Shown piece by piece: positions 1-64,000 of a stretch of DNA of 64,000 nt. The stretch is from Micrococcales bacterium (lineage in GTDB: Bacteria; Actinomycetota; Actinomycetes; Actinomycetales; Dermatophilaceae), in the NCBI GenBank assembly GCA_021287075.1, contig JAJTBD010000007.1, forward strand, positions 29,498 to 93,497, given 5' to 3'. The notes under the pieces were generated by a model. It was not told the origin of the DNA and did no database searches. It saw only the letters and a list, made by a program, of their open reading frames with translations. Each line of letters begins with the position of its first letter. The first letter of the stretch is position 1. The translations under genes and the position numbers were made by a program.

Positions 1-312
1 CTCGGCGCCGGTCTCGCGGGCCACCTCGGCCAGGGCGCGGGTGTGGTCCCAGTGCTGGTGGGTGGTCACGAGGTGGTCGAGCCGGCCGGTGCCCTCGGCG
101 ATGAGCGCCATGACGCGCTCGGGGTCGTCGGCGGCGTCGATGAGCAGCTGCTCGCCGGTGGCAGCGTCGGTGAGCAGATAGACGTTGTTGTGCATGTCCG
201 AGACCGACATCTTGCGGATCGTCAGGTGCGGCAGCTCGCGGACACTGCTCCGGCCGCCCGGCGTGACCTCGGGGCTGTAGCCGTCGGCCGGGGCGGTGGT
301 GGGCTCGCTCAT
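1..312 (-). CDS. MBL-fold metallo-hydrolase, N-terminal 104 codons (gene runs off the window start)
   Basis: Reverse-strand translation from ATG (312-310) gives [12 protein letters not shown]...[17 protein letters not shown], which carries the HxHxDH metallo-beta-lactamase motif. It is missing from the ORF track because the window edge truncates it. Confidence 0.75.
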
Positions 313-378
313 CTCGTCCTCCTGTGCTGGTCGGTAACTGCCCCCGACGCTACCGGGTGCCCCCGGACAGTGATGTCG

Positions 379-450
379 TATGCCGCGTGACGGGTCCTGC
401 GCAGCCCACCCGCCGGGGTGGCGTTCGCCCGCAGCGCAGCCACGCGGCAT
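379..450. repeat. Long-range inverted repeat ATGCCGCGTG / CACGCGGCAT (10-bp arms, 51-nt spacer) made of the window-wide motif
   Basis: Arms at 380-389 and 441-450 are exact reverse complements. An inner hairpin CCACCC-gccg-GGGTGG lies between them. The repeat sits immediately upstream of the uvrA promoter motif. Confidence 0.45.
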
Positions 451-455
451 TCGGC

Positions 456-477
456 TGTCGGTGGGCCCGCATAGCAT
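456..477 (+). promoter_or_regulatory. RecA-NDp / PafBC-type DNA-damage promoter motif for uvrA
   Basis: TGTCGGTG (456-463), then 8 nt, then TAGCAT (472-477) matches the published tTGTCRgtg-N8-TAnnnT motif. The GTG at 484 follows the -10 by 6 nt, consistent with a leaderless transcript. Confidence 0.5.
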
Positions 478-483
478 TGACGG

Positions 484-3623
<3,140 letters not shown>

Positions 3624-3627
<4 letters not shown>

Positions 3628-4208
3628 CCGGTCCGGGCACCGCGGCATACCGCGTCCGCACCGAGCGGGCCGGGGACCACGCGGCCGTCCGCGCGGTCAC
3701 GGCGGCGGCATTCGCCGAGGCGCAGTTCCAGGCGCCGCCGGTCGAGCCCGACGGCGCCCCGGGCGAGGCCACCCTTGTCGGCTGGCTGCGTGCCGACGCG
3801 GCTGGCTTCGTGCCAGAGCTGTCGGTGGTCGCCGTCGCGCCAGGCGGTGAGGTCGTCGGGCATGCCATCGCCACACGGGGCGGCTTCGACGGCGAGTCCT
3901 CTTCTGTCCCAGCGCCGCTCGGGCTCGGGCCGGTGAGCGTGCTGCCGCAGTGGCAGGGGCGCGGCATCGGGTCGGGGCTGGTGCGCGAGGTCCTCGCCCG
4001 GGCTGACGCGCTCGGTCACCCCGTCGTCGTCCTCGTGGGAGACCCGGCCTTCTACTCCCGCCTTGGCTTCGTGCCGGCGGTGCAGCTCGGCATCCCCGCA
4101 CCTGTCCCCGAGTGGGTCGAGGTCTACCAGGCGACCCCGCTGTCGGCCTGGGGCGGCGGCGACGTCCCTCGCCGCTTCCGCTACGCCGCGCCGTTCGACC
4201 GGCTCTGA
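3624..4208 (+). CDS. GNAT family N-acetyltransferase
   Basis: 194-aa ORF whose GTG start overlaps the uvrA stop (GTGA). The [11 protein letters not shown] segment resembles the GNAT acetyl-CoA binding motif. Confidence 0.65.
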
Positions 4209-4226
4209 TCCGGCTCCCACACGCGC

Positions 4227-4264
4227 GATGAGGGGTATGCCGCGCACGCGGCATACCCCTCATC
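4227..4264. terminator. 38-bp near-perfect palindrome, bidirectional terminator candidate between convergent GNAT and livF
   Basis: GATGAGGGGTATGCCGCG-CA-CGCGGCATACCCCTCATC has exact 18-bp arms built from an inverted pair of the GTATGCCGCG motif. Confidence 0.7.
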
Positions 4265-4282
4265 GTCGGGTGTGGCGGTGTG

Positions 4283-4987
4283 TCAGTCCTCGCCGAGATA
4301 GGCCTTGCGGACGTCGTCGCTGGTGAGCAGCTCCTTGCCGGTGCCCTCGAGGACGATCTTGCCGACCTCGAGGACATAGCCCTTGTCGGCGAGCTTGAGC
4401 GCCGCCTGGGCGTTCTGCTCCACGAGCAGGATCGTCGTGCCCTGCGAGCGCAGGGTGTCGACCGTGCTCATGATCCGCTTCATCATCAGGGGCGACAGGC
4501 CCATCGACGGCTCGTCGAGCATCAGCAGCTTGGGTCGGCTCATCATGGCCCGGCCCATTGCCAGCATCTGCTGCTCACCGCCCGAGAAGGTGCCTGCCGG
4601 CTGCTGCGACCGCTCGCCCAGGATGGGGAAGAGGTCATAGGCGGCCTGCAGGTCGGTGCGGATCTCCTTGTCGTTGCGGGCGAAGGCGCCGAGGAGCAGG
4701 TTCTCCTCCACCGTCATCCGCGGGAAGATCCGCCGGCCCTCGGGGGAGTGCGCCAGACCGAGCGTGACGATGTCGTGCGCCGGCACCTCGTCAATCCGCT
4801 TGCCCTGGAAGGTGATCGACCCGGCTGCCGGGCGGAGCAGACCCGAGATGGTGCGCAGGGTCGTGGTCTTGCCGGCGCCGTTGGTGCCGATGAGCGTGAC
4901 GACCTGGCCCTCGTCGACGGAGAAGGAGATGCCCTTGACCGCGGTGATCTTGCCGTAGGCGACCTCGAGGTCCCTGACCTCCAGCAT
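4283..4987 (-). CDS. livF: Branched-chain amino acid ABC transporter ATP-binding protein LivF
   Basis: MLEVRDLEVAYGKI...GTNGAGKTTT (Walker A), FSGGEQQML signature, LLMLDEPS Walker B. I chose the ATG at 4987; the longer ORF to 5125 would overlap livG. Confidence 0.9.
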   Translation of the reverse strand: MLEVRDLEVAYGKITAVKGISFSVDEGQVVTLIGTNGAGKTTTLRTISGLLRPAAGSITFQGKRIDEVPAHDIVTLGLAHSPEGRRIFPRMTVEENLLLGAFARNDKEIRTDLQAAYDLFPILGERSQQPAGTFSGGEQQMLAMGRAMMSRPKLLMLDEPSMGLSPLMMKRIMSTVDTLRSQGTTILLVEQNAQAALKLADKGYVLEVGKIVLEGTGKELLTSDDVRKAYLGED

Positions 4988-4992
4988 GGGGC

Positions 4993-5820
4993 TCACGCCT
5001 GCTCCTCCTCGTCGTCGGTGCCGCCACCGATATAGGCCTCGATGACGCGCGGGTCCGACTGCACCTCGGCGGGCGAGCCCTCGATGAGGGTCTCCCCACG
5101 CACGAGGCAGAGGACGCGGTCGCACAGGTTGAAGATGAACCGCATGTCGTGCTCGATGACGACGACGGCGATGCCCATGTCGCGGATCCGGAAGATCAGG
5201 TCACTGGCCTGACGGGTCTCCTGCGGGTTCATGCCCGCGGTCGGCTCGTCCAGCAGGATGACCTTGGGGTCCGTGGCGAGGGCGCGGGCGATCTCGAGCC
5301 GCCGCTGGTCGCCATAGGGCAGGTTGCGGGAGAGGTGCTCGGCCTTGTCGCCGAGCCCGACGAAGTCGAGCAGCTCCTGGGCACGCTCCCGGGTGGCCGC
5401 CTCCTCCCGCTTGTATTTCGGACCGCGCAGGATCGAGGTGAGCGGGCCCGCCGACGTGCGGCAGTAGCGCCCGACCATGACGTTCTCCAGCGAGGTCATG
5501 TTGCTGAAGAGGCGAATGTTCTGGAAGGTCCGGGCCATGCCCGCGGTGACGACCCGGCGCGGCTTCGGCGGCAGGGTCTCGCCGCTGAGCGTGACCTGCC
5601 CCTCGGTCGGCTTGTACATGCCCGTGAGGCAGTTGAAGAAGGTCGTCTTGCCGGCACCGTTGGGGCCGATCAGCCCGACGATCTCGCCCTCGTGGACGGT
5701 GAGGTCGACGTTGTTGACGGCGACGAGGCCGCCGAAGCGCATGACGACCCCGCGTGCCTCGACGACCGGGGCCCCGATGGCGGGCGCGGTCCGCTGCGGT
5801 GCGGTTGCTGCGGTGCTCAT
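4993..5820 (-). CDS. livG: Branched-chain amino acid ABC transporter ATP-binding protein LivG
   Basis: 275-aa ORF with GPNGAGKTTFFN Walker A, YGDQRRLEIARAL and ILLDEPTAGMNP, typical of LivG. Confidence 0.9.
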   Translation of the reverse strand: MSTAATAPQRTAPAIGAPVVEARGVVMRFGGLVAVNNVDLTVHEGEIVGLIGPNGAGKTTFFNCLTGMYKPTEGQVTLSGETLPPKPRRVVTAGMARTFQNIRLFSNMTSLENVMVGRYCRTSAGPLTSILRGPKYKREEAATRERAQELLDFVGLGDKAEHLSRNLPYGDQRRLEIARALATDPKVILLDEPTAGMNPQETRQASDLIFRIRDMGIAVVVIEHDMRFIFNLCDRVLCLVRGETLIEGSPAEVQSDPRVIEAYIGGGTDDEEEQA

Positions 5821-7514
5821 CTCACATCCTCCAGGTGCCAGTCCTCGACCTCTTCGGCCAGGGATTCGTCCTCGTCATGGAACTCCAGCTGACGGCGCCG
5901 GCTCGCGACCAGGCCCTCCGGCCGGAAGCGCATCATCAGCACGAGCAGCAGGCCGAACAGCAGCAGGCGGTACTCGCTGAAGAAGCGCAGCTTCTCGGGC
6001 ATGAGCTTGAGGATCGTGGCGCCGATGAGGACGCCCGCGATCGTGCCCATGCCGCCGAGGACGACGGCCGCGAGCAGGAAGGCCGACTCGAGGAAGAGGT
6101 ACTGGTCGGGCGAGACCGCGCTGTCCTGGTGGGCCTTGATCGTGCCCGCCAGACCGGCGAGGAAGGCGCCGCCGGCGAACGCGAGCAGCTTGAGGCCGAA
6201 GACGTTGACGCCCATGGCCTCCGCGGCCCGCTCGTCCTCCCGGATGGCGACCCAGCCACGGCCGATGCGGCTGTTGTTGAGTCGGGTGAAGACCAGGATG
6301 ATGAAGCCGATCAGCAGCAGCAGGATGAAGTAGTAGTTGCTGAACCGGCCCAGCGGGATGCCGAAGACATTGTGGGTGTCGCCGAAGTTGAACGACCCGA
6401 TCTGGAGGTCCGGGATGCCGGGGATGCCGTTGGGCCCGTTGGTCAGCTTGGGCCCGTTGTTGCCGTCCAGGTTGAACATGGCCAGTCGGAAGATCTCACC
6501 GAAGGCGAGGGTCACGATGGCCAGGTAGTCGCCGGACACCCGCAGGGTGGGGGAGCCGATGATCAGGCCGAAGATCGAGGCCACGATGGCACCGATCAGC
6601 ATCGTCACCAGGAAGGGCGGCTTCCAGCCGATCGTGGCGAAGGCGGAGTTCGACATCATCGCGCCGATGTAGGCGCCCGACCCGAGGAAGGCGATGTAGC
6701 CCAGGTCGAGCAGGCCGGCGAGGCCGACGACGATGTTGAGGCCGATGGCCGTGGCCGCGAAGATCAGCACCTGCGTGGCGATCGACATGTTGGCGTCCGA
6801 GCCGTTCTGGGTGAACGGGAAGAGGAATGCCACCGCGAATGCCGCGAGCGTCAGCACGTGCTTGTGGCGCTGGGCCACGTGGCCGAACCAGGTGAAGAAC
6901 CCCGAGCGGGCCAGGCCCATGCTGAGGGCGATGATGAAGGCCAGCCCGAGCACGAACAGCCAGGCGTCGTCCTGGTTGAGCAGGTATGCCGCGAGAAAGA
7001 GGACCGCGGCCATCGACAGGGCGATCACCAGGATCTCGGCCCAGCCGGGGATGCGGGCACTGTGCATCTGGCCGAGCTCGCGCTGCGGCACGAAGCGCGA
7101 GCCGACGAACATCAGCAGCGCGCCGACGAGTGCGATCCAGCCGCCCTCGTTGACGTTGACCAGGCCGCCGGCCTCGGTCGCGATGGCCGCGAGGACGAGC
7201 GCGACGAAGACGAGCACGCCGGTGCTCAGCGCCCGCAGGCCCAGGGCCACGTCGAGCCAGTTGCCCACGCGGCGCAGCGGACCGCGGTCCATGAGCGCGA
7301 AGGCCACGCCGAGGGCCCCGAGGACCATCGCCATGATCTGCACGCCGACCGGCCAGAAGCGGATCGAGATGTCACCGAGGATGCGGTCGTCATAGGACCA
7401 CGAGAGCAGGCCGCTGACGAGCAGCAGCGCTGAGCCGAGCAGCGCGAGCGGCCAGCCCTTGGCGGCGTGCTTCGCGCGCGTCTCGTCGGAGAGGGTGGGG
7501 AGTGCGTACCTCAT
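5817..7514 (-). CDS. livM: Branched-chain amino acid ABC transporter permease LivM (with N-terminal transmembrane extension)
   Basis: Polytopic membrane ORF. The ATG at 7514 overlaps the livH stop (ATGA), and the stop overlaps the livG start. I discounted the longer ORF to 7592. Confidence 0.85.
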   Translation of the reverse strand: MRYALPTLSDETRAKHAAKGWPLALLGSALLLVSGLLSWSYDDRILGDISIRFWPVGVQIMAMVLGALGVAFALMDRGPLRRVGNWLDVALGLRALSTGVLVFVALVLAAIATEAGGLVNVNEGGWIALVGALLMFVGSRFVPQRELGQMHSARIPGWAEILVIALSMAAVLFLAAYLLNQDDAWLFVLGLAFIIALSMGLARSGFFTWFGHVAQRHKHVLTLAAFAVAFLFPFTQNGSDANMSIATQVLIFAATAIGLNIVVGLAGLLDLGYIAFLGSGAYIGAMMSNSAFATIGWKPPFLVTMLIGAIVASIFGLIIGSPTLRVSGDYLAIVTLAFGEIFRLAMFNLDGNNGPKLTNGPNGIPGIPDLQIGSFNFGDTHNVFGIPLGRFSNYYFILLLLIGFIILVFTRLNNSRIGRGWVAIREDERAAEAMGVNVFGLKLLAFAGGAFLAGLAGTIKAHQDSAVSPDQYLFLESAFLLAAVVLGGMGTIAGVLIGATILKLMPEKLRFFSEYRLLLFGLLLVLMMRFRPEGLVASRRRQLEFHDEDESLAEEVEDWHLEDVR

Positions 7515-8458
7515 GCCCGGTCCACCACCTTGGCGCCAAGCAGGCCCTGGGGCCGGAAGACCAGCACGATGATGAGGAGGGCGAAGGCCCACACGTCTTT
7601 CCAGGCCGAGCCGCCGAACTGACCGGGAACATACTGCGTCGCGAGGGCCTCGACCACGCCGAGGACGAGTCCACCGACGACGGCGCCCTGGATGTTGCCG
7701 ATGCCGCCGAGGACGGCGGCGGTGAAGGCCTTCAGGCCGGCGGTGAAGCCGATCTTGAAGTTGATGTTGGCGTTCTGGAGGCCCTGGGCGACACCGGCGA
7801 TGGCCGCGAGGGCGGCTCCGAGGGCGAACGCGACGACGATGATGCGGTCGACGTTGATGCCCATCAGACGCGCGGTGTCAGGGTCCTGCGAGACGGCCTG
7901 CATGGCGTGGCCGAGCTTGGTGCGGTTGATGAAGTACCACAGCAGCGCGGCGCACATGATCAGGCAGCCGATGGTGAACAGCGCCGACTTCTGCACCACG
8001 ACGCCACCGGCCTCGAAGGCCGTGCCGGTCACGCCCTCGATGCGGGGGAAGGGGATGCGCTGCTTGGCGGAGGGGAAGTTGGTGCCGGGGATCTTGTCGT
8101 AGAAGAGCCGCACGAACTCCTGGAGGAAGACGGAGATGCCGATGGCGGTGATGAGCGGGGCGAGCCGGGGCGCGCCGCGCAGCGGGCGGTAGGCGACCCG
8201 CTCCATGATCACCGCGGTCGCGACCGAGGCGATGACGGCGCCGATGATCATGACCGGCAGGATCCACAGGGATGTCTGTCCCTGGAAGAGCAGCAGATAG
8301 GTGCTGAGGGCTCCGAACGCGCCGATCATGAAGACCTCGCCGTGGGCGAAGTTGATCAGCTGGACGATGCCGTAGACCACGGTGTAGCCGACGGCGATGA
8401 GCGCGTAGAGGGAGCCCAGCGTCAGCCCGTTGACGAGCTGCTGGGCAAAGGTGTCCAC
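7511..8458 (-). CDS. livH: Branched-chain amino acid ABC transporter permease LivH
   Basis: 315-aa hydrophobic ORF starting MDTFAQQLVNGLTLGSLYALIAVGYTVVYG, a characteristic LivH N-terminus. Confidence 0.9.
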   Translation of the reverse strand: MDTFAQQLVNGLTLGSLYALIAVGYTVVYGIVQLINFAHGEVFMIGAFGALSTYLLLFQGQTSLWILPVMIIGAVIASVATAVIMERVAYRPLRGAPRLAPLITAIGISVFLQEFVRLFYDKIPGTNFPSAKQRIPFPRIEGVTGTAFEAGGVVVQKSALFTIGCLIMCAALLWYFINRTKLGHAMQAVSQDPDTARLMGINVDRIIVVAFALGAALAAIAGVAQGLQNANINFKIGFTAGLKAFTAAVLGGIGNIQGAVVGGLVLGVVEALATQYVPGQFGGSAWKDVWAFALLIIVLVFRPQGLLGAKVVDRA

Positions 8459-8533
8459 GTAAGGACCTCCTCGGGGTGTCAGGTGGGTCTTTTCAGCCGG
8501 GGCGGAGCCGATGCGGGCAGGCCCCGGGCGCGC

Positions 8534-8569
8534 GACAGCGGGGGCGGGGGTTTCCCGGCCCCCGCTGTC
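8534..8569 (-). terminator. Intercistronic stem-loop between the binding-protein gene and livH (attenuator or partial terminator candidate)
   Basis: GACAGCGGGGGC ... GCCCCCGCTGTC are exact 12-bp arms, with an inner GGG/CCC extension. There is no U tract. Confidence 0.45.
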
Positions 8570-8590
8570 GGCGGCTACGTGGCTATCGGC

Positions 8591-9823
8591 TTACTTGAAC
8601 TCTTCGGTGTTGACCGGGGCCCACTTCTCGCCCTCGACCTTGTAGACGGTCAGGACCTTGGAGGTGGTGTCGCCGTACTGGTCGAAGGCGACCTTGCCGG
8701 TGACGCCGTCGAATGAGACATCGGCCATGGCCTTGACGGTCGCCTCGCGGGCGCTCTCGGCCGACGTGGCGTCCTTCAGCGAGACCTTGGCGGCCTCGAT
8801 GATCGCCTTGGCGGCGTCGTAGGAGTAGGCGCCGTAGGCCTCGTAGGGCTCGGGGAACTTGGCGGCCTCGTAGTCGGTGACGAACTTCTTGGCCGACTCC
8901 AGCTCCTCGGTCGGGGCACCGACCGACGTGGCCAGGTCACCCTTGGAGGTGGCGCCCGCCAGCTTGATGAACTCACCGGAGAAGATGCCGTCGCCGCCCA
9001 TCAGGGGGACGTTGAGACCGGCTGCCTTCATCTGCTGCGACAGCGGACCGGCCTGCGGGTACTCGCCGCCGTAGTAGACCGCCTCGGGGGCCTTGGGCTT
9101 GATCTTGGAGATGACTGCGTCGTACTTGTCGTCATCGGGGTTGATCGTCTGGGCCTCGACGACCTGGCCGCCGAGCTTCTTGAACTCCTCGGAGAACGAG
9201 GTCGCCAGGCCCTGGCCGTAGGTCTTCTTGTCGTGGATCGTCGCGACCTTCTTGATGCCGGCCTTCTGGAAGAGGTAACGGGCGGCGAAGGGGCCCTGCA
9301 CCGAGTCGGTGGTGCAGGTGCGGAAGTAGTTGTCGTAGGTGCGCTTGGGCGCGTTGGCGAAGTCGGCGCCCATCGTCAGCGAAGGGTTGGTGTTGGCCGG
9401 CGAGACCTGGGCGATCTTGGCGGAGTTCAGCACCGGCTGCACCGACTGGGCCACGGAGGAGTTCAGCGTGCCGACGACACCGATGACGTCCTTGTCGCCC
9501 GCGAGGGCGGTGGCGGCGTTCTTGCCCACGTCGGGCTTGGCCTCGTCGTCCTTGGCGGCGACCTCGAGGGTCCAGCCGTTGAGGTCGCCGGACTCGTTGG
9601 CCTGCTTGACCGCGAGCTCGACCGAGTGCTCGATGCCCTTGCCGAGGGCGGACAGGTCACCCGAGAGCGGTGCGATGACGCCGATCTTGGCGACCTTCTT
9701 GGCGTCACCCGAGCCAGAGCCCGAGTCCGATCCCGAGTCCCCGCCACGGGTTCCGCACGCCGACAGCGCGAGGGATGCGACGAGCACCGAGGTGCCGAGA
9801 GTGACAACGGAACGCTGAGTCAC
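8591..9823 (-). CDS. livJ: Branched-chain amino acid ABC transporter substrate-binding lipoprotein
   Basis: A GTG at 9823 follows GGAGGAA. The signal peptide has a lipobox (LALSAC). The body is a periplasmic binding-protein fold sequence (IGVIAPLSGDLSALGKG...). Confidence 0.85.
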   Translation of the reverse strand: MTQRSVVTLGTSVLVASLALSACGTRGGDSGSDSGSGSGDAKKVAKIGVIAPLSGDLSALGKGIEHSVELAVKQANESGDLNGWTLEVAAKDDEAKPDVGKNAATALAGDKDVIGVVGTLNSSVAQSVQPVLNSAKIAQVSPANTNPSLTMGADFANAPKRTYDNYFRTCTTDSVQGPFAARYLFQKAGIKKVATIHDKKTYGQGLATSFSEEFKKLGGQVVEAQTINPDDDKYDAVISKIKPKAPEAVYYGGEYPQAGPLSQQMKAAGLNVPLMGGDGIFSGEFIKLAGATSKGDLATSVGAPTEELESAKKFVTDYEAAKFPEPYEAYGAYSYDAAKAIIEAAKVSLKDATSAESAREATVKAMADVSFDGVTGKVAFDQYGDTTSKVLTVYKVEGEKWAPVNTEEFK

Positions 9824-9997
9824 TGGTTCCTCCTGGAGAGTGTGTGTCGAGCGGTTGCTCGTTGCGGTGAAAGTAGTCGGGAGTCCCGCGAATGTAATTA
9901 GCTGGGCGGACGACGTGACCGTGTCGTTACCTACGGGGCCGCCCACGGGGCCATCCCGCGCGACGGACGGTCGGGGCACGGCGGCATACTCATCTGC

Positions 9998-10399
9998 ATG
10001 AGCACGGAGCAGACGACGATCTGGTGCGCGCGGCGCACCGTCCTTGCGGGAGCGGCCGGGGTCGCCGCGCTCGGCCTAACCGGATGCGGCGGTGGTGGCG
10101 GCTCGGAGGCCAGGACCGGCGCGATCAAGACGGCCGACATCCCGGTCGGGGGAGCGGTCTACTACTCCGACGCCAAGGTGATCGTGGCCCAGCCGACGGC
10201 GGGCGACTACAAGGCCTTCTCGTCGGTGTGCACCCACGCCGGCGGCAGCGTCTCGCAGATCGACGGCGCCAAGGGCACCTGCCCGCTGCACGGCAGCGTC
10301 TTCAATGTCACCACCGGCGCAGTCGAGCAGGGCCCGGCCACCACGCCTCTGGAGGAGCGGCAGGTCACCGTCAGCGGCGACACGATCACGATCGCCTGA
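9998..10399 (+). CDS. Rieske (2Fe-2S) domain protein, predicted Tat-exported lipoprotein
   Basis: 133-aa ORF with a twin-arginine region ARRTVLAGAAG, lipobox LTGC, and Rieske ligand boxes CTHAGG and CPLHGS. Confidence 0.8.
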   Translation: MSTEQTTIWCARRTVLAGAAGVAALGLTGCGGGGGSEARTGAIKTADIPVGGAVYYSDAKVIVAQPTAGDYKAFSSVCTHAGGSVSQIDGAKGTCPLHGSVFNVTTGAVEQGPATTPLEERQVTVSGDTITIA

Positions 10400-10424
10400 C
10401 CCGACCCGGCCTCCGGCGCCACGA

Positions 10425-10446
10425 TGTCGGGGGGCATACATAGGGT
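10425..10446 (+). promoter_or_regulatory. RecA-NDp-like promoter motif for uvrC
   Basis: TGTCGGGG (10425-10432), then 8 nt (ggcataca), then TAGGGT (10441-10446). The GTG at 10454 lies 7 nt downstream. There is one mismatch to the TGTCRgtg core. Confidence 0.4.
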
Positions 10447-10453
10447 GGGGGGC

Positions 10454-12559
10454 GTGGCTGACCCGTCGACCTACCGCCCCAAGCCTGGGGAGATCCCCAC
10501 CGACCCTGGGGTCTACCGCTTCCGCGACAAGGACGGGCGGGTCATCTATGTGGGCAAGGCCAAGTCGCTGCGCTCGCGCCTGTCCTCCTACTTCCAGGAC
10601 ATCTCGGCGCTGCACCCGCGCACGGCCACCATGGTCCGCACCGGCGCCAGCGTCGAGTGGACGGTCGTCACCAACGAGGTGGAGGCCCTCCAGCTGGAGT
10701 ACTCCTGGATCAAGGAGTTCGACCCCCGCTTCAACGTCAAATACCGCGACGACAAGTCCTATCCCTATCTCGCGGTGACCCTGGGCGAGGAGTTCCCGCG
10801 CGCCCAGGTGATGCGCGGCGCCAAGCGCAAGGGCACCCGCTATTTCGGCCCCTACACCCACGCGTGGGCGATCCGCGAGACGCTCGACCAGCTGCTGCGG
10901 GTCTTCCCGATGCGCACCTGCTCCACCGGGGTCTTCCGCCGGGCCGGGCAGGTCGGCCGGCCCTGTCTGCTGGGCTATATCGACAAGTGCTCTGCACCCT
11001 GCGTCGGGCGGGTCAGCCCCGAGGAGCACCGCGAGATCGCCGAGGACTTCTGCGACTTCATGGCCGGCAACACCTCACGGTTCGTCCGCCGGCTGGAGCG
11101 CGAGATGAAGGCCGCGGCAGCCGACCTCGAGTTCGAGCGGGCCGCCCGTCTGCGCGACGACCTGGCGGCCCTGGAGAAGGCCCTGGAGCGCTCCGCGGTC
11201 GTCCTCGGCGACAGGACCGACGCCGACGTCTTCGGGCTGGCCGACGACGAGCTCGAGGTCGCCGTGCAGGTCTTCCACGTGCGCGCCGGCCGCATCCGCG
11301 GTCAGCGCGGGTGGGTCGCCGAGAAGGACGCCGCCACGACCGAGGAGGTCGTCGAGGCCCTGCTCCAGCAGGTCTATGGCGGCGAGGGCGGCGAGGACGT
11401 GCCGCGCGAGGTGCTGGTCCCCGTGCTGCCCCCCGACCCCGACTCCGTGCAGGAGTGGCTGGGCGCCCAGCGCGGCTCGCGAGTGCGGCTGCGCGCTCCC
11501 GCCCGGGGCGACAAGAAGGCCCTGATCGAGACGGTCGGGCGCAACGCCCACCAGTCGCTGGCCCGCCACAAGGTCACCCGTGCCGGCGACCTCACCGCGC
11601 GCAGCCAGGCACTCCAGGAGCTCCAGGAGGCCCTCGAGCTGTCCGAGGCGCCCCTGCGCATCGAGTGCTACGACATCTCCCATGTCCAGGGCACCCAGGT
11701 GGTGGGCTCGATGGTCGTCTTCGAGGACGGACTGCCCCGCAAGGGCGAGTACCGCCGGTTCATCGTCCGCGGCGACGCCGGCGCGCCGGCGGACGCCGAG
11801 GACCGTATGCCGCCTGGCGGCGACGCGCCCGCCTCGCCTGCCGAGCAGCGCACCATCGACGACACCGCGGCGATGCACGAGGTGCTGACCCGCCGCTTCC
11901 GCAGGATGGCCGCCGACCGCGCCCAGGCGACCCCCGGCGCCCCACAGGAGGGCGGCCCCGACACGGGCGGGGAGGTCCGGCCCGGCCCCATCGACGAGGA
12001 GACCGGCCGGCCCCGCCGGTTCGCCTACCCGCCCCAGCTGGTCGTCGTCGACGGCGGGCTGCCCCAGGTCAACGCCGCCCAGCGGGTGCTCAGCGAGCTC
12101 GGCATCGCCGATGTGGCGGTCGTCGGCCTGGCCAAGCGCCTGGAGGAGGTGTGGGTGCCCGGACAGGACTTCCCGGTCATCCTGCCGCGCACCAGCGAGG
12201 GGCTCTATCTGCTCCAGCGGGTGCGCGACGAGGCACACCGCTTCGCGATCACCTTCCACCGCGAGCGCCGGTCCAAGGCGATGACCGTCTCCGCCCTCGA
12301 CGGCATACCCGGCCTCGGCGCGGCCCGGCAGAAGGCCCTGCTGCGCCACTTCGGCTCGGTCAAGCGCATCCGGGCGGCCGCGCCCGAGGAGCTGACCGAG
12401 GTCGCTGGCATCGGACCTGCGCTCGCTGCCACGATTGCGGCACAGTTGTCCTCCGGGGAGGCCCCCGCCCCTGCCGTGAATCTCACCACGGGTGAGATCC
12501 TCGAGGACGACCCCCCTGCACCCCCGCACGACACCTTCACCGCTGAGGAGCCGACGTGA
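10454..12559 (+). CDS. uvrC: Excinuclease ABC subunit UvrC
   Basis: GIY-YIG N-terminus ([25 protein letters not shown]), a UVR domain ([13 protein letters not shown]) and a C-terminal HhH ([19 protein letters not shown]). The ORF opens at 10424; I prefer GTG 10454 because of the promoter geometry. Confidence 0.95.
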
Positions 12560-13467
12560 CCGACCCAGCCGGACGCGACACCGCCGAGGAGCTGCCACCT
12601 CGCACCGGGGAGCTCGTGATCGTCTCCGGGATGAGCGGGGCCGGCCGGTCCACCACGGCCAATGTCATGGAGGACCTCGGCTGGTATGTCGTGGACAACC
12701 TGCCCCCGCAGATGCTCGTGCCCCTTGCCGAGCTGGCCAAGGAGCGGGCCGCGGCTGGGCGCAGCCGCCGGCTCGCCTGCGTCGTCGACGTGCGCAGCGG
12801 TGAGTTCTTCGACTACTTCCAGGAGGCCCGCAGCGCCCTCGCCGAGCACGGCCTGCGGCCCAATGTCATCTTCCTCGACGCCACCGACGAGGCCCTCGTG
12901 CGGCGTTTCGAGAGCGTCCGGCGGCCCCACCCGCTCCAGCGCGACGGCCGCCTGCTCGACGGCATCCAGCGTGAGCGCGAGCTGTTGGCCGACCTCCGGG
13001 CGACGGCCGACATCGTCGTCGACACCTCTGGCCTCAACGTCCACCAGCTCGCCCGCAAGGTCACGCCGATCTTCACCGAGGAGCGTCAGCACTCGGTGCG
13101 TCTGGCCGTGATGTCCTTCGGCTTCAAATACGGCGTCCCGCTCGACGCAGACTTCGTCTTCGACATGCGCTTCCTGCCCAACCCCTTCTGGATCCCCGAG
13201 CTGCGCCCGTTCACCGGCCGCGACGAGCCGGTCGCGGAGTTCGTGCTGGCCCAGGAGGGGGCCCAGGAGTTCCTCGACGGGCTCCTCGCGCTCATGCAGC
13301 CGGTCCTGGCCGGCTACCGCCGCGAGGGCCGTCGCTATGCCACGGTCGCCGTCGGCTGCACGGGCGGCAAGCACCGCTCGGTCGCGATGGCCGAGGCGCT
13401 GCACGCCCGGCTGGCCTCCGACGACGTCGCGACCTTCGTCGTCCACCGCGACCTGGGGCGCGAGTGA
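12556..13467 (+). CDS. rapZ: RNase adapter / nucleotide-binding protein RapZ
   Basis: 303-aa ORF with P-loop [10 protein letters not shown], the [10 protein letters not shown] motif and a C-terminal CTGGKHRSV motif. Its GTG overlaps the uvrC stop. Confidence 0.92.
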
Positions 13468-14414
13468 CCAGCCCGCGCGTGGTCGCCCTCGGGGGCGGCC
13501 ACGGACTCGCCGCGAGCCTGACGGCGCTGCGCCTGGTCACCGAGCGCATCACTGCCGTCGTCACGGTCGCCGACAACGGCGGCTCCAGCGGCCGGCTCCG
13601 CGAGGAGTTCGACGTCCTGCCGCCGGGCGACCTGCGGATGGCCCTGTCCGCGCTGTGCGACGACAGCGAGTGGGGGCACACCTGGCGCGATGTCCTCCAG
13701 CACCGCTTCGCCGGCGACGGCTCCCTGGCCGGCCACGCCCTCGGCAACCTGCTCATCTGTGCCCTGTGGGAGCTGCACGACGACCCGGTGCACGGTCTCG
13801 ACCTCGTCGGCAGCCTCCTGCGCGCACAGGGGCGGGTGCTCCCCATGGCCGCCGTCCCGCTCGCGATCAACGCCCAGGTGCGCGGTCACGACCCGGCCGC
13901 GCCGGGCCAGGTCGCCACGGTGCAGGGGCAGGTCGCGGTCGCCACGACCAAGGGCACCGTCGAGAGCATCCAGCTGGTGCCACAGGACCCCCCGGCCCGC
14001 CCCGAGACCGTCCAGAGCGTCCTCGACGCCGACTGGATCGTGCTCGGCCCGGGCAGCTGGTTCACCTCCGTCATGCCCCACCTCCTCGTGCCCGAGCTCC
14101 GCTCCGCGATGATCGACACCTCCGCCCGTCGGCTGCTGACGCTCAACGTCGAGCACTCAGGTGAGACAGCGGGATTCAGCTCGGCGCAGCACCTCGAGAC
14201 GCTGGCCTCCCACGCGCCCGACTTCCGGCTCGACGTGGTCCTGGCCGACCCCCGCGTCATCGACAACGAGCGCTCGCTGCGCGCGGCCGCCCGCGAGCTC
14301 GGCGCGACCCTGGTGGTGAGCGAGGTCGCCAAGCCCGGACGGCGCGGACACCACGACACGCTGCGGCTCGCCGCGGCATACCGCGACATCATGGGGACCC
14401 CCGACGGGCGCTAG
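13464..14414 (+). CDS. yvcK: YvcK/CuvA family gluconeogenesis factor (CofD-like)
   Basis: 316-aa ORF with [10 protein letters not shown]...[14 protein letters not shown], typical of the YvcK family. It overlaps the rapZ stop. Confidence 0.9.
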
Positions 14415-14504
14415 CCCCGGGATTCCCGACCCACGCCGGGGCGCGCCCCCGCGCGCCTGGCACGGCGACCGGCCGACCAGAACCACCCGCGACGAAATGG
14501 CAGG

Positions 14505-15494
14505 ATGAACCCCATGGCGATGACCGCGAAGGTGAAGGACGAGCTCTCCCGCCTCGAGCTGACCAAGCCGTGCTGCCGCAAGGCCGAGGTCGCTGCGATG
14601 CTGCGCTTCGCCGGGGGGCTCCACATCGTCGGGGGCCGCATCGTCGTCGAGGCCGAGCTCGACGCCGCCCACACCGCGCGGCGGCTGCGCCGCGACATCC
14701 AGGAGCTCTATGGCCACCAGCCCGAGATCATGGTGCTGTCGGCCGGCGGGCTGCGCAAGGGCAGCCGGTGGGTCGTGCGCGTCGTCCAGGACGGTGAGGC
14801 ACTGGCCCGCCAGACCGGGCTCATCGACGGGCGTGGCCGCCCGGTGCGAGGGCTGCCGCCCAAGGTCGTCAGCGCCTCGGTGTGCGACGCCGAGGCCGCG
14901 TGGCGCGGGGCCTTCCTCGCCCACGGATCGCTGACTGAGCCGGGCCGGTCCTCGGCCCTGGAGATCACCTGCCCCGGCCCGGAGGCCGCCCTCGCCCTCG
15001 TCGGGGCCGCGCGGCGGCTCGGGATCCAGGCCAAGGCCCGCGAGGTCCGCGGCGTCGACCGGGTCGTCATCCGCGACGGTGACGCGATCGGCGCGATGCT
15101 CACCCGGCTCGGGGCCCACGACGCGGTGCTGGCCTGGGAGGAGCGCCGGATGCGCCGGGAGGTGCGGGCGACCGCCAACCGGCTGGCCAACTTCGACGAC
15201 GCCAACCTGCGTCGATCGGCGCGTGCCGCGGTCGCGGCCGGCGCCCGCGTGCAGCGTGCCCTGGAGATCCTCGGCCCCGAGGTCCCCGACCACCTGCGTG
15301 AGGCCGGCGAGCTGCGCCTCCAGCACAAGCAGGCCTCGCTCGAGGAGCTCGGCCAGCTGGCCCAGCCGCCGATGACCAAGGACGCCGTCGCGGGCCGGAT
15401 CCGGCGCCTGCTGGCCATGGCCGACAAGTGCGCCTCCGACGACGGGATCCCCGGCACCGAGGCCAATCTCACGCCCGACATGCTCGATGGGTGA
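14505..15494 (+). CDS. whiA: DNA-binding sporulation/cell-division regulator WhiA
   Basis: 329-aa ORF with N-terminus [29 protein letters not shown] and a C-terminal HTH. Its position after rapZ-yvcK is conserved. Confidence 0.93.
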
Positions 15495-15561
15495 AAGCGC
15501 TTTCCTGTTAACCCGTCGGTAGTCCGGACCCGAATTCCCACTCAGGTCTGCCACCCAATAG

Positions 15562-16629
<1,068 letters not shown>

Positions 16630-16654
16630 CGCTCACCCGTCGCTGAACCACCTT

Positions 16655-16689
16655 GGGCCGGTGGCCTCCCCACCGGAGGCCGCCGGCCC
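16655..16689 (+). other. Intercistronic stem-loop between gap and pgk
   Basis: GGGCCGG-T-GGCCTCC-ccacc-GGAGGCC-G-CCGGCCC forms a 15-bp stem with one G-U pair. There is no U tract. Confidence 0.4.
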
Positions 16690-16721
16690 GAGCCTTTATC
16701 CGCCCCAGAAAGGGAGCTCCC

Positions 16722-17930
16722 TTGAAGACCATCGCTGACCTCGGCGACCTGCGCGGCAAGCGCGTGCTCGTCCGGTCCGACCTCAACGTGCCGCTCGACG
16801 GCACGACGATCACCGACGACGGCCGGATCCGCGCCTCGGTCCCCACGATCAAGCAGCTGGCCGACGCCGGCGCGCGCGTCATCGTCACCGCCCACCTCGG
16901 CCGCCCCAAGGGCGCCCCGGAGGAGAAGTACTCCCTCAAGCCGGTCGTCGGCCGCCTCGGCGAGCTGCTCGGCCAGGACGTCGCCTTCGCCACCGACACC
17001 GTCGGCGAGTCGGCCAAGGCCACCGTCGAGGGCCTCCAGGACGGCCAGGTCGCGCTCCTGGAGAACCTGCGCTTCAACGCCGGTGAGACCAGCAAGGACG
17101 AGGGGGAGCGCAAGGCCTTCGCCGAGCAGCTCGCGTCCCTCGCCGACGCCTATGTCTCCGATGGCTTCGGCGTCGTGCACCGCAAGCAGGCCTCCGTCTA
17201 TGACATCGCCCAGATCCTGCCGGCCGCCATGGGCGGCCTGGTCCAGAACGAGGTCGAGGTCCTCAAGCGCTTGACCGAGGACCCCGCGCGGCCGTATGCC
17301 GTGGTGCTCGGCGGCGCCAAGGTCGCCGACAAGCTCGGCGTCATCGACAACCTGATGAAGACGGCCGACCGCCTCGTCATCGGCGGCGGCATGGTCTTCA
17401 CCTTCCTCAAGGCGCAGGGCCACGAGGTCGGCAAGTCCCTCCTCGACGCCGAGCAGCTCGAGACGGTCAAGGGCTATCTCGACAAGGCTGCCGAGACGGG
17501 TGTGGAGATCGTCCTGCCCGTCGACGTCGTCGTCAACGACGAGTTCGCCGCCGAGGGCGACATCCGCACCGTCGCCGCCGACCAGATCCCGGCCGACGCG
17601 ATGGGCCTGGACATCGGCCCCAAGTCCGCCGAGCTCTATGCCGGCAAGCTGGCCGACTGCAAGACGGTCTTCTGGAACGGCCCCATGGGCGCCTTCGAGA
17701 TGGAGCCCTTCGCGGCCGGCACCAAGGCCGTCGCACAGGCCCTGGTCGACGCGACCGCCAATGGCGCGCTCACCGTGGTCGGCGGTGGCGACTCCGCGGC
17801 CGCCGTCCGTCAGCTCGGCTTCTCCGACGACCAGTTCGGCCACATCTCCACCGGCGGCGGCGCCTCGCTCGAGTACCTCGAGGGCAAGGAGCTCCCGGGC
17901 GTCGCGATCCTCACGGGGGAGTCGGCATGA
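16722..17930 (+). CDS. pgk: Phosphoglycerate kinase
   Basis: The TTG at 16722 follows AAAGGGAG. The protein begins [25 protein letters not shown], a classic Pgk N-terminus; the ORF opens at 16653. Confidence 0.95.
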
Positions 17931-18724
17931 GCGAGCGCATCCCGCTGATGGCGGGCAACTGGAAGATGAACCTCGACCATCAGCAGGGCACCCACCTCGT
18001 GCAGAAGCTCGACTGGACCCTGCGCGACGGCAAGCACGACTTCGGTGCCGTCGAGGTCGCGGTCATTCCGCCCTTCACCGATATCCGCTCGGTGCAGACC
18101 CTGGTCGACGGAGACAAGCTCCAGCTCGTCTATGGCGCCCAGGACCTCTCCCAGCACGACGAGGGCGCCTACACCGGCGAGATCTCCGGTGCCTTCCTGG
18201 CCAAGCTCGGCTGCCGCTATGTCCTGGTCGGTCACAGCGAGCGACGTGAGTACCACAACGAGAGCGACGAGCTGCTCAACGCCAAGGTCAAGGCGGCATA
18301 CCGCCACGGCCTGACGCCGATCCTGTGCTGTGGTGAGGCGCTGGATGTCCGCAAGGAGGGCCGCCAGGTCGAGCACGTCCTCGGCCAGATCGAGGCCGAC
18401 CTCGATGGCGTCACCCCCGAGCAGGTCGCCTCGATCGTCATCGCCTATGAGCCCATCTGGGCCATCGGCACCGGTGAGGTGGCCACGCCGGAGGACGCGC
18501 AGGAGGTCTGTGGTGCCATCCGGGGCAAGCTCGCCGAGCTCTACACCCAGGAGATCGCCGACGGCATCCGCATCCTCTATGGGGGCTCGGTCAAGCCGGG
18601 CAACGTCGCCCAGATCATGGGCAAGGACGACGTCGACGGCGCGCTGGTCGGCGGTGCCTCGCTCGTGGTGGACGACTTCGCCTCGATCTGCCGCTACCGC
18701 GACCACATGACGGCGGCCGGCTGA
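17927..18724 (+). CDS. tpiA: Triose-phosphate isomerase
   Basis: 265-aa ORF with [17 protein letters not shown] and [11 protein letters not shown] motifs. It overlaps the pgk stop. Confidence 0.95.
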
Positions 18725-18739
18725 CCCGCAAGGTAGTCT

Positions 18740-18776
18740 GGTGGGCGCTGAACCCCTCGCGGGTTCGGCGCCCACC
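18740..18776 (+). terminator. Stem-loop after tpiA (end of the gap-pgk-tpiA unit, or a secG leader structure)
   Basis: GGTGGGCGC-T-GAACCC-ctcgc-GGGTTC-G-GCGCCCACC, followed by gcacgTCTTTgg. Confidence 0.45.
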
Positions 18777-18800
18777 GCACGTCTTTGGAAAGAGTTCTCG

Positions 18801-19046
18801 ATGGAAGCCGTCAAGATCGGCCTGCAGGTCCTCCTCGTCATGGGAGGCCTCTTCCTGACCCTGCTCATCCTGCTCCACAAGGGCAAGGGCGGCGGTCTGT
18901 CCGACATGTTCGGTGGCGGCATGTCCACCTCGCTCGGTGGCTCGTCCGTGGCCGAGCGCAATCTCGACCGCATCACCGTCGCGGTCGCCCTCATCTGGTT
19001 CGCCTGCGTCGTCGCCCTCGGGCTGCTCGACCGCTTCGCGGCCTGA
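18801..19046 (+). CDS. secG: Preprotein translocase subunit SecG
   Basis: MEAVKIGLQVLLVMGGLFLTLLILLHKGKGGGLSDMFGGG is a typical SecG. I chose the ATG at 18801 inside the longer ORF. Confidence 0.85.
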   Translation: MEAVKIGLQVLLVMGGLFLTLLILLHKGKGGGLSDMFGGGMSTSLGGSSVAERNLDRITVAVALIWFACVVALGLLDRFAA

Positions 19047-19104
19047 CCTCCTTCGCGGCTCTCCCTCAGCCCGGGCCAACGGCGGCCCACGAAAGGACCC
19101 TCAC

Positions 19105-19464
19105 ATGGCAAGCATGTCCGGCGGCAACGCCATCCGTGGCTCCCGGGTCGGGGCCGGCCCGATGGGTGAGGCCGAGCGCGGTGAGGCGGCTCCCCGCCGG
19201 ACGGTGTCCTACTGGTGCGCGAGCGGGCACGAGACCCGCCCCAGCTTTGCCGAGGAGCCGGGCCTGGTCGTCCCCGAGGAGTGGGACTGCCCCCGCTGCG
19301 GCCTGCCTGCCGGTCAGGACAAGGACAACCCGCCCGAGCCGCCGCGCAACGAGCCCTACAAGACCCATCTGGCCTATGTGAAGGAGCGCCGCTCCGACAC
19401 CGACGGAGCCGCCATCCTCGACGAGGCGCTCGGCACCCTGCGCGACCGCGGCCTCATCCAGTAG
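19105..19464 (+). CDS. rbpA: RNA polymerase-binding protein RbpA
   Basis: 119-aa product with SYWCASGHE...DCPRCG zinc-ribbon-like residues and the YKTHLAYVKERRSD sigma-interaction region. The ATG is at 19105 within the longer ORF. Confidence 0.85.
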   Translation: MASMSGGNAIRGSRVGAGPMGEAERGEAAPRRTVSYWCASGHETRPSFAEEPGLVVPEEWDCPRCGLPAGQDKDNPPEPPRNEPYKTHLAYVKERRSDTDGAAILDEALGTLRDRGLIQ

Positions 19465-19481
19465 CCCACACATTCTTTCGC

Positions 19482-19523
19482 CCAGTTGGGCACGATCGCC
19501 CCGGGGCGATCGTGCCCAACTGG
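19482..19523. terminator. 42-bp perfect palindrome between convergent rbpA and pgl
   Basis: CCAGTTGGGCACGATCGCCCC / GGGGCGATCGTGCCCAACTGG are exact 21-bp arms with no spacer. Confidence 0.65.
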
Positions 19524-19558
19524 CGTAGAGAGGGGGGACGGGGCTGGGCGGCGCCGGG

Positions 19559-20287
19559 TCAGAGGCGACTGGCCGCGGCCTGGTCGAGCAGCCAGAGGGT
19601 GCGCTCCCGGCCGCTGACCCCCGCTGCCGGTGCGTCCACTCGGTCGGCGCCCCCGAGGGCCTTCGCCACGGCCTTGGCCTTGTCATCGCCGGAGACGAGG
19701 AACCACACCTGCTCGGCGCTGCACAGCGCCTCGAAGGTCAGGCTGACCCGGTCGGGTGGGGGCTTGGGGGAGTCGTGGACGGCCGTCGTGGTGCCCGTCG
19801 CCTCCTGGGCCGGGTGCCCGGGAAAGAGGCTCGCGACATGGGCATCGGGTCCGACGCCCAGCATGAGCACGTCAAAGCCAGGCAGCCCGGATCCCCTTGC
19901 GGCCGAGGCGAGCTCGGCGGCATACGCCTCGGCTGACTCCTCGGCCGAGCCGGAGGAGTCGGGGCCGGCGATCGCATGCACATTGCCAGCCGGTATGCCG
20001 CCGAGCCAGCCCTCGAGCGCGGTCGTGTCGTTGCGCTCGGGGTCGCCGGTCGGCAGATAGCGCTCGTCGCCCCACCAGATGTGGAGGCGCTGGGTGTCGA
20101 TCGCGGCGGCGGCGGGGGAGTCGGCGAGCGCGGTCATGAGCGCGGCGCCCATGGAGCCGCCGGTGAGCACGACATCGGCCCGGCCGCGACGGGACTGGGC
20201 GTCGAGGACGGCGGTGATCAGGCGGGCGGCGATGGCCGACCCGAGCGTGGTCTTGTCGGGGTGGACGATCACGAGCGGGCCGGCCAT
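19559..20287 (-). CDS. pgl: 6-phosphogluconolactonase
   Basis: 242-aa ORF with VVLTGGSMG and WGDERY motifs. It is the last gene of the tkt-tal-pgi-zwf-opcA-pgl cluster. Confidence 0.9.
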   Translation of the reverse strand: MAGPLVIVHPDKTTLGSAIAARLITAVLDAQSRRGRADVVLTGGSMGAALMTALADSPAAAAIDTQRLHIWWGDERYLPTGDPERNDTTALEGWLGGIPAGNVHAIAGPDSSGSAEESAEAYAAELASAARGSGLPGFDVLMLGVGPDAHVASLFPGHPAQEATGTTTAVHDSPKPPPDRVSLTFEALCSAEQVWFLVSGDDKAKAVAKALGGADRVDAPAAGVSGRERTLWLLDQAAASRL

Positions 20288-20290
20288 CGA

Positions 20291-21436
20291 TCAGCCCTTC
20301 GCCTTGGTCGTGCGTGTGGAGGCCTTGGCCGCGAGCCGGCGGGCGGCCGCCTTCTTGACCGCCCCCGTCGAGGGGGCGCCCGCGGGCGCCGGGGCCTCGA
20401 CCATGGTGCTGCTCGCCCGACCAGAGGTCTGGCGGGAGATCCGCCGCACCACCTTGCGGGCCTCCTCCTCGCTCTGGGCCAGGCCCTTGCGGCTGGCCGC
20501 CGACGCGGTGGTCGTGCGCGCCTTGGCCACCTTGGGGATCCCGAGGAGCAGGGTGTCCTCATAGACCTCGTCGGGGTCGAGGCGGTGCAGCTCGTCGGAG
20601 AGGCACTCGGCGTCGCTGCGGTGGGCCAGCGCGATCTTGCGATCGGGCTGGCCGGGCTGCATGAGCGTCGCAGTGTCGCCCTGGGGGCGGCTCAGGTCGG
20701 TCGGGCCGCCCTTGCGCTCCAGCCGCACGCTGATGATGCCCGAGCCCTGCCGGGAGCGGGCCAGGGTGACCGGGCACTTGAGCGAATACGCGAGCCAGGC
20801 CGCCAGCAGGTCGGCGCTGGGGGACTCGGTCGCACCCGTGACGGTGACGGCCTCGACCGGCTCGTAGGGGCGCTGGTCGAGCGCCGCCGCGAGCAGGCCA
20901 CGCCAGAGCGTGATCCGCGACCACGCCATGTCGGTGTCGCCATCGGCATAGGTCTCGCCCCGTCGCTGAAGCGCCTTCAGAGGGGTGCGCGAGTGCGCGG
21001 CGTCGGTGATGCGGCGCTGCGCCATCTGGCCGATCGGGTCCTCGGCCACATCCTCCGGTGCCTCCCGCGGCCACCACGCCACGACAGGGCTGTCGGGCAG
21101 CAGCAGCGGGGTGACCACGGCGGGCGCGTGCTTGGTGAGCTTGCCGAAGAGCCGCAGCACGACGACCTCTGACGCGCCCGCGTCGCCGCCGACCCGGATC
21201 TGCGCGTCGAGGCGGGCCGCGCCGCGACCGTTGGACAGGACCACGCAGACGATGCGGGCGGGGTGCTGCCGGGTGGCCGCGCTGGCGACCTCCAGGGCGT
21301 CCTCGGCCCACTTCTCGTCGACGACGACGACCAGGGTCAGGACCCGGCCGAGGGCCATCGAGCCGACGTCCTCGCGCAGTGCGATCAGCCGCTTGCTGAC
21401 CGCAGCGGTGGTGGTGCTGGGCAGGTCGACGATCAT
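20291..21436 (-). CDS. opcA: Glucose-6-phosphate dehydrogenase assembly protein OpcA
   Basis: The N-terminus MIVDLPSTTTAAVSKRLIALRED...RVLTLVVVVDE is typical of OpcA. Its start overlaps the zwf stop (ATGA). It has a basic Lys/Ala/Thr-rich C-terminal extension. Confidence 0.88.
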   Translation of the reverse strand: MIVDLPSTTTAAVSKRLIALREDVGSMALGRVLTLVVVVDEKWAEDALEVASAATRQHPARIVCVVLSNGRGAARLDAQIRVGGDAGASEVVVLRLFGKLTKHAPAVVTPLLLPDSPVVAWWPREAPEDVAEDPIGQMAQRRITDAAHSRTPLKALQRRGETYADGDTDMAWSRITLWRGLLAAALDQRPYEPVEAVTVTGATESPSADLLAAWLAYSLKCPVTLARSRQGSGIISVRLERKGGPTDLSRPQGDTATLMQPGQPDRKIALAHRSDAECLSDELHRLDPDEVYEDTLLLGIPKVAKARTTTASAASRKGLAQSEEEARKVVRRISRQTSGRASSTMVEAPAPAGAPSTGAVKKAAARRLAAKASTRTTKAKG

Positions 21437-22977
21437 GGCATCCTCCAGACGCGTCCGTCGCGCTTCATCATCTCGTCGGCGGACTTCGGGCCCCAGGTGC
21501 CCGCGGCATACTGCGGCAGCCGGCTGGTCTTCTTGGCCCAGAACCTCTCGATCGGGTCGAGGATGGCCCAGGACAGCTCGACCTCCTCGTGCCGCGGGAA
21601 GAGCGGCGGGTCGCCGAGCAGCACATCGAGGATGAGCCGCTCATAGGCCTCCGGGCTGGTCTCGGTGAACGCCCGGCCGTAGCCGAAGTCCATCGTGACG
21701 TCGCGGACCTCCATCTGGGCGCCGGGCACCTTGGCGCCGAAGCGGATCGTCACGCCCTCGTCGGGCTGGACCCGGATGACGATGGCGTTCTGGCCCAGCT
21801 CCTCGGTCGCCGTGTCGGTGAAGGGCAGGTGCGGCGCCTTCTTGAAGACCACGGCGATCTCGGTCACCCGCTTGCCCAGGCGCTTGCCGGTGCGCAGATA
21901 GAAGGGGACCCCCGCCCAGCGGCGGGTGTCGACCTCGAGCTTGACCGCGGCATACGTCTCGGTCGTGGAGGTCTTCTTGACGCCCTCCTCCTGGAGATAT
22001 CCGATGACCTCCTCGCCGCCCTGCCAGCCCTCGGCGTACTGCCCGCGGGCGGTCGCCTTCTCGAGGTCCTTGGGCAGGCGCACGGCCGCCAGGACCTTCT
22101 CCTTCTCGGCGCGCAGGTGCTTGGCCTCGAAGGAGACGGGCTCCTCCATGGCCGTGAGGGCCAGGAGCTGGAGCAGGTGGTTCTGGATGACATCGCGGGC
22201 AGCGCCGATGCCGTCGTAGTAGCCCGCGCGGCCGCCGATGCCGATGTCCTCGGCCATCGTGATCTGCACGTGGTCGATGTAGTTGGCATTCCAGATCGGC
22301 TCGTACATCTGGTTGGCGAAGCGCAGCGCCAGCAGGTTCTGCACCGTCTCCTTGCCGAGGTAGTGGTCGATCCGGAAGATCGAGTCGGCAGGGAAGACGC
22401 TCTCGACGATCGCGTTGAGCTCCTGGGCCGAGGCGAGGTCGTGGCCGAACGGCTTCTCGATCACCACGCGGCGCCAGGCGTCACCCTCGGGTGCCGCGAG
22501 TCCGCTGCGCTCGAGCTGCTGGCACACCGTCGAGAAGAAGCCCGGCGGGATCGAGAGATAGAACGCGAGATTGCCGTTGGTCCCGCGCTGTTCCTCCAGC
22601 TCGTGCACGGTCGCGGCGAGCAGGTCGAAGGCCGCGTCGTCATCGAAAACGCCTGGGACAAAACGGAATCCCTCGGCCAGAGAGCGCCAGACGTCCTCGC
22701 GGAAGGGCGTGCGGGCGTGCTGCTTGACCGACTCGTAGACGATCTTGCCGAAGTCCTGGTCGGCCCAGTCGCGCCGGGCGAAACCCACCAGCGAGAAGCC
22801 CGGCGGCAACAGCCCGCGGTTGGCCAGGTCATAGATGGCCGGCATGAGCTTCTTGCGGGCCAGGTCGCCGGTGACACCGAACATGACCATCCCGCAGGGA
22901 CCCGCGATGCGCGGGAGGCGCTTGTCCCGCGGGTCCCGGAGCGGGTTGTGGTCGGCCGTGATCCGGGCCGGGCTCAT
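21433..22977 (-). CDS. zwf: Glucose-6-phosphate dehydrogenase
   Basis: 514-aa ORF with GVTGDLARKKL NADP-binding motif and RIDHYLGKE active-site motif. Confidence 0.95.
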   Translation of the reverse strand: MSPARITADHNPLRDPRDKRLPRIAGPCGMVMFGVTGDLARKKLMPAIYDLANRGLLPPGFSLVGFARRDWADQDFGKIVYESVKQHARTPFREDVWRSLAEGFRFVPGVFDDDAAFDLLAATVHELEEQRGTNGNLAFYLSIPPGFFSTVCQQLERSGLAAPEGDAWRRVVIEKPFGHDLASAQELNAIVESVFPADSIFRIDHYLGKETVQNLLALRFANQMYEPIWNANYIDHVQITMAEDIGIGGRAGYYDGIGAARDVIQNHLLQLLALTAMEEPVSFEAKHLRAEKEKVLAAVRLPKDLEKATARGQYAEGWQGGEEVIGYLQEEGVKKTSTTETYAAVKLEVDTRRWAGVPFYLRTGKRLGKRVTEIAVVFKKAPHLPFTDTATEELGQNAIVIRVQPDEGVTIRFGAKVPGAQMEVRDVTMDFGYGRAFTETSPEAYERLILDVLLGDPPLFPRHEEVELSWAILDPIERFWAKKTSRLPQYAAGTWGPKSADEMMKRDGRVWRMP

Positions 22978-24608
22978 GCGTCCCCGCCCGACGTCGGGCC
23001 GGCGGTCAGCGCACGCTCGACCTGGGCGAGACCGGCAGCGTGGTCGGTGAGGTGCAGCTGGAGGACGGGACGCCCGTGGTCGGCGAGGACCTGCGCGTCA
23101 CCCCCGGCCTGGGCGGCGATGAACTCACCGAAGGTGAACTCGCGGCCCGGGACCGAGAGGTCGTTGGCCGGCTCCGCCGTGATCTGGATATAGACGCCCT
23201 CGGCCGGGCCACCCTTGTGGAACTGGCCGGTCGAGTGCAGGAACCGGGGCCCCCAGCCGAAGGTCACCGGCCGGCCGGTGCGGCTGGCCAGGGTGGTCCG
23301 GGACGCCGCGAGAGGGGCATCGCCGAGACGGTCGAGATAGGCCATCACGGCGACATAGCCGGTGGGGGAGAGCTGGCCCAGGAGGGCGTCGACCGCCTCG
23401 GGCACGCTGGCTGCACCGCCCAGCCAGTCGCCGCCGAGGGCGCGCACCTCGACGGCCCCGTCGACGAACGCGGGTGCCGCCTGCTCGGAGCCGGACTGCT
23501 CGAGCAGGCCGCGGGCGGCCTTCTTGGCGCTCTCGACGTCGGGCTGGTCAAAGGGGTTGATGCCGAGGATCTGGCCGGCCACGGCGGTCGCGACCTCCCA
23601 CAGCAGCAGCTGGGCGCCCAGCGGGCCCGACACCTCGACCGAGGAGGAGTCGGCGTCGAGGACCTCGTCCTCGTCATCCCCGCCCTCGGGCACGAGTCGG
23701 GCGACGGTGAGGTCCTCGGCGGGGTCGACCAGCTCCGGTGCGTCGAGACCCTCGACCACCACCGGGAGCACGCCCTTGCCGAGCTTGCCGGTGGACTCGG
23801 CGATCAGCTGCTCGGCCCAGTCGGCGAAGCCGACGATCCCCGAGTTGGCGTCGACGATCGCGAGCTTGTCGCGGGCGGCCATCGCGGCGCCGAGGCGCAG
23901 GCCCGGGTTGCCCTCGTCGTCCTCGGCGAGCAGGTCGGCGACCGCCTCGGCGTCGTCGAGCAGCGCCGTGATGTCGGCGCCGGCCAGCCCGGACGGGACG
24001 AGCCCGAATGCCGTGAGGGCGCTGTAGCGCCCGCCGACGTTCGGGTCGGCGTTGATGACGCGGTAGTCGGCCTCGCGGGCCTCCTTGTCGAGGGGGCTGC
24101 CCGGGTCGGTCACGATGACGATCCGCGCGGCCTTGTCGATGCCGGCCTCGTCGAAGGCCTGCTCGAACGCGCGCCGCTGGGAGTCGGTCTCGACGGTGGA
24201 GCCGGACTTGCTGGAGACGACCACGACGGTGCGCTCGAGGTCCGTCAGGGCACCGCGGACCACGTCGGGGTGGCTGGAGTCGAGGACCACCAGGTCCTTG
24301 CCGGCCGTGGCGCAGATGACCTCGGGCGCAAGGGAACTGCCGCCCATGCCGCACAGCACGACGCGGTCGACGCCGGCGCCGGAGAGCTCGTCGCGCAGCG
24401 CGGAGATCTCACCGAGCAGAGGCCGGGAGCTGCGCGGCAGGCCCACCCAGCTCAGCCGGATGGACGCCTCGGACTCGGCGTCCGGGCCCCACAGGGTGGC
24501 GTCCTGGGCAAACAGCTTGCCGGCGAAGCCGGACTCGACCAGGGCCGGGACCCTGTCGGTGATCGCGTCGGCGGCCGCGCCGGAGGCGACGACGGACAGC
24601 TCGCTCAT
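22974..24608 (-). CDS. pgi: Glucose-6-phosphate isomerase
   Basis: 544-aa ORF resembling the actinobacterial type of Pgi ([21 protein letters not shown]). It has ATGA overlaps with tal upstream and zwf downstream. Confidence 0.85.
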
Positions 24609-25723
24609 GCCTGGGCCCCCTTCTCGAGCTCCTGCTTCACTCCGGACAGGAGCTCATCCCAGGACTTCTCGAACTTGTCGACGCCCTCCCGCTCGAGCTG
24701 GGCGGTCACGTCGGCATAGGAGATCCCAAGCCGCTCAAGGGAGTCGAGCACCTCGGACGCCTCGGCATAGCCGCCGGTCACGGTGTCGCCGGTGACCTCG
24801 CCGTGGTCAAGGACCGCGTCGAGGGTCTTCTCGGGCATCGTGTTGACCGTCTGGGGCGCGACGAGCTCGGTGACGTAGAGGGTGTCCGGGTAGTCCTTGT
24901 TCTTGACACCCGTGGACGCCCACAGCGGTCGCTGCGGGTGGGCGCCGTCGTCGGCCAGGTTGGTCCACCGCGGGGTCGAGAAGACCTCCTCGAAGGCCTG
25001 GTAGGCCAGCCGTGCATTGGCCACCGCGGCCTTGCCCTTGAGGGCGGTGGCCTCCTCGGTGCCGAGCTCGTCGAGGCGGGCGTCGATCTCGGTGTCGACG
25101 CGGCTGACGAAGAAGGACGCCACGGAGTGGATCGTCGAGAGGTCCTTGCCCTGCTCGCGGGCCTGCTCGAGCCCGGTGAGGAAGGCGTTCATCACGCCGC
25201 GGTAGCGGTCGAGCGAGAAGATCAGGGTCACGTTGACGCTGATGCCCTCGGCGAGCACCTGGGAGATGGCCGGCAGGCCCTCGACGGTCGCCGGGATCTT
25301 GATCATCACGTTGGGACGGTCGACCTCTGCGAAGAGCTCCTTGGCGGACTCGACGGTGGCGGCGGTGTCATGCGCCAGCCGGGGGTCGACCTCGATGGAG
25401 ACCCGCCCGTCGACACCATCGGTGGCGTCATAGACCGGGCGCAGGATGTCGCACGCCTCGCGGACGTCGGACGTGGTCAGGGCGAAGACGGTCTCGTCGA
25501 CGCTCTTGCCGTCCTTGGCCAGCAGGGCCACGTCGTCGTTGTAGGCGTCGCCCTCGGACAGGGCGGCCTGGAAGATCGACGGGTTGGTGGTCACGCCCAC
25601 GATGCCCTTGGTGTCGATGAGCTCCTGGAGGTTGCCCGAGCGGATCCTGTTGCGGGACAGGTCATCCAGCCAGATCGAGACGCCGGCGTCGGCGAGTGCG
25701 GTGGCTGCGGTGTTGTCGGTCAT
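24605..25723 (-). CDS. tal: Transaldolase
   Basis: The ATG at 25723 gives [39 protein letters not shown], an actinobacterial long-form transaldolase. The 628-aa ORF in the track is an upstream read-through into tkt. Confidence 0.93.
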
Positions 25724-25731
25724 GGTGTCCT

Positions 25732-27999
25732 TCACTTCCCTGTCTGGGCCGTGCTCTTGCGAGCCGGGCTCTTCTTGGTCGGGGTGTCGGTGCCCGTGTC
25801 CTTGACGGCGCGGGGGTTGGTCTCGTTGGCGGCCGGCACGAGGGCTCCGGCCTTGGCCGCCTTGAGGGAGTCCTTGGCCGCCTTGACGGCGGCCTCGGGG
25901 GTGATGCCGAACTCCTTGTAGAGGGTCTTGTAGTCGGCCGAGGCACCGAAGTGCTCGATGCCGATGACCCGTCCGGCGTCGCCGACGAGGTCGTGCCAGC
26001 CGAGGCCGGAGGCGGCCTCGATGCTCACCCGGGCGCGGACGTCGGTGGGCAGGACCTTGTTCTGGTAGGCCTTGGTCTGCTCCTCGAACCACTCGCGGCA
26101 GGGCATGGAGACCACCCGGGTGCGGATGTTGGACCGCTCCAGCCGCTCGCGGGCCTCGAGGGCGATGGAGACTTCGGACCCCGTGGCGATCAGGATCACC
26201 TGCGGGGCCTGCTTGCCGTCCTTGCCGCCGTCGATCAGGACATAGGCGCCCTTGGTCGCGCCGGAGGCCTTGGCGTGCACCTTGCGGTCGATGACAGGCA
26301 GGTTCTGCCGGGTCAGGGCCAGGCCGGCCGTGCGGCCGCGGCGCAGGATCTCGCCCCAGACCACGGAGGTCTCGTTGGCGTCTGCGGGGCGGACGACGTC
26401 GAGGCCGGGCATGGCGCGCAGCGAGGGGATGTGCTCGATGGGCTGGTGGGTGGGGCCGTCCTCGCCCAGGCCGATCGAGTCGTGGGTCCACACAAAGGTG
26501 ACGGGCAGCTGCTGGATGGCCGCGAGGCGCACCGCCGGCCGCATGTAGTCGGAAAAGACCAGGAAGGTGCCGCCATAGGGACGGGTGAGGCCCTCCAGCG
26601 CGATGCCGTTGAGGATCATGCCCATGGCATTCTCACGGATGCCGAAGTGCAGCGTCCGCCCATAGGGGTTGCCCTTCCAGGCGTTGGTCTGCTTGGAGGT
26701 GGGGATGAAGGAGGGCTCGCCCTCCATCGTGGTGTTGTTGGACTCGGCCAGGTCGGCGGAGCCACCCCACAGCTCGGGCATCACGGGGGCCAGGGCCGTC
26801 AGGACCTTGCCGGACGCGGCGCGGGTCGCCATGCCCTTGTCGGTGTCGGTCGGGAAGGTCGGCAGCGCCTTGCCCAGGTCGGCGGGCACCTTGCCGGCGA
26901 CGAGCCGGTCGAGCAGCGTCGCCTGCTCGGGGTTGGCCTTGCGCCAGGCCTTGTAGGCCTTGTTCCACTCGGCGTGGGCCTGCTTGCCGCGGGTCTTGAC
27001 CTTGCGGGCGTGCGCGAGCACGGCCCGGTCGACCTCGAAGGACTTGCCGGGGTTGAAGCCGAGCAGTTCCTTGGTCGCCGCGATCTCCTCCTCGCCGAGG
27101 GCCGAGCCGTGGGACTTGCCGGTGTTCTGCTTGGTCGGCGCGGGCCAGGCGATGATCGTGTGCAGGCGGATCAGGGTCGGGCGCGGGCTCTTGCGGCTCT
27201 TGGTGAGCGCGGTGTAGAGCGCGTCGACGTCCTCGACATAGGTCTCGCCGTTGGCGTCACCGCGCCAGTCGACGTCGACGACCTCCCAGCCGTAGGCCTC
27301 GTAGCGCATGGCCACGTCCTCGGAGAAGGAGATGTCGGTGTCGTCCTCGATGGAGATATGGTTGGCGTCGTAGATGACGGTCAGGTTGCCGAGCTCCTGG
27401 TGTCCGGCGAGCGAACTCGCCTCGGAGGCAACGCCTTCCATCAGGTCGCCATCGGATGCGAGGGCCCACACGTGGTGGTCGAAGGGGCTGGTGCCCGCCT
27501 TGGCATCGGGGTCGAGAAGGCCGCGCTGACGGCGCTGCGCCATGGCCATGCCGACGGCGGAGGCGAGGCCGGAGCCGAGGGGGCCGGTGGTGATCTCCAC
27601 ACCCTTGGTGTGGTGCACCTCGGGGTGGCCCGGGGTCTGCGAGCCCCAGGTGCGCAGGGCCTTGAGGTCGGCCAGCTCGAGGCCGTAGCCGGAGAGGAAG
27701 AGCTGGACGTACTGGGTCAGGCTCGAGTGCCCGCAGGAGAGCACGAAGCGGTCGCGGCCCAGCCACGCCGGGTCGGCGGGGTCGTGGACCATGACGTTCT
27801 GGAAGAGGAGGTATGCCGCGGGCGCCAGGCTCATCGCGGTGCCGGGGTGCCCGTTGCCGGCCTTCTGGACGGCATCGGCGGCCAGCAGACGGGCGGTGTC
27901 GACTGCCCGCACGTCCACGTCGGTCCAGCCGGCCTTCCTCGCGATGGGCTTGGCAACGCTTCGCTTGGGGGCGGCCTTGGTGGTGGCTCGGGGGGTCAC
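25732..27999 (-). CDS. tkt: Transketolase
   Basis: The GTG at 27999 follows GAAGGAGA. It contains [13 protein letters not shown] and [12 protein letters not shown] motifs, plus basic Lys/Ala/Thr-rich N- and C-terminal extensions. I rejected the 850-aa ORF extension. Confidence 0.92.
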
Positions 28000-28211
28000 G
28001 GGTTCTCCTTCGGAGCGATCCGGTGCTGCGGACAGCACCGGGGGTCGGAACACAGTCGGCACTGAGCCTAGTCGCAGGTCGTGAGGTGCGTCGCATCCTC
28101 CCGGGTGGGCTTGCCGGGGGGCCCGTCCCGCGGCATACCGCGCGGGTAGACTGGGCCGAGCGTCATGACCCGTGGCGCGCCGACCCCGATCCGCCAGCCG
28201 CCGAGGACACT

Positions 28212-29168
28212 GTGACCGCACTGCACCAGACCGCGTCGGCGGACGCCCCGCCGGGCAAGGGCTGGAGGGGCACCCTCGCGGCATACATCGCTCTCACCAA
28301 GCCGCGGATCATCGAGCTCCTGCTCGTGACGACGGCCCCCGTCATGTTCCTCGCGGAGCGCGGTGTGCCCTCGATCTGGCTGATCGTCGCGACTCTCGTC
28401 GGCGGCACGATGAGCGCCGGCGCGGCCAACACCTTCAACTGCATCTATGACCGCGACATCGACGCGGTGATGCACCGCACGAGCAACCGGCCGCTGGTGA
28501 CCGGCGAGCTGTCCGTGCGGCAGGCGAGCGTCTTCGGCGCCGTGCTGACGGTGCTCTCGACCCTGTGGTTCTGGGTCGTGGTCAACCCGCTCTCGGCGCT
28601 GCTCAGCCTCGGCGCGATCGTGATGTATGCCGTGGGCTACACGATCCTGCTCAAGCGCCGCACCTCCCAGAACATCGTCTGGGGCGGCGCGGCCGGCTGC
28701 ATGCCCGTGCTGATCGGGTGGTCCGCCGTGACCAACTCCGTCGGGTGGCCGGCGGTCATCCTCTTCCTCGTGATCTTCTTCTGGACGCCGCCGCACTACT
28801 GGCCGCTGTCGATGAAGTTCACCGACGACTACGCCCGCGCCGGCGTCCCGATGCTGCCGGTGAAGGCCCGCTTCGTCGAGGTCGCGCGCAATATCGTCGC
28901 CTACTCCTGGGTGATGGTCGCGATGTCCCTCGCGCTCATCCCCGTCGCGCCGATGGGCTGGGTCTACACCGTGGCCGCCGTCGGCTCGGGGGCCTTCTTC
29001 CTGTGGGAGGCCCACCGCCTGCTGCGGCTGTCCAAGCGGGGCGCCTCGCCACTCGAGCTCAAGCCGATGCGGCTGTTCCACTACTCGATCACCTACGTGA
29101 CGATCGTCTTCCTCGGCGTGGCGGTCGACCCGCTGCTGTTCTGGCCGCTGCCCGGTCTGTCGCTCTGA
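28212..29168 (+). CDS. ctaB: Protoheme IX farnesyltransferase (heme O synthase)
   Basis: [33 protein letters not shown] are UbiA-family CtaB motifs. The start is uncertain (GTG 28212 or upstream); the ORF opens at 27813. Confidence 0.85.
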
Positions 29169-30462
29169 CGCGGCGCAGCGCGCCCACCGTCGCCGCGATG
29201 GCGACCAGCCCCGTGCCGACGACGAGCGCCGGCTCCCACAGCCACAGGTAGCGCAGCGGCACACCCATGAGGGATGCAGTCAGCGGCAGCGCCGCCCACG
29301 CGACCAGGGTGGCCACGACCCAGGCCGCCAGGGCCGCCCGCGACGCGCGTGGTCGGCGCAGCGCCGCGACGAGCAGGACCCCTGCGGCTGCGACCAGCCC
29401 CAGCGGGAGGCCGGTGGCGAGGGTGGTCCTGGCGGCGCCCTGCGCCGGGCGGCCGGTCGCCAGGTCGTATGCCGCCCGAGTGGCCCCGGCGAGCGCCTCC
29501 TCGTGGAGGTAGCCGGAGGCGTTGAGCAGGACGACCACTCCGTCCCTTGTGTCCGGGTCGAGATAGACCGCCGAGAAGTAGCCGGGGACCGTCCCGGTGT
29601 GCCAGACCGTGGTGCGGCCGTCCGGCTCCCTCGTCACCCGCCAGCCGCGGCCGTAGGCCTGCCCGGTTGTGCCTGTCGGGGCGGCGTCGCCCACCTGCGC
29701 ACGCAGTCGGCTCCCATCGGCCGCGAGGCTGCTCGAGGCGAACGTGGCCAGGTCCCTGATGCTCCCGCACGTGTAGCCATAGGCCGCGCCCGCCTCGTCG
29801 TATGGCGCGTCGACCGGCCACGCGAACGGACCCGCGAGACGGTGGCCCTGCGCGAGGTCATCGCAGGCCCGGGTGGAGGCGCCTGCGTGCCAGTCGATGC
29901 CGGCGCCTGCGACCAGTTCGCTGTAGGGGCGACCGCCCGCCGACTCAAGGACTGCCTGGAGGTAGAGATAGCCCAGGTTTGAGTAGCTGTGTCGGTGGCC
30001 CGGCTCCACGGTGGGTGGGGTGGAGGGAAGCGCCCTGGTCGCCGGCCCAGGGCGTGCAATGTCCAGGTGCTCGGCGCCGAAGGGCAGACCCGCGGTGTGG
30101 TCGAGCAGGTCTGCGACCGGCACGTCCGGGCCGCCGGGGACATAGGAACTCACCGATGCGGAGAGATCCAGCCGGCCCTCCTGCTCGAGCCGTGTCGCGA
30201 CGCTGGCCGCGACGGGTTTGGAGACCGAGCCCCAGAGGAATCGTGTCCCGTCGTCGACAGCGCGCCCGTCGCCGGCCGAGCCAGAGGACTCGACGCGGGA
30301 TATCCGCCCGTCCTGCACCCACGCGACCGCGCCGCCGGGCGAGAGCCTGCGCAGCTCCGCTGTGGGGTCGGTGTCCGACGGGGTGGCGGCGGAGTGGCCC
30401 GCTGTCACCATCAGGGCGGCGACCAACGCCGCCAGCACCGGCAGAGCCCTGAGACAACGCAT
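29089..30462 (-). CDS. Serine hydrolase (beta-lactamase / PBP4-like family) with C-terminal transmembrane segments
   Basis: The ATG at 30462 gives signal peptide [19 protein letters not shown], an SxxK motif (SVSK), YSNLGY, and three C-terminal hydrophobic helices. Its 3-prime end overlaps ctaB by 80 nt, convergently. Confidence 0.72.
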
Positions 30463-30511
30463 GAATTGAATGCCCATACGGTTTTGTATCATACGGGTAT
30501 ATGGTTTAGCC

Positions 30512-31132
30512 ATGGTGCGCACCGCAGACCACGAGGCCCGACGACGGCAGCTGATCGAGGCTGCGATCGAGATCGCCGTCGGCCAGGGCATCGACCGGGT
30601 CACCGTGGCCGCTGTAGCCAGGACCGCAGGCGTGTCCGTCGGGCTCGTCCAGCACTACTTCCCGGCCAAGGAGGAGCTGATGCGGCGGGCGTATGCCGAG
30701 CTGCTGGCCCGTCTCGACGCGCGTGTCGCCCGGATCGTCGCCGCGGGCGAGGAGCATGGCGACGCGATCCGCGAGATGGTGCCGGTGGCCCTGGGTGAGC
30801 TCCTGCCGATCGGTCCCAGGCGCACCGATGAGGCTCGCGTCCGGCTGGAGTTCCAGACCTTGGCGGGGCGCAACCCTGATCTGCTTGCGACCGCCCAGGA
30901 GCACGAGCGACGAATGCGGGAGCGGCTGCGAGTGACCGTGGACAACGCCAAGAAATGTGGGGAGACGAGCCGCTCCGCGGACTCGTCCGAGGTGGCCGAC
31001 GACCTGTGGGCGGCGGTGACCGGGGCGGCACCGGCGATGCTGGTGGATCCGGCATTCGACGGCCGGCGCGTGCTCGCGGGGGCATGCCAGCGCGCCTTCC
31101 CGCGGGAGTGCCGCCGGGCTGCTCGGACCTAG
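30512..31132 (+). CDS. TetR/AcrR family transcriptional regulator
   Basis: MVRTADHEARRRQLIEAAIEIAVGQGIDRVTVAAVARTAGVSVGLVQHYF is a canonical TetR HTH. It is divergent from the serine hydrolase across a 49-bp AT-rich spacer. Confidence 0.85.
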   Translation: MVRTADHEARRRQLIEAAIEIAVGQGIDRVTVAAVARTAGVSVGLVQHYFPAKEELMRRAYAELLARLDARVARIVAAGEEHGDAIREMVPVALGELLPIGPRRTDEARVRLEFQTLAGRNPDLLATAQEHERRMRERLRVTVDNAKKCGETSRSADSSEVADDLWAAVTGAAPAMLVDPAFDGRRVLAGACQRAFPRECRRAART

Positions 31133-32403
31133 CCGGCCGCCGGCGAGCGGCCCGCCGGGAGGTCGCGCAGCCGCCAGAAGGGGCAGAGGGGCGTCGCCAG
31201 CGTGAGGCTGCACAGGGCGTGGAGGCCGGCCATCGCGAGCATCGTCGGCACCAGCCCGTATGCCGCGCCGGCCCAGCCTGCGACCAGGCTCCCCACCGGC
31301 ATGGTCCCCATCGCCACGACGCTCATCACGCCGCCGACCCGACCGAGCGAGTCGGGTGGCACCCAGCGCTGGCGGAAGGCGGACCGGATGACATTGGCGC
31401 CCACGACGCCGACCCCGACGAGGAAGGCGCCGGCGGGGATGAGCCAGGCCCGCCAGCCCGGGGCGGCCAGCGGTATCAGCAGCGCGGTCGGTCCGCCGAG
31501 CAGGCCGAGGACGACGGCGCCACGAGCAGTGCCCAGCCGCCGACCCACGGCCGGCGCGATGAGCGCGCCGAGGAGGCCACCCGCGCTGCCGATCGAGGTG
31601 AACAGCCCGATCATCCCGGCGTCGAGGTGGAGTTCGCGCACCATATAGAGGACGAGCAGCGCCTGGTAGCCGATGAGCCCCAGGTTCGACAGCCCGCCCG
31701 AGACGAGGGTGTAGCGCAGGATCGGGTCGTGGAGGACAAAGCGTGCTCCGTCCCGGATCGCGCGGCCGACCGGCTCCGCCTTCGGGGTTGGCCTCGACGT
31801 GGGCCTGGCCCTGATCCGCCAGAGGCAGACCGCGGACACGACGCAGCTCACGGCGTCGGCGAGGATCGCGACGGCGGCGGTGAGCCACTGGACCATCAGC
31901 CCGCCCAGGCCCGGGCCGACCACCTGCGCGGCCGACTCCGTGCCATAGATGCGTGAGTTCGCCGCCTCAAGGTCGGCGGGGCCGACGACCCTGGTGAGCA
32001 TCGGGGCCATGGCCAGCCGCAGCACGAGCTGGGCGGCGCCGGCGCCGAGGGCGGCCAGCACGACGTGGGGGAGGGTGAGCCTGTCCAGGGCCCAGGCCAC
32101 CGGCACCGACGCGAGGACCACGGCGGCCAGCAGGTCGGCGGCGATCATGACGCGGCGGGTGTCGCTGCGGTCGACGAGCGCGCCGGCGTGCAGGCCCAGC
32201 AGCAGCCACGGGAGCCAGGAGGCCGCGCTCAGCATGCCCATCCACATCGGGCTCGCGTGGAAGTCCCGGGCGGCAAGGAGGGGCAGGACGACGGCTGTCG
32301 TCATCGTGCCCAGGAGGTGGGTGCCCTCGCCGAACCAGAGCAGGCGGAAGTCCCGGTTGCGGCCCAGTGGGGGAGCGGCAACCGGTGCGGGGCGGGTGGT
32401 CAT
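31129..32403 (-). CDS. MFS transporter
   Basis: 424-aa ORF with about 12 hydrophobic segments and an N-terminal RNRDFRLLWFGEG motif. Its start overlaps the stop of the ArsR-like gene (ATGA). Confidence 0.85.
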   Translation of the reverse strand: MTTRPAPVAAPPLGRNRDFRLLWFGEGTHLLGTMTTAVVLPLLAARDFHASPMWMGMLSAASWLPWLLLGLHAGALVDRSDTRRVMIAADLLAAVVLASVPVAWALDRLTLPHVVLAALGAGAAQLVLRLAMAPMLTRVVGPADLEAANSRIYGTESAAQVVGPGLGGLMVQWLTAAVAILADAVSCVVSAVCLWRIRARPTSRPTPKAEPVGRAIRDGARFVLHDPILRYTLVSGGLSNLGLIGYQALLVLYMVRELHLDAGMIGLFTSIGSAGGLLGALIAPAVGRRLGTARGAVVLGLLGGPTALLIPLAAPGWRAWLIPAGAFLVGVGVVGANVIRSAFRQRWVPPDSLGRVGGVMSVVAMGTMPVGSLVAGWAGAAYGLVPTMLAMAGLHALCSLTLATPLCPFWRLRDLPAGRSPAAG

Positions 32404-32999
32404 GGCTGGCTCGGGAAGCCTCGGGAGAAGAGATAGACCGGCTCACGCTCGACCCCGTCGTCGGGGATCTCACGCGTGCTCCACCTCAGGACGACGTCCA
32501 TGACCTCCTCGGCCACCTCCCGCAGCTCATCGGGGCTGAGGGTCGCCCAGCTCTGCGTGGCGAATGCCGCGTCGGCCCACTCGGGCACGCTGTCGGAGTT
32601 GGTGAGCCAGGCCTCGACCCGCTCGGTCTGGCGCCGCCAGCCGAGTGCCTCGGCCTGCTCCGCGGCGGCAAGGGCATCGGGGTCGTCGGCGAACTCCGCC
32701 CGCGACCAGCGCGTGCCCCGGTCGACCAGCCGCCACCACCGCTCGCGCCTGTCCTTGGCGAGCTCGGGCGCCTCCTCGACCAGTCCGGCCTCGTGGAGCA
32801 CCTTGAGGTGATGGCTGGCGCTGCCGACGGCCTGTCCGGTGCGGGCGGCCAGGGCGCTGGCGGTGCTGGGCCCGTCGACCTTGAGCGCGTCCATGATCCG
32901 GGCCCGGAAGGGGTGGGCCAGTGCGGCGAGGGCCTTGGCCTCGGTCAGGGTGCGCACACCCTCACGGGCTCGCGCGGTGCTCTTGCGGGGAGTGGCCAT
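32400..32999 (-). CDS. ArsR-family winged-helix transcriptional regulator
   Basis: LAALAHPFRARIMDALKVDGPSTASALAARTGQAVGSASHHLKVLHEAGLV is a typical ArsR HTH, followed by a ~100-aa C-terminal domain. Confidence 0.8.
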   Translation of the reverse strand: MATPRKSTARAREGVRTLTEAKALAALAHPFRARIMDALKVDGPSTASALAARTGQAVGSASHHLKVLHEAGLVEEAPELAKDRRERWWRLVDRGTRWSRAEFADDPDALAAAEQAEALGWRRQTERVEAWLTNSDSVPEWADAAFATQSWATLSPDELREVAEEVMDVVLRWSTREIPDDGVEREPVYLFSRGFPSQP

Positions 33000-33005
33000 G
33001 GCCCG

Positions 33006-33044
33006 ACCCTAGACCCACAAGAGACATTGCACAAGAACTCTTGT
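33006..33044 (-). promoter_or_regulatory. Leaderless promoter plus operator-like repeats for the ArsR-MFS operon
   Basis: On the minus strand, TAGGGT (33011-33006) lies 6 nt before the ATG at 32999. The palindrome ACAAGA-GT-TCTTGT (33031-33044) and a third CTCTTGT half-site (33017-33023) cover the -35 region. Confidence 0.4.
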
Positions 33045-33069
33045 TAATACTCCGGTTTGCCGCGGGAGG

Positions 33070-34005
33070 TCAGTCCGTGCGGACGGCGTCGTCCCAGCTG
33101 CGCAGGCGGACCACGCCGTAGGAGAGCGCGATCACGAGCGCGGCGGCGCCGAGCATGTGCACCAGCACGAGCATCTCGGGCAGGCCGGTGAAGTACTGGG
33201 TGTAGCCGACGGCGCCCTGGGCGAGGGTGACCAGCAGCACGGCGAACCAGGCCCGGCCGGGCGCGGGGGAGCGGCCGGTCAGCCGGGCCGCGACCCAGAC
33301 CGCGACCACGAGGCCGAGGAAGAGCATGACGGCGTCGGCGTGCAGCCACGACGCCGAGCGCGGGTCGAAGCCGAGGCGTGCGGGCTCGTCGGCATCGCCC
33401 GAGTGCGGTCCGGAGCCGGTGACGATCGTGCCGAGGACGAGCACGATTCCGCCGACGGCGCACACGGCATACGCCAGCTGTGCCACGAGGGGGTGGACCG
33501 CGAGCGCGCGGCTGCCCTCGGGCTCGGTCGCGCGGAAGTAGGCATAGGCCGAGGCCGCGACCAGGACCATCGAGGCGAGGAAGTGGAAGGCGACGATCGC
33601 CGGGTTGAGGCCGGTGCGCACGGTGATGCCACCGACCACGGCCTGCGCCACGACCCCGGCGAGGACGAACCAGCCCGCCCAGGTGAGGTCGCGCCGGCGG
33701 CCGCCCCACTTCCAGACGGCCAGGATGACCGCGATCGCGGCGAAGCCGACGGCGCCGGTCAGGGTGCGGTTGCCGAACTCGATGTACTTGTGGAAGCCCT
33801 CGGCCTGCTCATGGGTGGGCACATAGGACCCCGGAGTGCACTGCGGCCACGTGGGGCAGCCGAGCCCCGAGCCGGTCAGCCGGACCAGGCCGCCGGTGAC
33901 GACGATGAGGGTCTCGAGCGCGAGGTTGATCAGGAGGACCGCCCGGAGCCGGCGGTCGGCCGAGACCGGGACCGTGACGGGGGCGTCGGCGAGGCTGGAC
34001 ACCAC
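33070..34005 (-). CDS. ctaA: Heme A synthase (COX15/CtaA)
   Basis: GGLVRLTGSGLGCPTWPQC and multiple transmembrane helices with conserved His. I chose GTG 34005 (or 34002); the ORF opens at 34140. Confidence 0.85.
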   Translation of the reverse strand: MVSSLADAPVTVPVSADRRLRAVLLINLALETLIVVTGGLVRLTGSGLGCPTWPQCTPGSYVPTHEQAEGFHKYIEFGNRTLTGAVGFAAIAVILAVWKWGGRRRDLTWAGWFVLAGVVAQAVVGGITVRTGLNPAIVAFHFLASMVLVAASAYAYFRATEPEGSRALAVHPLVAQLAYAVCAVGGIVLVLGTIVTGSGPHSGDADEPARLGFDPRSASWLHADAVMLFLGLVVAVWVAARLTGRSPAPGRAWFAVLLVTLAQGAVGYTQYFTGLPEMLVLVHMLGAAALVIALSYGVVRLRSWDDAVRTD

Positions 34006-34072
34006 AGCAGGGTAGTCCGCGCGACGGCGGCCACCCGCGCCGGGCCGGCCCGGCAGACGTGTGGGCTCGGCC

Positions 34073-34840
34073 TCAGTCCGACCAACGGAAGAGCCGCGCG
34101 GCCAGCGCGGTGCACAGGCCGGCCCACAGCAGCAGCACACCCCACGCGGCCCACGGCACCGAGCCGTGGACGAATGCCGCGCGCAGGCCCTCGCCGAGCG
34201 CGCCCGAGGGCAGGGCGGTGGCCAGGTGCTGGAGGGCGCCGGGCATGCGGTCGGGCGGGACGAGCACGCCGCCGAGGCCCAGCAGCAGCACCCAGATGAG
34301 ATTGGCGAGCGCGAGCACGGCCTCCGGGCGGAGGGTGCCGGCCAGCACCATGGCGAGGGCCACGAAGGCCCAGGCGCCGAGCAGGATCGTCACGAGCGCT
34401 GCCGGGAGCCCGGACCAGACCGGTCGCCAGCCGAGCGCCAGCCCGAGGCCGCCCAGCACGGCGAGCTGCACGAGCAGCACCGCGAGGACGGCGAGGGTCT
34501 TGCCGAGGACGAGCCCGCCGCGGCCGAGCGGGGTGGTGCCGAGCAGCCGCAGCACCCCATAGCGACGGTCGAATGCCGTCTGGATGGCCGTGCCGGTGAA
34601 GGCCGCGGAGATGACGCACAGCGCCAGCACGCCGGGGACGGCCAGGTCGATCCGACGGCCGTCGCCGAGGGAGGGGGAGGTGGTGAAGTAGAGCCCGACC
34701 ATCGCCAGCGCCGGCAGGATCACCGACACGAGCAGCTGCTCGCCATTGCGCAGGAAGGTCAGCGTCTCGAAGACCGCCTGGGCGCGCACCCGGGTGGCCG
34801 TGGGCGCGGCACCGCGGGCGGGGTCGGTCGTCGCGGTCAT
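34073..34840 (-). CDS. ABC-2 type transporter permease
   Basis: 255-aa product with six hydrophobic segments. The ATG at 34840 overlaps the upstream ATPase stop (ATGA). The 466-aa ORF in the track is an out-of-context extension. Confidence 0.8.
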   Translation of the reverse strand: MTATTDPARGAAPTATRVRAQAVFETLTFLRNGEQLLVSVILPALAMVGLYFTTSPSLGDGRRIDLAVPGVLALCVISAAFTGTAIQTAFDRRYGVLRLLGTTPLGRGGLVLGKTLAVLAVLLVQLAVLGGLGLALGWRPVWSGLPAALVTILLGAWAFVALAMVLAGTLRPEAVLALANLIWVLLLGLGGVLVPPDRMPGALQHLATALPSGALGEGLRAAFVHGSVPWAAWGVLLLWAGLCTALAARLFRWSD

Positions 34841-35544
34841 CGGGCGCTCCTGGTGAGGGCGAAGAAGAGGTTCTCGAGGGTGTCGCGGGCGGTCAGCTCG
34901 GCGAGCGTGCCGTCGGCGACGACGCTGCCGCGGCCCATGATGACCACGCGGTCGGCGATCCGCTGGGCCTCCTCGAAGGAGTGGGTCGTGACGACGACGG
35001 CGGCACCGGAGTCGGCGCTCTCGCGGATCAGCTCCCACACATCGAGGCGGGCGTGCGGGTCCAGTCCGGCGCTCGGCTCGTCGAGGAAGGCGACCTCCGG
35101 TCGGCCGATGACGGCCGCCGCGAGCGCGACACGCTGGCGCTGGCCACCGGAGAGCCGTCGGACCGGGGTGCCGGCGAAGCGGTCGATCCCGAGCCGCTCG
35201 GCGAGCGCCGGGAGATCCGCTGGCGCGGCATACATCCTGGCGAGGTGGGTGAGCAGCGGCAGGGGCTTCGCTCCGTTGGGGAGGCCGCCGTCCTGGAGCA
35301 TGACGCCGACGCGGGCGCGATGGTCCGGGGAGGCCTGCCAGGGGTCGGTGCCGAGCACGCGGGCCTCGCCGGAGTCGGCCTGGCGCAGCCCCTCGAGGAT
35401 CTCCATCGTCGTGGTCTTGCCCGCGCCGTTGGGGCCCAGGACGGCCGTCACCTGACCGCTGTGGGCCTCCCACGAGGCCCCGTCGACGGCGCGGACACTG
35501 CCGAAGCTCCGGTGCAGGTCGCGCACACTCACCGCTGGGTTCAC
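34837..35544 (-). CDS. ABC transporter ATP-binding protein (ABC-2 exporter partner)
   Basis: GPNGAGKTTT Walker A, LSGGQRQRV signature, FLDEPSAGLD Walker B. Confidence 0.9.
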   Translation of the reverse strand: MNPAVSVRDLHRSFGSVRAVDGASWEAHSGQVTAVLGPNGAGKTTTMEILEGLRQADSGEARVLGTDPWQASPDHRARVGVMLQDGGLPNGAKPLPLLTHLARMYAAPADLPALAERLGIDRFAGTPVRRLSGGQRQRVALAAAVIGRPEVAFLDEPSAGLDPHARLDVWELIRESADSGAAVVVTTHSFEEAQRIADRVVIMGRGSVVADGTLAELTARDTLENLFFALTRSAR

Positions 35545-35618
35545 CCGAACAGATTAGGCGCGACCCGCCCCCGCCCTCAGGTAAGGGGACCCTTTGTTGG
35601 ACATCAGCGTCGAATTAA

Positions 35619-35632
35619 CTAACATGGATGTT
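35619..35632 (+). promoter_or_regulatory. Candidate SufR operator TAAC-N6-GTTG
   Basis: The inverted repeat AACAT-GG-ATGTT lies in the AT-rich spacer just before sufR. It resembles the CAAC-N6-GTTG site that I recall being reported for Streptomyces SufR (from memory, unverified). Confidence 0.3.
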
Positions 35633-35638
35633 GTGTTT

Positions 35639-36367
35639 ATGGCCGAGCCCGAGGAGCGTGCCGCGGAGGTGACCGCCGAGTCGCCCACCCGTGAGCGCAT
35701 CGTGCGTGCGATCACCGAGCGCGGCCCGATCACCGCGGCGACCCTCGCCAAGGACCTCGGCCTGACCGCCGCGGCCGTGCGCCGCCATCTCGACAACCTC
35801 CACGACAGCGGTGCGATCGAGCCCCACGAGGCGCCCGCCGGCCACCGCGGCCGCGGTCGCCCCGCCCGGGCCTATGTCGTCAGCGAGACCGGCCACTCCG
35901 CGCTCGCCTCCGACTATGACCGCCTCGCCAGCGCGGCCCTGCGCTTCCTCGCCGAGTCCGCCGGCCCCGACGCGGTCGAGCGGTTCGCCGCCTCGCGGAT
36001 CGCCGCCATGGAGCAGCGGTATGCCGCGGACCTCGCCGAGGCGGGCACCGACCCGCAGGCGCGTGCCGAGGCCCTCGTCGCGGCCCTGACCCGCGACGGC
36101 TACGCTGCCTCGGCGCGCCCGGTGGGCGACCCGGCGCGCCCGACCCCGCTCACCGGCATACAGCTGTGCCAGGGACACTGCCCGGTCCAGCACGTGGCCG
36201 CGGAGTTCCCGCAGTTCTGCGAGGCCGAGACCGAGGCGTTCTCGCGCCTGCTCGGCGTCCACGTCCAGCGGCTGGCCACGCTCGCCCACGGGGACCACGT
36301 CTGCACGACATTCGTCCCCACCACCGACCTGCTCACGACCCCCACCAAGGAAAGGTCCCCACGATGA
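35639..36367 (+). CDS. sufR: Iron-sulfur cluster biosynthesis transcriptional regulator SufR
   Basis: Winged-helix region [35 protein letters not shown] and C-terminal Cys ligands (CQGHCP ... C). Alternative starts are at 35624 and 35594. The stop overlaps the sufB ATG. Confidence 0.82.
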
Positions 36368-37785
36368 CCACCAACATCGAAGAGCTGAATCCAGGGCTGA
36401 AGGACCTCGGCCGCTATGAGTACGGCTGGCACGACGCCGACAACGCCGGTGCCTCCGCCCGTCGCGGCCTCAACGAGGACGTGGTCAAGGACATCTCGGG
36501 CCGCAAGAGCGAGCCGCAGTGGATGACCGACCTGCGGCTGAAGTCGCTCAAGCTGTTCGACAAGAAGCCCATGCCGAGCTGGGGCAGCGACCTCACCGGC
36601 ATCGACTTCCAGAACATCAAGTACTTCGTGAAGTCCACCGAGAAGCAGGCCACGTCGTGGGAGGACCTGCCCGAGGACATCAAGAACACCTACGACAAGC
36701 TCGGCATCCCCGAGGCGGAGAAGCAGCGCCTCGTCGCCGGCGTCGCGGCCCAGTACGAGTCGGAGGTCGTCTACCACCAGATCCGCGAGGACCTGGAGGA
36801 GAAGGGCGTCATCTTCGTCGACACCGACACCGGCCTGCGTGAGCACGAGGACCTCTTCCGCGAGTACTTCGCGACCGTGATCCCCGCCGGCGACAACAAG
36901 TTCGCCTCGCTCAACACCGCCGTCTGGTCGGGCGGCTCGTTCATCTATGTCCCGCCGGGCGTCCACGTCGACATCCCGCTCCAGGCCTACTTCCGGATCA
37001 ACACCGAGAACATGGGCCAGTTCGAGCGGACGCTGATCATTGCCGACGAGGGCTCCTATGTGCACTACGTCGAGGGCTGCACCGCGCCGATCTACAAGTC
37101 CGACTCGCTGCACTCCGCGGTCGTCGAGATCGTCGTGAAGAAGAACGCCCGCGTGCGCTACACGACCATCCAGAACTGGTCCAACAACGTCTACAACCTC
37201 GTCACCAAGCGCGCGACCTGCGAGGCCGGCGCGACGATGGAGTGGATCGACGGCAACATCGGCTCCAAGGTGACGATGAAGTACCCGGCCGTCTTCCTCA
37301 TGGGCGAGCACGCCAAGGGCGAGACCCTCTCGATCGCGTTCGCCGGCGAGGGCCAGCACCAGGACGCGGGCTCCAAGATGGTCCACGCCGCCCCCAACAC
37401 CTCCAGCTCGATCGTGTCCAAGTCGGTGGCGCGCGGTGGTGGCCGCACGTCCTACCGCGGGCTCGTCCAGATCCACGAGGGCGCCCACGGCTCCAAGTCC
37501 TCGGTCGTCTGTGACGCCCTGCTGGTCGACACGATCAGCCGCTCCGACACCTACCCCTATGTCGACGTCCGCGAGGACGACGTGCAGATGGGCCACGAGG
37601 CGACCGTCTCCAAGGTGTCCGAGGACCAGATGTTCTACCTCATGTCCCGAGGCCTGTCCGAGGAGGAGGCGATGGCGATGATCGTGCGCGGCTTCGTCGA
37701 GCCCATCGCCAAGGAGCTCCCGATGGAGTACGCCCTCGAGCTCAACCGCCTCATCGAGCTGCAGATGGAAGGAGCAGTCGGCTGA
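36364..37785 (+). CDS. sufB: Fe-S cluster assembly protein SufB
   Basis: [24 protein letters not shown]... with high-identity SufB signature regions throughout. I saw no intein. Confidence 0.95.
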
Positions 37786-38966
37786 TGACGCTGACCGCAG
37801 ACACCCCCCGCGCCGGGCTCACCGGAGCCAAGGCGCACACCCACTCCGCGGAGACGATGGTCCCCGACGCCTCGCGCGCCGAGCGCAAGCGGTCGTATGC
37901 CGTGGAGGACTTCCCCCTGCCGCACGGCCGCGAGGAGGAGTGGCGCTTCACCCCGCTCGACCGCCTCGGCGCGCTGCTCGAGCCCGCCCCGACCGCAGCG
38001 TCGGGCGTGCGGCTCGACGTCGAGGCCCCGGCAGAGGTCACCCGTGACCGCCTCGCGGCTGAGGCGACCGGTGTGCTCGTCCCCGCCGACCGCGCTGCGG
38101 TCGTCGCGTGGGCTGGCGCCGACAGCGCCGAGCGCGTGCTCATCCCGGCCGAGGCCGAGGTCGCCACGCCGATCCGCATCACCCTCGGCGCCGACGGTGG
38201 CGCCCGGGTCAACAGCCACCTCGTCATCGAGGCCGGCGCGCACAGCCGCGCCACCGTGCTGCTCACCCACCAGGGCCACGCCGAGTGCGGCGAGAACGTC
38301 GAGATCCTCGCCGGCGACGGCGCGGAGCTGACGGTCGTCTCCCTCCAGGAGTGGGACGACGCCAGCCTCCACGCGGGCCAGCACGATGTGCTGGTCGGCC
38401 GCGACGCGACCGTGCGCCACATCGTGGTCACCCTCGGTGGCGGCGTCGTGCGACTCAACACCAACGCGCGGTATGCCGGCCCCGGCGGCAGTTTCGAGGG
38501 CCTCGGCGTCTACTTCAGCGACGCCGGCCAGCACCTCGAGCACCGGCTCTTCGTCGACCACGAGGCGCCGCACTGCTCCTCCAATGTCGAGTACAAGGGC
38601 GCCCTCCAGGGCGAGACGGCCCGCTCGGTGTGGGTCGGCGATGTCCTGATCCGCGCGGCGGCCGAGGGCACCGACACCTATGAGCTCAACCGCAACCTCG
38701 TGCTCACCGACGGCGCCCGCGCCGACTCGGTGCCCAACCTCGAGATCGAGACCGGCGAGATCGTCGGCGCCGGCCACGCCTCGGCGACCGGCCGCTTCGA
38801 CGACGAGCAGCTCTTCTATCTCCAGGCCCGCGGCATCCCCGAGGAGGAGGCCCGCCGCCTGGTCGTGCGCGGCTTCTTTGCCAGCATCATCCAGCGCATC
38901 GGCGTGCCCGAGGTGCAAGACCACCTGATGGCGGCCGTCGAGGCCGAGCTGGCGGGCCAGGCATGA
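37785..38966 (+). CDS. sufD: Fe-S cluster assembly protein SufD
   Basis: 393-aa ORF with the EEWRFTPL motif and a C-terminal SufBD beta-helix region (EQLFYLQARGIPEEEARRLVVRGF). Confidence 0.92.
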   Translation: MTLTADTPRAGLTGAKAHTHSAETMVPDASRAERKRSYAVEDFPLPHGREEEWRFTPLDRLGALLEPAPTAASGVRLDVEAPAEVTRDRLAAEATGVLVPADRAAVVAWAGADSAERVLIPAEAEVATPIRITLGADGGARVNSHLVIEAGAHSRATVLLTHQGHAECGENVEILAGDGAELTVVSLQEWDDASLHAGQHDVLVGRDATVRHIVVTLGGGVVRLNTNARYAGPGGSFEGLGVYFSDAGQHLEHRLFVDHEAPHCSSNVEYKGALQGETARSVWVGDVLIRAAAEGTDTYELNRNLVLTDGARADSVPNLEIETGEIVGAGHASATGRFDDEQLFYLQARGIPEEEARRLVVRGFFASIIQRIGVPEVQDHLMAAVEAELAGQA

Positions 38967-39304
38967 GCGAGACCCCCACTGCCGCAGGCGAGTTCGTCAG
39001 GGTCTGCACCCTCGACGACCTCGAGCTGGGCGTCCCTGCCCAGGCCGACGTCGACGGCACGCTGATCGCGCTCGTGCGCACCGCCGAGCGCGAGGTGCGC
39101 GCCGTCAACGACACCTGCACCCACGGCCAGGTCTCCCTCTCCGAGGGCGACGTCGAGGGCTGTGAGATCGAGTGCTGGCTCCACGGCTCGCGCTTCGACC
39201 TGGTCACCGGCGCCCCCTCGGGCCCGCCCGCGACCGTCCCCATCGCTGTCTATCCGGTGACCCTCGAGGGCGATGACGTCCTCGTCGCGGTCCCCGCCGG
39301 CTGA
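38963..39304 (+). CDS. Rieske-type non-heme iron oxygenase ferredoxin subunit embedded in the suf operon
   Basis: 113-aa ORF with Rieske boxes CTHGQ and CWLHGS. It overlaps the sufD stop. Confidence 0.85.
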   Translation: MSETPTAAGEFVRVCTLDDLELGVPAQADVDGTLIALVRTAEREVRAVNDTCTHGQVSLSEGDVEGCEIECWLHGSRFDLVTGAPSGPPATVPIAVYPVTLEGDDVLVAVPAG

Positions 39305-39329
39305 ACCCACACACTTGTCAGGAGCATCA

Positions 39330-41379
<2,050 letters not shown>

Positions 41380-41380
<1 letters not shown>

Positions 41381-41847
41381 TGGACCTCTACCAGGAGCTC
41401 ATCCTCGAGCACTCCAAGCGCCCCCACCGCATGGGCCTGCGGGAGCCCTTTGACGCCGAGGTCCACCACGTCAACCCCACGTGCGGTGACGAGGTCACCC
41501 TGCGGGTCGACGTCGAGGACGGCACTGTCAAGGACATCTCCTATGACGCGCTCGGCTGCTCGATCTCGGTCGCCTCGACGTCCGTGCTGGCGACCGAGGT
41601 GACGGGGGAGAGCGTCGAGGAGGCGCTCGAGGTCTTCAAGCACTACCGCGCCATGCTCATGTCCAAGGGCAAGGACCCCGGCGACGAGGAGCAGATCGGC
41701 GACGGCGTCGCGTTCTCCGGCGTCTCGCAATACCCGGCGCGCGTCAAGTGCGCCCTCCTCGGGTGGAGCGCGTTCACCGACGCCCTCGCCCAGGCCGGCG
41801 TCGACATCAGCACCATCTCGTCCGACGCCGCCGCGCCCACCGCGTGA
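41380..41847 (+). CDS. sufU: SUF system sulfur-transfer/scaffold protein SufU (NifU-like)
   Basis: MDLYQELILEHSKRPHR...NPTCGDEVTL...GCSISVAS...RVKCALL carries the conserved Cys ligands of SufU. The ATG overlaps the sufS stop by 1 nt. Confidence 0.9.
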
Positions 41848-41866
41848 TCGACCCCAAGGAGCCGAC

Positions 41867-42193
41867 ATGACCGACACGATCACCCCCACCAACGCCGCCG
41901 ACGTCGAGGAGGCCATGCGCGATGTCGTCGACCCCGAGCTCGGCATCAACGTCGTCGACCTCGGCCTCGTCTACGGCATCACCGTCGACCCCCAGAACCA
42001 CGCCGTCATCGACATGACGCTCACGTCGGCGGCCTGCCCGCTGACCGATGTCATCGAGGACCAGACGGCGCAGTCCCTCGAGGGCGTCGTCGCCAGCCAC
42101 CGGATCAACTGGGTCTGGATGCCGCCGTGGGGCCCCGACAAGATCACCGACGACGGGCGCGAGCAGCTGCGCGCGCTCGGCTTCAACCTCTGA
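41867..42193 (+). CDS. sufT: DUF59 metal-sulfur cluster assembly factor SufT
   Basis: 108-aa ORF with VVDPELGINVVDLGLVY...TLTSAACP, typical of DUF59. Confidence 0.85.
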   Translation: MTDTITPTNAADVEEAMRDVVDPELGINVVDLGLVYGITVDPQNHAVIDMTLTSAACPLTDVIEDQTAQSLEGVVASHRINWVWMPPWGPDKITDDGREQLRALGFNL

Positions 42194-42197
42194 CGCC

Positions 42198-42962
42198 GTG
42201 AGCCCCACCCGCCGCATCGAGATCGCCCCCGAGCGGCTCGAGCGGTGGCTGGCGGGCTTCGGGGAGCGTCACGACGGGGTCGTCCTCACTCAGGACGGCC
42301 CCGTCACCCTTGCCCGCGGCGGCGACGGCTCCGTGGCCGTGTGCGAGCGGTTCGAGCCCGACCCCCTCGCGCTCGTCCTGCTCCGCAGGGGCGGGTATGC
42401 CGTGGGGCTGGCCTCCGAGGGCCGCCTCCTGGCGCACAAGTGCGGGACCCGCTATGTGCAGTCGCGGACCGCGGCCGGGGGCTGGTCGCAGCAGCGCTAT
42501 GCCCGTCGGCGCGGCAACCAGGCCGACGAGCTGGTGGGCGCGGTGGCCGACCACGCCGCACGGGTGCTGGGGGAGGCGCGGGGCGCACACGGCATACCGG
42601 CTGGTCTGGTGCTGGGAGGCGACCGCGCGCTGGCGGCGCAGGTGCTGGAGGACCCGCGCCTGGCCGACCTCGCCACCCTGCCACGTCGCACCCTCTATGA
42701 CCTGCCCGACCCGGGCCTGAAGGTGCTCCAGCAGGCCGCCCAACGCGCCCGCGCGATCCGCATCGAGCTCACCGAGACCGGAGTGGGCGCGCGACCTCGG
42801 CGGGCGAGGCCACGTCCGACCAGCGGCCGAGCAAGCCCGTCAGACAGACAGAGCCGGCCGGTGCCCCTGATGGGGCGCCGGCCGGCTCGTGTGTCGGGGG
42901 AGGATCACTCCACGCGGTCGACCGCGAAGGTGTCGCAGGAGTTGAGGTTGCCGCTCTTGTAG
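42198..42962 (+). CDS. acVLRF1-family (Vms1/Ankzf1-like release-factor fold) putative peptidyl-tRNA hydrolase
   Basis: A GTG at 42198, 4 nt after sufT. It contains the RTAAGGWSQQRYARRRGNQ loop, which I recall as the conserved Gln loop of this family. The last ~60 codons are an Arg/Pro/Ser-rich tail that reads through a strong hairpin and into the convergent peptidase gene. Confidence 0.55.
   Translation: MSPTRRIEIAPERLERWLAGFGERHDGVVLTQDGPVTLARGGDGSVAVCERFEPDPLALVLLRRGGYAVGLASEGRLLAHKCGTRYVQSRTAAGGWSQQRYARRRGNQADELVGAVADHAARVLGEARGAHGIPAGLVLGGDRALAAQVLEDPRLADLATLPRRTLYDLPDPGLKVLQQAAQRARAIRIELTETGVGARPRRARPRPTSGRASPSDRQSRPVPLMGRRPARVSGEDHSTRSTAKVSQELRLPLL
42851..42888. terminator. Strong GC hairpin, terminator candidate downstream of the zinc peptidase gene
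   Basis: GAGCCGGCCGGTGCCCC-tgat-GGGGCGCCGGCCGGCTC forms a 17-bp stem with one G-U pair and a tetraloop. It lies 17 nt beyond the peptidase stop at 42905. Confidence 0.7.
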
Positions 42963-43816
42963 CCGGTGAGGAACCAGCGCTGGCGGGCCTCGGAGGAGCC
43001 GTGCGTCCAGTTCTCGGGGGTGACCCGGCCCTGGGCCTTGCTCTGGATGTTGTCGTCACCGACGGCGGCCGCAGCGGACAGGGCCGACTTGATGTCGTCC
43101 TCGGTGAGCGGCTTCATCAGCGCGTTGCCCTGGTCGTCCTTGGTGTTGACGGCGTTCTTGGCCCAGACACCGCCCAGGCAGTCGGCCATCAGCTCGGTGC
43201 GCACGGCGCCGGACTGGGCGCCGGCGGGGTCCTGCTGGGCGCGGCCGAGCAGGCCGAGGATGTTCTGGAGGTGGTGGCCGTACTCGTGCGCCACGACATA
43301 CTCCTGGGCGAGCGCACCGTCGTCGGCGCCGAAGCGCGTGGTCAGTTGCTTGAAGAACGAGGCGTCGATGTAGACCTTGCCGTCGACGGGGCAGTAGAAC
43401 GGCCCGACCTGGTTGGAGGCGGTGCCGCACGCCGACTGGGTCGCGCCGCTGTAGAGCACGGTGTTGGCCGGGACGTACTCCTTGCCATAGCGCGGCAGCT
43501 CCTTGGACCAGTAGTCCTGGACCGAGTTGACCGTGAGGATCACGCGGCACTCGTCGGACTTGTTGGCGTCGGCGCCGGTCTTGCAGGCGTCGAATGCCGC
43601 GCCGTTCTGGGTGCCGCCGGGCTGGACCTGCCCCTGGTTGGCGCCGCCGGTCGGGTCCTGGGGCAGCTGGCCGGGGTCGATGCCGAGGAACATCATGATC
43701 AGCATGACGATGAGGCCGAAGATGCCTCCACCGACGACCATGCCACCGGGGCCGCCGCCGCTGCCGCCGGACTCCACCTGCGAGGTGTCGATCCGGGCGT
43801 TGTCGTTAAAACTCAT
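42905..43816 (-). CDS. ypfJ: YpfJ-family neutral zinc metallopeptidase, membrane-anchored
   Basis: The ATG at 43816 gives MSFNDNARIDTSQVE, a Gly-rich linker, one transmembrane helix, and the HEYGHH zinc motif. Confidence 0.85.
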   Translation of the reverse strand: MSFNDNARIDTSQVESGGSGGGPGGMVVGGGIFGLIVMLIMMFLGIDPGQLPQDPTGGANQGQVQPGGTQNGAAFDACKTGADANKSDECRVILTVNSVQDYWSKELPRYGKEYVPANTVLYSGATQSACGTASNQVGPFYCPVDGKVYIDASFFKQLTTRFGADDGALAQEYVVAHEYGHHLQNILGLLGRAQQDPAGAQSGAVRTELMADCLGGVWAKNAVNTKDDQGNALMKPLTEDDIKSALSAAAAVGDDNIQSKAQGRVTPENWTHGSSEARQRWFLTGYKSGNLNSCDTFAVDRVE

Positions 43817-43991
43817 CTTCTCTGGCCTCCGGCCGGGTCGAGGGCCTGCGCCCACGTGCGAACATCGCGCCTAGACTAACTGTCCTGCCCCCGTGTTTCC
43901 TTCCCGCGGGGCCCCGTATGGCGCGTCCCGTGACCGCACGGTGATGTTTGCCGTGACGTGGGCGGGCGCACCCAGACCGCAAGGACCCCCT

Positions 43992-45590
<1,599 letters not shown>

Positions 45591-45594
45591 TCTG

Positions 45595-45620
45595 CAGCCG
45601 GGCTCACATGCCCCCGGCTG
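45595..45620 (+). terminator. Small hairpin just after the ABC-F stop
   Basis: CAGCCGGG-ctcacatgcc-CCCGGCTG, exact 8-bp arms. Confidence 0.4.
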
Positions 45621-45644
45621 ATCCCGCTGTCGTCGCCGATGCCT

Positions 45645-45730
45645 GCACAACGACGACCACGGTTGGGACATGGCGCTGGGTGGTGAGCACGGGGAATGCG
45701 TGCGGCGGCCGACCGTGGTCGTCACTGTGC
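45645..45730. repeat. Hairpin repeat element, copy 1 (19-bp inverted arms, 48-nt loop)
   Basis: The left arm GCACAACGACGACCACGGT (45645-45663) is identical to 49128-49146. The right arm ACCGTGGTCGTCACTGTGC (45712-45730) has 2 mismatches. A CCCAGACGC tag follows in both copies. Confidence 0.7.
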
Positions 45731-45744
45731 AGGCCCCCAGACGC

Positions 45745-45779
45745 AGGTATGCCGCGGGGGCCAGCCCCGCGGCATACCT
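45745..45779. terminator. Perfect 15-bp-arm hairpin made of an inverted GTATGCCGCG pair
   Basis: AGGTATGCCGCGGGG-gccag-CCCCGCGGCATACCT, located 17 nt beyond the stop of the TrpB-like gene (45796). Confidence 0.7.
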
Positions 45780-45795
45780 CGAGTTGGTTTGTGGC

Positions 45796-47184
45796 TCAGG
45801 CCTGCTGGGCCGCCTGGGGGAGCTTGGCGAGCGACTCGGAGACCGACTCGCGCAGCTCCTCGTCGTCCCAGGTGTGGTCGGTCAGCTGGCCCTCGAGATA
45901 GGCCTGATAGGCCGGCAGGTCGAGATGGCCGTGGCCGGAGAGGGCGATGACGATGACCTTCTCCTCGCCGGACTCGGCGCAGCGGGCGGCCTCGGCCAGC
46001 GCCTCGGCGATCGCGTGGGTCGACTCCGGGGCCGGCACGATCCCCTCGGCACGGGCGAACTCGACGCCCGCGGCGAAGCACTCCTGCTGGGTCTTGGCGA
46101 CGGCCTCGATCAGGCCCTCGTGGTAGACGTGCGAGATGAGCGGGCTCATGCCGTGATAGCGCAGGCCGCCGGCGTGGATCGGGTCGGGCATGAAGTCGTG
46201 GCCGAGGGTGTGCATCTTCATCATCGGCGTGAAGCCGGCGACGTCGCCGAAGTCATAGGCGAAGGTGCCCTGGGTGAGCGACGGGCACGATGCGGGCTCG
46301 GCGGCTCGCAGGACCGGGCCCTCCTTGCCGGCGAGCCTCTCGCGCAGGAAGGGGAAGGCCATGCCACCGAAGTTGGAGCCGCCGCCCGTGCACCCGATGA
46401 CGATGTCGGCGCTCTCGCCGGCCTTCGCGAGCTGGAGGATCGTCTCCTCGCCGATGATCGTCTGGTGCAGGAGCACGTGGTTGAGGACCGACCCGAGCGC
46501 ATAGTGCACGTCGTCGTGGGCCATCGCCTCCTCGACGGCCTCGGCGATCGCGATGCCGAGGGAGCCGGTCGAGTCCGGGTGCTCGGCGAGGATCTTGCGC
46601 CCCGACTCGGTCAGGTCGGACGGGCTCGGGTGGATCGTGCCGCCGAGGGTCTCGATCATCATCCGGCGATAGGGCTTGCCCTCATAGGACCCCTTGACCT
46701 GCCAGATCTCGCACTCCATGTCGAACTGCGCGCACGCGAAGGCGAGCGAGGTGCCCCACTGGCCCGCGCCGGTCTCGGTCGTGAGCTTCCGGATGCCGGC
46801 CTGCTTGTTGTAGAAGGCCTGCGGCACAGCGGAGTTGGGCTTGTGCGAGCCGGCGGGGGAGACGCCCTCGTACTTGTAGTAGATCCGGGCGGGGGTGCCG
46901 AGGCGCTCCTCGAGCCGGAAGGCGCGATAGAGCGGCGAGGGGCGCCACATGCGATAGACGTCGAGGACCTCCTCGGGGATGTCGATGAAGCGCTCGGGCG
47001 AGAGCTCCTGCTCGATCAGCGCCATCGGGAAGAGGCCCGTCAGGTCGTCCGGCGTGACCGGCTCGCCGGTCGCGGGGTGCAGATAGGGCGCGGGCGGCGT
47101 CGGCAGGTCGGCGAGGATGTTGTACCAGCGCGTGGGCATCTCCGACTCGTCGAGAAGGATCTTGCGCTGTCGGGCGTCGCTCAC
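45796..47184 (-). CDS. TrpB-like pyridoxal-phosphate-dependent enzyme (TrpB2-type tryptophan synthase beta paralogue)
   Basis: The GTG at 47184 follows CAGGAG. It carries [12 protein letters not shown], the [11 protein letters not shown]-lysine region and [11 protein letters not shown]. No other trp genes are nearby. Confidence 0.88.
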
Positions 47185-47266
47185 GGAGGGCTCCTGGGGA
47201 GGGCTGGGAGGGATGGCTTCGCGCTCATCGTAGAGTGCTCGGGCAACCCGCGAGAGGAGGTGTCCG

Positions 47267-49123
47267 ATGAGCATGCAGGGCTGGCAGCTGATGCGCTCGT
47301 TCACCAAGGACGGCTCGGTCCGCGACCGCAGGCTCGCCCCCGGCACCACCCGCCGCGTGATCGGGTATGCCGCGCGCTACCGCCGCACGATCGCCGTCCT
47401 CCTGCTCATCGTCGTCGTCAGCGCCCTCCTCGTCGTCGCCCAGCCCCTCCTGCTGCGCACCCTCATCGACGACGGCATCACCCCCCGCGACCGCGGCCTG
47501 GTCGTGCGGCTCTCGCTGCTGGTGGCGCTGCTCGCACTGCTCGATGCCGCCTCGTCGATCCTCCAGCGCTGGCTGTCGGCACGCATCGGGGAGGGGCTGA
47601 TCGCCGACCTGCGCACCGAGGTCTTCGGCCATGTGCTGCGCCAGCCGATCGCCTTCTTCACCCGCGCCCAGACTGGCGCCCTGGTCACCCGCCTCAACAG
47701 TGACGTGATCGGGGCGCAGCAGGCGTTCACCTCGGTGCTCACCTCGGTGGTGAGCAACGCGATCTCGCTGGCGCTCATCGTCGCCGCGATGGCGGCGCTG
47801 TCGTGGCAGCTGACCCTCGCCTCGCTGCTGCTGGTGCCCCTCTTCCTCGTCCCGGCCCGCTTCATGGGCCGCCGGCTGGCCGGGCTGACCCACGAGCAGA
47901 TGGGTCTCAACGCCGATCTGGGCAGCCGCATGACCGAGCGTTTCAATGTCGCCGGTGCCCTGCTGGTCAAGCTCTTCGGGTCGCCGGCGCGCGAGGACGA
48001 GGAGTATGCCGCGCGCGCCGACCGGGTGCGCCAGATCGGCGTCACCATCGCGATGAACCGGGCCTTCTTCTTCGTGGGCCTGACGCTGGTCGCCTCGCTC
48101 GCGACGGCCATGGTCTATGGCTTCGGCGGCATCATGGCCGTCGACGGGAGCCTGACCATCGGCACCCTGCTGGCCCTGACCGCGCTGCTGGCTCGGCTCT
48201 ATCAGCCGCTGACCGCGCTCTCCAATGTGCGCGTCGACGTCATGACGGCGCTGGTCTCCTTCGAGCGGGTCTTCGAGGTCCTCGACATCCGGCCGCTGGT
48301 CGCCGAGTCGCCCGAGGCACGGCCGGTGCCCGCCGGCCCGGCCCGGGTCGAGCTGGAGGACGTGCGCTTCCGCTATCCGTCTGCCGACGAGGTGTCGCTG
48401 GCCTCCCTCGAGGTGACCGCCTCGGGCGACCGCGGCGCCGGCGAGGACATCCTGCGCGGCATCACCCTCACGGCCGAGCCGGGCCAGCTGGTCGCGCTCG
48501 TCGGGCCGAGCGGTGCGGGCAAGACCACGATCACCTCGCTGGTGGCCAGGCTCTATGACCCGACGGCCGGCACGGTGCGGATCAACGGCCTCGACCTGCG
48601 CGACGCGACGCTCGCGTCGGTCGCCGAGACGGTGGGTGTCGTCACGCAGGAGGCCCACCTCTTCCACGACACGATCCGCGGCAACCTCGCCTATGCGCGG
48701 CCGGGGGCCACCGACGCCGACATGGAGCGGGTCCTGCGGGCCGCCCAGGTGTGGGAGCTGGTCGAACGGCTGCCGGAGGGGCTGGCCACCGTGGTCGGGG
48801 ACCGCGGCCACCGGCTGTCGGGCGGCGAGAAGCAGCGCCTGGCGATCGCGCGCCTGCTGCTCAAGGAGCCCTCTGTCGTCGTCCTCGACGAGGCCACGGC
48901 CCACCTCGACAGCGAGTCGGAGGCCGCCGTTCAGCGAGCGCTCGACGCGGCTCTTGCCGGTCGGACCTCACTGGTGATCGCCCACCGCCTCTCGACGGTG
49001 CGCCATGCCGACCAGATCCTCGTCATCGACCGCGGCCAGATCGTCGAGCGCGGCACCCACGCCGAGCTGCTCACCCAGGGCGGGCTCTATCGGGAGCTGC
49101 ACGACACCCAGTTCTCCGAGTAG
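47267..49123 (+). CDS. ABC transporter, fused permease/ATPase (MsbA-like exporter)
   Basis: 618-aa ORF with six N-terminal transmembrane helices, then [24 protein letters not shown] and [12 protein letters not shown]. Confidence 0.9.
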
Positions 49124-49126
49124 GCC

Positions 49127-49214
49127 CGCACAACGACGACCACGGTTGGGGTCTGCGGGAGCACGCCACGCTCGGTGGTGGGGGAGCTGACGCGACCGTG
49201 GTCGTCGTTGTGCG
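49127..49214. repeat. Hairpin repeat element, copy 2 (20-bp perfect stem, 48-nt loop)
   Basis: CGCACAACGACGACCACGGT (49127-49146) pairs perfectly with ACCGTGGTCGTCGTTGTGCG (49195-49214). It starts 4 nt after the ABC exporter stop. Confidence 0.7.
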
Positions 49215-49235
49215 CGCGGAGCGGGCCCAGACGCC

Positions 49236-50030
49236 TCAGGCGTCCTCCTCGTCCCAGATCCTGGTCTTGCGCGGCTTGCGCGGGCGCTCGGGGCGCTCGC
49301 CCTCGTCCTCGACCTCGTCGAGCCACTCGCGCCGGGCATAGAGCAGGACGACGCCGACGCCGACCGGTGCGGTGCCCCACCACTGGAAGGCATAGGCCTG
49401 GTGCGGGCCGAGATCGGTGTCGGGCGGGTCGAGCGCCTCGGGCCGCTCGGTGACAGCGGCGCCGCCTGCCGCCTGCTCCGACTCCATCAGCAGGTAGCCA
49501 CCCGTGACCGGGCCTGCCGACCTCTCGATGTCGGTGCGGGCGATACTGGCCAGCTGGCCGGCGGGCATCGCCTTGTGCAGGGAGCGCTCAAAGACCCGTG
49601 CCCACCCGGTGACGGTCACGGTGCCGTCGGGGGCGGCCGGGATCGGCGGCAGCGACTCGGCATCCCGGGCGGCCAGCACCCAGCCCCGGTCGACCGGGAT
49701 GGTGCCGGCGTCGGTCTCGAGCAGCTCGATCACCTCGAAGCCGCGCGCGTCCTGGTGGGTGCGGTTGCGCACGACCAGCCGGTCCGCGGCATACCGGCCC
49801 GTCGCGGTGACCCGGCGCCAGTCCTGGTCGAGGGGGAGCGCGGCGGGGGTGAGCACACCGGAGGCGGGGACGGGTGTGGCGCGATAGTGGGCCTCGATGC
49901 GCTGGGCCCGCTCCTGCTTGGCCTCATAGCGGTGCCACTGCCAGCGACCGAGCATGATGCACGCCGCACCGAAGGCGAGCGCCACGGCCAGATAGCCGAG
50001 CCACTTGCGGGTCAGCAGGGTCCGGAGCAC
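49236..50030 (-). CDS. SURF1-like cytochrome oxidase biogenesis protein
   Basis: 264-aa ORF with N- and C-terminal transmembrane helices. The LGRWQWHRYEAK motif is typical of the SURF1 family. Confidence 0.85.
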   Translation of the reverse strand: MLRTLLTRKWLGYLAVALAFGAACIMLGRWQWHRYEAKQERAQRIEAHYRATPVPASGVLTPAALPLDQDWRRVTATGRYAADRLVVRNRTHQDARGFEVIELLETDAGTIPVDRGWVLAARDAESLPPIPAAPDGTVTVTGWARVFERSLHKAMPAGQLASIARTDIERSAGPVTGGYLLMESEQAAGGAAVTERPEALDPPDTDLGPHQAYAFQWWGTAPVGVGVVLLYARREWLDEVEDEGERPERPRKPRKTRIWDEEDA

Positions 50031-50054
50031 CCCGTCACGGTATCCGGCGAGGGC

Positions 50055-50294
50055 TCAGCCGGCGTCGGCGGGGATGCCGGAGACGGGGACGACCTCGAGC
50101 GGGAAGCCGCGCACCGACAGAAAGCCCGTCAACTGCTCGCGGTGCTCCTCGCAGGCGAGCCAGACCTTGCGCCGCGTCTCGCCATGGATGCGCGGGTTGC
50201 GCCACAGGAGGGCGTATGCCGCCTCGGCACGACAGCGCTTGGCGCTGCACTCGTGCTCGGAGCGGGTCGCGTCACCGGGCCGCAGAGAGACCAT
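50055..50294 (-). CDS. Small hypothetical protein with CxxxC and CxxH residues
   Basis: 79-aa product MVSLRPGDATRSEHECSAKRCRAEAAYALLWRNPRIHGETRRKVWLACEEHREQL.... Its ATG overlaps the stop of the upstream DUF3099 gene (ATGA), which argues for real translation. Confidence 0.5.
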   Translation of the reverse strand: MVSLRPGDATRSEHECSAKRCRAEAAYALLWRNPRIHGETRRKVWLACEEHREQLTGFLSVRGFPLEVVPVSGIPADAG

Positions 50295-50659
50295 CACTGC
50301 TCGAGGTGGCGGATGTCGTCGGGCGTGATGGGAGGCAGCTCGTCGCCGACGAGGTGGGGCCGGGCGGCGTTGGCCAGGACGACTGCGATGTAGGGCAGCA
50401 CCACGGCGCCGGCGACGAAAGCCCACCGGGCCGGACCGGTCACGACGACGGCCAGCAGGAAGCACGTGGTGCGGATGGCCATGGTGACCAGATAGCGGCG
50501 GATGCGGTTCTCGCGGTCGACACGCGGCGGCTCGGGCAGGCTCGTCACCGACTGCACGGGCCCGGCGGCGGGCACGCGGTCGTGGGGAGCGGGGGTGGCC
50601 GTCACCCCTCCACGATAGACCCCGTCCGGCCCTCCGTCCGGGCCACCCCGAGTGCCCAT
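50294..50659 (-). CDS. DUF3099-like small membrane protein
   Basis: RIRRYLVTMAIRTTCFLLAVVVTGPARWAFVAGAVVLPYIAVVLAN forms two transmembrane helices, a pattern I associate with DUF3099. The start is uncertain. Confidence 0.6.
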   Translation of the reverse strand: MGTRGGPDGGPDGVYRGGVTATPAPHDRVPAAGPVQSVTSLPEPPRVDRENRIRRYLVTMAIRTTCFLLAVVVTGPARWAFVAGAVVLPYIAVVLANAARPHLVGDELPPITPDDIRHLEQ

Positions 50660-50677
50660 GCGCCGGCGGCTGGCGGG

Positions 50678-50691
50678 CTACCGATCGGTAG
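50678..50691. promoter_or_regulatory. 14-bp perfect palindrome CTACCGATCGGTAG in the DUF3099 / fabG divergent spacer
   Basis: Exact palindrome, 6 nt upstream of a TAGCGT -10 candidate (50697-50702) for fabG-inhA. Confidence 0.4.
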
Positions 50692-50764
50692 TGGACTAGC
50701 GTCGTCCAAGCGTCGCCGACACGGCTGCGCCGCAGGCGACCGAGACGGACGAAGGGACACGCGG

Positions 50765-51472
50765 ATGGGCCGCAGGGCACTGGTGACCGGGGGCAACCGA
50801 GGCATCGGTCTGGCCATCGCCAAGGCGCTGGAGGCCGCCGGTCACGAGGTCGTCGTCGCGTCCCGCTCCGGGGAGGCCCCCGACGGCCTGCGGGCGGTGC
50901 GCTGCGATGTCGGCGACACCGAGTCCGTTGACAGCGCGTTCGCCGCGGCCGAGGAGCTGCTGGGTGGCCCGGTCGAGATCGTCGTCGCGAACGCCGGTGT
51001 GACCGGCGACCAGCTCCTCCTGCGGATGAGCGACGAGGACTTCGAGAAGGTCGTCGACACCAACCTCACCGGGGCCTTCCGCTGCGCGCGCCGTGCCTCC
51101 AAGGGCATGATCCGTCTGCGCCACGGGCGGATCATCCTGGTCTCCAGCGTCGTCGCGCTCTATGGCTCACCCGGGCAGGCCAACTACGCCGCGAGCAAGG
51201 CCGGTCTGGTCGGCCTGGCCCGCTCGATCACCCGGGAGCTCGGCGGCCGCGGCATCACCGCCAATGTGGTGGCCCCCGGCTTCATCGACACCGACATGAC
51301 CGCCGAGCTGCCGCAGGAGCGCCAGGACGCCTACCGTGCGGCGATCCCCGCCGGCCGCTTCGCCCAGCCCGACGAGGTCGCGGCGGTCGTCGCCTTCCTC
51401 GCCTCCGACGAGGCCGGCTATGTCAGCGGGGCGGTCGTCCCCGTCGACGGCGGCCTCGGCATGGGCCACTGA
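50765..51472 (+). CDS. fabG: 3-oxoacyl-ACP reductase (FabG1/MabA-like)
   Basis: The ATG at 50765 gives MGRRALVTGGNRGIGLAIA and the SDR catalytic YAASKAG. It is directly followed by the InhA-like gene, as in mycobacteria. Confidence 0.9.
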   Translation: MGRRALVTGGNRGIGLAIAKALEAAGHEVVVASRSGEAPDGLRAVRCDVGDTESVDSAFAAAEELLGGPVEIVVANAGVTGDQLLLRMSDEDFEKVVDTNLTGAFRCARRASKGMIRLRHGRIILVSSVVALYGSPGQANYAASKAGLVGLARSITRELGGRGITANVVAPGFIDTDMTAELPQERQDAYRAAIPAGRFAQPDEVAAVVAFLASDEAGYVSGAVVPVDGGLGMGH

Positions 51473-51497
51473 CCCGACCCCCAGCAAGGAGAGTCCA

Positions 51498-52253
51498 ATG
51501 CTGCTCGAGGGCAAGAAGCTCCTCATCACCGGTGTGCTCATGGAGAGCTCCATCGCCTTCCACGTCGCGCGCCTCGCGCAGGAGCAGGGCGCGGAGGTGA
51601 TCCTCACCTCCTTCGGCCGCACCATGCGCATCACCCAGACGATCGCCCGACGACTGCCGAAGCCGGCCCCCGTTGTTGAGCTCGACGTGACCGACACCCA
51701 GCATCTGGAGTCGCTCGCCGAGCGGCTCGGGGAGCACACCGACCGTCTCGACGGGGTGCTGCACTCCATCGGCTTCGCGCCGGAGGGCGCCTTCAACTTC
51801 CTCGAGGGCACCTGGGAGGACGTCGCCACCGCGATGCAGGTCTCCGCCTATTCGCTCAAGGCCCTCAGCGTGGCGGCGCTGCCCCTCATGGGCGAGGGCG
51901 GGTCGGTCGTGGGACTGACCTTCGACGCGCGCTATGCCTGGCCGGTCTATGACTGGATGGGCGTCGCCAAGGCGGCCTTCGAGTCGACAGCCCGATACTG
52001 CGCCCGCGACCTCGGGCCCAAGGGTGTGCGGGTCAACCTCGTCGCGGCCGGGCCCGTCAAGACCACCGCCGCCAAGTCGATCCCCGGTTTCGAGCAGTTC
52101 GAGGAGCACTGGGGCGACAAGGCGCCGCTCGGCTGGGACGTCACCGACCCCGTCCCGACCGCACAGGCCTGTGTGGCGCTGCTGTCCGACTGGTTCCCGG
52201 CCACCACGGGCGAGATCGTGCACGTCGACGGCGGCGTGCACGCGATGGGCTGA
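51498..52253 (+). CDS. inhA: NADH-dependent enoyl-ACP reductase (InhA/FabI)
   Basis: MLLEGKKLLITGVLMESSIAFHVARLAQEQGAEVILT and the YDWMGVAKAALES-type catalytic region (here YDWMGVAKAAFES). Confidence 0.9.
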   Translation: MLLEGKKLLITGVLMESSIAFHVARLAQEQGAEVILTSFGRTMRITQTIARRLPKPAPVVELDVTDTQHLESLAERLGEHTDRLDGVLHSIGFAPEGAFNFLEGTWEDVATAMQVSAYSLKALSVAALPLMGEGGSVVGLTFDARYAWPVYDWMGVAKAAFESTARYCARDLGPKGVRVNLVAAGPVKTTAAKSIPGFEQFEEHWGDKAPLGWDVTDPVPTAQACVALLSDWFPATTGEIVHVDGGVHAMG

Positions 52254-52262
52254 CCGTCCCGG

Positions 52263-53477
52263 TCACTCCTCCGAGGTGGCGACGCCGTCGAGGGCGTCGG
52301 CCTCCTCGACCTCCTCACGGCTGATGCCGAGGAGGAAGAGCACGGTGTCGAGATAGGGCACGTTGACCGAGGTGTCGGCCTGGGCCTGCACCACCGGCTT
52401 GGCGTTGAAGGCCACACCCAGCCCGGCGGCCTCGAGCATGTCGAGGTCGTTGGCGCCGTCGCCGATCGCCACCGTCGCCGCGAGCGGGATGCCCTCGGCC
52501 TCGGCGAAGCGTCGCAGCGCCTCGGCCTTGCCCTCACGGTCGACGATCGCCCCCAGCACCCGGCCGGTCAGGAGGCCGTCGACGACCTCGAGGCGGTTGG
52601 CGTGGGCATAGTCGATGCCGAGCTCGTGGGCGAGGTCCTCCACGATCTCGATAAAGCCACCCGAGACGACGGCGACGATGAAGCCGAGCCGCTTGAGGGT
52701 GCGCACGAGTGTCCGGGCGCCCGGTGTGAGACGGACCGCCGAACGGACCTCTGCGAGAACGGACTCGGGCAGCCCGGCCAGCACCGAGACCCGGTCGCGC
52801 AGGCTCTCGGCGAAGTCGATCTCGCCGCGCATCGCACGCTCGGTCACGGCAGCGACCTCGGCCTCCCGCCCGGCGTGCGCGGCCAGGAGCTCGATCACCT
52901 CGTCCTGGATGAGGGTGGAGTCGACATCCATCACGACCAGCCGGCGACCGCGCCTGGCCAGACCGGCAGGGGAGACGGCGATGTCGACACCCTCACGGTG
53001 CGCGACCATGGCGAGCTCGGAGCGCAGCTCGCCCAGCTCGGCGCCGGAGACGTCCAGCTCGATGGTCGTGACCGGATAGCGGGAGAGGCGTCGGATGCGA
53101 TCGATGTTGCCGCGGCACCCGGCGATCCCGGCGGTCACCCCGGCGAGCGGGGCAGCTGCCAGCGGTGACCCGACCACCGAGACGACGGCGCGGGCGCTGG
53201 GGCGCGCGGAGTTGTCGCCAAGGCCGGGGGAGAGACTGGCCACCAGGTCCAGTGCCTGCGCCACGCCCTCGATGACCGTGCTGGCGGCGTCGACCTGCTC
53301 GCCACCGAGGAGCATGCCGAGGGTCAGGTGGCCGCGGACGACGACCTGCTCCAGGTCCAGGACCGTCACATCGAGCGGCCCCAGGGCGTCGAAGAGCTCG
53401 CTGGTCACACCCGGCCGGTCATCGCCGCTGAGGATGACGCGCAGGGTGCGCTGGGCCGGGGGAGCAGGGGGAGTCAC
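52263..53477 (-). CDS. serB: Phosphoserine phosphatase SerB with N-terminal ACT domains
   Basis: 404-aa ORF with HAD motif I VVMDVDSTLIQDE and C-terminal GDGANDLDML. Confidence 0.9.
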   Translation of the reverse strand: MTPPAPPAQRTLRVILSGDDRPGVTSELFDALGPLDVTVLDLEQVVVRGHLTLGMLLGGEQVDAASTVIEGVAQALDLVASLSPGLGDNSARPSARAVVSVVGSPLAAAPLAGVTAGIAGCRGNIDRIRRLSRYPVTTIELDVSGAELGELRSELAMVAHREGVDIAVSPAGLARRGRRLVVMDVDSTLIQDEVIELLAAHAGREAEVAAVTERAMRGEIDFAESLRDRVSVLAGLPESVLAEVRSAVRLTPGARTLVRTLKRLGFIVAVVSGGFIEIVEDLAHELGIDYAHANRLEVVDGLLTGRVLGAIVDREGKAEALRRFAEAEGIPLAATVAIGDGANDLDMLEAAGLGVAFNAKPVVQAQADTSVNVPYLDTVLFLLGISREEVEEADALDGVATSEE

Positions 53478-53505
53478 CCCCGCAGGGTAGCGAGGGACGG
53501 GCTCA

Positions 53506-53538
53506 CCGGTGCCCCCGGTCTCGCGATGGGGGCACCGG
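53506..53538 (-). terminator. Hairpin downstream of glgC
   Basis: CCGGTGCCCCC-ggtctcgcgat-GGGGGCACCGG, exact 11-bp arms, 9 nt beyond the glgC stop. Confidence 0.55.
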
Positions 53539-53546
53539 CCGCGGGG

Positions 53547-54824
53547 TCAGACCGAGACCGCCTGGCCCTTGCCGACGACGACCAGACCCGACTCGGTCAC
53601 GACGAAGCCGCGCTCGCGGTCGTGGTCGGCGTCGTAGCCGATCGTGGTGCCCTCGGGGATCTCGACGTTCTTGTCGATGATCGCCTTGCGCAGCTGCACA
53701 TTGCGGCCCACCCGCACGCCATCGAGCAGCACACAGTCGTCGACGGTGGTGTAGCTGTTGATGTGGACGCTGGGGGCGAGCACCGAGCCGGTCACGCGGG
53801 CGCCGGAGATGATCGTGCCGGGCGAGACCATCGAGTTGAGCGCCTCGCCGAAGCGGCCCTGGGCGCCGTGGATGAACTTCGCCGGCGGATAGGGGCCGTA
53901 GTCGGTGAAGATCGGCCACTCGTAGTTGTAGAGGTTGAAGATCGGGTGGATCGAGATGAGGTCCATGTGGGCCTCGTAGTAGCTGTCGAGCGTGCCCACA
54001 TCGCGCCAGTAGTCGCGGTCGCGGTCGGTGCTGCCGGGCACGTCGTTGTTCTTGAAGTCGTAGACGCCGGCCTCACCACGGGAGACGAAGTCGGGGATGA
54101 TGTCGCCGCCCATGTCGTGCTTGCTGCCCTCGTTGGCGTTGTCGCGCGTCACGGCGTCGATCAGGGCGTCGGTGTCGAAGACATAGTTGCCCATCGAGGC
54201 CAGCACCTCGTGGGGGCTGTCCGGCAGGCCCTGGGGGTCGGACGGCTTCTCGAGGAACTGGTGGATCTTGGTGGGGTCGGACTTGTCGACCTCGATGACC
54301 CCGAACTGGTCGGCCAGCTCGATCGGCTGGCGGATCGCCGCGACGGTCGCCCTGGCACCCGAGTCGAGGTGCTGCTGGACCATCTGGGAGAAGTCCATGC
54401 GGTAGACGTGGTCGGCGCCGACGACCACGACGATGTCGGGCCGCTCGTCGTTGATGACATTGAGGCTCTGGTAGATCGCGTCGGCGCTGCCCATGTACCA
54501 GGACTTGCCCATGCGCTGCTGCGCGGGGATGGGTGCGACATAGTTGCCGAGCATCGTCGACATGCGCCAGGTCTTGGTGACATGGCGGTCGAGGCTGTGT
54601 GACTTGTACTGGGTCAGCACGACGACCTGGAGGTAGCCGCTGTTGACCACATTGCTGAGCGCGAAGTCGATGAGGCGGTAGATGCCACCGAACGGCACCG
54701 CCGGCTTGGCCCTGTCCCGGGTCAGCGGCATCAGACGCTTGCCCTCTCCGCCAGCGAGCACGATGGCCAGGACCTTCGGCCCTCCGGCCCGAGAGTGCGT
54801 CGTCGAGCTCCGGCGAATGGGCAT
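53547..54824 (-). CDS. glgC: Glucose-1-phosphate adenylyltransferase
   Basis: [30 protein letters not shown], followed by a C-terminal left-handed beta-helix region. Confidence 0.92.
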
Positions 54825-54923
54825 GAGGGGTGCCTCCCTGTCGTCACTGAGCGATGCGTGGCGTCGTCACCACACGACCCAAACCTAGTGCGCCGAAGCG
54901 TCGCGGGCATCTCCGCGGGGCAC

Positions 54924-54929
54924 TAATCT
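54924..54929 (+). promoter_or_regulatory. -10 element TAATCT placed 6 nt before the glgA GTG (leaderless candidate)
   Basis: TAATCT-cgaact-GTG(54936). Confidence 0.35.
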
Positions 54930-54935
54930 CGAACT

Positions 54936-56126
54936 GTGCGCATCGACATCCTCAGCAAGGAGTACCCGCCGGCCATCTATGGGGGAGCGGGGGTGCACGT
55001 CGCGGAGCTGACCAGGGCCCTGCGCGAGCGCGATGACCTCGACGTCCGGGTCCGGTGCTTCGGCGAGCCGCGGGACGAGGAGGGCACCACCGGCTATCCC
55101 GACCCCGCCGAGCTCGAGGGCGCCAACGGCGCGCTGGTGACGATGGGCGTCGACCTCGCGATGGCGGGCGACTGCGCGGGGGCCGACCTGGTCCACTCCC
55201 ACACCTGGTATGCCAACTTCGCCGGTCACACCTCCTCGCTGCTCCACGGGGTCCCACACGTCGTCAGCGCCCACAGCCTGGAGCCGCTGCGGCCGTGGAA
55301 GGCCGAGCAGCTCGGCGGCGGCTACCGCCTCTCGTCCTGGATCGAGAAGACCGCCTATGAGGCGGCCACCAAGGTGATCGCGGTCAGCGGCGGCATGCGC
55401 GATGACATCCTGCGCAGCTATCCCGACATCGACCCGGCCAAGGTCAGCGTGATCCACAACGGCATCGACTCCGAGCTCTGGGCGCGCCAGCCCGACGAGG
55501 ACATCGTCCGCAGTCACGGGATCGACCCCGACAGCCCCTCGGTCATCTTCGTCGGCCGCATCACCCGCCAGAAGGGCCTGCCCTATTTCCTGCGGGCCGC
55601 CCGCGAGCTCCCGCCGGAGGTCCAGCTGGTGCTGTGCGCCGGCGCCCCGGACACCCCTGAGATCAAGGCCGAGGTCGAGGGCCTGATCGCCGAGCTGCGC
55701 GAGACGCGTGACAACGTCACCTGGATCGCCGAGATGCTCCCGCGCAGGGAGGTCATCGCGCTGCTGTCGGCCGCCACGGTCTTTGTCTGCCCGTCGGTCT
55801 ATGAGCCGCTCGGCATCGTCAACCTCGAGGCGATGGCGTGCGACCTGCCCGTCGTGGCCACGGCCACCGGGGGCATCCCCGAGGTCGTCGTCGACGGCGA
55901 GACCGGCTGGCTGGTCCCCATCGAGCAGGTCCAGGACGGCACCGGCACGCCGGTCGACCCTGACCGCTTCGTCGGTGACCTCGCGCGGGCCCTGACCGAC
56001 GCCGTGTCCGATCCCGACCGGGCCCGTCGGTTCGGGGAGGCCGGGCGCATCCGCGCGGTCGAGTCCTTCTCGTGGGACAAGATCGCGGCCGAGACCGAGC
56101 GGCTCTACCGCAGCATCGTCTCCTAG
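54936..56126 (+). CDS. glgA: GT4 glycogen synthase family enzyme (actinobacterial GlgA / maltose-1-phosphate synthase GlgM type)
   Basis: MRIDILSKEYPPAIYGGAGVHVAEL resembles the mycobacterial Rv1212c type. It is divergent from glgC. Confidence 0.88.
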   Translation: MRIDILSKEYPPAIYGGAGVHVAELTRALRERDDLDVRVRCFGEPRDEEGTTGYPDPAELEGANGALVTMGVDLAMAGDCAGADLVHSHTWYANFAGHTSSLLHGVPHVVSAHSLEPLRPWKAEQLGGGYRLSSWIEKTAYEAATKVIAVSGGMRDDILRSYPDIDPAKVSVIHNGIDSELWARQPDEDIVRSHGIDPDSPSVIFVGRITRQKGLPYFLRAARELPPEVQLVLCAGAPDTPEIKAEVEGLIAELRETRDNVTWIAEMLPRREVIALLSAATVFVCPSVYEPLGIVNLEAMACDLPVVATATGGIPEVVVDGETGWLVPIEQVQDGTGTPVDPDRFVGDLARALTDAVSDPDRARRFGEAGRIRAVESFSWDKIAAETERLYRSIVS

Positions 56127-56147
56127 GCAGCAGGCCTGTCCCGGCGG

Positions 56148-56927
56148 TCAGGCCGGGCGCCACCCGGCGATGACCGCGCAGGCCGCGTTGGTCGCGTCGG
56201 CGAGCACCTGCTCCGAGGTCGCCAGCAGGGAGGTCAGCAGCGCCCCTCGCCGGGCCGACGTGCCCGCGTCGAGGGCGCCGTCAGAGGCCGTGAGCCCCGT
56301 CTCGGCGAGCCGGGAGACCGTGCCCGCCAGCGAGATCACCCGCGCATGACGAGCCGGTATGCCGTCGGGCAGCCCCCAGCGCGTCTCCAGCCGCGCCTCG
56401 GCCAGCTCCGCGGCCGCCGACCCGAGGAAGGGCTGGCCGCCCGCCGCCTCGAGGGAGTCGGTGGCGTCCATCAGCGCCGAGCGCAGGGTGCGCTCGAGCG
56501 GGCTGACCTCGAGCGCCTCGACCACGTGACGCGGCATCGGCTCGGCGTCGAAGCGCTGCCAGCCGACCCGCCACCCCTCGTCGCCGGGGGAGCCATAGGC
56601 CGCCAGCCGCGGCACCAGCACCCCGCCGATGCCCGGCACCACGAGGCACTCGCCCGCCTCGACCGCCGCGCCGAGGCCCTCCGGTGAGGTCCGCGGCATA
56701 CCGGCGGTGCGGCCGGGTCCGGGGAGCGCCACCAGGAGCGCCTGCTCGCCGAGCTCGCCCCAGGTGGTCAGCACCTGCCAGCCATCGTCGAGGTGGTCGA
56801 CGTCGGGCAGCGCGTGCGCGACCGCGGCGGGCACCTCGGAGCCGTCGCGCCAGGCCCGCGTGACCCACAGCGACAGACGCACGGAGGCGGGGAGCTCGGG
56901 CACGCGCACATCGTAGTTGCGGGTCAA
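56148..56927 (-). CDS. Hypothetical protein, no recognisable domain
   Basis: 259-codon ORF with a TTG start as given in the track. Composition is coding-like but I found no motif. The start is uncertain because a promoter for the divergent gene sits only 2 nt away. Confidence 0.45.
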   Translation of the reverse strand: MTRNYDVRVPELPASVRLSLWVTRAWRDGSEVPAAVAHALPDVDHLDDGWQVLTTWGELGEQALLVALPGPGRTAGMPRTSPEGLGAAVEAGECLVVPGIGGVLVPRLAAYGSPGDEGWRVGWQRFDAEPMPRHVVEALEVSPLERTLRSALMDATDSLEAAGGQPFLGSAAAELAEARLETRWGLPDGIPARHARVISLAGTVSRLAETGLTASDGALDAGTSARRGALLTSLLATSEQVLADATNAACAVIAGWRPA

Positions 56928-56928
56928 C

Positions 56929-56934
56929 TAGGGT
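56929..56934 (+). promoter_or_regulatory. -10 element TAGGGT 6 nt before the ATG of the orphan ABC ATPase (leaderless candidate)
   Basis: TAGGGT-gctggc-ATG(56941). Confidence 0.4.
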
Positions 56935-56940
56935 GCTGGC

Positions 56941-57723
56941 ATGAGCGATGTGCTGGCCTTCGCAGGGGTGTCCGTCGTCCGCGGCGGCGCCAGACTGCTG
57001 AACTCCGTCGACTGGGAGGTCGAGGAGGGTCAGCGCTGGGTCGTGTTGGGCCCCAACGGTGCCGGCAAGACCACACTCCTCCAGCTCGCCTCCGGCCGGA
57101 TGCACCCCACCAGTGGTGTGGCAGGTGTCCTCGGTGAGGTCCTCGGCGCCGTCGATGTCTTCGAGCTGCGGCCGCGGATCGGTCTGGCGTCAGCGGCCCT
57201 GGCCGAGCGGATCCCCGGCGACGAGATCGTCCACAACGTCGTCGTCACCGCGTCCTATGGCGTGGTCGGGCGCTGGCGCGAGGAGTACGACACCCTCGAC
57301 CATCACCGGGCCGCCGAGCTGCTCGACGCCCTGGGGGCCGAGCACCTCGCCGACCGCCGCTACGGCACGCTGTCGGAGGGGGAGCGCAAGCGCGTCCAGA
57401 TCGCCCGTGCGCTGATGACCGACCCCGAGCTGATGCTGCTCGACGAGCCGGCGGCCGGGCTCGACCTCGGCGGGCGCGAGGACCTCGTGCGCCGACTGGG
57501 CGAGCTCGCCGCCGACATCGAGGCGCCGGCGCTGGTGCTGGTCACCCACCACGTCGAGGAGATCCCGCCCTCGTTCACCGACGTGCTCCTGCTGCGCGAC
57601 GGCAAGGTCGTCGCCCAGGGCCCCATCGAGATCACCCTGACCGAGGACAACCTCGAGAAGACCTTCGGCCTGCCCCTCGTGCTCGACCAGCACGGCGAGC
57701 GCTGGTCGGCCCGCGCCCGCTGA
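56941..57723 (+). CDS. Orphan ABC ATP-binding protein (no adjacent permease)
   Basis: GPNGAGKTTLLQ Walker A, LSEGERKRVQIARAL signature, LLDEPAAGLD Walker B. Confidence 0.85.
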   Translation: MSDVLAFAGVSVVRGGARLLNSVDWEVEEGQRWVVLGPNGAGKTTLLQLASGRMHPTSGVAGVLGEVLGAVDVFELRPRIGLASAALAERIPGDEIVHNVVVTASYGVVGRWREEYDTLDHHRAAELLDALGAEHLADRRYGTLSEGERKRVQIARALMTDPELMLLDEPAAGLDLGGREDLVRRLGELAADIEAPALVLVTHHVEEIPPSFTDVLLLRDGKVVAQGPIEITLTEDNLEKTFGLPLVLDQHGERWSARAR

Positions 57724-57844
57724 CCAGGGCGGCCCCGACATCACTTTCCCGACACGCTTCACCGGCGCCGGACCACCGGAACCGACGCCGCGGCATACCC
57801 GTCATAGGGTGGGAGCACACGCGTCCTAGGGAGGGACCTTCGCG

Positions 57845-58312
57845 ATGAACCTGTTCGCCGACACCCCGTGGCTCGCCTGGGTCGCCCTGGCGCTGATCCT
57901 GGCCGCCATCGAGGTCGCCAGCGTCGACTTCGTCTTCCTGATGCTCGCCGGAGGCGCCCTCGCCGGCGCCCTCGCGGCCGGGCTAGGTGCCGGGGTCACC
58001 GTGCAGGTGATCGCCGCAGTGGTCTCCGCGGCACTCCTGCTCGGCCTCGTGCGCCCGGTCATCCGGCGCCGGTTCATGGCCGGCGAGGCCGACCACGGGA
58101 TCGGCTATGGCGCGCTCGTGGGCCAGCGGGCCCAGGTGCTCCAGCCCGTCAGCGAGACCGACGGGCGAGTCAAACTGGCCGGGGAGACCTGGTCGGCGCG
58201 CATCCAGCCGGGGGATGCGCCCTGTCAGCCGGGCCAGGAGGTCCGGGTCGTTGGTATCGAGGGGGCCACGGCGATCGTCACCGGCATCGTCGCGGACCAG
58301 ATTGAGAGCTGA
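57845..58312 (+). CDS. NfeD family membrane protein
   Basis: 155-aa ORF with three N-terminal hydrophobic helices and a C-terminal OB-like soluble domain (GRVKLAGETWSAR). It lies immediately upstream of an SPFH gene. TAGGGT at 57805-57810 is a -10 candidate. Confidence 0.8.
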   Translation: MNLFADTPWLAWVALALILAAIEVASVDFVFLMLAGGALAGALAAGLGAGVTVQVIAAVVSAALLLGLVRPVIRRRFMAGEADHGIGYGALVGQRAQVLQPVSETDGRVKLAGETWSARIQPGDAPCQPGQEVRVVGIEGATAIVTGIVADQIES

Positions 58313-58315
58313 GCA

Positions 58316-59524
58316 ATGGAAGCCCTGATCGTCCTGGGCCTGCTGGTCCTGTTCGCGGTCATCGTCATCATGCGGACGATCAAGATCGTCCCGCAGCAGA
58401 CCTCACTGATCATCGAGCGGCTCGGCCGCTACTCGCGCACCCTCGAGGGCGGCATCCACTTCCTGGTGCCCTTCGTCGACAAGGTCCGCGCCAACATCGA
58501 CCTGCGTGAGCAGGTCGTCTCCTTCCCGCCCCAGCCCGTGATCACCAGCGACAACCTCGTCGTCAACATCGACACGGTCATCTACTACTCCGTCATCGAC
58601 GCCAAGTCGGCCGTCTACGAGATCGCCAACTTCATCCAGGGCATCGAGCAGCTGACCGTCACCACGCTCCGCAATGTCATCGGCTCGCTCGACCTCGAGC
58701 AGACCCTGACCTCGCGTGACCAGATCAACGCCCAGCTGCGCGGCGTCCTTGACGAGGCGACCGGCAAGTGGGGCATCCGCGTCAACCGTGTCGAGCTCAA
58801 GGCCATCGACCCGCCCATGTCGGTGCAGGAGTCGATGGAGAAGCAGATGAAGGCCGAGCGGGACCGCCGCGCCGCCATCCTCAACGCCGAGGGCATCAAG
58901 CAGTCCAACATCCTCACCGCCGAGGGCGAGAAGCAGAGCCAGATCCTGCGTGCCGAGGGCTCGGCCCAGGCCCGCATCCTCGAGGCCCAGGGCCAGGCCC
59001 GCGCGATCCAGCAGGTCTTCGACGCGATCCACCGGGGCAAGCCGACCCAGAAGCTGCTGGCCTACCAGTACCTCCAGGTGCTGCCGCAGATCGCCCGCGG
59101 CGACTCCAACAAGATGTGGATCGTGCCGTCGGAGCTGACCGACGCGCTGCGCAACATCGGCGGGTCGCTCGGCTCGCAGGTCACCCCGTCCGGCTCCGAC
59201 GACGACGACCAGTGGGTCGACCCGGGCCCCGACGAGAACGCCTTCGCCGACACCGCGCTGGAGGACCCGGCCAAGGCCCTGGCCGAGGCCCGCGGCCAGG
59301 TCGACCAGGCCACCAGCGAGGCCACCGAGCACACCCAGCCGGCGTCTCGCGCCGGCGGGCTGCGGACCACCGCGCCGGCCACCCAGGAGATCGAGGCCGA
59401 CAGCCGCCCGGCCATGCCGACGGTCGAGCCGCCGCAGGTGCAGCAGCCGGTCATCGACCAGCCCCTCGAGCCGCCCGCACCGGGTGCCTCCGCACCCGAG
59501 CAGGAGCCGCCCCGCCAGGGCTGA
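58316..59524 (+). CDS. SPFH/Band 7 (stomatin-like) protein with a long acidic/Pro-rich C-terminal tail
   Basis: N-terminal transmembrane helix, SPFH core (IIERLGRYSRTLEGGIHFLVPFVDKV...), a coiled-coil AE/AQ-rich segment, then a ~110-aa low-complexity tail. Confidence 0.9.
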   Translation: MEALIVLGLLVLFAVIVIMRTIKIVPQQTSLIIERLGRYSRTLEGGIHFLVPFVDKVRANIDLREQVVSFPPQPVITSDNLVVNIDTVIYYSVIDAKSAVYEIANFIQGIEQLTVTTLRNVIGSLDLEQTLTSRDQINAQLRGVLDEATGKWGIRVNRVELKAIDPPMSVQESMEKQMKAERDRRAAILNAEGIKQSNILTAEGEKQSQILRAEGSAQARILEAQGQARAIQQVFDAIHRGKPTQKLLAYQYLQVLPQIARGDSNKMWIVPSELTDALRNIGGSLGSQVTPSGSDDDDQWVDPGPDENAFADTALEDPAKALAEARGQVDQATSEATEHTQPASRAGGLRTTAPATQEIEADSRPAMPTVEPPQVQQPVIDQPLEPPAPGASAPEQEPPRQG

Positions 59525-59547
59525 TCCCACGCCACACCGCACCACGA

Positions 59548-59582
59548 GGTATGCCGCGCGCCGACCGGGCGCGCGGCATACC
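59548..59582 (+). terminator. Perfect 15-bp-arm hairpin made of an inverted GTATGCCGCG pair, after the SPFH gene
   Basis: GGTATGCCGCGCGCC-gaccg-GGCGCGCGGCATACC, 24 nt after the stop at 59524. Confidence 0.7.
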
Positions 59583-59621
59583 CGCATCTGGGGCCGGGGG
59601 AGTCGGCGCCGCGTGGTCCCG

Positions 59622-59627
59622 TAGGGT
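59622..59627 (+). promoter_or_regulatory. -10 element TAGGGT 6 nt before the GTG of the first TauE gene (leaderless candidate)
   Basis: TAGGGT-gaccgg-GTG(59634). Confidence 0.4.
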
Positions 59628-59633
59628 GACCGG

Positions 59634-60404
59634 GTGTCCGTCCTCGAAGCCGCCCTGATCATCCTCGCGGGCATGGCTGCCGGCACGATCAACACGATCG
59701 TGGGCTCGGGCACGCTGATCACCTTCCCGACTCTGCTGTTCTTCGGCTATCCGGCGGTGACGGCCAATGTGTCCAACACGATCGGGCTGGTCTTCGGCGG
59801 CCTGACGGGTGTGGCGGGCTATCGCAAGGAGCTCGTGGGGCAGGGACCGACGCTGCGCCGGCTGGTGCCCATGTCGCTGGTCGGGGCGACGATCGGGGCG
59901 CTGCTGCTGCTCGTCCTGCCGCCGGAGGCCTTCAACGCGATCGTGCCCGTGCTGATCCTGCTCGGCATCCTGCTGGTCATCTTCGGCAAGCGGATCCAGC
60001 GCTGGGCGGCCGCGCACCACACCGAGGACGGGGCGCCCTCCTGGCACCTGCCCGTGATGATGGGCGGGGTGCTGCTCGCCGGGGTTTACGGCGGTTACTT
60101 CGGCGCGGCCCAGGGCGTCATCCTCATGGGCCTGATGTCGAGCCTGAGCACCCTGCCGCTCCAGAGCCTCAACGGCATCAAGAACGTCCTGGCCACCGTC
60201 GCCAACGCCGTCGCCGCCGTCATCTTCATCGTCGTCGCCCGCGACCAGGTCGACTGGGCCGTCGCCGGTCTCATCGCGGTCGGCGCCATCATGGGCGGCG
60301 TCATCGGGTCGACCGTCGGCCGGCGCCTGCCGCCCAATGTGCTGCGCGCAGTGATCGTCGTCGTGGGCGTCGTCGCCATCGTCAAGCAGGTCCTCTTCCC
60401 GTGA
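59634..60404 (+). CDS. TauE/SafE family sulfite-exporter-like permease
   Basis: 256-aa polytopic ORF with AGTINTIVGSG and GGYFGAAQG motifs typical of the family. Confidence 0.82.
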   Translation: MSVLEAALIILAGMAAGTINTIVGSGTLITFPTLLFFGYPAVTANVSNTIGLVFGGLTGVAGYRKELVGQGPTLRRLVPMSLVGATIGALLLLVLPPEAFNAIVPVLILLGILLVIFGKRIQRWAAAHHTEDGAPSWHLPVMMGGVLLAGVYGGYFGAAQGVILMGLMSSLSTLPLQSLNGIKNVLATVANAVAAVIFIVVARDQVDWAVAGLIAVGAIMGGVIGSTVGRRLPPNVLRAVIVVVGVVAIVKQVLFP

Positions 60405-61123
60405 CGAGCCTGGCCACGGTGCTGCTGCTGGGGCTGGCGCTGTTCGCCGGGTCCTTCGTGCAGTCCTCGATCGGCTTCGGGATGGCCATCGTGGCGGCGC
60501 CCTTTGTCGTGCTCGCCGCGCCGGAGCTGATGCCGGGAGCGCTGCTGGTCACCACGCTCTCGCTGCCGGTGGTCACCCTCGCCCACGGCCCCCGCGACAT
60601 CGCCTGGCACCCGCTGGGCTGGGCGCTGGCGGCCCGGCTGGTCACCATGCCCCTCGGGGTGGCCGCGGTCGCGATGCTCTCGACCCGGCTGATCAGTGCC
60701 CTCGTCGGCGTGCTCATCCTGATCACCGCGGTGGCGTCGGTGACCACCCTCGACATCCGCCCCACCCGGGGCGCAGCGGTGGCGGCGGGCGCCGTCGCCG
60801 GGGTCTCGGGCACCGCGGCCTCCATCGGCGGGCCCTTCCTGGCCCTGATGCTCCAGCGCGAGTCGCCCGCCCGGCAGCGCGCGAGCCTGGCCGTCTTCCT
60901 CGCCGTCGGCGGGCTCATGGCCCTGGCCGGCCTTGCCGTGGCCGGTCAGTTCCACTGGCAGCAGGCACGTGCGGGCCTGACCTGGCTGCCCTTCATCGCG
61001 GCGGGGTATGCCGCGGCAGCCCCGGCCCGCGCGCACCTCGACCAGGGGCGGATGCAGCGCGTCGTCGCGGCATTCTGCGTCGTCGCCAGCCTCAGTGTGA
61101 TCGCCCGGGCGCTCTTCTCCTAG
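60401..61123 (+). CDS. Second TauE/SafE-like permease
   Basis: 240-aa polytopic ORF with an FVQSSIGFGMA motif. It overlaps the preceding stop by 4 nt. Confidence 0.75.
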   Translation: MTSLATVLLLGLALFAGSFVQSSIGFGMAIVAAPFVVLAAPELMPGALLVTTLSLPVVTLAHGPRDIAWHPLGWALAARLVTMPLGVAAVAMLSTRLISALVGVLILITAVASVTTLDIRPTRGAAVAAGAVAGVSGTAASIGGPFLALMLQRESPARQRASLAVFLAVGGLMALAGLAVAGQFHWQQARAGLTWLPFIAAGYAAAAPARAHLDQGRMQRVVAAFCVVASLSVIARALFS

Positions 61124-61132
61124 CCTTGGTCG

Positions 61133-61951
61133 GTGCCCACGACCATCACCGACCCGACCGATGAGCGCCTCGCCGACTTCGTCGCCCTGACCGACGTGTC
61201 CCTGCGCCGTCGCACCGAGCCCGAGCGCGGGCTCTACATCGCCGAGAGCGAGAAGGTCATCCGCCGGGCCCTGGCGGCCGGTCACCGGCCGCGCGCCTAT
61301 CTCATGGCCGAGCGGTGGCTGAGCGACCTCGCCGACCTCGTCGAGGGCGCCGAGGCCGATGGCGTGCCGGTCTATGTCGGCGCGCACGACGTGATCGAGC
61401 AGCTGACCGGCTTCCACCTGCACAGGGGAGCGCTGGCCTCGATGCAGCGGCCCGAGCTGCCCTCCCTGGCGGACCTGCTCAGCGACGCCCGTCGGGTGCT
61501 CGTCCTGGAGGACATCGTCGACCACACCAATGTGGGCGCGGTCTTCCGCAGCGCGGCGGCGCTGGGTGTCGACGCGGTGCTCGTGACGCCCCGGTGCGCA
61601 GACCCGCTCTATCGCAGGTCGATCCGCGTCTCGATGGGCACCGTCTTCCAGGTGCCCTGGACCCGCATCGACCCGTGGCCGGGCGGCGTCGCGCAGCTGC
61701 GCGAGCTCGGCTTCACCGTCGCCGCGCTGGCCCTCTCGGACGACTCGGTCACCCTCGACGAGCTCGCCGCCGCCGCGCCCGAGCGGCTGGCGCTGGTGCT
61801 GGGCACCGAGGGCGACGGGCTGTCGGCGCACACCGTGGCGGCCGCCGACCTGGTCGTGCGGATCCCGATGGCCGGGGGAGTCGACTCCCTCAACGTTGCC
61901 GCTGCCGGTGCGCTCGCGGCATACGTCCTCTCACCCGAGCGGCTCCGCTGA
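61133..61951 (+). CDS. TrmH/SpoU family RNA 2-prime-O-methyltransferase
   Basis: LVLEDIVDHTNVGAVFRSAAALG, LVLGTEGDGLS and PMAGGVDSLNVAAAGA are the three SpoU motifs. Confidence 0.85.
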   Translation: MPTTITDPTDERLADFVALTDVSLRRRTEPERGLYIAESEKVIRRALAAGHRPRAYLMAERWLSDLADLVEGAEADGVPVYVGAHDVIEQLTGFHLHRGALASMQRPELPSLADLLSDARRVLVLEDIVDHTNVGAVFRSAAALGVDAVLVTPRCADPLYRRSIRVSMGTVFQVPWTRIDPWPGGVAQLRELGFTVAALALSDDSVTLDELAAAAPERLALVLGTEGDGLSAHTVAAADLVVRIPMAGGVDSLNVAAAGALAAYVLSPERLR

Positions 61952-62696
61952 CCCGAGGGCCCGCGCGAAGAGGGCTCGCAGCTCGGCGAAGTGCCGCTCC
62001 GTGGCCTCGGCGTGGAACATCGGGGTGTCGCTCATCGTGTAGCCGTGGGCGGCGCCGGGATAGATCTCGTTGCTGGCGCTGAGCCCGGCCGCGCGCAGCG
62101 CCCTCCCGAGCTCGGCCACATCGTCAGGGCTCATCGACGCGTCCTGGTCGGCGTGACCGAAGACGAACTCCGCTGTGGCGGAGGCGATCCCACGATGGGG
62201 GCTGTCCGGGGCGTCGGTGGCCAGCCGGCCCCCATGGAAGCCCCCGCACGCGGCCACCAGGTCGGGACGCTCGCACGCGGCATACACCGCCAGGCGAGCG
62301 CCCATGCAGTAGCCGGTCACGCCGAGCGGCCCGGCGGCGACCGCGGGCCGCTCGCGCAGCGCCTCGAGATATGCCGCGGCGTCGGCCCGCATGCGCGATG
62401 CCGTCAGCGCGCTCACCCTCGACATCGCGCCGCGCATGAAGGCCTCGCGGGCACCCGGCTCGTGCAGGTCGCCGGTCGGCCGCGTCTCGGCGGCAGTGCC
62501 GCTGCGATAGAGCGTGTTGGGCGCGAGCACCACATAGCCCCAGGAGGCGATACGCGTCGCCATCTCCTCGATGCGAGGGCGCAGGCCGATGGCGTCGATG
62601 CACAGCAGCACGCCCGGCCAGGGCCCCCCCGCCCTCCGGGGGCCGCACAAGGGCCGCCTCGGCCACTCCGTCGGCCGCGGCGACCCGCAGCGTCAC
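61931..62696 (-). pseudogene. Dienelactone hydrolase family gene with a +1 frame break in a homopolymer (pseudogene, or an assembly indel)
   Basis: GTG 62696 opens [24 protein letters not shown]. The hydrolase body (PWPGVLLCIDAIGLRP...GYCMGARL...) continues in another frame after the C7 run at 62624-62630 (G7 on the coding strand). Removing one base fuses them. Confidence 0.65.
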
Positions 62697-63244
62697 CCGG
62701 CGACCTGGTAGTTGCCGGTCACGGTCGCGCGGCCGATCGTGTGGGCGCCGGTGTTGAAGGCGGCCACGGCCGCGCTGACCGAGTCGTCGACGCCCATGTC
62801 GTCGGTGTCGAGGGCGTGCACCGCGAAGATGTAGCGGTGCGGGCGGTCGCCTGCGGGAGGGGCCGCGCCGCCGAAACCCTTGTAGCCGTAGTCGTTCACG
62901 ACATGGAAGGCGCCGTCTGGCAGCGCTGCGCCGTCCTTGGCGCCGGCGCCCTCGGAGAGCTCGGTGACGTCGGCCGGGATGCCGATGACGGTCCAGTGCC
63001 AGAAGCCGGAGGGGGTGGGGGCGTCGGGGTCGAAGCAGGTCACGGCATACCCCTTGGTGCCCTCGGGGGCGCCGCTCCAGGACAGCTGCGGGGAGGTGTT
63101 GCCGCCGGTCATGCCCCAGTCGTCGAAGGCCTGGGCGTCGGGCAGGTCGCCGCCGTCGTCGAACGAGTCGCTCGTGACAGCGAACGCCTCGACCGGGGGG
63201 AGCAGGTCATAGGGGTTGGGTGCGACGGGTCGTTCAAGGCTCAT
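62693..63244 (-). CDS. YbhB/YbcL family PEBP (Raf kinase inhibitor-like) protein
   Basis: 183-aa ORF with [15 protein letters not shown] and [14 protein letters not shown] motifs. Confidence 0.85.
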
Positions 63245-63253
63245 GCCTCGACA

Positions 63254-63655
63254 CTAGCGACTGTGGGCCTGCCCGTGGGCGAGTCGCTGCGCCAGGTCGA
63301 CGGCCTCGGCGCGGGGGTCGGGCGCGACGCCGCCGTGCACCGGGCCCGGCTGGATCACCGTCGAGCGCGGCGCCGACAGCCAGCCGAAGGCAGCGCCCCG
63401 GTCACGCAGACCGCGGGCCGCGCCGCCCTCGTCGACCGTGCGCACCAGCGCGCGGATCCCGTCGAGGACCTCCTCGGCGCAGTCCACGTCGAGGGAGGGG
63501 AATGCCGCGTGCAGCCGGTCGTGGTCGAGCCCGGCCTCCAGCACGAGGACATCGGCGCTCTGGCTGTAGACGACGACGCCGACGTTGAGGAACTCCTCAC
63601 GGTCGACACGGGGGACACAGCGCAGCACGACGTACTGGTAGGGGTGGGCGCTCAT
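63254..63655 (-). CDS. DUF3037 domain protein
   Basis: The ATG at 63655 gives MSAHPYQYVVLRCVPRVDREEFLNVGVVVYS, which matches my memory of the DUF3037 N-terminus. The ATG overlaps the stop of the upstream kinase-fold gene (ATGA). Confidence 0.7.
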   Translation of the reverse strand: MSAHPYQYVVLRCVPRVDREEFLNVGVVVYSQSADVLVLEAGLDHDRLHAAFPSLDVDCAEEVLDGIRALVRTVDEGGAARGLRDRGAAFGWLSAPRSTVIQPGPVHGGVAPDPRAEAVDLAQRLAHGQAHSR

Positions 63656-64000
63656 CGCGGCGCCTCCGGCAGCCATGCCTCGGGGGTCGCCAGACGGGCC
63701 AGCAGCATGTCGGCATAGACGGCGCGCACCTCGGCGGGGGTGGCATGCCCGACCGCCGGCTCGATCCACTCGTCGGGGACGTCGGCGAGGATCTCGGCGA
63801 TCGCCTCGCGGGTGACCAGCGGGGACAGCCGCTCGTGGGTGGCCGGCAGGGCCACCGCGTGCTCGAGCATCACGTGGTCGGAGGCGTCGAAACGCTGTGC
63901 GGCGAAGCGCTCCGGGGACGGCGCCTTGGACGGCCAGGAGTGGTGGAAGTAGAGCGAGGCGCCGTGGTCGATGGCCCATGTAGTGCGGTGCCAGACAAGG
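63652..64000 (-). CDS. C-terminal fragment of a kinase-fold protein (HipA-family-like), running off the window end
   Basis: The reverse frame is open to the window edge: ...LVWHRTTWAIDHGASLYFHHSW...MLEHAVALPATHERL.... The IDHG segment resembles a catalytic loop, and a partnership with DUF3037 is what I recall from annotations. Confidence 0.45.
   Translation of the reverse strand, partial: LVWHRTTWAIDHGASLYFHHSWPSKAPSPERFAAQRFDASDHVMLEHAVALPATHERLSPLVTREAIAEILADVPDEWIEPAVGHATPAEVRAVYADMLLARLATPEAWLPEAPR

Follow-up and report, generated by a model that had tools for sequence, protein, structure and literature searches.

The word GTATGCCG, with preferences at positions 9-10 that differ by lineage (mostly CG here), is a genome-wide, orientation-independent recognition word at the DNA level in Dermatophilaceae/Intrasporangiaceae. 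It is a real signal, actively maintained as a whole against the codon preferences of the genome, because it is both in large excess and conserved, and because explanations by adapter sequence, MITE/REP elements, codon bias, deamination and Chi/KOPS-type words were rejected. Third codon positions are under strong G+C pressure, and the copies are maintained despite it by some sequence-specific process favouring the whole word. Judging from the anatomy of the sequence, the likeliest candidate for this process, which we propose tentatively, is DNA uptake of the DUS/USS kind. In the literature searched, we found no earlier description of the word and no paper that ties it to these genera, in agreement with the original prediction that it was undescribed for a high-GC actinobacterium.

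Abundance and placement of the word

In the window, the whole 64-kb stretch of DNA analysed, TATGCCGCG occurs 32 times, 15 forward and 17 reverse, at exactly the positions first reported, and G precedes it in 30 of 32 copies, as claimed, giving GTATGCCGCG (Table 1). The 7-mer GTATGCC/GGCATAC, estimated at about 50 copies, was counted 51 times, and the G+C content, assumed to be about 72%, is 70.96%. The predicted hyper-abundance of a 10-mer therefore stands, with the refinement that invariance is limited to an 8-nt core, GTATGCCG, of which there are 49 copies (0.77 per kb), and that positions 9-10 vary (CG 30, CC 7, TG 7). A second form, GAATGCCGCG, is also enriched, with 7 copies versus 0.12 expected. 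Near-cognate words at core positions 3-8 were not enriched in the window (3 observed versus 3.0 expected); degenerating copies of uptake sequences are common in Haemophilus.

The excess persisted under the Markov and codon-shuffled null models proposed with the original prediction. Dinucleotide shuffles yielded 0.13 copies of GTATGCCGCG (maximum 2 in 100), as compared with 30 observed, and an order-3 Markov model 0.24, leaving a 124-fold excess. With synonymous codons shuffled, 0.58 genic 10-mers were expected (maximum 5 in 500) and 22 observed, an approximately 40-fold difference; for genic 8-mers, 3.6 were expected and 39 observed. This shuffle keeps the TAT excess of the genome, and codon bias was rejected on these grounds.

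Table 1. Copies of the word in the window.
Feature	Position	Strand	Context
GTATGCCGCG	378..387	+	intergenic, upstream of uvrA
GTATGCCGCG	1289..1298	+	uvrA, sense, G-M-P-R frame
GTATGCCGCG	3641..3650	-	GNAT gene, antisense, A-A-Y frame
inverted GTATGCCGCG pair	4235..4256	.	4235-4244 + / 4247-4256 -; between convergent genes; core of 20-bp-stem hairpin, -54 kcal/mol, resembling a bidirectional terminator
GTATGCCGCG	6984..6993	+	livM-like permease, antisense, A-A-Y
core GTATGCCG(CC)	9982..9989	-	intergenic, divergent genes either side
core GTATGCCG(CC)	11805..11812	+	uvrC, sense
core GTATGCCG(TC)	12301..12308	-	uvrC, antisense; D-G-I-P spelled GGC ATA CC
GTATGCCGCG	14372..14381	-	cofD/yvcK-like gene, antisense, A-A-Y
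GTATGCCGCG	15591..15600	-	5' edge of gap; true gap start probably lies downstream (Pfam match from residue 18)
core GTATGCCG(TG)	17294..17301	+	pgk, sense, P-Y-A-V
core GTATGCCG(CC)	18294..18301	-	tpiA, antisense, A-A-Y
core GTATGCCG(CC)	19918..19925	-	pgl, sense, Y-A-A
core GTATGCCG(CC)	19993..20000	+	pgl, antisense, G-I-P
GTATGCCGCG	21502..21511	-	zwf, sense, Q-Y-A-A
GTATGCCGCG	21946..21955	-	zwf, sense, T-Y-A-A
GTATGCCGCG	27811..27820	+	tkt, antisense, A-A-Y
GTATGCCGCG	28129..28138	-	ctaB 5' part, antisense
GTATGCCGCG	28277..28286	-	ctaB, antisense, A-A-Y
core GTATGCCG(TG)	28625..28632	+	ctaB, sense, M-Y-A-V
core GTATGCCG(CC)	29467..29474	+	no called gene; Beta-lactamase-family gene there in L001
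core GTATGCCG(AG)	30691..30698	+	TetR gene, sense
GTATGCCGCG	31258..31267	+	MFS gene, antisense, A-A-Y
core GTATGCCG(TG)	33465..33472	-	ctaA, sense, Y-A-V
GTATGCCGCG	35224..35233	-	ABC ATPase gene, sense, Y-A-A
GTATGCCGCG	36019..36028	+	sufR-like gene, sense, Y-A-A
core GTATGCCG(GT)	36154..36161	-	sufR-like gene, antisense
core GTATGCCG(TG)	37895..37902	+	sufD, sense, Y-A-V
core GTATGCCG(GC)	38471..38478	+	sufD, sense
GTATGCCGCG	40303..40312	-	sufS, antisense, A-A-Y
TATGCCGCG, C before it (9-mer only)	40931..40939	+	sufS
core GTATGCCG(TG)	42395..42402	+	acVLRF1 gene, sense
core GTATGCCG(TG)	42590..42597	-	acVLRF1 gene, antisense, G-I-P
GTATGCCGCG	44384..44393	+	ABC-F gene, sense, Y-A-A
inverted GTATGCCGCG pair	45747..45777	.	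45747-45756 + / 45768-45777 -; convergent genes; hairpin, -44 kcal/mol, resembling a terminator
GTATGCCGCG	47365..47374	+	ABC exporter gene, sense, Y-A-A
GTATGCCGCG	48004..48013	+	ABC exporter gene, sense, Y-A-A
GTATGCCGCG	49785..49794	-	SURF1 gene, sense, Y-A-A
core GTATGCCG(CC)	50214..50221	+	small ORF, antisense
core GTATGCCG(TC)	56357..56364	+	ORF, antisense, G-I-P
GTATGCCGCG	56692..56701	-	ORF, sense, G-M-P-R
GTATGCCGCG	57789..57798	-	intergenic, single copy, without structure
inverted GTATGCCGCG pair	59549..59581	.	59549-59558 + / 59572-59581 -; 25 nt 3' of SPFH gene; hairpin, -47 kcal/mol, resembling a terminator
GTATGCCGCG	61006..61015	+	TauE gene, sense, Y-A-A
GTATGCCGCG	61915..61924	-	ORF, antisense, A-A-Y
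GTATGCCGCG	62276..62285	-	ORF, sense, Y-A-A
TATGCCGCG, A before it (9-mer only)	62370..62378	+	
core GTATGCCG(TG)	63043..63050	-	ORF, sense, Y-A-V
variant GAATGCCGCG	443..452	-	1 of 7 copies
other six GAATGCCGCG copies	starts 6837, 32562, 34172, 43592, 61066, 63500	+, +, +, +, -, +	

The absence of strand skew, first claimed from 15 versus 17 copies, was borne out by counts of 198/203 and 161/163, with balance in every locus. About three quarters of the 10-mers in the window (22/30) lie inside called genes, somewhat above the two thirds estimated originally, and genic copies occupy a few tolerated reading frames (Y-A-A/V, A-A-Y, G-I-P and G-M-P-R). Density is fourfold higher in spacers than in genes (P=5e-4), and spacers contain all three inverted GTATGCCGCG pairs, anticipated in the original prediction, which lie at gene ends and fold into hairpins with energies between -44 and -54 kcal/mol. 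Copies described as evenly spread are simply placed at random (gap CV 0.89 versus 0.97 for random, P=0.27).

Conservation and distribution of the word

Between species, 27 of 30 copies are conserved, as compared with 28% of arbitrary 8-mers (P=2e-12). Codon choice at identical, conserved residues differs between the genomes: motif-rich ones have the rare TAT, ATA and GCA (GCA accounts for 5.5% of Ala codons) together with G at the preceding third position, whereas motif-poor relatives have TAC, ATC and GCC. For instance, the uvrC site at 12301 is common to at least 16 genomes, with ATC or GTx in outgroups; the pgk site reads CCG TAT GCC GTx in 29 genomes and CCC/CCG TAC in motif-poor ones; and the zwf site at 21946 has TAT in motif-rich genomes and TAC or TTC in L002, Janibacter and outgroups. 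The two groups differ at positions 1, 2 and 4, with transversions and amino-acid replacements among the changes; the zwf copy at 21502 arose by such a replacement, since most relatives have Q-Y-P-A. Compatible tripeptides are mostly spelled with the word (Y-A-A 11/15, A-A-Y 11/14, Y-A-V 6/6) and are themselves enriched about 2.2-fold. TAT is conserved in 71% of cases inside the word and 11% outside (P=2e-19), and GCG in 82% versus 46%. Every position of the word is conserved above matched third-position controls, and the constraint is limited to about 9 nt, with flanks at background. The genome has 94% G+C at third codon positions, and TAT codons are oddly over-represented in it.

The word extends beyond the window: unrelated metagenomic contigs totalling 407 kb, which were chosen by a hairpin that was masked before counting, carry it at 0.80 per kb. 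It was found only in Dermatophilaceae/Intrasporangiaceae, with several losses inside the clade and variant words, or dialects, by lineage; GGATGCCG was built up separately at new sites in L025/L052/L036, and Pedococcus ginsenosidimutans has a 'fossil' form, GTACGCCG. A temperate-phage module (L086) has the word at host density, and the virulent Tetrasphaera phage TJE1 lacks it.

Known systems and competing explanations

The published hallmarks of DUS (Neisseriaceae) and USS (Pasteurellaceae) are density, both orientations, restricted frames, inverted-pair terminators, dialects and conservation. As in those systems, we observed a specific word (8-10 nt, about 0.5-1.5 per kb) in equally frequent orientations, with mostly genic copies in few tolerated frames, denser spacers with inverted pairs as terminator hairpins, dialects that follow phylogeny, family members without the word, and copies conserved between species. 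Unlike DUS/USS hosts, the actinobacterium studied here is Gram-positive and of high G+C, lacks an outer membrane and is not known to have a ComP-type pilin, and near-cognates are not enriched. The word has A/T in a 71% G+C genome and therefore runs against mutation and codon pressure; it is unrelated to the essential CTG core of DUS, sharing only ATGCCGTC, in one dialect, with AT-DUS.

The footprint might instead reflect an intracellular biased conversion without uptake. An activity specific for the word or for its near-cognates, such as a methyltransferase, a nicking enzyme or mismatch repair, would correct mismatches or heteroduplexes in favour of the cognate form, and the word would spread and persist in this way. 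The precedent is HIP1 (GCGATCGC) of cyanobacteria, a hyper-abundant octamer, 15-300-fold over-represented, in excess also of what codon usage explains, conserved between species and tied to orphan methyltransferases. Its function was long unknown, and recent work connects it with horizontal transfer and with how efficiently cells are transformed. Conservation of the whole word, an approximately 8-fold depletion of GTACGCCG relative to outgroups, the 'perfect or nothing' pattern of the core near-cognates and the contrast between resident temperate and virulent phage all fit. However, HIP1 is palindromic, includes sites for two orphan methyltransferases and is reportedly quasi-periodic, whereas the present word is asymmetric, randomly spaced and without a known methyltransferase; the window showed neither a methyltransferase gene nor a Vsr-like one; ACG-containing tetranucleotides carry no depletion signature; classic VSP logic brings back C, not T; and no known repair system pushes an asymmetric 8-10-mer to A/T at three positions in a host whose third positions are so rich in G+C. 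We consider this drive rather unlikely. A slightly lower probability attaches to weak selection on each copy as a binding site or 'self' mark of an abundant chromosomal protein, such as a nucleoid organiser, or a nuclease or recombinase regulator acting Chi-like without polarity. The 9-nt constraint with background flanks, the strong conservation of copies, a specificity that tracks the clade and shifts by lineage, and the phage distribution would agree with it. Chi, FtsK KOPS, SpoIIIE SRS and TraB repeats are likewise over-represented, lineage-specific exact words, of 5-8 bp, read by DNA-translocating enzymes. Nevertheless, the known self-marks that such enzymes read (Chi, KOPS and SRS) have a polarity relative to replication, and words of this kind are strongly skewed to one strand per replichore or clustered in the clt locus, whereas the present excess is far larger and balanced at every locus, so that Chi/KOPS-type words were rejected; in addition, nucleoid proteins usually prefer degenerate, A+T-rich sites, selection would have to beat strong G+C pressure at each of several thousand sites, and repeated complete loss within the clade speaks against an essential role.

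Export could produce the same population-genetic outcome as uptake bias if an FtsK/TraB-like conjugative dsDNA translocase of an actinomycete integrative element read the 8-bp word, so that chromosomal segments bearing it reached recipients, and recombined there, more often. The invariant core has exactly the length of KOPS, SRS and the TraB repeats that are read in Streptomyces plasmid clt loci, and this transfer mode is typical of Actinobacteria; FtsK and SpoIIIE also read 8 bp. Yet clt loci are local direct-repeat clusters, unlike copies scattered in either orientation; none of the sequences examined showed a TraB-like gene; and unicellular Dermatophilaceae are not known for such conjugation. 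We regard this export drive as improbable. A passive by-product of codon or codon-pair bias, m5C deamination, a mobile element or adapter contamination, with no process acting on the whole word, has very little probability left and is refuted. In its favour, GTACGCCG drops as GTATGCCG climbs (Spearman -0.55), TAT codons are in excess, and CGGCATAC belongs to the Illumina P7 adapter. Nonetheless, the pooled GTA[CT]GCCG is at 6-12 times the outgroup level, positions 1 and 2 change too, and by transversions, and all positions are conserved above the controls; single-site deamination of GTACGCCG to GTATGCCG and purely mutational origins were rejected. Intergenic inverted pairs resemble the REP-type hairpins at gene ends, but 80% of copies are single, genic and in frame, and their flanks are unrelated, so the word is not a MITE or a REP/BIME element. 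Among 1266 copies, 0 extend >13 nt into adapter sequence, and dozens of assemblies made independently share in-frame copies at orthologous positions.

A candidate uptake sequence in actinobacteria

If DNA uptake maintains the word, an uptake apparatus, putatively Flp/Tad pili plus ComEA/ComEC in Micrococcales, would preferentially bind word-bearing DNA, as for DUS/USS, so that word-bearing conspecific fragments would enter the cell and recombine at a higher rate than alleles lacking the word. Copies would pile up where the protein sequence permits, in the frames given above, and would reach four times that density in spacers, where inverted pairs may also serve as terminator hairpins. Altered receptor specificity would lead to dialects, and receptor loss would let A/T positions revert to G/C, as in the fossil of P. 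ginsenosidimutans. M. luteus, of the same order, is naturally transformed through Flp pili and comEA/comEC, and genes for a ComEC-type protein are present in about 89% of Actinobacteria strains. Counter to uptake, the literature searched contains no report of a transformable member of the clade, the word density of the temperate-phage module would be explained equally by a process that treats all resident DNA alike, near-cognates are not enriched and spacing is random rather than even, and repair/methylation drive or binding-site selection predicts an identical footprint.

The uptake-sequence profile recognised in the original prediction thus holds for density, both orientations, restricted frames, terminator-like inverted pairs, spacer enrichment, dialects and conservation beyond codon usage, and is weakened in that a repair/methylation drive or a protein-binding self mark leaves the same footprint. 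A preprint of October 2025 lists uptake sequences for Neisseriaceae and Pasteurellaceae only. This clade of soil and wastewater actinobacteria carries, at about one copy per kilobase in genes and terminators, a word with the signature of uptake sequences, so far reported only from two Gram-negative families.

Abundance and placement of the word in the window

The 9-mer TATGCCGCG is present at every position listed for it by eye, with 15 forward and 17 reverse copies, and 30 of these carry the leading G that completes the 10-mer, as the original prediction had stated. Its figure of about 50 for GTATGCC/GGCATAC was close to our count of 51, and the G+C content of the window, assumed to be ~72%, proved slightly lower (70.96%). 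The invariant core is the 8-mer GTATGCCG (49 copies; hereafter the word), followed at positions 9-10 by CG in 30 copies and by CC and TG in 7 each, with densities of 0.47 per kb for the 10-mer and 0.77 per kb for the 8-mer. Dinucleotide-preserving shuffles of the window yielded 0.13 expected 10-mers (maximum 2), and an order-3 Markov model, a null that the prediction had called for together with a codon-shuffled one, yielded 0.24, corresponding to a 124-fold excess. Under this model, GTATGCCG and its extensions head all the k-mer lists of the window from k=7 to k=12. A second form, GAATGCCGCG, is also enriched (7 copies vs 0.12 expected), and variant counts in the window indicated that no substitution is tolerated at word positions 3-8. 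An Rfam scan of the window gave no match.

The flanks of the copies are unrelated, save for a G-rich position -1/-2, which points to a short word rather than a longer repeat. MITE and REP elements, which are extragenic units of at least 20 nt with conserved flanks or imperfect palindromes, were likewise rejected, because 80% of the copies are single, intragenic and in frame, with unconserved flanks. Copies had also been described as evenly spread and free of strand skew; their spacing is in fact indistinguishable from random, and the strand balance was borne out, with counts of 24/25 (core, window), 198/203 (28 zwf loci) and 161/163 (metagenomic loci), each locus being balanced. Polar chromosomal words (Chi, KOPS, SRS) should show a strong one-strand replichore skew, and are ruled out by its absence from every locus.

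Spacers constitute 5.9% of the window, yet contain 10 of the 49 copies, at a density of 2.63 per kb as compared with 0.65 per kb in genes (P=5e-4); single intragenic copies make up ~80% of the total. Three inverted pairs, all directly past gene ends, fold into hairpins with energies of -44 to -54 kcal/mol (z -4 to -10) and are putative terminators. Lone intergenic copies are unstructured upon folding, and the configuration of inverted pairs shows no bias (7 vs 6).

Coordinates of features in the window and in two other loci
Sequence	Positions	Feature	Remarks
Window	4235-4256	Inverted pair of the word	
Window	45747-45777	Inverted pair of the word	
Window	59549-59581	Inverted pair of the word	
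Window	29169-30469	Beta-lactamase-family gene beside a TetR gene (gene calls of the identical contig L001)	Lower third-position G+C, overlooked by the composition-based gene caller; one core copy
Window	42198-42962	acVLRF1 gene (actinobacterial/chloroflexal VLRF1-type release-factor family)	Adjoins the end of the suf operon; two word copies
L008 (Nostocoides japonicum)	18946-19913	~15 units of a 64-nt tandem repeat	Each unit with inverted 8-mers TACCTCGA and TCGAGGTA; period not divisible by three
L086 (IMG/VR UViG_3300033075_000436)	1-11178	phiC31-like temperate-phage structural module	Terminase, portal, protease, capsid, tail and tape measure genes

Gene calling by third-position G+C content, followed by Pfam annotation, produced 63 genes and showed that the window is a stretch of core actinobacterial chromosome (uvrA, a liv-type transporter, uvrC, rapZ, yvcK/cofD-like, whiA, gap-pgk-tpiA-secG, rbpA, pgl-opcA-zwf-pgi-tal-tkt, ctaB, ctaA, the suf operon, an acVLRF1 gene, fabG/inhA-like genes, serB, glgC, glgA and others), with no competence, pilus or methyltransferase genes among its Pfam annotations. 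The Beta-lactamase-family gene may be a more recent acquisition. Within genes, the word occupies mainly the sense frame TAT-GCC-GCG (Y-A-A or Y-A-V) and the antisense frame GCG-GCA-TAC (A-A-Y), with G-I-P (GGC-ATA-CC) and G-M-P-R as minority frames; in both dominant frames, motif positions 1, 4, 7 and 10 are codon third positions. In 500 synonymous-codon shuffles of the 63 genes, preserving proteins and codon usage, 0.58 genic 10-mers were expected (maximum 5), as compared with 22 observed, an excess of ~40-fold, and 3.6 8-mers were expected as compared with 39. Codon or codon-pair bias is thus ruled out by the synonymous shuffle, and also by the antisense and spacer copies. The word spells 11/15 Y-A-A, 11/14 A-A-Y and 6/6 Y-A-V tripeptides of the window, where only 5.5% of Ala codons are GCA and 11 of 828 Ile codons are ATA; these tripeptides are themselves ~2.2-fold commoner than composition predicts (P=0.003 and 0.006).

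Codon usage in the window has a further peculiarity. In its called genes, with 94% third-position G+C, TAT accounts for 40% of Tyr codons, while other NNT codons stand at 1-12%. The TAT excess depends on the next base (59% before G, 42% before C, 6-9% before A or T), is lowest in highly expressed genes (gap 0/8, sufC 0/6), and is common to L020, L048, L050 and L056, loci of other motif-rich genomes, the remainder of which lack it; no depletion of ACG/ACGT was seen that could explain it. AAT before GT shows the same context effect, with ACATTG occurring 22 times, always antisense to a gene. ACATTG and TAGGCCT were considered as further signals in the window and rejected as codon-context effects, every copy being antisense to genes.

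Distribution across genomes

The closest zwf genes (84-88% identity) are from Pedococcus, Knoellia, Phycicoccus, Janibacter and Nostocoides (formerly Tetrasphaera), all Dermatophilaceae/Intrasporangiaceae, and the window sequence is also present in one public read-set assembly. We compared 80 orthologous zwf loci, the lineage comparison resting on ~21 kb per genome. In these loci, no other 8-mer is as over-represented as GTATGCCG in Knoellia, Phycicoccus, several Pedococcus, N. australiense, Terrabacter, Intrasporangium, Ornithinibacter, Ornithinimicrobium murale and Ca. Phosphoribacter, the last having the highest density (1.4-1.5 per kb), and the word is absent from those of all outgroups of like G+C (Cellulomonas, Sanguibacter, Kineococcus, Nakamurella and others). 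On the zwf-tal-tkt tree the word is limited to one clade, with losses in Janibacter, L021/L044, L016, L026 and L002 (Pedococcus ginsenosidimutans). Positions 9-10 are CG, TC or CC, depending on the lineage.

Some loci have abundant words of their own. Two Janibacter loci (L011 and L018), without the word, have as top 8-mer GAAGGGGG, with 12-19 copies per 21 kb and a ~2:1 strand skew, which is G-rich and recalls KOPS/SRS; CCGGCAAG occurs 10 times in L016, on a single strand only. The top word of N. japonicum, TCGAGGTA, was ruled out as a dialect, that is, a lineage-specific variant of the word, because it corresponds to a local 64-nt tandem array.

A motif confined to the window would have refuted the original prediction, and this is not the case. 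From 80 metagenomic loci, each picked solely for one 10-mer hairpin that was then masked, we recovered 324 copies in 407 kb of arbitrary contigs (0.80 per kb), and of the 29 loci that are 7 kb or longer, 27 had extra copies, while several matches were widely separated on single contigs of 0.67-0.88 Mb. The word is genome-wide.

Uptake sequences are expected to be rare in phages and other foreign DNA, and on this point the evidence is ambiguous. Among 2.9 million viral contigs, only 6 contained the hairpin, and 2 copies were counted in the 49 kb of the virulent Tetrasphaera phage TJE1, vs 0.6 expected. The temperate-phage module of the viral contig L086 contains 7 copies of GTATGCCG in 11 kb (0.63 per kb), one hairpin among them; excluding this selecting hairpin leaves 5 copies vs ~0.45 expected (P=1e-4).

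Conservation, possible decay and dialects

At identical conserved residues, genomes in which the word is abundant (motif-rich) spell the word, whereas relatives nearly devoid of it (motif-poor) use the usual G/C-ending codons. Such sites include pgk P-Y-A-V, zwf T-Y-A-A, uvrC D-G-I-P and ctaB M-Y-A-V, with CCG TAT GCC GTx in motif-rich vs CCC TAC GCC GTx in motif-poor genomes, and GGC ATA CC vs GGC ATC CC. Orthologous sites in motif-free relatives read CTACGCCG, GTAGGCCG, GTACGCCG or GGATGCC, indicating that positions 1, 2 and 4 have all changed, partly by transversions. Some copies even needed an amino-acid change, e.g. zwf Q-Y-P-A to Q-Y-A-A.

Once present, copies are kept far beyond background. 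Between Ca. P. hodrii and Ca. P. baldrii (L048/L050, 83% identity), 28% of arbitrary 8-mers were kept, as compared with 27/30 and 27/32 motif copies (P=2e-12); the corresponding values were 55% and 13/14 between L007 and L019 (P=0.003), and 20% and 7/12 between the window and L007 (P=0.004). Over 226 aligned copies, the excess conservation spans ~9 nt with flanks at background level, and none was found past ~9-12 nt. As a control for A/T-ending third positions, we used other such positions in a genome with 94% G+C there: TAT was kept in 55/77 cases (71%) inside the word and 16/140 (11%) outside (P=2e-19), GCA in 47% and 23% (P=0.002), and GCG in 82% and 46% (P=3e-5); ATA was kept in 85% inside, with too few outside for comparison. 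Our results demonstrate that a whole-word-specific, orientation-independent process, varying among lineages, creates and maintains GTATGCCG against compositional pressure.

The comparisons also show that, once this process stops, the A/T positions would revert. P. ginsenosidimutans (L002), the nearest relative by zwf, has almost no copies of the word and no TAT among 48 Tyr codons; it carries GTACGCCG at 5 of 11 aligned orthologous sites, and its top 8-mer is TACGCCGC, located where relatives carry the word. These sequences may be either a fossil of the word after T to C reversion or a switch to a C4 dialect. GTACGCCG is also high in L049 and L075, at 6.5-7 per 10 kb. In low-density Terrabacter, copies were kept in 1/5 and 1/3 of cases vs a background of 58%, i.e. 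below it, suggesting ongoing decay. L025/L052 and L036 are enriched in GGATGCCG (7.5-10 per 10 kb), with copies mostly where relatives do not have GTATGCCG and kept in 56-59% vs a 33% background (P=0.04), which suggests, on thinner evidence, a separately accumulated dialect rather than decay.

Possible causes and significance

Literature matches to the word were only primers and adapters, because CGGCATAC occurs in the Illumina P7 adapter; that the reverse complement of the word sits within this adapter (CAAGCAGAAGACGGCATACGAGAT) is a coincidence. Adapter contamination is ruled out, since none of 1266 copies continues into adapter sequence for over 13 nt, and orthologous in-frame copies are found across dozens of independent assemblies.

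Published DNA uptake sequences of Neisseriaceae (DUS) and Pasteurellaceae (USS) are words of 9-10 nt, present in hundreds to thousands of copies; they use a limited set of reading frames, form inverted repeats at terminators, vary in dialects that track phylogeny and are missing from some family members. Here too, one short word occurs at ~1 per kb, far over chance, in approximately equal orientations without replication polarity; it uses few reading frames in genes, is enriched in spacers and forms inverted pairs in putative terminators; its dialects follow phylogeny, some family members lack it, and copies are kept beyond neutral expectation. By these sequence criteria, it would be a candidate member of the DUS/USS family. 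Unlike DUS, the word does not contain their essential CTG core. Neisserial AT-DUS is ATGCCGTCTGAA, and the Terrabacter/Knoellia dialect GTATGCCGTC (TC; L004, L014, L031-L040) coincidentally has ATGCCGTC in common with it.

We tentatively favour an uptake bias, followed by homologous recombination, as what would maintain the word, a reading that is plausible, if short of probable. It ranks first because the anatomy matches DUS/USS, because Micrococcus luteus, of the same order, is naturally transformed via Flp/Tad pili with comEA/comEC, and because a ComEC-type protein is prevalent, occurring in ~89% of Actinobacteria strains. Competence genes were not found in the window or in any fetched locus, where a search with an approximate ComEA consensus matched only the helix-hairpin-helix domain of UvrC; their mere presence would not discriminate, since they are expected in most Actinobacteria. 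The same footprint is predicted by a repair or methylation drive like that of HIP1, the hyper-abundant cyanobacterial octamer, which is 15-300-fold over-represented, conserved and linked to orphan methyltransferases. We consider this drive unlikely; HIP1-type words are palindromic with methyltransferase target sites, whereas GTATGCCG is not its own reverse complement.

Deamination of m5C in GTACGCCG was seriously weighed because GTACGCCG becomes scarcer as the word becomes more frequent (Spearman -0.55) and because TAT is unusually common. As sole cause, acting at a single site, it is ruled out because the GTA[CT]GCCG pool is 6-12 times that of outgroups, positions 1 and 2 have changed as well, and the whole word is conserved. 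Nor is the footprint of the VSP type, as the pool of substrate plus product is not constant and positions 1, 2 and 4 differ from the outgroup, including by transversions; no ACGT or ACG methylation signature was seen. Selection on binding sites, or a self mark without polarity, would leave the same footprint as uptake and appears quite unlikely to be the cause, and an export-side drive by an FtsK/TraB-type translocase reading 8-bp words, also with this footprint, is very improbable.

As a hyper-abundant, maintained short genomic word, GTATGCCG is an instance of a known phenomenon that is new for this clade. In the literature searched, no paper ties the word, or any uptake sequence, to the Dermatophilaceae/Intrasporangiaceae clade, and the novelty originally claimed for a high-GC actinobacterium stands to that extent. 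Sequence-specific DNA uptake has so far been known from two Gram-negative families only, and a preprint of October 2025 continues to assign uptake sequences to Neisseriaceae and Pasteurellaceae. The word could plausibly represent the first uptake-signal-like system outside Proteobacteria, in which an actinobacterial family marks its own DNA with an 8-10-nt word that would be read by a putative receptor of a Tad/ComE-type uptake or transfer apparatus. If true, this would be a third independent case, in Gram-positive Actinobacteria, implying that self-preferring DNA exchange evolved repeatedly. It would also point to an unfamiliar type of DNA receptor, because ComP-type pilins and an outer membrane are both lacking in these bacteria.

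Even if the cause is a repair drive or a binding site, the finding keeps its value: an asymmetric word would be held at thousands of sites against 94% third-position G+C, and with its fossils and dialects in close relatives molecular drive could be followed in a clean natural experiment. The word could also serve as a k-mer marker for genome binning and foreign-DNA detection. Because some cultured strains of the clade carry the word (Knoellia, Phycicoccus, Terrabacter, Nostocoides) and others lack it (Janibacter, P. ginsenosidimutans), the question can be tested directly. To this family belong the organisms chiefly responsible for phosphorus removal in wastewater plants (Ca. Phosphoribacter, Tetrasphaera/Nostocoides), and uptake would predict natural transformability where genetic tools are now lacking, so that placing the word on donor DNA might render these organisms tractable. 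Dialect switches and losses would then limit gene flow from one species to another.
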